Shown here: in pieces, positions 1 through 64,000 of the stretch
How the letters are laid out: every line of letters begins with the position of its first letter
Numbering within the stretch: the stretch's first letter is position 1
Assembly: GCF_037042905.1 (NCBI RefSeq)
Contig: NC_087251.1
Coordinates: forward strand, 16,184,001-16,248,000
DNA from: Lytechinus pictus
Taxonomy: Eukaryota
Length of the DNA stretch: 64,000 nucleotides
Direction of reading: 5' to 3'
The notes under the pieces: generated by a model
The model's database searches: none
What the model saw: only the letters and a program-made list of their open reading frames with translations
What the model was told of the DNA's origin: nothing
Made by a program: the position numbers and the translations under genes

Positions 1-903
1 GCAGGAAAATATGGAACGGAGGCAGGCAAGCGAGATAGTGGTCTCCCTCATGGTTGAAGACAAGACAAGACAGCTATGTAAACATAGAGAGAGCCTCACT
101 GCAAACTAAACCAAATTCAAACCCATGTACAATCCACAATACCATAATTACTATTTCCACCCTAAATCATTGGTGTGCAAATACTAGGCTGGGAGCTATT
201 TCCAACTATATCTTTTTATTTTACACATCCATACATGTTGATTTATGACTATGGCTTCGTATTCAAGCTTAGAATCTTATTAAATGCAGCCAGCTAGTTA
301 AACACATTGCATGAAATAAGGAATTTCGGGTGAATAGCACACATCAAATGGCACAAAGTGAAATTGGAAGTTCACTTTGCAACATGATTGATTAATAGAC
401 TGGGGGTGATAATTATAAACTTTTACATGAGAAAATGCATGGAATATATCAATATAAATTGTCAAATAAAAAAGAAGTGAAAGCCTTGAAGTAAAACTTC
501 TATGATACTCCTACATATTTTGTACACCAAATCAGTTCAGCAAAGTTGTGTGAAAAAAGAGGTTACACCCCCTCCCCCCTAAAAAAAATAAAAAATAAAA
601 AACAAGAAAAAAAACAGAAAGAGAGAAAAGTAGACATTAGAGAGAGAGTAAATATGAAATCATAAGACATGGAAGAGTGAGTGAGAGAGAGAAGAAACAA
701 GAAGTGAGATAATGAAAAAGAGAACAGGAGAGATGGAGAGATAGGAAAAAAAAAGTAAAAACAAGAGAAAGGGGGGGGGGGATAATTTAAAATGTCCAAA
801 TTTGGTATCTGAAAATCCAATCTATGATATCATTTATAACAAATAATTTGCATTTCAATTTCTTGTGCCATAACTTGAAAATTTGATTAAGCATCCACCT
901 ATA

Positions 904-1888
904 CAGTGCGTATCAAAAAAAAGTTTACACTTTGAAAAAGCCCTGGGAATTCATAAATATAAATACAACATGTGGGTAATTTTTTCACATATCATTTTAA
1001 GTTTGGGTCTCATCTATCCAATGAAAGTAAAAGTTTTGACAGAATGTTACACTTGAGTGAGCACTGTCCATTTTTGTAAAGCTCGCAGAAATCTGTTTAC
1101 GCAGAAATGCTCGTTTTCACGCTGCGTCAAGGGGAAAGGGCGAAATCAAACTTACCCTGCGAAACATTTCTCATACATTTCCCTTGCACTTTTAGTCAAT
1201 TGAAATAAAACGGATACATTCAAGCATTTTTTAACAATTTTGCCACCCAAATTGAAATTTCAACATTTAGTAAGCGCAACTTTACCCTTTTGTGCCAGCT
1301 GGATCTGAGGACATAACTGAACCTTAACAACAGTTTATATCAAACATCTCCAGCATTTTTTCACTGAGTTTTTATCATTTAAAGTGGGTTTACATTTCAT
1401 TTTTCATGTAATACTTGTTTCTCCACACTTTTCCCAAGCTTGACAATGATTAACAAAATTAAAATCAAGCCTAAGCCATTTCATGTAAATCACAGCTCAG
1501 TGCAAAGCAAATATCGTCTCGATGGCCTCGGTGTGTGGGGGAGTGGGGTGGGGCGCAATGCACTCTTCGAAGTGTTTTGGGCAAGGAAACAAGTTTAACA
1601 AGGTTAAAGATATCTTCAAATCAATTTTACTAGCTAAATTCCATGTTTTCTTCATGATTAAGGTCTACTTTTATTTGCATAACTATTTCAAAGTTCTGCG
1701 AAAATCATTTTTCACGACATTTTCAAAAGTAAGTGGTGCTCGCTCAAGCGGAAATATTTTTCGACAGTTATATCGTCATTTGCTTAAATGGATCTGTACC
1801 AATGTTAAAATGTGGACAAATCTTCAGGATATTACGTATAATTTTACAGGATTTTTTCAAAGTGTAAACTTTTTTTTGATATGCACTG
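904..1888. mobile_element. Non-autonomous Tc1/mariner-type DNA transposon (MITE)
   Basis: About 36-bp TIRs CAGTGCGTATCAAAAAAAAGTTTACACTTTGAAAAA and its near-complement, flanked by TA on both sides; no transposase ORF. Confidence 0.88.
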
Positions 1889-2286
1889 TAGAATGATACC
1901 TTTAAAAAATCAAACATTCCAAATATATATCGGTAATTAAATTTCCAATGATGGGATGATTCACAAGTTTTAATATTGAATTTCAAAACTGCATCATGCA
2001 AACATATCTCACTGCTTTCCTAAAAATCTATTGAATATTTATTTAAACTTAAGGAAAATATGATTCACACATACTGAGAATTTCTTATTGGCTCGAGGGG
2101 ACTGGGATGCGAGGAAGGGATTGACTTCATTTTCCCTTTTTTTTTCTTTGGTTGGCAGAGCAATCAAGAAAATATCACACTCCTGGGCAAAATAGTCTAA
2201 TAGGGTGAGCCCACGTGCACAACATTTACATGAAAAACAAAATGGAAAGTTGTATAACGACTAAACCCTGGAATAAAAGATTTTGG

Positions 2287-2535
2287 TTAGATCGGGGGCG
2301 CTCCCCACGTGGTATTAGCCGTGAATTTGATCTCCTGGAAGTGGGATTCCATTACAAGACCCCCCTCAGGAATCAGTACAGCCGTCGGCTCACAGTCCCA
2401 ATGTTTGCAAATCGTCTTTGTACCAGTCCAGGCACACAATAGGCTCTGGCTTTTGTCGCGGTTCCGTGCTGCGGGGGCGCGACATCTGATACGGGAGCCC
2501 GTTGCACTGGAAGGGTACGATGCTAGTGGCGAGGA
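2287..2535 (-). CDS. Candidate terminal XRN2 exon, 82 aa (SSPLASYPSSATGSR...TWGAPPI*)
   Basis: cattctctctgcag| acceptor; phase-0 entry matches donor at 7742 and opens the 82-codon ORF; GC-rich island. Confidence 0.5.
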   Translation of the reverse strand, partial: SSPLASYPSSATGSRIRCRAPAARNRDKSQSLLCAWTGTKTICKHWDCEPTAVLIPEGGLVMESHFQEIKFTANTTWGAPPI

Positions 2536-5500
2536 CTGCAGAGAGAATGACATCTCAATCGCCCAATCTTTTAACAGTTATCAGGTTAGGCTTTTTTTCC
2601 TTGCTTTGGGAAGAGTTTGAGAGAAATAGTGTGATGTGCTTGAATGAAAGTCAATGGCTTATGCATACAATCTCTTGTGATAAGTAGAGGAATACAAAGA
2701 CTGAATAATTACTTAAACCACCTCAGCTGCACTTGAAGCACAGGCAAACTGATCAGGACCTATGACTTGGCAAATTTGAAATTCCAACAAGGAGTACACC
2801 TCACACCAGGACAGAGTGCTGCACTGCTGGGATGCTAATGGCAGCATTTTAGATACTTTCAATTCATTGATGAATCTTTTGAAGAAGTACCCAACAGTGC
2901 AGAACAAGACCAAGGGTCCCCCAATCAGTCAGTCACTCCCGACGTTTTCACGCTTCATCTCATGAAGCATTGGCCACTCTGACATAAATAGGCACATGAA
3001 TATGCACAGGGCTGGCGTGGGAGATGCGTCACATGCACATAGGGCAACGGAACCCCCACAATAGCCGACTTCTTCCAGACTGAAAACCTTCAGGAAACCA
3101 GTTAGGATTAGAGACTATCGGCTTTCATCAGGGACAAGATACCCCCCTAATCATGATGGAGAGAAGTGAAAGAGGTTGAGAGGAGAAGCTTATAATGAGG
3201 CTCATAACTGACTCTCTTCAAGTTGAAGAGAACAACACCAATCCTTTGCGGCACTTCGCTCATGGCCGCAGACACTTCATCTTAATTTCTATTTTCTCTT
3301 TTCCTGCGAGCGCATGTTTTTTATGTATTATCATCAGAGTGGCCCCTACGAAGGCTGCTCATGTCAAAGGACAGAAATACCTGTTGGCTCTGCTCCTGTG
3401 GGGGTGGGGGTGATTTTTGACAAGTGGAGCTGCAAATATAGAGGGGGGGGGGTGAAAGTTGAGATACATTACCTATAGTCATGGTAGAAAGAAATAAGGA
3501 GTGTAATTACAGCAATTTGCTGGTGTAGGTTTACGGGCATAAAAGCGCTCCAGTGCCCGCTCTTGAATCTCAAGGACTTGTGGGGATGCGTAGCTAATGG
3601 CATACACAACCACAAGTACCTACTTGTGCGCTTCCTGGCAGGGGAGAGACGAAATTTCATTGGCCCCTCCAACTCGTGTGCTCGGGGATGCCCGATCTTG
3701 GCATACGCCACAGCGATTTTTTGCCCTAAAATGCTACGGCAAACCCGGGTATCATCAGTGATTACTAAATAATAAAATTTGCTCTAAATTCAAATTTAGC
3801 ACTTTGAAAAAAAAATTGCCCTCTCATTTATTGAAATCAGGGGCTCAGAGCTATTCAGAATATCAGTCAGGGCAAGCTCCAAAGAAAACATTGAACTTTT
3901 CTTACGCGCCTCCATTTTATCAAGAATTGTTTATTCAAGGATGCACAGGAAATGGCACAAATTCAGCCCTCTGGATTTATCAAAACTTTACCAACAAAAA
4001 AAATACAATAACAATGGTTCAAAACCCAGAGGAAAAGTGAGATACAAATCAAGTACTGAGCTGGATGATGTTAGATCATAAATTTCAGATCAACTTGACA
4101 AATACACTCACTGTCTCGAATGATCTAAGAGTGTCATTAACAATATCTAGTTATAAAGGCCTTATTGTTGACACGAAAGCATGCAAACATGATCATATAA
4201 ATCAAAGCAAGCTGACAAAACTTACATGTACTGGTATTATCCACAATGCAAATCACACGAAAGGCATACGACAAAACAAAGTTAAAGCTAATTTATTGAC
4301 ATTATCATAGTCTCGGTGTAATATCTATACTGCTATATCAATTTATGAAAACTGTCTGGGGTTGTTTGATTGTGCCAACTAGTAAGAACAACTTGTACAT
4401 GTACATTGCAGACCACTTTCTATCACTTTTATTTACATTACATCAACTAAAGTTATTAGATATAGAGGTTGATGAAATTTCTGACTTTTAATGCACATCT
4501 TTTTTGTGCAAATTGTATTCTCTGTCAAACAAATTGACAAAATGATTCAAAATAGGGCCAATACTCACTTTATTCGAGTTTATCATAAAACTTTGATCTC
4601 ACATTTTGGCACTTAAAATTTCACTTGTTCATAAAATTATAAAAAAATAAAAACTTTTAAAATGCCCTGACAATCAAACGAAAATGAATTTAAATTTAAT
4701 GAATATAACTGAACTGAACGCTAAATAGAATAAAAAATATATATTTTATTTATTAAATGGAATTTGGAAGAATTGTTTTGGTTTGATCCCAGTATACTTA
4801 AATTGGTGGTTTGCATTATTCTGTATTGACTAATTTCCCCAACACTTCTCTGGTTGTAATTTTTTTTTCTTTCTTCTTCTTCACATCTGAAGTTCACATT
4901 CTGTATTACCCTCATTTCATTTATTGGCACAAAGAGAGTTTAGAACACTGTTTTAGCTATGATGTAACAAGATAATATTCACATGGGGAAACTATAAAGA
5001 CAAGGAAGGTGAAATCCTGGAATCCAGTCACATAAGGACAGGACTGGTAAATCAAAGTTATTATTTAACTTCAAATTACGGCAAACTGAGCACGACACAG
5101 CTAATCGGGAAACGCTTACCCTTATATTTTACAGGGATGCGATTTGATTTCAGCCTTCTTTAAATCAGTGTGTTCAAACTTGGCTACATGACAATTAATG
5201 AAGATAAGTAGCCGGTAATTGGAGCTGAGAAGTTGAAATTAAACAGGTAGTATGCATGTATTTCTGCTGGTTGGAGTGGGCCAATAGGATGTTAATAGCT
5301 GATTAGTGTGGTTTCTATTAGATTATACATGATTAAAAGCTTCATGTATGTAACACTGTAGTCAAACCATGCAAACAATATAAGTACAAATACATCCTTG
5401 TGTATGCGCATACATATTCTGTACAATATGCATGAAATAAAATAACACCTTACTAAAAAGCAAAATTAGAAGAAAATTTAACTGATTTTTTTCTTCAAAA

Positions 5501-6749
5501 TTTATTCCAAATGAAAAAAATGGGACCATGAAATCGGAGAATAACAATATCAGGATTATCATTTGACAGCTGTTTGCTTCTGTGTGTATAAGTGCACCAC
5601 TGTGCACTACCTAAGACAAAATTGTAGAAACTTGTGTAAAACACTTTTTCAAAAGATAGTCCACAGTGCAATACACTTCCATTTTGAGCATATCCCGGAT
5701 AATCATAATGCTCATTGTGATTCTACACAGATCAAAGCTGTTAATTTGAGAGGAAGTAGAATACTGAAATAAAGTTGAGAAATTGACTGTTGATTCTGTA
5801 GGTAATAGCTGTTACAACCATCTCATTAAGTGGATTGTCTGAATTTATGGAAGTTGATAAAACATTGATCAAAAGGACTGAAAATCAACATGGTGCATTT
5901 CATTGATACTTTTCTACCCTCGAATCATGGTTTTTGAAGATATTTAATTCAATTCTGGTCGGTCGTAAAAATAAACATTTCAAAATTCAAACATAACATT
6001 ATGAAAATGATGCATTTTGAAAGGTGATTTGGCAAAGAGCAGAAAATAAAAGTTAAATCAAACACAACAAAGATCTAAATAGTGATTCATAAATAGTCTT
6101 TCTAGTAGTTTTCTACCAGCTTGGGCCCGAGAAACTTGATTAAATGCACCTTTAGAATAAACCACTTTTATACAAGTGTCTCCCTAGATCTTACAACCTG
6201 AATAAAAATGTTGCCCAGGCCTTAAGTCTTGGCCTTGTGCCTAAAAGTGACATCAAAGATAAATTCTAATGCGAGTTTACTTTCACACATCAAACAATAA
6301 ATGATTATCAACCATGAATTAATAAGTGTGAAGTGAGAGTGCACCTTTGCTACAACAACAAAGTAAAATAATGCTCTTCGAATAGCTTGAAATGTGCCCT
6401 TATTACCAGACTTTTCTGATGTTAATGTACATTGTAAATGTCTGGCATTTAATTGTCAAATTTATTTCAAAGGTTCCCATCCTTTCTACCATTAAACAGC
6501 GCAAATCCCCACCTCTTGCATTAAGTGTGATTCTACCTTTAAAATCTTTAAAGCAGTATGCAAGTGTACTTTAGGTGATACTATCTGTGCTACTCTATCC
6601 TTGAGGTACTTTAATGTAGTATTTAGAATCCATGAAGTGCTCATTATATTTGTAATATCCTTTTGAAGTACGCTACTTCCTCCCCTCCCTCTACAACACT
6701 GAATGAAGCATGCAGTGGAAAGGCAAAGAATATGGAAACATTGTATTCA

Positions 6750-7240
6750 AAAGTTTAGCAATATTTTGTGAAAATAGTTAATGCACGTCATCATGAATAT
6801 TCATTATTTGGGCTGATGATGTCACATCCCCACTTTCCCTTTTCTTATGTTATAACATGAAATCATAATTGTTTCACTTTTTCATACTTTTAATATATGT
6901 GAATAATGTGTCTCCTTTATAATGAAATAAGTTGCAGCAATGAATATCTAATGCACTAAATCAGTTCTCAATCCAATTTTTAAGCTCTTGGTAGAAAAAA
7001 ATTTAATAAACCTAATTTCGAATAATAAAATACAAAAGAACAAGTGGGGATATGACATCATCAATTTGCTCATTGAATATTCATGAAGACATGCCTAGAA
7101 CTGTTTCACCAGAATAATGCAAATCTTTTAAATGCCATAACTTTGTTATTTCTTGACCGATTTTGATCAACTTTTCAGTGTTTAGTTTGTCTGATTTTGC
7201 TTTGTTTAAATCATATTATTTTCAGCCCGGAACATCCCAT
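6750..7240. mobile_element. Partial copy of a dispersed TTAA-type non-autonomous element (same family as 23839-24358)
   Basis: Near-identical text to 23908-24358 (gtttagcaatattttgtgaaa...ttcagcccgga.catccc.ttaa). Confidence 0.7.
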
Positions 7241-7741
7241 TAAGTCTGATTTTAATAACATTTTCATATCCATGAACACATGATTGTTAGTATGCACCAG
7301 TCAATATGGGAAATTTCCCATTTATTTTAGGTGATCCTCATGCATTTGCCAGTGCTCAATTTGGTGCTCAATCATGCGTGTGTCAATCATGTGATGTGTT
7401 TTGATTTTAAAATGGAAAATTAATACAAACTGGAGTGATTTAAAAAAAAAACTATAAAAGAATTACAAGGTGCATATTCTTTTTAATGGTAAAATTAGTA
7501 TTGAAAAAAATACTCTACACTACCAACAAGGAAAATATTAATTTTAATAAAAAATTCCTTGGATTTATTATTGTTTAGGGGTAAAGAGATATAATGAAAT
7601 GAAAGAGAAAAGAAAGGCAACATGTAGAGAATTTATTCTGCAGGTATATGCTGTGCTAATTTCCTTTTCAATTCATCAATATATGCACTTTTGGAACTAG
7701 ATTTTTTTTTTTTTTCATAATTTCAATCATTAATGTCTCAC

Positions 7742-7970
7742 CTGCCAGTCCTGATTCCTATTATCTCTGTTGCCATATTGATTTCCTCCACCTCCTCGTT
7801 GGTAGCCCTGACCTTGTCTCGAGCCCCCGTAGCCCTGCTGTTGGTTATAACCACTATATCCTTGGCTGCTATGTCCCCCATAGCTCTGGGAGCGTTGATG
7901 CTGGTTCTGGTGGTACGCCTGACCCTGCGACTGCTGGTTGCGGTTCCATCCTTGATTGGACTGTTGATTT
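7742..7970 (-). CDS. XRN2: XRN2 tail exon [21 protein letters not shown]...[11 protein letters not shown]
   Basis: ttttttccag|..|gtgaga, 229 nt, phase 2-0; Q/G/N/Y-rich; read-through gives VRH*. Confidence 0.87.
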
Positions 7971-10900
7971 CTGGAAAAAACAAAGAAACACAAAATAGAA
8001 AGATTTCATAATCTAATAATAATATATAGCATTTATGAGGTGCCGGTTATCTAGTTGCCAATTTAATGGCGCACAATACATCACCTCGGCTTAAGCTCCA
8101 GCTGCTAAAGGCGCTTGGTGCATTCAAGGAATTAATCCTGCCGGGTGCTCTTCCACCTCACCTGGGTTGAGTGCAGCATAATGTGGGTAAATTAAAAACT
8201 TTACAAAACTTAAATTTACAAAATTTACAACTTTCTTTGATTCAACGATACAGCATCATATTGTATTTAAGGTAAATTTTGAGAACATGACAGAAGGTGA
8301 ATAGGACACAAGATTCTGATAAAAATATATCTATGCATGCTTCGTCCTACATGCTATATATATACAGTGCGTCCCAGAAAAAACGAAACCGAGATTAAGC
8401 GATGATTTATCATAACTTAATCACAAATACAATAGACAAATGACCTACCAATGTAAAGCTTAGAATCTCCTCTTTCATCTGATCTTACTTAGATTATTCC
8501 CCATTCACGCATGAGTGAGCAAAAAAAATTTGAAGAAAGGATACCAAAAACTCATTTGGTATCTGAATTTCAAAAAGAAAATCACATGCCTAAAAAGTTC
8601 AATATCTGCTCTTTTATTTGATACCTTAATCACAAAAAATGGTCAAGAAGTAAAAAAGTTATGTTCCCTCGAAACAGTGCTAGTAATTCCATAATTTCAT
8701 TAAATAAACGTGTTTTCACTGGTTTCCCACAGAAGCTATCGCATGGATAACAAAAGACTTAATGCATGGCTGATCGTCAACAAAACGGAGTGTCAAGTGA
8801 GTTTGAACGCTAGCCTGTAGAACCTCTTAATTTTATGAAACTATTGAAATTCAAGCCTTATTTCAAATAACCAGAACTTTGTCATTTCTTGACCATTTTC
8901 TGTAACTGAGGTATCAAATTAAAGAGCAGATATTGAACTTTTAAAAAATGTGGTTTTCTTTTTGAAACCCAGATACAGCCTGCCAAATGACTTTTTGGTA
9001 TCCCCTCTTTAAATTGTTTTTGCTCACTCATGCGTGAATTAGAAATAATCTAAGTAATTTCAGATGAAAGAGGAGATTCTAAGCTTTACAGTGGTAGGTC
9101 ATTTGTCTATTGTATTTGTGATTAAGTTATGATAAATCATCGATAAATCTCGGTTTCGTTTTTTCTGGGACGCACTGTATATAGACTAAGATTGGCTTAG
9201 TAATTATTGCATATATTTTTTATTGATAAATATACATGTCATTTTTGTACTTTTAAGGCACACAGAGAGAGTCTTGTCTATAAGCACTTTATTAATCAAT
9301 CTTTATCATTTCTAATTTTCTATTTTCTAGAATGTACTTCATTTTGATTCAAAATAAAGTATTTGAAATGTCAATTTTTAATGCCACAATATTTAAAGGT
9401 CAAGTCCACCCCAGAAAAATATTGATTAGAATAAACAGAGAAAAATCTAACTAGCATAACACTGAAAATTTCATCAAAATCGGATGTAAAATAAGAAAGC
9501 TATGGCATTTTAAAGTTTCACTTATTTTTTTCACAAAACAGTGATATGCACAACTCAGTGACATGCAAATGAGTCAGTAGATGATGTCTATCACTCACTA
9601 TTTCTTTTGTTTTTTATTGTTCGAACTATACAATATTTCATTATTTACAGATTTGACAATAAGGTCCAACTTGACTGAACCATATAGTATTAAACAATGC
9701 TTATTATATATTTCATATAACAAAATACAAAAGAAATAGTGTGGATGACGTCACCAGTCTCCTCATTTGCATACCAACCAGGTTGTACATATAACTGTTT
9801 TGTGAAATTAATCAAAACTTTAAAATGTCATAACTTTCTTATTTTACATCCGCTTTCGATGAAATTTTCAGTGTTATGCTTGTTGGATTTTTCTCTTTTT
9901 ATTCAAATCAACTTTTGTTGGGGTGGACTTGTCCTTTAAAGCTGAATAAAGGCTAACAAATGACACATGAGTACACCAGTTATATAAATTGAAGAATTAT
10001 ATCCAAAACATTATTAGTCAAACACATTTCAGATACAGTATACAGCAAATGAAAGTACATGTATCACCCTTGGTGACAAAAATGCATGAGAAAAGATATA
10101 ATAAAAAAAATACAAACAAAATTGCTAGTAAAGAACACAGAGATGTTTCAGAATCTAGAATGGGTTATTTCTTGGGAAGCTGCATGAAAATAAACATAAG
10201 ATGGTAAACACCATCATAAAAGAAAAATATGAATATTTGTACTAAAACGTATTGCAGTAGCTCAGAGCTTTGAGCATTTACTGAAATATGAGCATTCAAA
10301 CAATTAGTGAGCACAATATAAAGCAGAGAGAAAGAAAGAGAGAGAGAAAAAAAAGGAAGAGATAAAGACAAAACATTTGTCATCAATACTGGTGCTTAAA
10401 ATTGCCTTGAGTCATTCTACTTTCTCTCTGCCCTGCCCTTCTTCCCATCCCCATGGCAACAGGGCTGAAAGCCGATATTGGGCGCCAGGACTAGGGCCTC
10501 TTCAAGCCACTTCACTGCAGAAAATTTCAAGGTTCAGTTCTACCAACCAGCAAAATATTCTCCTTCTCTTGGGCCAAGTGAGCGCACACTTGCCGCCGCG
10601 TTTTGAGTTCAAACAGTTTCCTGCACAGTTTAGGGTATAACTATGAGCAATATGAATCTGCTATGGAATTTAATGCAATAAAAACAATGACAATGGCAGT
10701 AGGATTTGAATTTAATTTCTTTTATGGGGACAGAGACTAACCAGGGTAAAACCAATATAAGGCATTTGCATTGAATATTATGCCTACTCTGACTATGATA
10801 CAATAGTTGTATCATTTGTAAGTTTTAACAGAATAAATGCCATCATATATATTAAGTCATCAACGGTCAAACAGAAAATGTGAAGTTAAAGAAGCAAATC

Positions 10901-13900
10901 ATTTGCCACAGAGAAGTACTGGGGAATACTGAAAAAGATATCATCAATATCACAAATTAAAATATGACATAGAAAACAAAACCAGAGGTACAAAGAGCAA
11001 GAGCAAAAGAGAAATATATATATATTTGTGTTAGATAGATATCGTGATAGAGGAAGGATATACTGAAAATATTTACACTTTCAAGAAAAGAAAAAAAAAT
11101 CAAGCATTTAGATGGGTAGTCCCTTCACCAGCTGTACTTTTAACCCTCTAACATTTCACCACCTGTGTCTTTAATGACTAAATCTATATAAAAGGGCATT
11201 TAAAGCCAAAGTCTGTTATCCTAGTGGTAAACCAACAATTTTAAGTGAAAACCTATACATAAAAAAATCAGGGTAAGCTATGCTCACATTACAATGTTAA
11301 GTTCTGGCAAAGTAAAAACTAACTGTCTTCTTTAGCAACCACCTGTTTAGAAGGGCCACCTGCGGATACAAAGTAATTTTTCCTTGAATGGTATTACCAA
11401 TTGAAATGTATTATAGGAACCTGTCTAAGAAAGACGACCTACTCATAAAGACCATAGCTGGAATTTATCTTTAAAATGCGTTAATTGCATCGAATAAAAA
11501 AAACTAAAACAGAAAGAACACCTGGTAGTTGAGTACCTTTGGAAGAAGTATCTATTACATATTGGTAACCCTCAATTAGATCAATAACTTCAATATGCAT
11601 TCTCAAAGAGGGTTAAAAACAAAACAATACAACAACCTCCAACATGAAACCGAACAACTAACAATAACTTAAAAATACCATGAACTTTGGTAACTAATGC
11701 CTTTTGGAAATGCAAGCAAATGTCAAGTATTTTACAATAACAATTAGTTACAAATACAGGGTGCTACATAAGCACTTGCCCGATTGCCCGGGGCAAGTAA
11801 ACGTTAGAGTCGGGCAAGTGTTTTGAAGTAAAGACCAAAACTACTTGCCCGAATAGGGCAAACAAAATTCTCACAGTAGAATGACAAAAATTTGGGTCGA
11901 TATATTGTGATATTGACCCTAATTTTGCTCATGGAAGGCAAGATAAAATCACTTTAGAAAAATAAATGCAATAACAAGGTAGATAAGTTCATGTCAAAAG
12001 AGAGAAAAAGGTCAATGGTTTATAAAACTGCAAAACTTTCTTTTGAAGAGGTAAACTTTTTTTTTCAAGGATTTTTTCGGGCAAGTGAAATAGATTTTTG
12101 GGCAAGTATATTCCAACTATTAAAAAATGTCCTTGCCCAACCGGGCAAGTGCTTCTAAAAAGTTATGTAGCACCCTGCAAATATCCTTTAAAATTTCTAC
12201 AATAGTATTAGTTTTACAATAGAAGACTTGACAAGACAAGGAGAAAAGCTGTTGTAATTTGAGAGGCAAAGAACATATAGCAACTCATTGTAAAGTCCAT
12301 CCTTCACAAACAAAATACACTTGATAAACTGCATTTTCTTGTAACCTGGGAACACAATAGCCCTTTTCCTTTCCTTCTTCCTGAAGTTCCATGATGAGGT
12401 TTGTGCCCAGTTTGATTCTGATTTCCCCACCTCCTAGGTACCCACCATCCGACTTGCGTCCTATACCATAGTTGCCATGGCAACTGTATTGAAAGGAGAT
12501 AGTGGCTCACTGCACGAGGACCACTTCAGTTGAAGCGTGAGACGAATGTAAGGGTTCCGATCCCTGGCCAGCATCGCTATGCCCGAGAATAGCTTGGGGG
12601 AAGTGTATACCATAAAGCAGTGAAAAAAAACGAGGGTATACGACCTCCAGTGAGAGAGCTTGAGATAGTTGGGGTAGTATTGCAAATTTAATTGCACATA
12701 CATGTATAATCTCTAAACTGTGTGATGGCTCTATCTACTCTATTCTTTAGAAGCAATAATAATAATAAAAAAGAGGATAATTTCACTAAATACAACACTG
12801 CATTGTGACCATTGTAAATATACCAACTTACAACTAGGCACATAGTCATAAGTTAGAATTGTGGTCTTGCTTGAGCAGGAATCATCCACACGTTTTTTCA
12901 TTAAAGTTGAATTAAGAAGGGGGTGAGTTTCCATAAATATAGGTTCTAAATACAATATATAGTATATATAAGTTGTTCAAACACATAGCATGTCACAATA
13001 ATCCTCTGCCTTCTCGATATTTTGCTTTGAAAGTCTATGAAATTAGCCACCTGTCAGAGCCCGAGAGACGAGTGTACAGAAAAGTCACTCGGAGTGTGAC
13101 GTCACCGGGGGGAATTTAGTATAAGAGGTGCCTGAATGTCATACAGAAATGCTATGCAGAGAGAGAAAGATATTTTACAATTTTTTTTCAAAGCAACTCA
13201 AATCAAACAAATAGGACTGATATGTACAAATCTTTACTTTCCCTGTATAAAAAACAGTATGAATAACCACCATGAACTCTTCAATCATGATGTAAGATAG
13301 CAAACAGTGAGTTATTGAATGATATTTTCAATATATATTTTCAATATATGTTCAATCAAGTGAGTAGCTGGAAAGTAATTCCGGCGGCTAGCTCAGCGCG
13401 CGCTGAACGCATAATACTAGTACACACAACACCCAGGCATTGAGTGTACTGTTTTGGTCTGGTATGTCGACTTAGTTCATGGCCGTGTAGCGATCCCCTG
13501 GCGTTTTTTCTTCTTTTCTTTTGTCTTTGACTCCACTTTTATATCCTCTGGATCATTTCCACTCATAGCTCATTCCACAGAACAATCTTGAACCAAACGT
13601 ATAGTATTCTTTCTCGGCCTTCTGAGTTGTTTTCTATATTTAATTACGCTAGGGGTCACCGTCACACATACAAACGCAATTCGGAAGTGAGTTGAAGACA
13701 GAAAGATATATAGTAATTAGTATACATCTCTATGGTTGAAGACAACAAGAACGGTACGGTAGCTCGACAGCTAGCTGCGCCGGAGCGGGCGGCCGGTCGG
13801 CACAAAGCAATTCCGCAACCAACTGTGTTTTTTTGCAAGAGCCGCGTCACACGCGAATAAATATGTCATAATAACACGTCTGCTACGTTATCGACTGGTG

Positions 13901-16900
13901 AGAAGATCTCGATCAAATTTCATATTATTCACCTTGAAATTATTCCTTTAGGGTCTATGGTATCATTCTGAGGGAATTCACATATTTGGAATAATAGTAC
14001 GGCCACAAATATTTTAATAATTTCCTCTTTGCAAGTTCTATGGCTCGCAGATACAACTTCAACTGCAGTTATTCCATATGAACGAGTACGTGCATAGTAC
14101 ACAAAACGGCACTGCCTTGATTACTACACCGGGACCGAATACCCCCCGGTGACGTCACACTCAAAGAACACCCGTCTCGGTAGGCATTGCAGGAGCGAAC
14201 TCAGGGAAAATGGGTAGGGATAAATCGTTCAAATTCACTATTTTGAAAAAAGAAAATGGGGGGTCGAATCACCTATTAGTGTTTGGGGGGATGTAAGGTT
14301 GCTATTAATGTAAATATCTCAATATTTGGAATCGTCTTCTTAATTCAACTTTAACAATCTTCACATTTCATCAGACAAAGAAAAGAATGCAGGGAAAAAA
14401 GCTATGAAAAAACAGAAAATGCTCATGATAAAGGGTTTCGATGAACTAAAGTTGTTTCAAATTTTAACACTGAATCCCCTCTTACAATAGATATGAATCA
14501 AAGTTAAGGTGAGGGCTTCTCTACTGTTTATTTGTCACATGTAACGACTCATGGTCACAATTATGGCAGTATGCGTAATAAAAACATGACCTACGCTATA
14601 AAATTCATGAATTTCAATCCATATGCATCTCAAATTACCAATGAACTTAATTCAATGTTAAAGGTGAAATTTTTGAAAATATCCAAGAAACACTACATAA
14701 TTGAAATCTAATTTAAATCGAGAGGGAGAGGGAAGGGGCAGAGATCTACAAGACTGACAAAAGGAGATAGATAGACAGAGACAGGAAGGGGGAAGAGTAG
14801 GAGAGAAACAGAGAGAGAGAAGAAAGTACCAAAGATGACTGAGAGGACAGAAAGAAGAGAGAGAGAGAGAGAGGGTGGGACTTATATGCACCATGCTATC
14901 TACTTAAGATGTTAAACTATCAAGATTGTGTAAAAGAGATGTGATAGTCTTCTTCTATCATGAATTTTGAAAACATGTAAAGAAACAATTTGATGACATA
15001 CAAAAAAAAAACTTTCTCGAGGAACAGGCTGGAAATAATCACAAAAGCAAATCTGGTGGGAATGGGTTCATTGGGACCAGGGGCAAATCCAGGATTTTCC
15101 AAAGGAGGGGGGGGGGGCACATTTTTCCCCGAGTAAAAATTTGAAAAGCAAAAAAAAAGGGGGCACACACTTCTGTTTTAACGGCATTTTTACTTTACAA
15201 AGTTCAAGTGTGCCTCTCAAGGGGGGGGGGGGGGCATGAGTCAGCTTTGCCCCCCCCCCCCCAGTCTGCAGGCACAGACCATGATTGTAACTTTGATCAA
15301 CAAGTGTGTCTCCAGCTCCACGCAAAGACTAGCACATACATCTTTCATCACACACTACCAAAGTAAGGTCATGAAAAATTATGATTATGATAATAATAAT
15401 GATAATAGAATAATAAAACAAAAATAATATTAACAACAATATAATAACAAATAGCAATAACCATATAATTTATAATATGCTATTGACCTATTACAACAAC
15501 GCTGATGCTGAAACAAATAAGGAAATAAATATGATGGCGGAAAATAAGCAAATTATGCATACAGCTAAGGAATATACAAACAAAAAAAGGAAAATTCTTT
15601 CAATAGAGAGAAATAATAGTTTCTCAAAAAATACTTAGACATATTTTGATAGCTCTTTTTATTCCATTGGGAACCTTCCCCCACCCCCCCCCCCCCCCTC
15701 CATGAAAGGTTTAGAAAATGGAATCTATGCCACGGACTGATGAGAATAAATTCTGAGTCAATTGAGGGCATTCTGATGAAGGTCATACCAATCAAATGTG
15801 GTATGATTGATACCCATTAACCATCTTGATACCTCCAAGACATCATATCATACTTATAGTGTAGGTCTGTCATTATCAGCCTAATTTAGCTTAATTACAT
15901 TGGATACAGAAACCTGCTGTGATCACAAGGGCTGCTATGGATTAAAATCAGACTCAAAATCTCAACCCTGAGTTTTCAAGAGGTAGGAATTGAGATAAAT
16001 TCTAATTTGATTTGAATATATTGCATCTCTTTGTATCAAAGATGGAGCCCAAAACTAGCTAAAGGGAGTATGCAAGGAAAATAAACTTTGTGAGTTAATT
16101 ATAATAGTAAGTTGCTTCTTGAGATTAAAAACAATCTGTAAAGGCTTGTTTTTGTTGTAAAATTAACACGCTACTTTGAAAATTCATATATACCACCATC
16201 ATCATAGTAATGTTTGAAACATGATATCGAAAGTACACATAAGTACCCTATAGCACAACATTATATTTCATGCTCAATCCAGAATAACCCCACTTTCATA
16301 GAGGTTTGAAAACTATGCCCTCATTTCCGCAAGCAGGGCTAGAATCTTAAACCTTCGACTCAAGCTAATGAAGACAAACCCTTAAAGGTAGACTGTCTAG
16401 ATATCCGATGGTTACTCTAAGATCATGACTAATTTATCGACCAAAATTTATCAGCACAAAATATCAGTTAATAGTCACTGAAGAGGCTATCTGTTGAGTC
16501 TTTTAACCTTTTGACTTCTCATTTTTGCTATCATTATGCCTGTATTAAGCTCCAATCGCCAGCGCAGTAGGGAAGTCGTTAAGTAATTATCACTCTCTGT
16601 AGGAGATATGGGTGATTACTGACACATTTCAAATCTGTTATTTCAAAAGTTATGATGTAAGGTCAGATACTATCATGTTATTATCTAATCTGATGCCTTC
16701 ATCAAATAAGATACATTATATCCAACTATATGAAATTTGTATACATCTTGTTCCTGTAATACCAAAACAAAGCTTTATCTGAATCTATACCTTAATCTCA
16801 ATCAGTTTGATTCGTCTTTATTTCATAAACCATTATCAAATGCATACAAAATACATATTGAAATGTAGGCATATTGCCTTGAAATAAAACCATAAAAAAG

Positions 16901-19900
16901 AAAATAAAATAAACTCACAAAGACAATCATAGTTACATGCATCTTAAAAAATGTATGAAGTAAGCACTAAACATATCTTTCAATGTAAGATAAGAAAGAT
17001 ACTTATTTCCAATCAATTATATCAATAGCAAGTTTGTAACAGATAAATTTACTCTTTATATTGGAAAAAATTATATCGGCAAACAATTGCAAACATTTAT
17101 TTATTTATTTTGTTTTATTTATTTTATACTGCAGGGTAGGCCTGTTCAGTTCTTAAAACTGCTTTACAAAGGCGCCCTGCAGTTTAAAATACATGTCAAG
17201 ATAACTATGAACAACAACAACAACAACAAACAACATCAAAAATACAAAATACAAAATATCTAACATCAGAAACAATTAACACCAAAATATAGAGTGGGAA
17301 GTGACAATTTAAACATACATAGCATTGTAAATCAATGGAATATCATTTCGCTCTTTATCAATTCGTATGAAAGGCTTTGCATAATTTTTAAAAAAACTAA
17401 CAAGGAGGTACAAACTTGTAAATATGAAGGAAGTGCATTAAATAATTTGGGTCCGACATATGCGAAAGATTTTCTTTTATGTTCAATTCTAGCTTTGGGA
17501 AGCTGAAGGGGGCATCGTAAAGAATACCGTGTCCTGTATTTCACGGGCCGTTTACATACTAAAGGTTTTAAATAATTTGGAACTAAATCATTCATCATTT
17601 TATATACAAGAACACAATACTGATATTTTATACGCTGATCTACTGATTGCCACTTCAGTGACTGCAACAAAGAAATTTGTGATGTATTATAATCTTTTTT
17701 CAAAAGCATTCTGGCATATTTATTTTGAAGTTTTTGTATCTTATCTAAATGTATTTTTGCACTGCTTCCCCAAGATGTAATACAGTAATCAATGTAAGGT
17801 AAAATCATAGAAAAGTACAGCTTCTTCATAATATCAAAGGACAGTATGTGCTTAATCCGCCTTACACAACCTATTGCCCGAGATATTTTACAAACGATAT
17901 TAGTAATATGTTCGCGCCAAGTCAAGGCCGGATCGAGCATGACACCTAAGTATTTAATCTCTTTTACATTTTCTAATTGTATGTTCCTGAATTTCACTGA
18001 CAAATGAGCACCCCTCAACTTTTTCTTTTGACCAAATACCATGGCTTTTGTTTTTTGCGGGTGTAAATGCATATTATTTAAGTCTAGCCATTTACTTATT
18101 GAATCAAAATCATCTTGCAAATACTTTTGTACCTCCTTAATTGATTCACCGTGATTAAAAATGGCGGTATCATCAGCATAAAGAGACATTTTAGAATGTA
18201 CATGCAATTTCAAATTACACGTCATTAATAAAAATACAAAATATCAATGGACCCAGTATAGATCCTTGTGGGACACCTGATTTTATCTTCAAAAATTCAC
18301 TGCGACAACTGTTAATCATTTCAAATTGCCTTCTGTCTGTTAAATACGATTCCATCCAGTTGTATTCATTGCCAGTAATACCATAGTACTTAAGTTTTGC
18401 AAGTATAAAATTGTGAGGAATAACATCAAAAGCTTTGCGTAAGTCCAAGAAAATACCACCAGTAACATGTTTTCGGTCCATTTTATCATACAAAAAGTCT
18501 GTAATCTCAGTTAGACAAGTGGCAGTAGAATAAGACGGTCTGAAGCCAGACTGACAATTTGCAAGTAGATCATTTACATTTAAGTACTTATACAATTGAT
18601 CATGTATTGCTCTCTCTAGTATTTTGGACAGGACTGGAAGCACAGAAATTGGTCTATAATTGTCAATATCAAATGATCCTCCCTTATGTACAGGAGTAAT
18701 TCTTGCTGTTTTAAAATCTTCTGGAATAACACTAGTTTGTAAAGTTGCATTAAATAAATGGGTTAAAGGGCCAGCTATACTCTCTGCTGCCAGCTTAAGA
18801 AACTTAGGGTGAATGCCATCTACTCCGACCGCTTTCGAACAATCAATATGTCATAGTTCTTTCAAAACATACTCCTTTTTTATTGCATAAAATTTAAATT
18901 CACAATCTGGAATAAACAGAGTTTGTAAATTGTTTAATAAATCTTTCGAGAAATTACCCGAAGCGGCTTGCAACCTTGAGCCGACTTCATTAAAGGCTTT
19001 GTTTAGAACGTGAGCTATTTCATTGTTAGGTATTTGATCATTATCAATTGTTAATTTAACATCATGACTCGTGGTTTTATTTTTCTTAGGTATAAGCTTC
19101 GATAAAATGTTCCAGTTCTTTTTTTGTCATTTTCGCAGTCCTTAAATTTGTCCTGATAATACTTCTTTTTCAAATTTTTAATCAAGTTATTAGCTCTGTT
19201 ACGGGAAAACTGAAATTTATTCCACCAATAAATTAATCTTGTTTTTCTAAATTGCTTTTGATAATAATCCCTTTCGCGTGCTAACACACAAAAAAAATCA
19301 TCATTTATCCAAGGTACCCCTCTTTGTTTTTGCCGCACTGATATCACGGGGGCATGCCTGTCACAAATGTCCAGGAGTGTGTTTTTAAAGTAGTGCCACA
19401 ATTTTTCAACGTCAGTCCCACAGGAATAAAACTCATGCCAATCAACTTTCCTTACATCATCTTTAAATTTCTCACTGTCAAAGTACTTGAATGAACGACA
19501 TTTAGTTATTTTCGGAGAAAGGGATTGATGTTTCCCTTTAATTGCAGTAAAAATCACAGAGTGATCACTAAGTCCAGCTGACTGCAAACATACAAATAAT
19601 CTTAAGACTTATGATTAATTAAAAAATCTACAATTGACTCATGATTGATTGCATTTTTTTCACAACCATACCAAGTGAATGACATTCAAGAAAAGAAAAT
19701 CAAATGCAATTATCATAGACAAGTAGCACTATATAGACAGCTTGTTACTAAGGTAAATGTGATTGCATAATCATGCAAAGATGACATCATTTTCTGGCAC
19801 GTTAGGTAAAATTCTTCCTTTGTAACTTGTTATGAACGGAGAGTAAACTGAGAATTGTCATTCATGAGTAATACATTCTTTTCAAAATAGATATTTCAAA

Positions 19901-22900
19901 CAAGGCACGAACTAAATGTACATAAACAGGATTCATCGAACGTACAATGTATCTCTATGAGTGGTGCAATGGAGAAAAATCTATGGTGGCCAAGAGATTA
20001 TGCTATTCAGGAATTGAAAACAATATTGCTTAACACGGACAAAATTATTTAATTTAAAGGTTTATGTGTGTGTGTGTGGGGGGGGGGGGGGAGTGGATCG
20101 CATCATGCATGTACACCAACCCTGAATTATAATGTCTGTCTTACGAGTGCAGGGGGGGAGTCTTGATTCAAGCAGCTTCTAGCTTCACATTTATGGTCTA
20201 CATGTACATGCATATTCCTCTTAGCAGTTAAACTTTAATAAAGTTACAAAAATAATAATATGCAATATAAGCTGACATACCTTCATACACACGCACTGCC
20301 CGCTATTTGTCAGAGTAACAGACCTGCCCACGGCACAGAATAACACAGTGGGCCCAATTTATGATCTCCTCCAAGCTAATACTTCCCATATATATCCTAG
20401 TATAATCCTTAAGTTGACAATTTGCAAAACTCTTGTCCCAGTGTCTAGCATGAAAATCACAAGGACGAGACTCTAAAAAAACCCTAGCTTACAATGGTGA
20501 AACCCAGCTAAGACCTGTGAATTTTATACCCAAGAACTAGCACTACAACTATAGGGTACTTCATGCTTACTAGTTCCCCTCCCCTCTCCCTCCCTCTCCA
20601 AGCCCATCTTATAGAGCCCTCCAAAACTCACCACCGACTCTCATGTCATGCCCACTCACCCTCTTAGGTACCTTTCTACTTTCATACCACTAGTCATACT
20701 TCAAACCCAGGCTCGATAACCCATCCTCCTCATATTCATCTGATCTCAAAACTCTCCCTATACTTTTCCCTGTTGCTCTCGACCAGTTCTTATCACAACA
20801 GCCCTTGTACGGAGTGTGAAGGAGTCCTTCCCGAGTCCTCACCACAACAACTACCCAACACTAACAATCTCATGTCCCTGGTAGAGGATTCTTCAAGTCC
20901 ACTCACACTTTCTCTCTACACAATTATTTCTTCTCCCCCCCTCCATCCTTCCAATTCTTCATCCGCTCCAAACTACTTCTACTTTTGCCCACTGGCATGT
21001 TTTTGAACAATCACAACGAGCCTTCTTGTTCCCCATTCAGACTACCACTCCACCACAGCTGACGACAACCTCTACTTCTACTTCAACTTCAATGACGTTG
21101 GTTGGCACGCCAGCCACGGCCCTCACGACCCCGCTCCCCGCCCTCTATTACCACTGCTGAGAGTCCTAGCAGACCCTCAGCTTACCTAAATCATTTTCAA
21201 TGACCATTAATGCGTGATCATGGTGATATCTATCTCCCCAATGACAGACTACGGCCCTTTAGCATGCACTTACAATTTGCTCAATAAATTCTGATGCTTG
21301 TAGTTCATTGAATACCTGGGCACGGGTGCGTGTTTAATAATTAACACATGCACATGCACGTTTTGGCTCTCATTTTCTGTTTCATTTCAAAGTTTGGCTA
21401 ATCATTTTACTTTTTAGTTGGTTTGAGGAAATACAAAATAATACACTTACATCACACACTGGCAAAATAAAATATTCCTGGATATTGATGGTTACAAAGC
21501 AACAAAAAACCTCAATATGACCACATACTAACAGTTAAACATTGGTTCCCTGCAAGTGTGGCACAATACAGTCAGTCCGCAAGCCCTGAAAAAGTAGCTT
21601 CTTTTATCCAAGTGATATTCATGACAAGATGGTTTTTGCATAGTTAATGAGCTTGGTGCGAACCAAAACACCTCTTTTTATTCGGCCATTGCTGCTCTAA
21701 ATATTGACCAAATTTCATGTTTTTGGTATCTTTGTAAAGAAGAAGAATCATTATTTTAGGTCATGTGTTTGGATTTTTAAAAGAATGTTGTAATATAGGA
21801 AAAACTTTTGATCTAAAACATGAAACAAAATATTTTTTTCATGCAACAAAAGTTGTTGTTTTCACACTTAATTTCTGTTTGGGCACAAATGATTTTTAAA
21901 TCATGATAAAGCTGAAGATCTAAGCTTTAATATGATATAATTTTTATAAGAAGATGTATTTTAGATGGGTCAGCAGCCAGCTTTTCATAGACCAAGTACA
22001 TTTTGCAGCTCAAAAACAAGAATACTGCGCTCTGATTGGTCATAGACCACACACCCATGCAAATTCCAATGTTCCCCACACTGGGCCTCTGCAAGGTCAC
22101 ACTCACCATGTGGTAATCTCTTCAAATTACCCGCGCCTGTTTTTTTTGAAAACAGTATTCAGCCAATCAGAACTCTGGATTTTACGTTACTCAGAAATTT
22201 CAGAAATCTCGTCTTGCATCTTGATGGAAATAACTGGCTGCTGACCCATCTAAAAGATGCCACATATCAAGAGTGACATTGTAAGAAAGTATAAAGTTTG
22301 AGCTTTCTGATGATATAAATAATGTTGGTGCCTAAATCACAAAATGTTGCACAATTTGCAAGTGAAAACAGAGGAAGAAAATTCTGTTTGATGCATCTTT
22401 TCAGGAAAAAAAATCACTTATTTATCAAAATATTTCATTCAAAAGAAATGACCAATATAAAAGGATAACATTTACTCTTGCCCATGGTACAAAAATAATC
22501 AATATTACTCAAGGAGAAAGTGGTTAAATTCTTTGAGAAAGAAAGTCTCACAATTCACGAGATGTTGCAGGGACATGAATTCAGCCACGAGAGGACTTGG
22601 ATAAATCTTGCTCATTTGCTCATTAACACAGGGGCTTGCGGACTGACTGAATATTTTTTTAAAATGTCTAAAATGCAATGAGTGGAATACATGTTGGCCT
22701 GGGACAAAGGTCTTATGACTAACATTATTTAAATGAAGTAAGTGTTTCTTTTTACCTCCCCTTTATGTAAAAATGCAATAAAAAAGTTTAAAAAGGTACG
22801 ATGCAAATATTGGGATGAGGAAATCGAAGTGAATCAACTTTTCTTCGAACAGGTAAAATCTCAATATTCTATGCTTCTATGAACATAATGAAGGAGCTTT

Positions 22901-25900
22901 GATTGTAAGCAGAAATGGGGAGGAATTATAACAAACAAACTTTCCATGTTTCAGTAAAGACTAAGAGTATTATTCATTATCAAATACATGGTTAAATGTA
23001 TTATACCGATACTACAATCAGTCTTATTGATTCCTGATGTCATTACCAACCATACAAAGGTGTGAAACATTTGTCACTTTGAAAGCTTGTGCATCAGTGT
23101 ATAATTTGAACTTGTAAAAACAAAATTGTCTCCGTTCTTACATGACCACATTACGCCTAGAATTTTACATCAGTGTTAGCTCAACACCTGAAGTGTTATA
23201 ACACATCCTTTTTGTTCTATAAACTGTTTAGTGTAATACATTCAAATCCCATGGTGCATTACTAACACCTGATTGGTGCAATCCTCTCATATTGATGTTG
23301 GTCTTAACAAAAAAGTGTTTACAGTATACTTTATGATATATACATGTACTGTACATGTACATTATTTGAAATACTAATGGTACATGCATCAAGTACACAG
23401 TATGCAAATAAAGAATAGGCATGAGTGCGATGGTGCAAGATTTTGCATATTAAAGGTGAAAGAATAGAGCATCTCTTTCTTTCACCAAATGTGAAGTGTG
23501 GTACCATTGCACGAATGAGAATATTCGCTACTTGTGTTGTACAACACCTCGGAAGTTAGCGAAATACAAACAATAATCAGTTTTTTCCTACATAAATCTA
23601 TGAAAATAAGAAAACATTGAAAGCGAAAGGAAAATCCTTTCAAACGTGCATCTGATCTGCAGCAGCAATGTGCTTTCAGCCATTAAGCCCTACGCGTTAT
23701 TGCATCTGCATTTACTAAGCGCATGCAAAACGTTGAATCATAATTTCATAGTGACATCACCTTTTCCTGACCCATGTAATAGTACATAATGAACGGTACA
23801 TGTGCAACTGTATGAATGTTTGACATACATAGAATAGAATTCACTGAGCAAAATGCAGAAAATTTCATCAAAATCGGATAACAAATAATAGAGTTATTGA
23901 AGTTTTAAGTTTAGCAATATTTTGTGAAAACAGTCGTCATGAATATTCAATAGGTGGGCTGATGATGTCACATCCTCACTTTCTGTTTTCTTATGTTATT
24001 ACATAAAATCATATTTTTTTTCATTATTTCATACTTGTGTGAATAATATGTCTCCCTTATAATGAAATAAGTTGCAGCAATAAATATCAGTTGTCAATCC
24101 AACTTTTCTAGTTCTTGGAGGAAAAAATTGAATAAACCTAATTTCATATAATAAAATACAAAAGAACAAGTGGGGATGTGACATCATCAGCCCACCTAAT
24201 GAATTTTCATGACGACTGTTTTCACAAAATACTGCTAAACTTTAAAATTCAATAACTTTGTTATTTGTTATCCGATTTTGATGAAATTTTCGGCATTTTG
24301 CTTAGTGAATTCTACTCTATTTATTAAGCTATAAATACTTTCAGCCCGGACCATCCCTTAAAACCAACGCTTTGGTATGAATGGCATCATGGGAAATGAA
24401 AAATATTATTACACTAAGAGAGAGAGAAAAAACTATAGCATGATACCAGTAAAGTCAATCTATCCCTGATTTTATTGTGTGTTTGAAAATTGATAATACA
24501 TGTGCTCATTTTGTGAAAAAAAAAATTAGATTTAATTTTCCTCTTTTATATTTTTGGTGCTAAATCACAAAATCAGGATCTCTCATGATCTCAAACACAG
24601 TTAATATATTCCTTATGTCTGTAAGACTTAGAGTTGGCCTGCAATACAAAGCTTACTGATTGATCATATAATTGATTTTTTTTTTATTACTGATGAAGTA
24701 ATTTGCAGAGATCATTATGTGCAATGTAATCAACTACGCAGGCAATTAATCAGCTTTGGCGTTTCTGCGCAACATACAATATGCTGGGCTACATGTAAGT
24801 TTTAAAAAAATAAAAAGAAATAAAAACAGCAAAAGCTCTTCTATACTTTTAAATAATTATAAATTTAATGGCTGACAATAATTTGTTTTTCATTGTGTAA
24901 CCAAAAATTCAACGATAACTGCGAATTCAATGTGCCTATTTGGTTATGATAGCCGAAAATTAAAAATAACTGCTAATTTAATGTGCCTATATGGTTATGA
25001 TAGCTATACTCTCACAAGATAATGATATCATGATGTGAAAAGGATCAATTGCAGAGCCTCTCAAATAATTTGCAACAAGCCTGCATTCCAGAAAAGACTT
25101 TGTTATATCATGATGATGATGATTAAAGTTCAAATACAATGCCAGCAATGCAAGGAGCTGGCGAGATAATTGGTCGTAAATGTTAAATCATGTAACGCTA
25201 AAGCCCCAGTCACATATAGATCCCGGACCACCCCGGACCATCCCGGATCTGATCCGGGGTGGTCCGGGGAGAGATCCGTGTTGGCGCCTTGGGCATCCTT
25301 GGAGGTCCGGGGTGGTCCGTGTTGGTCCTTGAACGTCCGGGAGGCCAACACGGCAGTTTTTGACTGTCAAAAACATCCGGCGTCATCCGTGGACTGCCGG
25401 GTTGGCAAAGCCATCCGGGATGGTCCGTGTGGCTGCCGTGTAGGTCCGTGTAGCTGCCGTGTAGGTCCGTGTGGCTGCCGTGTAGGTCCGTGTAGCTGCC
25501 GTGTAGGTCCGTGTGGCTGCCTGGAGTATCCTTGGCAGTCCGTGTTCTTTTTCCCCATCAAATCTTTACAACGCTATTTACTTTATGAACTTTTCAGGAG
25601 TTGTTAAACAGTTGAAACAAACTTGCTTAATTTATTTATGATTAAATGGATGATTTAACGATTCAGGATATTTTCTTACGCTTTGGAGATTGGCCCCAAC
25701 CTAATATCTGTCAACTTAGTGCATGTATCAATTTTTTTTTTTTTAAATATTTACCCCAACTTTGTATGTTATTACTATTTCACATTTCATTTTCTTAAAA
25801 TAAATGTTATGTACCTGTTACATCAAAATTGTACATTAAGTTTTATACCACTGCCCTGCATCGACAGTTATGCGTCATGACCTGGGCCTATCTTAATTTT

Positions 25901-28900
25901 TATTATGTTTTCTATTGACTTTGTAAATTTCTTTCCTTTACTGTGATTTCAATAAAGTGATATCAAATCAAATCGAAATTAAATTTGTCGTTCAATATTT
26001 AAAGTACTTAACTACTGTTAAAACAGTAAACTGCGTTGTATAAAAAACAGCGTTTTTACTGGTTAAGGAAGTTTTAAATTTTGATATCTTTTTTAAAAAC
26101 AACATAATATAATGTTGCGACAAGGATGAGAAAAAATAAATAAATATCAGCTCATTATATTATGAGCAGATTTTCATTTGCCGTGCTGGTCAATATAGCT
26201 GCCGTGTTGGTCCTTGAGCTGACGTGTTGGTCCGTGTAGCTGACGTGTTGGTCCGTGTAGCTGACGTGTTGATCCGTGTAGCTGACGTGTTGGTCCGTGT
26301 TGGTGACGTGTAGGTCCGTGTTGCTGACGTGTTGGTCCGTGTTGGTCCTTGTAGCTGACGGGTTGGTCCGTGTTGCTGACGTGTTGATCCGTGTAGCTGA
26401 CGTGTTGGTCCGTGTTGCTGACGTGTAGGTCCGTATTGCTGACGTGTAGGTCCGTGTTGACGACGTGCTCTGCCGGCATGGTCCGTGTAGATCCGTGTGA
26501 AGATGCCGTGTAGATGCCGTGTTTACAGTCATCAACGCTTAATCCGGGGCAAAACGATCCCGGACCTCCCCGGATCATGCCGGCGTTGCCGTGTTGATCC
26601 GTGTCTATATGTGACTGGGGCTTTAGTTAAAATAAAAAGCCTCTCATAACGTATGCAATGAACTGGCAAGAACATAGATAGCAATTATTAAAAGATGATG
26701 ATGTAAAATTCACATACAAAGCCTCTCATTTGCAATGAGCTGATGAGAGCATTTCTGCATACTTGTGTGAACAGAACATTAACACTTTTTGTTTGGGTAG
26801 GTTTTTTTGTTCAAGTGACGAAAACAAAATCAGACATCTATTTTTCATCCATTTCACCCACTCACTGATCCATCTGGTGTTCACACACAAAAGAACAATC
26901 ATCATCAATTTCCTTCTCTATACAATGACAAATCCTATCTCCTTCTTCCCCCCAAATTCACTACAATCCTTCTGCCATTGCCCTTTGTGAAGAACCCCTC
27001 TACGGCACATGAGGTATTGATAGATCACACTCCAAACTAACAAGTACCTGCACGTTGTGAGCTAAATCACCTTGGAAGAGCGCAATATGGCCGCCCAAGA
27101 GGTCTTAACAGCCCTCATAGAGCAAGACAAGCCACTCTTGAACGGATGATTTGATACATCACCTCCATTGTCTCATTGTTACATTACATATTATCCCACT
27201 CTTTTATTTTATTTTTTCGTTTTGAAAAACAGACTGAGAACGTTAGTTGGGAATGCAAGTCTGAGGAAAGAAAAGCTCATATTATTAACACTGTAAAAAG
27301 GAACAAAAGGAAAACAAAAAGGCTCTGATGGGTACAGAAGAGACAAAAAAAAGATAAGAAAAACAGAATATAATGGGTAAGACACAGAAGGGAAAAAAAA
27401 GGCTGATTGGTAAAACAGCAGTATCAATGAATGCTACAATCAATGAATGCTACAAGGAATCAAAATCTGGAAGAGAAATCCAAATCTATCACTTAGTTAT
27501 TTTAAATAAAGACCAAAAAAAATCAGAGAAGACATAACAATGTGGAGCGTTGTGGCCCAGTGGATTAGTCTCCGGACTTTGAAACAGAGGGTCGTGGGTT
27601 CAAATCCCAGCCATGGCGTAATTTCCTTCAGCAAGAAACTGATCCACAATGTGCTGCACTCAAACCAGGTGAGGTAAATGGGTACCGGTAGGAAGTAATT
27701 CCTCAAGAAGCTGTGCGCTGTGAACGCCTAGCTTAGCCGGGTAATATAGGAGTGCCTTGAGCACCTAACAAGGTGGATATGTGCGCAATATAAATACCCT
27801 ATATTAACAAAACAAGGTAGGAATTATTTGAAATTAGAATTTCTTTACATACAAGATTTTTTTACTCAGCTGAATAATGATTGTTTAGGACAAATGAGTA
27901 TTTGCTGCAATGCACAACAATCTAAAAAAATGGGTTACTCAGAAGATCTTCTTTTCTCCAAATGAGGACGTACAATCTAATTAAGAAAAAAAATCCCAAC
28001 ATTAATGAAAATGGAAGATGCAGGTTTTGTTGGGTAACATTATACAAAATAATATGTAATACTTTTCTTAAGTTGTATTACCATTTATCAATAAAAAAAG
28101 TATTTACCCCATTTGGGACAAAACTTTTACCAACAAAACTTGTATGTTCCTTATCAACCAAGTTTGGTGAAATCCTTCTATATATTTTCAGAGTGTATTT
28201 CCATATGCTATTAATTGTATGTTTTAATATTGCCCTTGAGTGAAAAGCTGCATAGGAGATCTCTGATAATTCATTTTACTTAAGCAAAAGGCATATTAGG
28301 GCATTTATAAACTACTTAATAGCAATCAGTAACTTAATATCAAATTTGATAACATAAACCTTAGTTTCGTGTTCAATTTCTTAAAATCTTTCACCACTCA
28401 TGTTTTTATTGTCATTTTTTCTTTCTAAAGTAGGATTGCTCTATAAGTACTATTCAATGTTTCTTATAGACCCTAATGAAATGACAGGGCAAAAAGAATC
28501 ACACAGCACATTGTAATTAATGATGAGAATTTTAAAGCCTGTTTGAAGCTTAAATAATGTCTAATAACATGAATTACATTCATTGGACTAAAATTTTTAA
28601 AATTCTAATTTTACAACTTGGTCATTAATCAGATTAGTACTCTCTTTATGATGTTATTTCCTTAAAAGAGCCCTTCAAATATTTACATGGCAGATTTACT
28701 AGTCATTGAATATGGAAAAAACACTACATACAAAGAATGTATTAAAACTTTCCATCTCATTCCATGCTAAAGAGGTGATTACATATCAAAAAGAAATAAT
28801 GAGCAAAAAATTCGGAGTCCTGAATTAGTGAAAGTAGACATTGCAAATGTACACTTAACTCCATTTCTATCGGATTTAGAATCACATTATCTTTTCATTC

Positions 28901-31900
28901 TCATTTCTCATTCTCAATCACTGTATCAAAACATGAAGTTGAATGATTTCCAAATTTACCAAATCTTAATACAGGCTCTAAGGAAATCTCAGTGTTACGT
29001 GCAAATGTTGGTGAAATCAGGGAAGTGTTATATGAAAGGGCATTATGAAATTCTATCTGAGATCACATCTTGATTGTTTGGTTTGCTACATTCAACAGAT
29101 GACCATGATTATTACAAGGTTATGGGCTAATCACCAGTCTTGAATAACAAAATAGGATAAAGTTTTATAACTACCAGGGAAATCTGTGACATAGATTGTT
29201 TACATTTTGAATATACATGTACAAGCAAAAGCACATTGGCCTTGTTTAAGAAAGAGACATTGGGTAAACCTACTAATATTGACCTTTTTGGCTTGGTCCT
29301 TCATTTTGAAGGGTAGTTTTCCTATTTGCAAGAAATTCTGTGACATGGCAAAGTACAGATGCTGCTCTGTTTAAAACATCTGGAGATTTTATTACCTCAG
29401 AACTACTGTAAAATCAAATCATATCACGCTGAGAATCATAAACCACAATATATTTTGTTATTCAAAGGTATGTTCTATGCTTCCCTGTTAATAAAATGAA
29501 AACTGGAATAAGATTGAAATAATAAACCCTACAAGTAGCATTTAATGGCATTTACAAAACAAAACCCTCCTTTTGGGCAGCAGACCAACATGACCAACTT
29601 TCACAGGGGAAAGATAGGGAAAAAATGTAAAGGAAATAGCAAAGGGTGAAAGAAATTAGAGAAAAAGAAAAAATAATTTTGAACCTATGTAAGTAGGCAA
29701 CAAAGTAGGGTGTAATGTATGAGTCTTACCTGTTATATGATTGTCCTCCTTGATTGTAGCCTCCTGAATATACAGAATAGACAGAAAATGAGAAGAGAAG
29801 AGGACAAAGCAAGAGACGGGAAGAGATAGGGAAGAGAGAAAAAAAGAGCAAGGATATAGATATATCGACAAAGAAGAGAGAGAGAGAGAGAGGGGAAAAA
29901 AGATAAAGATAGAGAGAGTGAGAAAAGGAAAAGTTGTTACACATATAAAATCTCCAAATAAAAAAAATGTTATTTGACTGTTATTTGACAATGTAACATT
30001 TCTAAAGCTTTAAAAAAAAATTATATGCATGTCCTCATAATTATGCAATTAGTAAGCTGATGATGTCATGTCCCCACTTATTCTATTGTATATATATATA
30101 TAATAAAAGTTTGTCCAATGAGAATGAAAAAAAATGTATTGACAACTGATTTAATGCAAAAGAATTTTCAATGCTGCAACTAATTTAATCACAAAGGAAA
30201 CACATCTTATACACATGTATAAAAGTATCAAATGATTATTTGACTGTTATTCGACAATGTAAAAACATTTCTAAAGCTTTAAAAAAAAAATTCTATGCAT
30301 GTCCTCATAATTATGCAATTAGCAAGCTGATGTCATGTCCCCACTTATTCTATTGTATAATCAAAGTTTGTCCAATGAGAATGAAAAAAAATGTATTGAC
30401 AACTGATTTAATGCAAAAGAATTTTCAATGCTGCAACTAATTTAATCACAAAGGAAACATATCTTATACACATGTATAAAAGTATCAAATGATTATGATT
30501 TCATGTAATAACATAATAAAGTGGAAAGTGGGGAAATGACATCAGCACACCTAATGAGTATTCATGACATCGATATAACTGTTCATGAAAAATATTGCTA
30601 AACTTTAACTAAACTAAACATCAGCTTTTGATGAAATTTTAGGTGTTTTTCTCATTTAATTGAAACTTCTGATTTAGACATAATTATTTCATGCCCAGAG
30701 TACCCTTATAAGTGAGAGAATACTTTGCATCATGGGCTAGGTAATGAAATATAAATATTTTATCACTGCAGTGGAGGGGTGGGGCGTTGCATTTTTTTAT
30801 TCCAAACTGTATACAATAGTAAATGTACAATTATGTGACCAACATACACATTGACTTCTTTTTCTATCACTAAGTCTAACCTCACTGCCACATGTAGCTC
30901 AATCAAAGGGGATTATACTATGACTAATTTGAAGGGGAAACCCAGCATAGGGAGAGAGAGGGTACAATAATGTGGCTTTGCAGACAGCAAACAGTTTGCC
31001 TTCAAATACTCTGTGAATACAGTTAAAAACCACAAAAGAATAGGAGCAAAGAATCAGAGGTCATTACCACTCGTCCAATAACAATAGGCATCTATTATCC
31101 ATCTCATCACTCAATATAACCGTCTAGCTCCTGGGGCTATCATCTTTGCAATACAATTATTGGGAGTAAGGACAGTTTCTTTTACTGTCTTACTGATTTT
31201 GGAAAGCATTTTTATTTCAATTTATTTTAGTTATATTTTATTTTATTTTATTATAGTTTTATTTTATTTTTTTAATCATTTTTAATTAATTAATTCATTA
31301 TTTATTTATCTATTTATTCATTCATTCATCATTGATTCATTTATTCCTTTTTTTGGGGGGGCTGAATAATTGCTTTTAATTAGGCCAGACTTCATTGCAT
31401 TTTATACAATAGGGGCAAGATTTCATCTCATTTAATTCATTCCTTACATCTGTGTGGTTTATTATCTACAATTTTATAAAAACTTTCATAAAAACAAAGT
31501 CTATTTTATTCCATGATGCCCTTTTCTAACTCCAATTCATAATTGCAATATCTTGTTTGGCAGATGTTTGTCTGTTGGTCTATACTTATTGACAACTATA
31601 AAAGAGTATGGAGTTTGAGAGCTTAGAAACAAACCCAAAGGTTCCTATTATCAACGCTAGCTTCGTCTAGAGAGCATGAAATCCCATTGTTTCCACTTTA
31701 CAATTTTACAACCTATCCTTATTTTTCTCCCACCAATCTTTGTCCAATTCCTGTATCTCTCCCTCTATTACACTTTTTATCACCCTATGAATGCCTTTAA
31801 ACAGCAATAATATTACCGTCATATCTCCTTCAATAATTATGTTAACAATAATTTTGATGTCCTTTCTTTCAAAGTTTACAATCCTTTAACATTTTGCTGT

Positions 31901-34900
31901 TTCCTATCCCATATCTTCTCTCTCTTTCTCTCTGTCTCTCCCTCTCTCTTTCCCCCTCTACAGATTGCAAAACCCCTATAACTTTCTCTTCAGATGGCTG
32001 ATGTACAGGCAGTTACATGTAGGCTACCATCACCACCACCAGCACCCGACCCTCCCTCCACTACCATCATCACCAATCTGTTTACCCCTCTCCACTCCAA
32101 ACAAAGGTTGCTAATTACAAGGGTTTGGTTCTGCCCCCTCACCCCATTCAGGATAGGGGGCTTCCATGGGATCAGCCCATTCATGTCATGGGGGTGGGAG
32201 CAAACACTACCACCCATCAATCAACTTGACTGACAGGTTGACTAACTCTTCTCAGTTCCTCTTCACATCTCTGTAGATACTAGATAGACGTGTCATCATA
32301 GGCTAGTCAGGGGCATGGGACTATCTCCCTGGTCTAGTGTTCCACTGAAGATGCAAGTGCAAATTTCTTGCTTATTGCCCCAATCATTCACTTTTCTCAT
32401 TGTTGTCTGTATACATACATGTACACAATGGGCAAAAACAACAATAACCCTCAATTTACACGTCATTGCTTGGAACATCATTATTCAAGTGAAACCACAT
32501 TAAAGGGGTTATCGAACTGCTTATCATTTTTCGTTAACGTTCAATTGTAATGTATCACCTTAACTATTCTATGACGAAAGTGAAGGCATCCACCCTGTCA
32601 TTACCTCAAACAAGATTTTTTTTTTATCAATAGCACATCTTTACCTAGGTAAAAAAAATGATTTTAGTGGTAAATGAGCAACAACAACAAAAAATGGGAA
32701 CAACACCTAGTGAATTAAATCACTTGAAGAATTGCTATGATATACAAAACACTTTTCTATAGATATTATAACGACTGAATACAGAAGAGTTTTGGCATAC
32801 AAATTTTTTTTCTCAAAATGTACTTTGGTGGAAAGAGTTAATGAGCAGCTTGAATAGAATACAGTAAGATTTTGTTCAATTCAAAATCCACTTTCAAAGA
32901 AAAGAAATGCCACCGGAAGACATTGGAATCTAATTATATCATGTTTAAATCATTGCGGAACTAACAAAATATTATCAAATTTCTACGGAAAGAACTAAAT
33001 TGGCAAGACAGAATCAAACTAAATGATCACGTTTTTATATAAGCCAATCTCAGGAAATTAAATGATGTGAAGAGGGTTGTCTAATTTTGTAAGAAATTGA
33101 AAAAAGGGTAAAAAATAGTGGAAAATACAATTTCAAAGAAATTTATACAAATGCTACAGTTTTCTCATTTCATTTTCTTATAGAAATACAGAGATGAAGA
33201 AAATGATATCATTAGGTGGGTGCCTGTGGCTACCAGACAAAACAATGATATTCTGAACAAATAAAATAGATTTCATAAAACACTTAAAAACATAAGTACA
33301 TGATGGAGAGAGGAAAGGTAATTACAGAAGCTAATCGAAAGGAATACTTCAAATTGAGATTATTCTATGACGAGAGAAAGGCAAGAAACTTTAAAGAAAA
33401 TGCTGCTGAAGGCTAACTTCTAGTAGAAAGAGTTCTCAACATCCAATCATTAATACAATTATGTGACGTCAAAGAAATCCTTCTTAATAACAATAATGAT
33501 AATAAAAACTTTTCATAAAGCATTATGTTAATTTTAATTTAATGCTCAAGGGCAATGCACAAGTACTTTATTTTACTACTTACTGGTAAACTAAGGAAGG
33601 AATAGGGTTTACATAGAGCACTTTTTTAGATACAGAGTGATTTAAAAATAAGAATTCAAGAAATATCTTTTTATATTATCATTGGAATATTAAGAAATAT
33701 CAGGTTTGAGATAGAGAAAAATCATAGAAGAACCTACAAATGAATAACTTCTAAATAGAAAAACATTTTTGACTTTGAACAATTTTGAAGTTACAATCAC
33801 TTAATGAATTTTACATCATTATGAATTATATCATATATGATGCTTTTATTAAAAAAGAAAAGTCTAATGCAGTTTTATTCTTTATCAAGACTTTGCCTAA
33901 ACCTAACACTCAAACCTGTATGCTTCCTGAAATTTGACGGCAAAACTTCTTTCATAACTGATATGCACTGCTTTAAGTAATTTATTAGTACAAATATTCT
34001 AATAGTATTCTAATAGGTAACACTGTGTCATATCAAAACTTTGAAAAGTACTGATATGTTTGTGAATATATTCCATTCTAGTTTTTGGCATAATGTTCTA
34101 TTCCTAAAAATTAACTCATAATTTTTTTTGCCTAACTATACCAATGACACCAATTGGCACTGGCGGAACAGGCATGCAGAATTTCTGGTATTCTGCCTAA
34201 CTCTAATAAACTGATTTCATAGAATGCCCATCTTCCGTCATTCAACCTCCTGAATTCACCTCCTACTACAATGGTAACAATTATTATAATTAATGATAAT
34301 AAATATAAAAATTTTATTACAAATTGAGGTGAAAATGAAGAGTTAGAGATATGAATAAAAAGGAAGGAAGCAAGGGATTGCAAGATAAAAAAATACCTCA
34401 GGAAAATAAAGATTTAAAAAAATTGAAGAAAGCTGGGAGATGGAATAGGGGAAGACAAGGATGTCAAGGAGGAGCATGAAATAAAAAAGGGAGAGACAGA
34501 AAGAGAGAGAGAGAGAAAAAAAGTGAAAGAGGAGCAAAATAAAGGAACTGTCTGAGGGGTGAGAGAAAAGCTAGAAAAGGTAAGTGGGAGGAGATAAAGG
34601 CCTTAAGATGAGTAACTGATGATTGTTACTGAGAAAACAAAACTTTGATACAAGAAAGTAAACAAGTAACAAAAATAAAACAAGACAAAAAAGGTAACCA
34701 GAAGAAAGTGTGAGGGATGAGAGGAGAATCGGAAGATAAACAAGAGTAAGGGGAAAATAAGGAAAGCAAAAAATACTATGCATAAATAGATAGAAAAGAG
34801 ATAAAAGTAATTCTCAGTGAGGGGAAATGAAGAGAATATATCAAGACAGATGGTAATATTGTGCATACCACCCAGTCTTCTTTTGAACCTTCTATTGAAA

Positions 34901-37900
34901 TGACAAGGATCCTTAACCAACAAGGATGGCCCTCGTCTGATCTAAAGAGAAGAATGAAATCAACAGGGTGTTGGGACGCAAGCTTACTCTATCATCCTGG
35001 CTAGTTATTGTTGTCAGTTGAGGGACTAATGTGGAAACAATGGGTGCTTCACACCTGCAAAGGGGCCCCCGATGGGGATCCAAGGGCCCTTGAAGGGCGA
35101 GATGGGAAAGGGAAGCAGGGCGGAACAATGGGCTAGAAATAATGGTGCTATGCATGGGGAGGGGGCAGGTCTTGGAGGCATTATCTAATTGGTCTGATTT
35201 GCTGTATCATGTCAAAACTTCCAATACAATATATCATCCTGAAATGTTTCAACTCACAATTTGCATTTCATGAAAAATTTTAACAGGAAGACAAAACTTA
35301 TTCACAGAATGCACCTGTTTTGACAAAACTCAGCATAAACAGACAATATTTGTATCAGGACTGCATACTGTTTGCCTCGATGGTGTATCTATTCTTAAGA
35401 TATCAACAGTCTATAAAGACTATAGGCAGAGACGTGACCAAAGGGCGTGACGTGACCAAGGGGGGGGGGGGGATACACCTCCTCTTCATTATTCTGAGGG
35501 AGATTGTACCTCCAACTTATATAATACGGGCTGGATTTTTTAAAGCTAAAATTATAAATTCAAACCAATCTTGTAAATATTTCAATTGATTTTGATGGTA
35601 AAATTTCATTTTTTCCATAATTGTTTCCCCAAAATGCTCAGCTCTCTCCCCTTGCTCTCTTGCATAACATAAATCACTCTTTCAGTTTTGGGGCAGTGAA
35701 CTTTGGTGTTTTATCCCCCCCTCCCCACATATAACATAAAATCATTGTTCTTGATCAAGACCACTTTTGTTACTCATCAACAAATTTTGTATTCAGGTGT
35801 ATAGTGAAAGATCCAGAGCTTGATGCTGTATAATGTAGAAAATTATATTAGTAACTGAAGTAATATTCTCATTCCAACCAAGATATATTCATAATGCAAA
35901 ATGGATTGCATTAGGTGAATTCATTATATGATCTGCTTTACCAGCAATGGTAACTGATAGATGTCATAGATATATAGATTAATCATAAATCAATTGTAAA
36001 ACTCTCATATACAGCAGAAGGAATTAGTTTTGATTGTCTTTCAGAATAATCAATGCCCTGGAACATGGCTTTACTTCAAGATAAAACAGATATGTTAATC
36101 ATACATTTACTTTCTTCAACTGTAAAAATGTTCTCCATATATGTTCAGGAAGAAAACGGCAAAAGTTATTCAATCATTAATCAGGGCTATTTTTTTCATT
36201 ATCTCTAGCATTCTTCATACTCCAACACTAAATTAAGAGTTGTTCAGGGACACGAACAGGGGTAATCTATCACTCCAATAACACAAATATGCCCTGCTTG
36301 GAGTGTATTGGTAGGAAATGATTTGATCAAATGCAGTTTCTATTCACAATGAGCATCATTAATCCTTACTCAAGTAGGCAGAATAAACAGAACTTGAGAG
36401 AATAAATCTACTTGCGATTGTCTAGCACTTCAAATCAAAGCTTGTCCATGAATCTTCTCCACATTGGGAGAGGCAAGGAGTCCACCTCATAAGGGTATCT
36501 TAACCATCCGTTGATTCTGCCTTTTTTTTCATATCCCTGATACTGTTAGTTGCTATGGTATTGGCAACGAGAGATGGAAAGGGGTAGCAATTTGGGGTGA
36601 CCCCTTCATGAAAAGTACAGGGTGAAAATAAGACTGAGGAAGGTTGGGTCGTTGCACTATCAACTGTTTTTTGCACATGCATGTCAGCATTCCTGCGGAG
36701 GAAGAAGAGGCGATTGAAGAGGCACTTTGGACTGATTGACAAGTTTCTCCCAATCCCTTGGGCAAACCTTCTTCCCCTTTCAGGCCCCCTTATTTTCTTA
36801 CATTCAGATCTCTCACTGTCTAGCAGTTGACTTGGGTCGGGACGGAGGGGGGGCGTTGGGCTGGGTTCTCTAACTGACCAGCATTGCACTTTGATGACCA
36901 GTCAATGGTCAGAGAAAGAGGATCAAGATGGACATGGGATCATAAGATGGATGTTAAACCCTGGTGTTTGCAGACAACTTGAGTGTAACAATCAAGCCCT
37001 AAATTTTCCACAGGAATGTCCACAGTGCAGGACAAACTGCTTCAATTCCTCTTTTTAGCTACCTGGTGTTTACATACCCAAACAATGAGACAAACAATAC
37101 AACTCATCATGAGTGTCCCCCTTTTAAATAATTGCCATTGCTTTCTTCTACTTCAACAATGCTACACAAACCAAAGCCATCAAAAAAACAGTGTCCCCTC
37201 TAACCAAAGCACACAAACATACAACCAGCTATTAGAGTGAAAGCACTAGGCCACAAAAATAGCTAATCTGTACTCAGCAGAGGCCTTCTATGGCACAGTG
37301 TGTTTCAACTTGGTGGGATATTGGCCATAGTCTCAATAGGGTAAAACTTTCACTAATAGATGAGCGAGACAGAGTTTAAATACGCTGTAGACAGGAAGGT
37401 TTTACTCTGCGTGCAGTAACAAAACAAAAACAAACACAGGATGGTTGATGTGTATCCATTCTTCTCATGCTTTGACCTGACTGGCGTCTTTATCCTAGAG
37501 ACCATTTATAGCATCTTTCTGTCTTTCTAGTATATTAAGAAACAGTTGCATTTCCCGAAAACATTTGGAAAACAAAAAGTGTTTTTGTATTTATGCCATT
37601 GCCTACAGACTGCTTGTCTCCAGTTGAGTTTGACTTCTTTAAAAAGCAAGCCATACAAAAAAGAAAACATTCTTTGGTAATCCCATTTCACCATTTAATA
37701 TCTTTGACGGTGGTCAATTGAAAACCGGCAATTAGTCACCCACACATCCAGATAAGATTTACAGGAACAATTGGCTCTTAATAAGCTCCAAAATGGACAC
37801 TGTAATATCTTATAAGAATGGAATCAAATTGCACCAATACAATTTCCATTATCCTAGCAAGTACTTATGACAGTGCATCTAAATTTAGATTGTCACTATG

Positions 37901-40900
37901 ACTAAAATAGGCAATCATGAAACTGAAATTTTATTTTTGATTTGTTCCTATGAGAACAAAATTTCTCTTTAAATTAGATTCCACTTTACATGATGAAATC
38001 CACACATATACATGAATGTTTATTTAGTTTCCTCTTTAATTTTTTTTTCAAGCTGACATTGTGTAAAACAAACCATTAATTAAACAATATTCATATGAAA
38101 GTTACCATTTATTAGTATTTAATTCACTGATAATCCTTAATCATTAATAAACCCTCCTTAACATAATATATATATTTATAAATGACACTGTTTAAAATTA
38201 GTTTGTTAAAAATATCTTTGTGAGCTATCACTACTCTCCACTCAGCTCATTTGACTTTAACAATTTTTTTATTGCTTAATTGAATATGATTTAAGTATTT
38301 CAAGACGAAGCAAGATACTTAAAGGTAAAAGAAAGTAATTGCAGCAAACAATTATTTCACGATAAAGCTTTTAAGACCAATCAATAATTACCACAATATT
38401 ATCATAGATCTAGATCTGGTACACTGAAATCAACTCATCTTTGTGAAATCATGAAATCTTAGCTGAAAACTGATAATTCTGATAACTGACATAAAAAGAA
38501 TATGTTGGGCAGTGTATTAATATTGCTTGGAAAAATACATGACATTTTAAGGAATTCTGTGGTTATTTTGCTCATTTCTCAGCAATTACACATTTTTTTC
38601 AAGAGCCAATTAGCAAATATTCTTTATTTATACATGCAAACACTTGGGGTCATTTTATTGGATTCTGTTCGAACTCACTTTCAGGTCTTAAAACAACTGG
38701 TATTCATCTTTGAAGAGATCTGAAAGTGAAGATAAAACATCCAACATTATTTACAAGGGGCTTAAAGTTTTCTCTACATGTTGATTTTTTTTCTCATTTA
38801 TGATCCTTAAACATCACCCCCAAAAGAGAAACCATTAAATTGACTACATAAATGGAAAGAAATGAGGAAAAAATTAGTGTATGGTTGAATATTCAAGATG
38901 AATTCTGTGATACTTGATTAATTCTTTCCAGAAGCAAAAAAGAAAAAAAATATCAGTAAAATTGGAATAATAAACATTTCTTGGTACTCATGTGTAAACG
39001 CATTCTGGACATGTACGAGTGCACACAGATTCCAAGTAAAGTAATCCTGTTGCAAGCCAGTCTAGTTTATAATAATAATAATATTCCGCATTTATATAGC
39101 GCTTAACACATCGGAACGACGTCTCTAAGCGCTTTACAGATATATTATTACCCCGGTCATCGGATCCTTGCATGCCCGCATACAATGTATGCACCTTCTC
39201 CACTCCCTGGGGAGCATTCCAACAAGTGTTCCAAGACTCAATTGCTAGGCATACTACATAGGCTTTCGCATCCTACCGGGTACCCATTTAACACCTGGGT
39301 GGAGAGTGGCAAATTGTGGATTGACGCCTTGCCAAAGGACGCTAGGCCATGGTGGGATTCGAACACACGACCCTCTGATTACAAGGCGAGAGTCAGAACT
39401 GCTACACCACGGCGCTTTCGTTTATAGAGTTGTATTTAATTGAAAGCAATTGCAATTGAAGGAACTGAGGTAATCTTTAAGAAGAGATATCACAATTTTA
39501 CATGTGATGAAACTTTAATATTTCATTTTGAAAATGTATGGCTTCTATTTCCTAATACTTTCAAAACTGCCTTGTTGTATATACATGTACATGGGAAGTT
39601 CAACTTGACATAAAGTTGGTTTATAAATAATACAGTAATAAAAAAAAAATTTGAGAGAAAGAAATCAATGAAGAATCACAGACTTTTAGAGTTAGATTTG
39701 TGACACCATAAAATGCCACTTTCTTGCCAAAAAAAAATTATTTCACCTGTGTATTCATCACTATTAATCATCAGACACATCTGAAACCATTAAAAAATTC
39801 TAATTTATGAAATGAATATCATATGACATTATGAAATAGAAACATTAGAAATTCATAGCTTTGTTATTCTTTTGATAGATTTCCATCAAACCCTAATTCA
39901 TACATGTGTGTTTCTCTAAATTTTCTGCTTTTTTTAAAACCAACTTACTGTCAGGGTGGACTTCTTTTTAAGCATACAGTGCCGACATGACAAAGGGACT
40001 ATAATTTAAATTGACCATTACGCCAATGAGAAACAGACATGTGGTGGTGAAAACGTATCGCATTTGAGAGGATAAAGTATTGGAAATATCAATCGACTTA
40101 GCATAGACTATAATAAGATTCGCAAACAATTTAGCATGAAACAATGGCAATCAAATGAAAAACATAAGCACCTAAAGGGAAGTTCCTTTTTAGCGATGAT
40201 TATCCTGCATGAAATTAAAATATTTGGTTACTTTTGGTATCATATGAAAGCACAATAAACTTCCTATATAACTTTTCCCACGTTTGTGTACCGGTATTGA
40301 AATTACCTCGGGCATTGAAAAATCAAGAAATTTTTAAGATTTGGCATAAATTTGAAACAAGAAAATCTGCAACGTACTATAAATTGCATAAGAAAATGGC
40401 ATACTTGTGTATTTTAACTAGCCTACTCATCACCATATGTCAGGATTTATGTTTACTTGCTGAGGGTCCTGTGATACAGGATCTATCTATCTATCTATTG
40501 ACATTGTGTTTATCCAAATAATGTTGAGAAAAAAGTCAGAAATGGTAAAAGGACCTAAAATATACTTCTGAATAAGCAACACAGTTGTCGAAGCTATTGA
40601 TGATGGTAAGAGACCTGGGCCCCATCTTACAAAGTTACGATTGATCCAATCAAAGTAACTCTAAGGAAATCCATTAGTGTCATAATTTTTCTACAGGAAA
40701 TTTGCAAAATGTCCTTTGTAAACAAAGGAGAACACACCAAATTGTCAAGAAATCAATGAATTTATGGATATACATTCATATCTAGAATTTCTTTTAAACG
40801 AACATGCATTTTATATGTTGACTTTACTGGCTTTCCATAGTTGCGATTGATTGGATCAATCGCAACTCTTTGTAAGACGGGGCCCTGGATTTAGTCCTTT

Positions 40901-43900
40901 GAGTGGCAACAAAGAGAAACAACAAACTTAGTTCCATTGGAACACACATACTTACTGAAATGAAGGAACAACCATTCGAAATGTCTACAGTATTACTAAA
41001 TTTATCTATGAAATCTTAAGGTATGTTCAGTTTATGATGTAGTGAATCTTTTCAACAAACACTGCTATCTATCTGCTTTTTTTTTTTTGGTATGCATATT
41101 TTAGTTGGATATTAGGTCATATGGAACAATCCAAATTCCCCCTTTAAAAAAACCGCACTACAAAAAACAAACAATATAAATATAACACTGAAACAAGAGC
41201 AAAAACTCAAAGCCATGGACAAATAAAATTCTTAGAAAGTTACTTAGATTTAGAACATTGTAAGCATACCTATTCAGCTTTTGGCATTACATATACTTGC
41301 AAAACTTTTCAAAAACCTCAATATCAGTGGCAAAGTTGAATTCAATATCTAAACAAAAGTTGAGGCTCAAATGCGCAAAGGACCAAATTCACAACATTGC
41401 CCTCCTGGACCATGTCGCATCTACAAGTATAGCAACTTTACCATCCAGTGTGTTGGATCAGTTGGTAGAGCGTTCGACTCACAACCAGGAGGTTGCGAGT
41501 TCAAGCCCAGGCCGTGTCAGATCAAAAGATGGAGTTGCCGCTACCATGTTTTGTGTTCAACAATTCAAGGGATAGAGCTACGTCCATCTGACGCTGCACA
41601 GTGACTGCCAAAGCCCACAATCAATTTGGCAAATAGAATTTTCTGAGTTATTCTATTTTAGATTTCATTTCAAACAATGAATATGGATTTTTTCCGTTTT
41701 ACATATGTATCCTTGCTTTTAACTGTCATAGTACATGTAGTTGCCATTGGAAGGTAACATTACCATAATACTAACTTTTGTGCAAATACCACCCTGGATT
41801 GAAGCCAATACTATTTGTGTTTTGGTTTGAAGCACTGTGCCATCTCTAAACTTTTTGCCAGTTAGTGTCAGAACACGGTAAATGCAACATCTAGGCCACA
41901 ACCAACCCAACAACTAATTGATACAATACACAGGGGAAAAAATCAAACAAGCATAAGAATGGAAAATTCATCCAAATCTGTAATGAATTAAAAACAAGTT
42001 ATGATTTTTAAAGTATTTTATTAGTTTACTTTTATTTCATATGTAATTTTTTTGTTTTTCACATTTCTTTTTTGTTGTATTTAACATCTAAAAATATCAG
42101 CAACATAATTTTTTATTCCATGCTGTGACAACAAAATAATCATACTATGAATTGGGTTTGAGACACATATATTGGATTTGTAAATAAAATTTTGCACAAT
42201 TTTGGTCAAGTGCAAAATGTTCAAGTACAAACCAATCATATAATCATAAAATACTACGTTCATTGACAATAAATGGCATTTGACCTTGATCATCCGACCT
42301 AAGACTTGTCAGTGATACTTGATTACCTCTATATCCACATTTTATATACTACATCTATAAACTTTGAAAGTTATGACAGCAATCTAATAATTAACTCCAA
42401 AATGGCCATAGTTCATTGACCTTAACTGACCTTTGACTTTGGTCATGTGACCTGAAACTCGCATGAGATGTTCAGTGACACTTATTACTCTTATGTCCAA
42501 GTTTTATGAACTACATGTAGATCCATACACTTTCGGAGTTATGATGGTTATTCAAGAATTTCCCCCAACATGGCCAAAGTTCATTGACCTTTGACCTTGG
42601 TTATGTGACCTGAAACTCGCACAGGAGGTTCAGTGATACTTGACTACTCTTATGACCAAGTTTTATGAACTAGATCCATACACTTTCGAAGTTATGATGG
42701 TAATTCAACTAATACCCCAAACATGGCCAAAGTTCATTGACCTTAACTGACCTTTGACCTTGGTCATGTGACCTGAAACTCGCACAAGATGTTCAGTGAT
42801 ACTTGATTACTTTTATGTCCAAGTTTTATGAATCAGATCCATAAACTTTTAAAGTTATGATGGTAATTAAACAAATACCCCAAACTTGGTAAAAGTTCAT
42901 TTACCCTAAATGACCTTTGACCTTGGTCATGTGACTTGAAACTCAACCAGGATGTTAAATAATACTTTATCACCCTTATGGCCAAGTTTCATGAACTAGA
43001 TCCATTTACTTTTGAATTTATGATGACATTTCAAAAACTTAACCTTAGGTTAAGATTTTGATGTTGATTCCCCCAATATGGTCTAAGTTTATTGACCCTA
43101 CATGACCTTTGACCTTGGACAAATGACCTCAAACTCAGGCAGGATGTTCAGTAATACTTGAATAACCTTATGTCCAATTTTCATGAACTAAGTCCATATA
43201 CTATCTAAGTTATGCTGTCATTTCAAAAACTTAACCTTCGGTTAAGATTTGGTGTTGACGCCGCTGCCGCCGTCGGAAAAGCGGCGCCTACATGTACATG
43301 TATAGTCTCACGCTGCTATGCAGGTGAGACAACAAAACGATTCCGCAATATATAGCCCCATAGCATATTACATAGATCTCCTGAATAAAGACATGCCCAA
43401 TCAATAAACCTATTACTCCTTTGAAAGCAATACCATAAACATGCCTACTTGCAATTTAAATGTTTAATGAATGAGGAAAGCTAACCTTCACTTGATATCC
43501 ATATATTTTTAATGATCTTTTACAACTTACTTATTTTGTTTTTATTGTTCCTCTTTATTTTACCACTTCCTCATTATCTTATGTATACTTATTTCTTGCC
43601 TTTTACATACATATTTCTTAACTCAGTATTTACAATTGTCACTGCTTTTAATGTTTGAAATATGTATCAATTGTTTGTACTTTGCATGCATGACCAATTC
43701 AGCAATTTGGCTGCGACTCTTGTTTTTTACTAAACCTTGAATTGAACCACATACCCAGGAATCGCAAATTCGGTCTCAAAAGTTGTGCAAGACTTTTGGA
43801 AATGTTGTATTGCACAATACTTTGAAAGGGGGGATAAATATTAAAAGCGACTTATGATTGAATCCTACCTTGCCCACCATATCCTTGCCTCTGGTTGTAT

Positions 43901-46900
43901 CCTCCTCCTCCTCCTCCTGATTGCTGCATTAGGGGTGGGGCACCCAAGAGAGACTGATCATTCCTTCCTTGGTCTGAACCATGGTGTCTGCAAAAGCAAC
44001 AATTAAAATTGAATTTTAAAAACCAAATCATATAGTTTGAACAACTAAAATTATATATTTTTAATTGAGTCAATGAAATGAAAAAATACATATATAATAT
44101 ACCTGGAGAAAGATATACATAAACATTATACATACACTTTATACAATGAATATTTTCTATTTTTCTTAAACTTCAACACATCATTAGCAGGCAATACACG
44201 TATACATACAAATAAACACCACATGAAAAATACATTGGTAGGTTCAAGGCAAAAAAAGGACATGAAATCCAGTATGAAAACATTTCAAAGTATTATTGAA
44301 ATGATTATCTGATCGTATACTCTGGATCCACATGTTGTGTGCACCATACATGTATTTACTGTGACAGAGTTAATATATTCTTAACCTGTGTAACACGCAC
44401 AAGCTTTTAAATATGAAATCAAAGAAGTTTAAACTATGGCTATGCTAAAATGCAATGTCTATTTATATTAAAGAAAATGAGAATAAACCATTTCATCTGG
44501 ATATTTGGTGTAAATAAAGTATGTAAAATTGGTACAATAGCAAATCTTTATCTTGACTGTTTACTGAAGAATAGACACATTATTTCAACTGGATATTTGT
44601 TGAAAATGAAGTATGTAAAAGTGGTACTATAGCACTATGCTGCTTGACCGTTTATTTGAGAAAAGATGCATTCATGATGTTCATCTGGATGTTTGTTACA
44701 AATGAACTGTGGCAAATCTTTATCTTGATGATTTTCAACTGGACTTTCAACTAGATATTTGTTGCAAATTAAGTAAGTAAAATTTGGGACTATAACAGAT
44801 CTTTATCTTCACTGTTTATTGGAAAAAATACATTAACTAAATCATCTGGATCTTTGGTGCAACTGAAGGTGATAACATTTGTACTAGAGGCTGGTGCACA
44901 TCCATTTCTTTATTATCAATCGAAGACACATTAATAATTCACACAGAAATGAAAAATGAGGGAGGAAAAAAATGATAAGAAGTGTTGTGCAGATATTTCT
45001 GTTGAACAGTTGATTATCTCTCCTCATCTGGTAACTGAAAAACTGATTAAAATGACCTCAGACTTCTTTGAACTGTTCTTTTGAGTGTTTAGTACTTCCA
45101 AAGGTAATGCTAAAGGATACTCCTAAGAAGGACAAATACATCAGTCAAATCTTAATCAATACACAAGTACAGATATACACTGAGCATCACAGCAGGATAA
45201 CTATGACCCATTTCGGTCAAAATGCAAGTGAATAGATGGAAAGAACAAAACAGAAATACATGAATTACTGATTAAATACATAATTATTTCATGCCTCTGG
45301 AAAATATTTTAATGGGGACTTGGTGAATGGATGCTGGTGACAATACTATCTGAAAAGAAAAATAAATGGGAAAATTCCAACATAATTGCAGGAACAGCAC
45401 AATTCTCTGGAAATCAACCTCACCTCACTTTGGCTAAAGTATTCCAAAATTAGTAATATAAAAATATTTGTTAATCCTAACATGTAAAGATGAATTCTGA
45501 CCAAGAGATTTATATCTCAGAAAAAACTGTCTCAAGTTGACTGTAAAATAGTAGTAATTACAAAGAATTTGTTTAGGATGCAAGTCTTTGGAATCACCAA
45601 AATGATCAGCTATCAACTGTAATTTTTGCAGGTAATGTGCACTGGACATAGATATACATGTCATATATGGGACTACACTCAAATTTTCAGCCCATGCATT
45701 TCAGCTGCTTTGGAGTCAACTTTTGAATGTTAAGGCATCTGAAGGGCAATCCTTAGTAGAGGATCTTATTATAATAATATTCTTCTTAAACTCAAACTTA
45801 TTGTTTTCACAAAAGGAGTTTCCTTTTAAATTTCTACAATATGTTTGTCTTCTCCATTCAGTACTCTTAACTGACCTTACCATAATCTGCAACTAACTGG
45901 AAAAAATAGCCCCATGAACAGCAGCAACAAATACAATCACTACCAATACAGACACCCTGTCTTATTGTAATTAAGTGTGTACACTCGATTAGTGTTCAAT
46001 CTGTATGTATGTGAATATTTCCATAAGAGGAGATATACATCTATCCTAAAATAAACAGAGCTATTCAATACATAACAAGCATTTTGTCAAAACAACAACT
46101 ACCAGTATTGCATATCATTTTATTATTGAAAAGACAGAAAAATACTAACTCTCTCATTAAATACTTTTCTAACCAAGTAATAGCAAAACTGAAGCATCTC
46201 AGTTTTTATATATAACACTATTTTCCCAACAAGATAAATCCCCCTATCCAACCCAGCCAACTCTTATAATACCATCAAACTTTATTGACCCCCCCCCCTC
46301 CTCTTTTTTCTCTCTATTCATCTCCTTCTCCAACCCTGATTACATGACCTAACCATACACCCAGACGATGTCTCCATAGTACCTACTTGGTATTCTCTCT
46401 TCTCCAACCCCAACCACATTACCCCTTACCATACCCCCAGACTACCTTGAAAGACTTGCTTGGGGCTGGCTAAGGCATGCTGGCATGGCATGATTGCTAG
46501 GGAGGTAGTGGGACTGACTGGAACAAGGCGGGGCACCTTGCTGAAACAGGGGGAGGGACGACTTGTATTGGTCCACAGGTGCACCTTGGGTGCCTTTTAT
46601 AAGCTGTTGTTTCCATTGGTTGAAGAGCTGGGTTGCACCGAAATATTCCTGGACATCTTGGTCCCTGGAATGAAGGAACAGGGTTTCAGGAAAGACATAG
46701 GGAAGGGGAGAATATATATATGTACGTGGTCAAAATACATCTAAAGGATTAATGATCTATCAATGGCAAACTATATATTTATAAGACTTTATTTTAATGC
46801 AGACATTTTATATTCATTTTGATTAGTGAAAAAAAAAATTATAGTATGTTTTGCAACAGGGACAGATTCCAGTCCCTAAATTTTCTTGCTTTATACATGC

Positions 46901-49900
46901 TGTATCTATTACTGAGAGCATAGTGAAAAGAAATGGTCGCTCAGCAAATATATCAATATAACACAAATTTTGGATTCAATATTGTTAATCATTGTCTCAT
47001 GTCACTGCTGTTTGCTTAAATATATTTTACCAATCAATCTAATTAGCTTCCAAAATTGCTGGGATATACTTTACCACTGTGCTAAAATACAAAATGACTT
47101 GAATGCTGTATTATTTATAAACTATATAAAGGTTATATTCACCAAGATAGAAAAATAAAATTTTGGAAGTATATATCACGTTAAATACACCTAACAAAAA
47201 ATACAGACCTACAATGGAGAAGATAGAATTATATAAAACAAAGTATCAGAACAATGTTGTGATGATGATGAAGATAATGATGGTGGTGGTAGTGGTAAAA
47301 GAAATGTACATGCAAGCTAATGTACGTTTGTTTGAATGATGTATAAAAAATGAGAAAATACATGAAATCTTGTAACAAAAGAAGAAACATATATATTATA
47401 TGTGTAAATGTTAGAATAATGAAAACATTTTTAAAATTATGTACAATATCTGAAACAAATTCATGTAAAAGATAAAATAACCTGAAATATAAAAGGAAAA
47501 CATGAATATTGAACACCAAAACATGATGCAATGCCATGAATATAACTCACAAAAATGATGATCAGTAAAAACACAAAGCGGTGAATAAACACACACAAAA
47601 TAATATTTTAAGAATTGAAAAAAAATAATGTTCTGCTGTAATTACATCTGAAATAGAAAAGTGAAAAATTGTATCATGTATCAAATGAATAACAAGAGGC
47701 AAATGCCATCTCAAATACACAGAATATTCAAGTATTTGCAATTGACATTTCAATAGAGTTTGAATTGTAATTAGAATGAAGACATTTTACAGAATAGTAC
47801 TGTAATTTATGAACTTGCAAATCACAAAACAACATGGAAAAAAAGAGAATGAACATGTAACAAGCACATACATGCATCTTTGAAGGTATCTAAAAAAAAA
47901 AAACATAAAAAAAAACTCATAACTCACCAAAAATACTCATAACTCACCAAATATAATAGAAACTTTTGAAATATTAATAAATACCAGATACAAGTAATCT
48001 AAAAATTCAGTATATAAGCATGTAGTTCTTTCATTTAAATTTTTTTTTTTAATGACAATGATATAAAAGTCACAATTTTACTATACCAATTAAAAAGTAA
48101 CATGCAAAAGGCATTCTCACAAAGATATTCTTGAGTTTAGCACAACCTTATGATTGACTGGAAAATGGCAAGGAAATTATTTTTCTTGATTGCACAAGCT
48201 GATGTTCAAATGAGCAGATATTCCTGAGAAAGTCATTTGAGCTTTACTGAGAAAGTCATTTGAGCTTTACAAACAGCTTAAATATGAAAAATATCAGGTC
48301 TGTAAAATAAACCCTGGTCAAAACTATCATCAAAGTATCAGAAATTTTTATAAGAATTAAGCGTATCTTGGTGAAATCAGCTATTATATTACTTGAAATA
48401 AAATGTATTGAATGTCCAAACAATTTTTTTCAAATGACAAAGCAATTTCCAGAAGAAAATGCAACAACAGCTCAAGATTTCATTATCATTTGCACTTTTA
48501 TTTTGATTGTGGAAATTCAATAAATTCCAATTTAATTCAATTTTGTAAAAAAGTAAAGATGAGATTGAAGATTTAATTTTGATGCCTGTGTTTTAGAAGG
48601 ATGCCAAGGAATGATTCAATGATCCCGTCACATACTGTTATTAAACGATATTATCAGAGAAACCAATGCATATATTTATTTCAAATTGTTTAATTGTTCA
48701 TCAGATGGTTTATAGATGCATATCCAAGTTGACAGGCATCCTTATCGACTCGAATCTCGGACATGTTGAAATGGAATTTGCAACGGTAAAACACATCCTG
48801 ATGAAATTGCTAGACAGAGGCAGACATTACCATCAGATGGTAGCATGTACGTGACAGAGCCTTGAACTGTCAGGGATGTACAGATTTTGAAATGTGGAAG
48901 TTATAAAGATATCTATGATTTCATACAGGTACCATCATTTAGTTCATTGACACCCTTGATCAATCATTTGATGCTGTAAGGAATTATTTCTATGTATACT
49001 TAGAAATAAGACAATTGAAAAATATCTCAAGATGTTAATCTTTTTTCATATATCAGGTAATTTATTGTTTGCTTCAGGTGTTTGCAAATTATTTGACTGA
49101 TAGATATGTCTTTTTTTAACCATATTCCAGTACTTGTCATAGTTTATACTTTTTGTTGTTACAATATATTAATGTTATTATACTAACAATAGGACCACAT
49201 TTGAAATAAGCCTTGTGGCTTTCATGGGCTATCCTGTCAATGTATTCTTCAAATTAATTGTAATCACCTGTGATATTCTTTATGAATAAAATCATTCAAT
49301 CACATAAGGATATAAATCCAATCAGCCTACATCTTTTCCTAATGTAAAAAACACTAACAATCAAATTATATTTCAATGAAAAGGAGTATGGTTTACTTGA
49401 AACAGGAAGCAAATACATGTATGGAGGGGAATTTTCAAGCACGCAACTCATTCTTTTTATTTTCTGGGGTTACTCTTTACAACTTATTGCCCAAATCGGC
49501 AACAATACATAAGCTTTAACATTTTAATGAATGGGAATTTTCCAGGGCTCCTTTTTTTTAAAGTTTCCATGGCTCTTTTGAGCATTTCGAAGGGAAAGTC
49601 GGCCACCCCCCCCCCCAGCCACCGTATATTTTTTCCCGTTTTCAAATTTACTTACTACACTCTATTAAAATGGAATATGTCAAAATAATGAGAAAAACTC
49701 ATGAAGTTAGTATAAAATGAAAAATGTTTGGATGATCAACTTTGAAAAATTGAAAGAACAGTTACATCAGTTAAACGGTTACCTTGCTGGAAAATAACCA
49801 GTGTCAACACCATGCCTTAGGGATAATGAGAGGGGAGAAGAAAAGCATGCAAAACAATAAGTTCTTGTACATCATGCAGATGTAGTAGGCACGCATATTT

Positions 49901-52900
49901 TAATGCTGAATCAGTGGATTCCATCACATTTACTCCAGAGCAGAAAACCTGTTGCATAAAAGATATTATTATGGCAACTTTGCTATTTAATGGTAACTGC
50001 CATGGAATCATTGATATCCAATATCTGTTTAACATTGTTACCATGGTAGTTACCTAATGGATTGTTAAGTTACCACAATAGAAACTTTCATGAAATGGGG
50101 GGGGGGGGGCAGATTAAGCTAAACACAGAACCCTACCTCACACTCAACATCAGCCATAATCTTTCCCCGAGTACAATTCTGAATAGAACCCTATACAACC
50201 ATATGCCTAATCCCTCTCCAGAGAAAGAATAGAACAATTTTCATAGGAGCAAATGTGGGGTTGCTGAATTATGATATAACATGCAATATAATGGATACAT
50301 GCAATAGTTCATGGCTATGAAATATTTTATATTTTAGAACATCAATACCCAATGACATGGACTTAAAGTGCTGCAGCTAATTCTCAGAAGCACAATGTGT
50401 CAGAAAAGGATATTGGCATGCTGGTTTGTTTCAAAACAAATTTCTATGCCGTCTTCCAAAAAATTCCAGTGATTGAAAATCAATGTCACATTGAGATTGA
50501 TTGAACTCTGATCAGAAAGTGCAAGTAAACAAGAGAGATCAGTCTCAAGATGAGATGAGATGGATATGAATCATAGCAATCAAAAACAAGAATAGCCTCT
50601 AGGAACTGTTGCATGAAGACTTGCGTTTAAATGCAACTCAAAGAATCAAAGGCAAGTCTTAAATGCATGCTTCCGATTTGTTACATATCAAGTTGTGCAT
50701 TACTTTTTAAGTTGAGTTGTGATTGATTTTAACTTTTTATCAATGGTCTTACCTGATCATCCTCTGAGCAGCACTGGTATCCAATCCATCCCTGTATCCA
50801 CTATTCCTCTGGAATCCCAGCTGAGGTCTGTATCCATCCCTTCCACCACCACCACCACGACCACCATAGCCCAGGCCTCCTCTACCACCGTAACCCCGTC
50901 CACCGCCACGCCCACCTCGGTACCCGTTGGCATTCATGAAATCCTCGGGCTTCAGCACCTTGTCTGGCACCCTGTGAAGTTATTCAAAAACATATAGCAT
51001 GGTAAACTCAAATGCTATGCTACGATTTACATGTAAATGTATTCCAAACTAAAGAATTTTAATCGTCATTATTCTCAAATACTGGTTCTTATTGTCTTCA
51101 TTTGGTATTCATGACGATGATAACTAAATAATAATTCATACTTCTCAAATAGGTAAACGACTTAGCTCCAGTTTAGCTCCATGTCTTGTCCTGTATAACA
51201 TTAACCCGCATGTCAATTTCTATTTTCCATACATAAAAAAATTGTAAAGTTGATGAATGACAAATAATAAAACACATTATTTCACTCATTGAGCCAATAC
51301 ATAGAATAAACATCATAAAATAAACATATTATAAAATAATTCATTCTAAGCTGGTTGGCAAATACAAATAATCAAATATAAAATGAGCATCATTTGAAAC
51401 TTCAAAGTACTACAATAAACACAATTCAAAGATAAATTTCAAATTCCTCACACATTACATGAATGTCAACTTAACTTTGAAATAAAATGAGAATAAATAT
51501 ATAGAGCATTTAAAAATGCAAATCTGTATGAAGTTACTCACTTGGCTCCGGGTAACCTCTTAGCCTCAAATATGAAACCTTGTGGGTAGGTAGGGTCACG
51601 GAATGTCACTCTGGTGAAGAAAAAGTGAGATTTTATTGAGCTATAACAGTGACAGTATCAAACAGCACAGAGAGAGAAGTATTAACTTTATTAGCCCACA
51701 TATATTTAGAAGTAGCACATTTGTACAGGCTCAGTCAGCAAAACCAGGTACTGAATTTCGTGTGCATTATGAAGCTTCTTGAAACATATATAATCACTAG
51801 ATTAGCCTTTTCTAAGGGAAATCTATGAAACTATTTTAATTTAGAATTTAGATATTTTACAGCATGTTTTGCATATAAAAATTACCTGACAAAATAAATA
51901 ATCAAGAAGAATATCTAAGTTTGGAATGACTGTTGATTCAGTGCATCATATTTCTTTATATAGTCTGAAGTGTCATGAGCATCATATCTGGTGCTCTTGA
52001 AAAGTTAACAATTATCATTTCCTTCCTTTTTTAAATTTCAAAATACTGTTATGATACATACCCTAAAACATAGCTCTCTGGAATGTCTCTCAGTTGAGGA
52101 ACAGGTGACCGATGAAGTCTGCCAAAGGTGAAATTCAATTAGAAAAGGGATGAAAGAGGAAAAGAGGAGACAGAGGAAAGGAAAATTTCCAAGAGAAAAT
52201 ATTATACAGATATTGCCTACCTAGAGTTTGAATATAACATTTCCTCTCCCCGACGGAGTTATATTTTTCCCAAGGGATTATATTTTGCCCGAAGCGCGCA
52301 GCGCTGAGGGAAAATATTATCCCGAGGGAAAAATATAGCTTCGGAGGGGAGTTGAAATGTTATTTATTAAAACGATAGACCAGGCAATATCTGTTATATT
52401 ATATAGTCTATGTGGATTCGCCATCAGAAATTGCATTCATCATCTGGCTCAAACCCGAAATTCTTGCTACAGCTCTGATCCATCTACGTCATAATAGATT
52501 TTGTTTTAAATACATCAAGCGCGTTCTTCATGCAATCGACGCGTTAACATTAGCGCGTACATTAAATAAACTACCTTGTTACGCAACTTGTATGCAGCGA
52601 GTGACGTCACCTTAGTGAATATAACGCCGCAATTGAAAATACAACGCAGTATATTCCCTGAGGTGACGTCAAAACCTAGAATATAACAAATGCGATCCTC
52701 GCAGCTATGGTCACGTGATGGCGTATTGACCTATCACTGATTCGAATCTACATAACCTATGTAATATAATCAATTATTTGCATGCATTATGAGATATTGT
52801 TCTTATCTTGTACTTTTATTAAGTATTAGCATTTGTTTTTAAGGATGAATGAAGGTTTTACAAATATCCAAAGACTATAGTGTTAGGATTTTATTCAACT

Positions 52901-55900
52901 TCGATTTTGTGATGTCATATATGTTTTGACATATAACTTTTTATATTTAATGGTTCATGGTGACTATATTTATTTTTCTCATAGAAATATTCAAGAAATA
53001 ATGCGTCAAATTATATTGTGAATGCACAAAAGATCAAATTTCAACTTTCTAAGAAAATGACATTTTATGGTATTTACATCACAAGCATATGGGAGTGCTT
53101 GCCGCATTTGACATCACCAAAAGATATCTAAAAAATCTTTACTCTGTTACTCTTTGATGGATTTCAACTCATCTCTCATCTAAATGTTGCTATCATTTTC
53201 TGCTTTAACAAAAAAATACATAATGTCAGGGTGAACATCTGTTAAGTTTTTTAGATACAAGGCTCTATCGTCCACCGGGCCCTGCTTTAGAAATATGATA
53301 GACTGAAATCAAAATCAAATTGTGACTGAGAACTTGAAATCAATAGAAATTTGATTTTTGCAACTCTTTGTAAGACAGTGCTCAGCACTGCCAGCGGCAA
53401 TGCATACTCTGATACCATACAATAAAACAAAGAGAAGTAAATGATTCTACTCACTTTCCAGGCATTGTTACAAATTCATCCTTTCCAATCTTTCCTCTCA
53501 CACCGTTGGCAAGTGAAGGGCAAATATCAGTGTCTGGTTCAGCCTGCATGGAAAGAAAACAAAATTCAACTGCTGCTGGATTTCTAAATGATCTTTCAGA
53601 TATGTGACAAAATCAAGTAAAAACCAGGAGTAACAAGGAGTGAGACTAATATGTAATTTAGGGCTCTTCACATGATCTTTTCCCCTATTCATCTTAGTAT
53701 TAATTCATTGCCAATCTTGAATAAACAGATGCAAAATTGAACTGAATATACATTCATTATCCATAATCAGTTGAATATATTTTTCATTTAATTTTGATAA
53801 CTTACTACACTGCCCTGACTTGATTTCTAATGTTTGATAATCATAATGAAATGAAATATAAGAAGAACGTTGTTCAAAAACAACATCAAGCCCTGATCGA
53901 AAAGTTATATGAATCTAATTCTAAGAACCCACAATTTCACAAAAACATAAATTAAAGTTTTCTAGTTGGTGAGATGAGAGAAGGGCACTACCAGAACACA
54001 TTTGATAATGGTTAATAACCTTCTGTTTCTTAGCAAAGGAGATGTTCCCTTGTGTATCTTACCTCTTTAAGACTATCTGTTTCATACAGCTCCCTGATGA
54101 AGTTATAGAGTGGGTGATGCTGACCCACAAACAAACGATCAGGACCATTGCTGTTTCTCTTCCCTGTAATCACACACAAAAAATGATCATCATATTCATC
54201 AATAATCCTAATATCCACACTTCTTGGTTTACTTCTGCCTCTTTCTTCAATTATCGTTATCATTATTTTCTATATATGATTTAAATCAGAACACATATAG
54301 AACGTATATACCCAAACCAACATCAGACATTAAAATCCACCACTAGCTCCATCATCACAATCATCTACACAACTATCACCACCATCGCCAACCACCACCA
54401 CCACAAATACTATCACTACCAGCACCAATCCCCCCACCACTTCCACCACCATCATCTTCACCATCGTCATCTTCATCATCTTCGTTATCCCTACTATCAC
54501 CATCACTTTCACAACAACCATCATTTTTATCATCTTCATTATCATATTCATTACAATTACAACCATCATTACAATCAAATCCTACTCCTCTATATCAATA
54601 TACTTACTCTCTATTGGTGCGAGGTTGGGATATACCTCTGCAAGGGTCGTAAGGAGTCGATGCTCATCTACAAATGGCAGGAGTGCTACACCTACAAATG
54701 AAATTAGAAGAAAATATTGGTATTCACATACATTCACAAAAGCTTATGACATATTATAAGTTGGAACTTATCACTGCACCCTTTAGCAAACAAAAGGTTT
54801 CATTGCAAATAATATACATAAATATGCAAACCCACTACTCTATCTTAAAGTATTTAGTCTCAGAACATACATGTATCATATTCTAAATCTAATATAATTA
54901 TTTGCTTAAATGAGGTATAATTCAACCAAAGTAAATTTCTACTTGATTAACTTTATTAAAGATCTATTTTAGAGAAGGATACTTATCTAGGAGAAAAACC
55001 GCTGCTAAATATTTCTTTGGTTAAGTTTCTAGTCTGGTGGTGTACATCAAATTTCAACCAGATAAAGTCTGGATATGCACCCATTGAGAATGGAGTGGAA
55101 ATATAGTCTCTTTGCTAATCCTAACACTGTTTAAGTACATGTCCTACCTTGCCATGCATATTTCTTCCCATTGAGATCAATCTGGAAATCATCTGGATAG
55201 AAGTCAATGATTGGTGAGTCCTAAGATTAAAAGAAGAAAATGGTTTGAATTATTGTAAGATGATTAATACTGAACTTTATCTGAACTTCTTTAGGATATC
55301 AAACAAAATAATATTTGTACATTTCATTAGTCACATGATAATATTCAGCTCAGAGACATACACTGAACACAAAGAAATAAGGTTATAACATGTCTAGGCA
55401 TATAAAAATAAATAATTTATGAATAACTATTGTTAAGTATCTAAAATCATATAAAACAATAACTTAGATGGAAAATACACTTCATATCATTCAAAATTAA
55501 ATAATTATGAAAGTTATCAGAAAATTGTCACACTTTGTAAAAATTAAGTGCTCACAGGTTGGCAGGTCATGATCTAATTTTCAAATTGTGCATACAAAAA
55601 TGTCAAGAAAAGAATTATGATACATGTGTATTTCTATTAAACTTACAATGTCCATCATTTTTCTCCTCCATGATTCTGGTAGGAAGTTACCACTGGCTGC
55701 AGGGAACACACTCATCAGCTGCTCTAATGGCTTGAACTGGTTAAACAAAACATAATATGATGGGTCAAAGGTCATGTTGGTTTTTTCATGGGATAGCAGG
55801 CTAGTTTAGGATACTATTTGCGTTGTGCTGGTGTTTATTTTAATTTGATTTTTATGAAATAACTTTAAATGTACATTTTCTTCATCAATGCCACCAGATG

Positions 55901-58900
55901 AAGGATTCTGTTAGCCACCATATTTTTATATACCTCTGAGATGTTGATTGGCCCAACTCCCAAATAATAAATGTAGTCACAAATTTAAATGATAACTCAA
56001 CACAAACTGAACATACTTGAAGCTTAATTATTGTTCTATGTTACCTTAACCTAGTGGTATTCTTGATAAGCAAATACTTTTGCATCTGATTACATGTTTG
56101 GTGGAGAAATATTGAATTAAGACTTTCTTTGAACGATAGATTTTTGGCGTACATATATTCATGTAAACTTTTCTAACCAATTCGAACATGGGCAGAAATA
56201 GTAATTTACAGAATCAGAAAACATTACAAAGTTGGATGTGCAAAATAACTATTTGCCCGCCATATATAACCCCCCCCCCCCCCCGGGCCCAACATTAATT
56301 AGTAGGGTGCCACCTTACAAGGGTTCTGCCTGTACTATCCTCATTCAACCCACAACTTTTGATTGATGAATTTCTATATAAAAAATGTGTAGCATTATTG
56401 TACAGAAAATAATAATCCTGCCGATAAGATTTTGAGATTTCAACTATAACTCTTGTAACAAATTTCTTATTTAGAAGGTTTCTTATATTTTCTTATATCT
56501 AATACTTTATAATGAAGGTTCATGTTCTAAGATAGTTCCTTCAAAAGATGAATTTATAAGCTTTCGTCACATACCAAATTCACGTCTTGAAGGTATCAAT
56601 TAGCCTAGCAATTTAGGACTGACACAAGGGTTTAGATAAATAGGAAGTTGACAATGAAGTGAGCCCCGATTGAAATTTACCCTGGGGACTTCTGACTTCC
56701 CATCTATTCATACCTGACCCAGGGTAGTTCTAGATAGACTTCCTGTCTATTCACTTCATAGTATCCTGAGTAAATCTGAATAGACTTCCCATCTATTCAT
56801 ACATAACCCAGGGTAATTCTCAATAGACTTCCCTTCTATTTATAGTAAATTGGGTACTTCTGAGTAGACTTCTTGTCTATTCATACTTGTATGCCCTTAT
56901 TGTTATAGGGAATCACTTTGTATCATTCTTTTATTACATGCAAACTCTACTAGAATTAAAAAGAATGAATGAAAGAACTAATTGATTTTCTTCACTAATA
57001 GGCAGAGTCATGAACATAATGTACGCTTGTAAATGTACTAAGTAATGAATTGTTGAAAAGCTGGTGTAAAATGAAATTAATATAAAATATTTCTGACAAC
57101 AAAAATTATGTAATTATACTGTGGTCTACTCCTAGTAGAGTAGAACATTTGTGAAAGAAGCTTGAATATCTTAATTTTTCTCAAAATATCTCAATGTAAA
57201 CATTGTTAGCAAAGATGTGTAATAGACGCTGGATGTGCGTACACTGCGATGCATGCGTAGTCATGTGTGTAAGTACAATAAAATTTAAATGAGTTCTGTA
57301 AGCATTGTGAATAAAATGTGAATTAAGTCAAGTAGGTAGCCCACTTTTTACTCTGCGAGTAGAACGAAGCAGGCAAAGAGTTAACAAAATTATATACATT
57401 GTGAAAATTCAGATCATACAGTATCCAACAATGAGAATCTTCAAAATGTCAAATTAAATTCCCAAAGAATACTCACAGGTTTTGTTCCTTTCTCAAAGTC
57501 ATTAGGAAGGCTGCCGATGTCGAGGAAATCTGAAGCAAAGGGAGCATAATGGTAAGGAAAATACCACTTCCATGATGCACATCCTTGATAGTAATACCTC
57601 AGTACCCAGCACAGACCTTCAACATAGCATCGCACCTGATGGATTTAAGATGGGTAGATTAAACAACATTAAATATACAATTATTTGTTCTCCATAGATA
57701 AATAAGTCACTTTTACATTAATCTTTTATGATGACAATGGGAGCATGTGTTCAATTGAATTTTTACAGACAATTCAGTTCAGATATGATGATTCACAAAG
57801 AATATATAACAGAATTATTATAAAAATTATTGAAATACATTAAAGCTATCAGGCAGTAAACATTGCTTGTGAAAGTATAGTCATGTACATGTAATTCTCT
57901 CTTTGACATAAACAATTAATTTATCTAAATTGAACAGGACTTTCAATTGGACCACTATACATGCTCTGACATGCAAGGAAATTGTGACCAAATACTTGCT
58001 ATTGTGGCACTTGTTTATAGAAGACACAGAGTTTGGTTAGGAATGTGAAGTTTTGGTTCAGAATAATGTGAGGATTGCAATTGGGATTACACATCAGTGA
58101 TAGGTAGGAGGTAATGTTTTAAAATACAATTTTAGTCGCTAATGTCATGGAACCTTTATGATAATAATGGATATCATCAACTACTTACAACTTTTGCACG
58201 GAAATCATGGTCAGATGAGGGAACATCAAACTTGTTTTGATAGTAACGCTCCTTCCAGCCATCTTCCCATAACCTGTAAACAAGAACAGCACAATTCATT
58301 GTTTCAAAAGTATACAATGAAAAGAATCTCATTAAAATGATCACTGTTTTGATTTGGTTACTATGTAAAAATTTGAGCTGCATGACTCTACATTCTGTAA
58401 AGAGCATTTGCATAATCTAAACATTTATATCCCTGAAAAACCATTGTCATGTGAATTTGACTAAAACTGAAAAAAAAAAAATCAAATAGTTTCATGAATG
58501 ATACTATTCATTCAAAGATATCTTGATGATAACAACTTTTATTAAAAATTTTTTTTAGGCATCTGCCTGGCTCTTCATATCTATTTGAATAAATTTTCCA
58601 AATTATCAGTTTCCAATTATTCTTCAAGTGATTCACTCTTAATAAGTCACACCCTTTTAATCATTACAATGTATGGATGATAGATTTATCATTTCCGTGA
58701 TGAGGATGAATTTTCTCAGTAGAATGATAAACTATGGTTTATTCTCTTTTTTCCTCCTCACTCCTCCTATCTACCAACCTGACAGTATCATCCTTGTCTT
58801 CATCTTCTTCCTCGGCCTCATCACGACTTCTCTTTGTTCCTCTCTCCTCACCCCCTTTAAACGAAGCTCTTAATGCATCAGCTGCATTCTGAGAACAGAA

Positions 58901-61900
58901 CATAATAATAATAAAACCCCAGGATTTACATTACCTTCCAAAACTAGTAAACTTAACTTATTTTGTATAAAATCTAGATTAAAGAGTGAACTCATACTTC
59001 GTTGATCATTCTGCCATCTATATATTGGAAGCATCAATGCAAATTTGCTCAAGTTACAAGCTCAGTCAAAAAATTTCAGCAAGAAATGATTGAGTGAGAA
59101 ATTCTTTACAATTAAGGTCAATTATTGCATTGTAGATGATCAATGTTTTAGTTAGTTGTATGTATGCAACCTTGTGAAATAATGAAATCTAAGCTGAAAA
59201 GCAAGCACACTGAAGATTGCCAGCACAGATAAGCACATTTGAAAATGTGTATCATCACTTCTTGGAAAAAGACCCGTCATCCACAAGAATGCCATTTTGC
59301 GAATTTCCCCAGTAATTACAAATTTTAGTACATTTAGTAGATCTTTAAAAAAAAAAGCTGGAATTTACATTTGATATATGATTATACAAAATACTTTTAT
59401 GGCCACACCAGTAAAATGGATACAATTGTGTAATAAATCTTTAAAAAGAAAATTTTCATACATTTTACAACTACGACGTACATGTGCACTTTCCTCACTT
59501 TTGTTAGATAGAGACCATGTGTTATTGTACCCTTATTTCGAAATATATCTTAATAAATAACTGACTACTTGGCTCATAAAGCTCTTCCCATAACTGTCTA
59601 ACCTAAGTGATTGCTATTATGATTGAATAAACATCTGAATCAGTGATTTTTTATTTTAATTTCTTGACAAACTAACTATCTGCCTTCATCAAGACTTACT
59701 AGGATTATGAATAACCAAATCAAATATTAGTGGAACCACATACCCTGTTAGCACTATCCCTTGATGTCATCCTGGCATCTCTACGCTGCTCCATGATCTG
59801 CTTAGCTGAGCTTGATGACGGTCCACCAGTAATGGGCTTTAAGGAAGCAAGATTTGGATTTGAGAGCAAATAATACTAATAATTGTACATTTATATTGCG
59901 CAATTTTTATACATATATACTCAACTGCCCATTACAATAATGCTATTATTATTATTACCCCGGCTATAGCCGTGCTGCCTACAAGCACTCTGGCACTCAA
60001 GGAATATCTTTCTACCAGGTACCTATTCACCAAATTCACGTATCTATTGCGAAGGTAATCTGACAAACATCAAACATTTTTTTTATCCACTTGAATTTTC
60101 AACATTATTCAACCAAGGTTCTTGGGGTTTATTGTTGATGTTGGCTCAAATAATGCATATCTAGTTAATTAATTATCGATTCCCACAATATGCTATCAAA
60201 TTAAAAATGGTATAGTTATTCTATATTACTGTAAAAAGTGGAAATTTTCACAGATTTCGCAGCAAGATCGGCGAGTGCGAATTTAAAAACACACAAATTT
60301 ATGAACATCTTTTTGGCAAAGAGGCTGCATAATTTGACCTATAGAGGGGGACATTTAAGAAAGCAAGCTTGAGCTCCAAAATCATTATGCATCGCGAGAA
60401 TTTGTTCCAATGCGATCATTTTTTTTAAAAGGACAAGTCCACCCCAACAAAAGGTTGATTTGAAAAAAGGAGAAAAATCCAACAAGCAAAATACTGAAAA
60501 TTTCATCAAAATCGGATGTAAAATAAGAAAGTTATGAAATTTTAAACTTTCGCTTAATTTCACAAAACAGTTACATGCACATCCTGGTCGGTATGCAAAT
60601 TGGCAGAATGATGACGTCACCCACTCACTATTTCTTTTGTATTTTATTATATGAAATATGAAATATTCTAATTTTCTCCTCCTTGCCAAGTGAAACAAAG
60701 TTTTATTTCTCCCTGACCATGTGGAATTACCATTATTTTAACAGTTTATGGTTAATTTAAGCTGGTCCTTATTGTCAAATCTGTAAAAATTGAAATATTG
60801 TATTATTCAAACAATAAAAAACAAAAGAAATAGTGAGTGATGGACATCATCGACTCTCTCATTTGCATATCGCTGAGTTGCGCATTTAACTGTTTTGTGA
60901 AAAATAAGCGAAACTTAAAAATGTCATAACTTTCTTATTTTACATCCGATTTCGATTAAATTTGCAGCGTTATGTTTGTTTGATTTTTCTCTATCGATTC
61001 ATATCAACAATTTCCTGAAGTGGACTTGACCTTTAACAGTCGCAGATCGGTATTTAAATTATGATTTTGCTTGAAATATTATTTGCTTTTGCTGTTTGAT
61101 TGGGGAGTGTTTAGATGATCTGTTTAATTTTACGAAGACGTCTTGTCGATCGCCCAGGTTTGTTGATTGATCCCATGCACTTTGAATAGCCGTTATCCCC
61201 CCCCCTGTCCTTACCCCATGCTCGGCCGTCCATACCAGGCCAGCAGCGCCTCCATTTTGCCTTCCCCGATGTCCGCCCCGCAAATCATGATTGGATCAAA
61301 ACAATGCTGAATTACGCCGCTTTAGAGCTAGAATTATGATCAGAAAATACAATTTTGTTGCTGAAATGTTAATTAAAACCATTCACAGATGGGGAAGAAG
61401 GAAGTGACTTTGCCTAACTTGCAGACAGGACAAGATTGTTTTGAACTTCTGGGTCCCACAAATATAAAGCATAGTAAGTGATTGTACAATTTGTTTTCAT
61501 GCTAGATTGTACATTGTGGTCTATGCAATTATTTGTGAAAATTTGTTCTATAATCAGCTGCTATGTTTTGTGTTAAGAGGCTCAATGCATATATTGCCTT
61601 GTTTGCAGGATTCTTGACTATGCACTACCATAAAGAGAGTAGATGAAAGGATTACTTACTGTGGGAGCCAATACACCTGCTGGTATGAAAGCTGGTGCAG
61701 TATTCTGAAAAACAAAAATTGGCAGAATATTAACATAAAGCTACAAAATTAAACAAAAGACAGCACAAAACATTGATTTACATATAGAACCCACTAACAA
61801 AATTATCATAAAGATTTGAAGATGCATATAGGATAAGTACAAATTATTTTCTATTCAATTCAATGTAAAAAAAAGTAAAAATTAGCCAAAAAACTTCATA

Positions 61901-64000
61901 TTATTTTCCAGATTCATTGCATAATCAATTACATAATACTTTTCTCTTAGTGTCCATACCACAATTGTTTTTCTAATGCTATAAGCAAAAAAATTACAAG
62001 CTTTTTCTATTTTTTAATGCAAAAAGCCTAGTGAGAATAGTACATACTGAATGAAATGGAAAACTACTCACAGCTCTCATTCTCTTATTCCTCTCTTTAT
62101 TTCTCTTTCTGAAACCGATTTCAGTGACTCTTCTCTTCTTGAAGATCTCATCTTCTGCTTCACCTAGATCGGTCATCATCAGCTGGACACGTTGAAGGTC
62201 GACCACTCCATTCTCTGTCAAGTAGCCCTAGCAATAACACACAAAAGAGGTTTTACAACAAATATGAGGTATGTGTGTCATATATGACTAGCCACCCTAA
62301 AACCAACAATGAGATGCCCAAAATGAATTTTGAGATTTTTATTGAGCTTGAAAAAGTACATCCTAAGCTTTAGAATGATATACAACTTGTAAAAATTGAT
62401 CAATAACCTACAGAAGTACTTGATTAAATGCGGAAGAAATTAAGTGAGAGCCAAGTTAAAAAGTTAATAAACTGATGCACAAGACAATGCAACTTCTTCA
62501 ATGCCAATAGAAAAGCACACATAATCCTTTGTGGTGTTTCAAAGAACTGTTTTTAAGTTACACACATATTTATGTATGATTTTATGCACAACATTATGGA
62601 CAACACTATGCATGACTGGTGACTGTTCTTTGGTGAAAAATAAAAATGACAATGACATTAGTTTCATACAAGTAGAATATACAACATACCTTTGTCTTGT
62701 AAACAGCTTTCTTGTACAGTCGTATCAGCCTGTCAATGGCCCCTTCCCTTTTGATAAGAAAAAACAGATTTCTAAAAGTCAATCACCTTATTTTAATATT
62801 AAAGGGAATTTACATATCACAGAAAAGTAAATTATCTTCTCTGGTAATGAAACACTCTAAAAGAAGATATCCTGGTATTTGCTTCAAACTGATACAGTAC
62901 ATGGATAACTGAAAATGGATTAGTGGGATGCAAAATGATTTTTAATCAAGAAATCATGATTAAGCCTTATTTATGGAATTATTACATGTTTGAATGAATC
63001 ATATCAAGATATAATAAATATAAAAAAATCTAGGATCCACCCAAATTTAGTGCATCATATTTTCGAAAAAAAAATCACAATTTCTTTATCAATAAAGGCC
63101 AGGAATGGATTTAAGCTGTTATGACAAATGATTGCTATGCTATTTTTCAGCCAAATCTAGATTCTGTAACAAAGATTTCCATTCATTGTTCAAAACACTG
63201 GTCATAAACCAATATTTATTGTTCTTAGATATTTTCAATTCATTGCAATCATGACAGGGCTTGGACCACAGTGAATTGTAAAGCAAGTGTGAGACGTGCT
63301 CAAGACACAGCCCTATATCACAGAAGAAATTCAAACCTTACAAACTTGTGATATGAATCATGAAAACACTTACCTGATTTCAAGTGAAGGAAGATGAGGC
63401 AAGAAATCATTACCAACAAAGAAGCACATGAATACCCAGTCATCTATAGCTCTCTGCAAGTGTTAGAAATTAGAAACATGGAATTAACATGAATTTTACT
63501 TCTCTACATTCCCAAAGTGCCTGGTCCAAGGGCATTTCTTAACACAATCCTCAATAAAATGTGGATGCAATATTTTTGCTGTGAATGGTTTTCATACACA
63601 ACAATAATGATAATAATGCAACTGAAAAAGTGCTTGTATCCATATACAATATTTGAAAATACACATTTTCCTCTTAAGTCCATCTCATAATAGTGGTTTG
63701 ACTCTGACAAATTGTTATTTATACAATAAGCAATAGAAAATATGAAATTCAATATTTTTTCTATTGTAATATCTACTTGACAGACAAGTGCATCCTACCA
63801 AAATAATTTGAATGAATAGTGAAAAATCAAGCCTAACACAGAATTTTTTTTATCAAAATCAGATATTTTGAAGATAAGTATCTGTTGCCCTTATTGATAT
63901 GACTTGGGCAGTGTACTTCTAAATGTAATTCTAAAGTTCACTCACCTCTAGGTCAAAGGTGAAAGGTAAACCTGTCATCCACAGCTCTTTTTCCAGGTAC
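7742..64000 (-). CDS. XRN2: 5'-3' exoribonuclease 2 (XRN2/Rat1), multi-exon, 5' part outside window; 20 exons traced, true last exon uncertain
   Basis: Spliced translation gives XRN hallmark motifs: [143 protein letters not shown] and the XRN2-type RPQLGF. All junctions are GT-AG and phase-consistent. Confidence 0.97.
8013..8190 (-). mobile_element. 3' fragment of tRNA-derived SINE
   Basis: (taa)n tail plus cacctcacctgggttgagtgcagca core, the reverse complement of the core in 27544-27805. Confidence 0.65.
8365..9177. mobile_element. Foldback-like Tc1/mariner MITE with about 300-bp inverted arms
   Basis: CAGTGCGTCCCAGAAAAAACGAAACCGAGA... mirrored at the right end for about 300 bp; TA flanks. 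Confidence 0.92.
9397..9935. mobile_element. Non-autonomous TTAA-target DNA transposon (Kolobok-like)
   Basis: TTAA|AGGTCAAGTCCACCCC ... GGGGTGGACTTGTCCT|TTAA; inverted sister copy at 60430-61032. Confidence 0.85.
11757..12177. mobile_element. MITE with CAGGG termini (hAT-like), 6-bp TSD
   Basis: 15-bp TIR CAGGGTGCTACATAA; CAAATA duplicated on both sides; repeated subterminal CTTGCCCG/CGGGCAAG motifs. Confidence 0.85.
12905..14350. mobile_element. Non-autonomous TTAA-target DNA transposon (Kolobok-like), 1.45 kb
   Basis: TTAA|AGTTGAATTAAGAAG ... CTTCTTAATTCAACT|TTAA; internal inverted repeat GAGTGTGACGTCACCGGGGGG at about 13092 and 14141. Confidence 0.85.
15078..15270. mobile_element. Short degenerate MITE-like element with poly-G/poly-C runs
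   Basis: CAGGGGCAAATCCAGGATTTT start with G-runs and a terminal C-run; right end degenerate. Confidence 0.45.
17097..19582 (-). mobile_element. 5'-truncated, frameshifted CR1/L2-group LINE (end of APE endonuclease, RT, 3'UTR)
   Basis: LSDH (APE end), [35 protein letters not shown] motifs over three broken ORFs; (aaat)n tail; 9-bp TSD TGCAAACAT at 17088-17096 and 19583-19591. Confidence 0.95.
21274..21315 (-). CDS. Candidate 42-nt XRN2 microexon (R)[13 protein letters not shown](L)
   Basis: cccag| acceptor, |GTAAGT donor, phase 2-2, TGCATG motifs on both sides. Confidence 0.5.
21569..22649. mobile_element. Non-autonomous DNA transposon, 18-bp TIR, 4-bp TSD, superfamily unassigned
   Basis: AATA|CAGTCAGTCCGCAAGCCC ... 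GGGCTTGCGGACTGACTG|AATA; internal inverted repeat TTTTAGATGGGTCAGCAGCCAG at about 21959 and 22233. Confidence 0.85.
23839..24358. mobile_element. TTAA-type non-autonomous element with long internal inverted repeats (left end missing)
   Basis: 23839-23980 is the reverse complement of about 24168-24311; ends ...ggaccatccc|ttaa; related to 6750-7240 and 30480-30710. Confidence 0.75.
25201..26623. mobile_element. Non-autonomous DNA transposon (Harbinger/ISL2EU-like termini) carrying two 21-bp tandem arrays
   Basis: TIR AAGCCCCAGTCACATATAGA with TA on both sides; arrays (GTGTAGGTCCGTGTRGCTGCC)n at about 25421-25520 and (GACGTGTTGGTCCGTGTAGCT)n at about 26200-26470. Confidence 0.88.
27544..27805 (+). 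mobile_element. tRNA-derived SINE with conserved central core (Nin/Deu-like)
   Basis: A box TGGCCCAGTGG, B box GGTTCAAATCC, core CACTCAAACCAGGTGAGGTAAATGGGTACC. Confidence 0.85.
29730..29763 (-). CDS. XRN2: XRN2 34-nt tail microexon [11 protein letters not shown](R)
   Basis: ttcag|..|gtaaga, phase 1-2; required to bridge the phase-1 donor at 43869 and phase-2 acceptor at 7970; same composition as neighbouring exons. Confidence 0.85.
29969..30495. repeat. About 265-bp tandem duplication within a TTAA-type element fragment (element continues to about 30710)
   Basis: ttatttgactgttatt.gacaatgtaa...aagtatcaaatgatta occurs twice head-to-tail with few differences. Confidence 0.88.
36500..36888 (-). 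CDS. Candidate alternative terminal XRN2 exon, 129 aa ([19 protein letters not shown]...AESTDG*)
   Basis: About 70-nt AG-free pyrimidine tract with ctgac, then aag|; phase-1 entry opens the 129-codon ORF. Confidence 0.5.
39068..39416 (-). mobile_element. Full-length tRNA-derived SINE
   Basis: Minus strand has tRNA-like head (GTGGTGTAGCAG..GTTCGAATCCC), CCCAGGTGTTAAATGGGTACC core and (tta)n tail. Confidence 0.88.
40618..40884. mobile_element. MITE, PIF/Harbinger-like, 3-bp CTG TSD
   Basis: CTG|GGCCCCATCTTACAAAG ... CTTTGTAAGACGGGGCC|CTG with extended subterminal inverted repeats. Confidence 0.8.
41445..41640 (+). mobile_element. tRNA-derived SINE or tRNA pseudogene (Val-CAC-like head)
   Basis: GATCAGTTGGTAGAGCG A box, CTCACAA anticodon loop, GAGTTCAAGCCC B box; acceptor stem does not pair. 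Confidence 0.6.
42275..43335 (+). mobile_element. Helentron-associated (HINE/DINE-like) element with about 160-bp internal tandem repeats
   Basis: About 6 units containing TGACCTTTGACCTTGGTCATGTGACCTGAAACTC; 3' hairpin GTCTCAC..CTGC-TAT-GCAG..GTGAGAC followed by an A-rich end. Confidence 0.7.
43869..43987 (-). CDS. XRN2: XRN2 tail exon [39 protein letters not shown](G)
   Basis: ttttgcag|..|gtagga, 119 nt, phase 2-1; G/Q/Y-rich like XRN2 C-termini. Confidence 0.88.
46446..46664 (-). CDS. Candidate alternative XRN2 exon (R)[73 protein letters not shown]
   Basis: ccctgttccttcattccag| acceptor; open for 73 codons in the phase-2 frame; donor gtagtc (in frame) or gtaagg (after TAG). Confidence 0.6.
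49783..49815 (-). CDS. Candidate alternative 33-nt XRN2 microexon (R)[10 protein letters not shown](R)
   Basis: tgcatgcttttcttctcccctctcattatccctaag| acceptor, AAG|GTAACC donor, phase 2-2, no stop. Confidence 0.6.
50753..50971 (-). CDS. XRN2: XRN2 exon [16 protein letters not shown] repeats..YRPQLGF..AAQRMI(R)
   Basis: cag|..|gtaaga, 219 nt, phase 2-2. Confidence 0.93.
51542..51610 (-). CDS. XRN2: XRN2 exon [22 protein letters not shown](K)
   Basis: cag|..|gtgagt, 69 nt, phase 2-2. Confidence 0.93.
52062..52118 (-). CDS. XRN2: XRN2 exon [18 protein letters not shown](G)
   Basis: cag|..|gtatgt, 57 nt, phase 2-2. Confidence 0.9.
52200..52770. mobile_element. Unclassified interspersed repeat beginning with an approximately 185-bp imperfect palindrome
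   Basis: CAGATATTGCCT (52208) pairs with AGGCAATATCTG (52382); apex CCCGAAGCGCGCAGCGCTGAGGG. Confidence 0.6.
53455..53543 (-). CDS. XRN2: XRN2 exon [29 protein letters not shown](K)
   Basis: cag|..|gtgagt, 89 nt, phase 0-2. Confidence 0.9.
54063..54163 (-). CDS. XRN2: XRN2 exon [33 protein letters not shown]
   Basis: cag|..|gtaaga, 101 nt, phase 1-0. Confidence 0.94.
54330..54580. repeat. Degenerate (CAT/CAC)n trinucleotide microsatellite
   Basis: Runs of cac/cat/ctt triplets. Confidence 0.9.
54608..54691 (-). CDS. XRN2: XRN2 exon [27 protein letters not shown]
   Basis: tag|..|gtaagt, 84 nt, phase 1-1. Confidence 0.96.
55148..55220 (-). CDS. XRN2: XRN2 exon [24 protein letters not shown](G)
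   Basis: tag|..|gtagga, 73 nt, phase 0-1. Confidence 0.97.
55647..55736 (-). CDS. XRN2: XRN2 exon [30 protein letters not shown]
   Basis: cag|..|gtaagt, 90 nt, phase 0-0. Confidence 0.97.
56690..56886. repeat. Degenerate minisatellite of about 43 bp, about 5 units
   Basis: Repeated (ta)gacttcccatctattcatac..gggta. Confidence 0.8.
57477..57635 (-). CDS. XRN2: XRN2 exon [37 protein letters not shown]...GTKP
   Basis: cag|..|gtgagt, 159 nt, phase 0-0. Confidence 0.98.
58189..58273 (-). CDS. XRN2: XRN2 exon [28 protein letters not shown]
   Basis: cag|..|gtaagt, 85 nt, phase 2-0. Confidence 0.96.
58779..58888 (-). CDS. XRN2: XRN2 exon [36 protein letters not shown](R)
   Basis: ctcag|..|gttggt, 110 nt, phase 0-2; joins VRLW motif. 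Confidence 0.9.
59744..59836 (-). CDS. XRN2: XRN2 exon [31 protein letters not shown]
   Basis: aag|..|gtatgt, 93 nt, phase 0-0; variable linker region. Confidence 0.82.
59872..60032 (-). mobile_element. 3' fragment of SINE
   Basis: (taa) tail, ttattaccccggcta..., ggtacctattcac core, as in 27544-27805 reversed. Confidence 0.55.
60430..61032. mobile_element. Kolobok-like TTAA element, inverted sister of 9397-9935
   Basis: AGGACAAGTCCAC ... GTGGACTTGACCT|TTAA; body is the reverse complement of 9397-9935. Confidence 0.85.
61660..61704 (-). CDS. XRN2: XRN2 exon [15 protein letters not shown]
   Basis: tttcag|..|gtaagt, 45 nt, phase 0-0. Confidence 0.88.
62072..62227 (-). CDS. XRN2: XRN2 exon [33 protein letters not shown]...RMRA
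   Basis: tag|..|gtgagt, 156 nt, phase 0-0. Confidence 0.96.
62690..62747 (-). CDS. XRN2: XRN2 exon [19 protein letters not shown]
   Basis: aag|..|gtatgt, 58 nt, phase 2-0. Confidence 0.95.
63374..63453 (-). CDS. XRN2: XRN2 exon [26 protein letters not shown](R)
   Basis: cag|..|gtaagt, 80 nt, phase 0-2; catalytic GNDFLP motif. Confidence 0.97.
63946..64000 (-). CDS. XRN2: XRN2 exon (partial, runs off window): [18 protein letters not shown]
   Basis: Donor GAG|GTGAGT, phase 0. Confidence 0.93.

Follow-up and report, generated by a model that had tools for sequence, protein, structure and literature searches.

Two Cassette Exons in the C-Terminal Tail of a Sea-Urchin XRN2 Gene, and Eleven Acceptors That Look Like Chance

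Introduction

How many of the acceptor-like sites in the long 3' introns of a sea-urchin XRN2 gene are exons? A preliminary description of a 64,000-nucleotide stretch of Lytechinus pictus DNA (hereafter, the window) listed thirteen acceptors whose open frames match the phase of the preceding constitutive donor. It proposed that they form an array, made up of cassette, terminal, and poison exons, through which the gene might grade the length of its tail or autoregulate by NMD. Here, we weigh that proposal against gene models, RNA reads, splice-site scores, and the background of the introns themselves. The joint explanation that we consider very probable is that two of the sites are real cassettes, both in the first tail intron, and that the other eleven are there by chance.

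Gene Identity and Exon Structure

On its minus strand, the window carries the 3' half of an XRN2 gene of a sea urchin. Protein P0125, chained onto the window by exact matching, defines the exon chain and its splice sites. The translations are letter-identical, through exon B, to the C-termini of the RefSeq L. pictus (Lp) XRN2-like isoforms X1-X3, and the window exons share 86-100% identity with XRN2-like of L. variegatus (Lv), the matches carrying PF03159 and PF17846. XRN_N and Xrn1-helical regions and a conserved tail are all encoded, as in members of the XRN2/Rat1 5'-3' exoribonucleases, and the tail motifs YRPQLGF, WNRNxQSQGxAYxQNQ, and ...QRRY are also found in hemichordate, mollusc, and vertebrate XRN2. 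The gene identity and exon phases given earlier are borne out by this chaining and by the RefSeq identity, with donors 50753, 43869, 29730, and 7742 in phases 2, 1, 2, and 0 (Table 1).

The RGG-box exon matches the L. variegatus protein at 98.6% identity, and all 12 residues of exon C are the same in Lv and in Strongylocentrotus purpuratus (Sp). Three of the tail introns have the sizes first reported (6.8, 14.1, and 21.8 kb; exactly 6765, 14105, and 21759 nt); the last, put at "at least 5 kb," measures 9162 nt. The terminal coding exon, GGNQGGGGYPKPPGYSQRRY*, begins 1421 nt past window position 1. Acceptors at 2535, at 578, and probably at the window edge had been proposed for this last intron. 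The terminal exon is at none of these; as the conserved ...QRRY* exon sits outside the window, both 2535 and 578 are ruled out. In our reading, the disordered C-terminal tail is encoded by the RGG exon, three further constitutive exons (B, C, and D), and, slightly past the window, a short terminal exon.

Table 1. Exons, single-copy islands, and a repeat element in and beside the window, in order of transcription
Feature	Position	Strand	Properties	Evidence
RGG-box exon, constitutive	50753..50971	-	219 nt; donor phase 2	Exact chaining of P0125
Alternative micro-exon	49783..49815	-	33 nt; frame kept	RefSeq isoforms, chaining
Alternative large cassette	46446..46664	-	219 nt (73 codons with split ones); frame kept	RefSeq isoforms, chaining, RNA joint
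Tail exon B, constitutive	43869..43987	-	119 nt; donor phase 1	Chaining, RefSeq models, RNA joint
Island behind acceptor 36888	36411..37107	-	129/133-aa ORF; GC 0.447; single-copy	Genome search, RNA depth
Island with pseudo-acceptors 35088 and 34262	34132..35206	-	58-aa and 43-aa ORFs; single-copy	Genome search
Tail exon C, constitutive	29730..29763	-	34 nt; donor phase 2	Protein identity, RNA joint
Decayed LINE-type reverse-transcriptase element	17332..19608	-	In the 21.8-kb intron	RVT_1, E 4.3e-25 and 9e-08
Island with pseudo-acceptor 12483	12285..12506	-	66-aa ORF; single-copy	Genome search, Pfam
Tail exon D, constitutive	7742..7970	-	229 nt; Q/G/N/Y-rich; donor phase 0	95% identity to Lv
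Island with pseudo-acceptor 2535	2287..2577	-	82-aa ORF; GC 0.467; single-copy	Genome search
Last coding exon, outside the window	L002 8579-8517 (window -1421)	-		Encodes ...YSQRRY*

Two Cassettes in the First Tail Intron

Sites 49815 and 46664, proposed in phase 2 after donor 50753, are real frame-preserving cassettes, and both are already annotated in RefSeq for this and related species. Their borders read AG|...|GT and both lengths are divisible by three. The isoforms Lp X1-X3, Lv X1-X5, and Sp X1-X4 carry the same two cassettes at the same position, after ...AAQRMIR, and inclusion and skipping of each exon are annotated in all three species, the evidence for skipping being the RefSeq models. 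The micro-exon is included in Lp X1/X2, Lv X1/X2/X4, and Sp X1-X3, and skipped in Lp X3, Lv X3/X5, and Sp X4. Every combination is present in Lv (both, large only, micro only, none), and Lp and Sp each have both, micro only, and none. Further afield, the large cassette alone is found in Diadema, in two of three models.

Both cassettes have weak donors. By position weight matrix (PWM), the micro-exon has an acceptor (cctaAG) scoring 3.4 and a weak donor at 3.1; the large cassette pairs a strong acceptor (10.1) with a very weak donor (0.9), against 7.1-12.8 for 20 constitutive donors. In the explanation that we favor, both cassettes have weak splice sites and are included or skipped independently, giving up to four protein isoforms with 11 and/or 73 additional residues placed after the RGG box and before the Q/G/Y/N-rich tail. 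Real alternative exons are, in this reading, confined to the first tail intron.

RNA reads were taken from about 6% of each of three runs of one study, chosen by species label, and mapped on window positions 27000-46999, 20 of some 52 kb; sites 21315, 12483, 10620, 2535, and 578 and the micro-exon lie outside that stretch. Depth was low, with 4-11 reads per run at junctions. The large cassette is joined to exon B (43987/46446) in 2+1+3 reads and one contig, at depth 28.1, and exon B to exon C (29762/43868) in 4+11+8 = 23 reads and one contig, at depth 93.2. Comparing these neighboring junctions, 6 reads against 23 and depth 28.1 against 93.2, suggests that the large cassette is included in roughly a quarter to a third of transcripts, which should be read as a rough estimate. 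A word-based search with the cassette among longer proteins returned echinoid clusters alone (2 of 50 candidates, the Lv and Sp RefSeq proteins). Word-based protein searches with the cassette and with exon D gave the Lv and Sp RefSeq clusters alone and no further transcript-derived isoforms, which is weak evidence.

The first 25 or so residues of the large cassette hold a conserved predicted helix with the motif DxDV..GA..LFNQWKxQ, and across five cassette sequences there are 22 invariant columns, densest in the first 20 residues. An AF2 model built from five sequences, of low confidence overall (mean pLDDT 56), places the helix at cassette residues 2-25, with pLDDT 62-79 over the block and 12 residues at 70-90. 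The cassette adds this conserved motif, predicted to form a helix, and after it variable sequence rich in P, Q, and S. As a whole, the L. pictus cassette is 9 residues shorter than that of Lv and 10 shorter than that of Sp. A literature search judged without full texts found nothing on this motif. It is conserved in urchins as far apart as Lytechinus and Diadema. We infer that it could be a partner-binding module, perhaps a regulated one, in the tail of the torpedo nuclease.

Does the Tail Ever End at Exon B?

Here, the L. pictus gene models themselves raise a question. All of Lp X1-X3 end by reading through donor 43869 (GRIQS*), without exons C, D, and the last exon, as they would if exon B doubled as a composite terminal exon with intronic polyadenylation after 43869. 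We regard this as unlikely. The genome and the RNA reads show that the downstream exons are used, donor 43869 being spliced to 29763 in the reads and contig given above and, among the joints listed, to nothing else; exons C, D, and the last exon, all intact, match their L. variegatus counterparts at 95-100% identity, and all 5 Lv and 7 Sp models continue to QRRY. Furthermore, the same three L. pictus models also lack the first 54 residues, which suggests that they are truncated.

The read depth at 42.3-43.7 kb, just past the donor, derives from a 163/192-nt repeat and consists of reads with fixed differences; the only clusters of molecule ends, at 42811 and 42816, sit in a repeat. Regions at 27.0-28.3, 39.0-39.7, and 40.3-41.0 kb, together with 42.3-43.7 kb, were considered as novel exons and ruled out: most of their reads in each run are only 95-99% alike, with fixed differences at the listed positions, and the parts checked lie on repeats, namely 39.1-39.4 kb, with 4166 first-look candidates, and tandem repeats. 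We read the L. pictus gene models as truncated at both ends, a correctable fault.

The Remaining Eleven Sites and the Intron Background

All thirteen listed positions do follow a minus-strand AG, and the five quoted ORF lengths (129, 58, 43, 32, and 82 aa) reproduce in their phases. The question is what such a pattern is worth in introns of this size. The four tail introns contain 2692 minus-strand AGs, of which 469 (17.4%) open a phase-matched ORF of at least 30 aa, against 16.9% for ORFs in the two wrong phases; with a minimum of 58 aa, the shares are 4.7% and 4.5%. Sense ORFs of at least 30 aa number 453 (193 phase-matchable) and those of the antisense control 464 (211 phase-matchable). Since phase-matched equals wrong-phase and sense equals antisense, the eleven sites cannot be told from background, and the phase matching does not exceed chance. 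Nor does the absence of comparable islands from the catalytic half carry much weight, being mostly a matter of intron length (11.6 kb there, 50.4 kb in the tail); ORFs of at least 30 aa occur at 7.6 per kb in the former and 9.0 per kb in the latter.

Splice-site scores do little to single these sites out. Six of the eleven score below 3 as acceptors, where the constitutive median is 6.5; the other five are 35088 (10.3), 31010 (8.4), 27260 (6.3), 12483 (3.2), and 578 (12.2). At least that score is reached by 359 intronic AGs, 62 of them with phase-matched ORFs of at least 30 aa, so the listed acceptors are not special.

The RNA reads point the same way. Junction reads had been proposed as a check on the array, and at this low depth sites 36888, 35088, 34262, and 29597 have no or almost no RNA reads, where the flanking constitutive junction has 23. 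Depth was 0 at 36888, 34262, and 29597 in three raw-read runs (the X1 contigs gave 1.75, in the bin of 29597), and 0.03 at 35088 in one raw-read run (X1 contigs 1.9). In the bins of sites 31010 and 27260, the depth comes from repeats. The X1 contig runs out of the mapped stretch after exon C, so neither 29597 nor 27260 is used by that contig. None of the eleven sites occurs in the 18 echinoid XRN2 protein models examined, nor in the proteins found with exon D (two clusters only).

Could some of the eleven nevertheless be rare, tissue-specific, or NMD-degraded poison or terminal exons, missed at low depth? The five well-scoring acceptors leave room for it, and in human XRN2 two minor extra exons, 16a and 29a, have been validated (PMC12455821). 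NMD isoforms are under-represented among contigs and RefSeq protein models, and with low depth over 20 kb some rare or tissue-specific use may exist. Against it stand the 62 phase-matched AGs scoring at least 3, the equal antisense control, the four sites with next to no reads, the frameshifted ORF at 36888 described below, and the 18 models without any such isoform, and we consider it highly unlikely. The eleven look like chance coincidences of an AG and an ORF in single-copy intronic DNA, and the proposed array, with its terminal and poison exons, results from seeking such coincidences in 50 kb of intron. Of the alternative tail exons first proposed, the two in the first tail intron stand; for cassette, terminal, or poison exons in the 14.1-kb, 21.8-kb, and last introns, and for the graded tails or NMD autoregulation built on them, we find no support.

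The Intronic Islands

The description of the islands as non-repetitive holds for eight stretches that cover nine of the eleven non-annotated sites (29597 and 578 excluded). These are single-copy in the 812-Mb assembly, one giving side matches of about 40-70 nt elsewhere, and the islands have a GC content of 0.38-0.47 against 0.346 for the tail introns. Pfam searches on 16 ORFs assigned no family to the candidates; the sole match was the LINE reverse transcriptase, and the longest sense-strand ORFs are those of this element. Over the whole window, Rfam (gathering thresholds) and ARAGORN returned no matches. A genome search with whole introns was dominated by one repeat family of about 1 kb, with the best 40 of 8650 first-look candidates scored; the single-copy result comes from searches with the small islands taken singly.

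The island around 36888 deserves closer inspection, as it holds the longest of the quoted ORFs. Its acceptor scores -0.8, and the bin 36338-37004 has zero read depth in four of four runs. The island is conserved as DNA in a relative, possibly a very close one, but with frameshifts and stops, the ORF shifting between three frames against P0136-P0138. Conservation had been another check proposed for the array, and with these frameshifts and stops the island is not a coding exon. The 133-aa ORF was also considered as a gene or transposon fragment and ruled out, being single-copy, without a Pfam match, and frame-hopping in the relative. In the island of 35088 and 34262, depth is 0 to 0.03 in the raw-read runs and no Pfam family exceeds the cut-off; the island of 2535 has long ORFs on both strands.

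The NK2 Neighborhood

If the islands are not exons, they may have another role. Beyond the window start, at a distance of 36 kb, there is a homeobox exon of Nkx2.1 type, oriented convergently with XRN2, and at 107 kb another exon of NK2 type; in a PDB search, the nearer one best matches TTF-1/Nkx-2.1 homeodomains (E 2.5e-33). The adjacency expected of a bystander gene in an NK2 regulatory block is present, and PMC11175523 reports xrn2-nkx2 adjacency as conserved in deuterostomes, spiralians, and corals. It is possible, if doubtful, that the single-copy, GC-richer islands of the 3' introns are cis-regulatory modules of nkx2.1/nkx2.2, with XRN2 a bystander. The large introns are those nearest the nkx2.1 side, and the island at 36411-37107, where RNA reads are absent, aligns to a relative as non-coding sequence would. 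However, that alignment rests on one relative, possibly very close, and unique GC-richer patches are common in introns. A literature search, partly without full texts, turned up no work that ties NK2 enhancers to the introns of XRN2, and "cis-regulatory," "bystander," and "conserved non-coding" do not occur in PMC11175523.

An enhancer role would account for the islands, not for the acceptors, and is compatible with two real cassettes and eleven chance sites. If true, it would give a mechanistic account of the adjacency of xrn2 and NK2 genes, which predates the split of cnidarians and bilaterians, and of the fact that large introns are found only on the side facing nkx2.1. With nkx2.1 and nkx2.2 beside the locus, the XRN2 introns are a reasonable place to seek NK2 enhancers.

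Discussion

The real part of the array is already known, as the two cassettes are in public gene models, and our analysis changes little for XRN2 biology. Two comparisons with known systems are nonetheless worth making. Genomic regulatory blocks contain bystander genes, such as slc25a21 and mipol1 in the pharyngeal cluster. The present locus resembles them in that a housekeeping gene, XRN2, sits beside developmental NK2 homeobox genes with its large introns facing them; it differs in that enhancers in the XRN2 introns are here only putative.

The second comparison is with human XRN2, whose exons 16a and 29a are likewise minor alternative exons (PMC12455821); 29a lies in and alters the disordered C-terminus, an event of the sort first proposed for the urchin gene, and accounts for 4.7% of TPM. 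The human exons introduce stop codons (PMC12455821), whereas both cassettes described here leave the frame intact and lengthen the tail.

Gene identity and exon anatomy

In a protein search, the catalytic-domain ORF, which spans intron flanks too, matched XRN2 proteins, with sea urchins ranking first (L. variegatus 86%, Diadema 83%, S. purpuratus 80% identity). Similarly, tblastn with three urchin proteins placed ~20 minus-strand exons from 63999 down to 7742. The window translations match the L. pictus models letter for letter at the C-terminus, and P0125 (L. pictus XRN2-like X1) fits the window exactly as an exon chain with canonical splice sites; judging by sequence, the gene is therefore XRN2 of L. 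pictus or a near-identical one. The anatomy in the preliminary description is accurate, its donor phases (2, 1, 2, 0) agreeing with the exon chain. The conserved last exon (GGNQGGGGYPKPPGYSQRRY, then stop) is absent from the 64 kb searched; it sits 1421 nt past window position 1 behind a strong acceptor, so the last intron is 9162 nt long.

Exons of the XRN2 tail and neighbouring NK2-type exons (L002, L004, and L005 are stretches beyond window position 1)
Feature	Coordinates	Strand	Remarks
Exon A, RGG exon	50971-50753	minus	donor phase 2
Micro-exon	49815-49783	minus	33 nt
Large cassette	46664-46446	minus	219 nt
Exon B	43987-43869	minus	donor phase 1
Exon C	29763-29730	minus	34 nt; donor phase 2
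Exon D	7970-7742	minus	donor phase 0
Last exon	L002 8517-8579		
Nkx2.1-like homeobox exon	L004 1338-2258	plus	36 kb beyond window position 1
Nkx2.2-like homeobox exon	L005 1256-2191	plus	107 kb beyond window position 1

The three XRN2-like models of L. pictus in RefSeq all begin MNGIIHPCC and finish GRIQS-stop, a read-through of donor 43869 (window 43855-43987). Exons C and D and the exon ending QRRY-stop are intact in the genome, 23 reads splice from B on to C, and these models look truncated at both ends.

Two annotated cassette exons

The preliminary description proposed 13 acceptors in four tail introns as an array of cassette, terminal, and poison exons. Two, the micro-exon and the large cassette, are real, matching segments of RefSeq models in which they are already annotated. 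We read 18 models (L. variegatus X1-X5, L. pictus X1-X3, three Diadema, and seven S. purpuratus, being current X1-X4 and three older). After AAQRMIR the models carry HG(V/F)DT(G/S)Y(F/V)P(A/T) and/or RD(Q/R)DVQEY...QASLS, or neither: both, large only, micro only, or none in L. variegatus; both, micro only, or none in L. pictus and S. purpuratus. A large-cassette homologue is carried by 2/3 Diadema models.

The first ~20 residues of the large cassette (DxDV..GA..LFNQWKxQ) are conserved and the remainder is variable; from an alignment of five sequences, AlphaFold2 predicts that residues 2-25 form a single helix (block pLDDT 62-79) and that the residues beyond are disordered. Within the variable part, the cassette differs in length without loss of frame: 9 residues found in L. 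variegatus are missing from L. pictus (EGAAPHPSIAPQA vs. GTQG), and S. purpuratus has a similar insert.

Donor scores are 3.1 (micro-exon) and 0.9 (large cassette) vs. 7.1-12.8 in 20 constitutive donors, and the micro-exon acceptor, cctaAG, has a PWM score of 3.4. Splicing from the large-cassette donor into exon B is supported by 2+1+3 reads and by a contig at depth 28.1, and splicing from B into C by 4+11+8 reads and a contig at depth 93.2; this rough comparison of neighbouring junctions suggests inclusion of about a quarter to a third.

The eleven other sites

An AG precedes each of the 13 positions, and we obtained the same ORF lengths as the preliminary description. Searched against the 812-Mb assembly, eight stretches that together hold nine of the other eleven sites (all but 29597 and 578) proved single-copy. 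Set against the wrong phases, phase-matched ORFs show no excess: across the four introns, with 2692 minus-strand AGs, an ORF of at least 30 aa follows 17.4% of AGs in the matching phase vs. 16.9% in the wrong phases, and one of at least 58 aa follows 4.7% vs. 4.5%. Acceptor PWM scores reach at least 3 at 359 AGs, 62 of them with a phase-matched ORF of at least 30 aa. Sense ORFs of that length (453, 193 phase-matchable) are about as numerous as antisense controls (464, 211), and therefore phase matching adds no information. Six of the eleven sites score below 3, the constitutive leave-one-out median being 6.5. None of the eleven was found in the 18 models, and protein searches with exon D or the cassette returned just the two RefSeq clusters.

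RNA evidence came from three raw-read runs of one study (~6% of each run) and one contig set on window 27000-46999; sites 21315, 12483, 10620, 2535, and 578 and the micro-exon lie outside this comparison. In the raw reads, the bins of 36888, 34262, and 29597 had a depth of 0 throughout, and that of 35088 reached 0.03 in one run; the X1 contig set gave 1.9 (35088) and 1.75 (29597). Sites 31010 and 27260 sit in bins whose depth derives from repeats. Among the joints listed at this shallow depth, donor 43869 leads solely to 29763; another 88 joints lie beyond the listing. The proposal stands for these two annotated exons among the thirteen, the micro-exon and the large cassette, and the array of terminal and poison exons, background-like and missing from the 18 models, is not supported. 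Rare or NMD-sensitive isoforms using some of these sites may nevertheless exist, given RNA coverage of 20 kb from so small a sample. In human XRN2, minor exons have been validated, including one in the tail (PMC12455821).

The 133-aa ORF behind 36888 has one library match, a 206-aa ORF. By tblastn, the homology at 37107-36411 shifts through each of the minus frames and meets stops on the window side; the three related ORFs are also frameshifted relative to one another. We rejected it as a conserved protein; the alignments indicate DNA, not protein, conservation.

Repeats in the introns

A 338-nt interspersed repeat (39080-39420, plus) has 4166 first-look candidates genome-wide (98-100% identical in the 40 scored) and no tRNA or Rfam match. 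A related inverted stretch lies near 27.5-27.8 kb (~27500-27806); over this pair RNA depth is as high as 1000-1700, with reads that connect the two copies on opposite strands. For a ~1-kb element (900-1893), with terminal inverted repeats of ~45-60 nt and a 135-aa plus-strand ORF, a first look gave 8650 candidates, and at least 39 further copies share 92-96% identity with it. Units of 163/192 nt are repeated in tandem immediately downstream of exon B (42309-43258), where RNA depth is ~30-39 on the XRN2 strand and molecule ends cluster at 42811 and 42816; the reads there derive from other copies, because they show fixed differences. Spuriously long ORFs, 110-150 aa on either strand, arise from arrays of 21-nt units (GGTCCGTGT-type; 25422-25521 and 26182-26490). 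At 17332-19608 (minus), a LINE reverse-transcriptase element oriented like XRN2 has decayed and is split into at least three ORFs. Two tandem 257-nt units (29965-30496), ~200 nt upstream of exon C, give "opposite strand" joints at 30346/30514.

NK2 neighbourhood

A genome homeodomain scan found both NK2-type exons on the contig of XRN2. Each is followed by VAVPVLV(K/R)DGKPC, and the nearer best matches TTF-1/Nkx-2.1 homeodomains (E 2.5e-33). As these exons are on the plus strand and XRN2 on the minus, XRN2 and the nearer NK2 gene are convergent. According to PMC11175523, xrn2 and nkx2.1 lie next to each other across deuterostomes, spiralians, and corals. Because NK2 genes adjoin XRN2 and this adjacency is widely conserved, the single-copy intronic islands could be NK2 enhancers, with XRN2 a bystander gene; our literature searches found no paper stating this. 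The two L. pictus NK2 exons beside XRN2 fit the xrn2-nkx2 microsynteny described in the literature.
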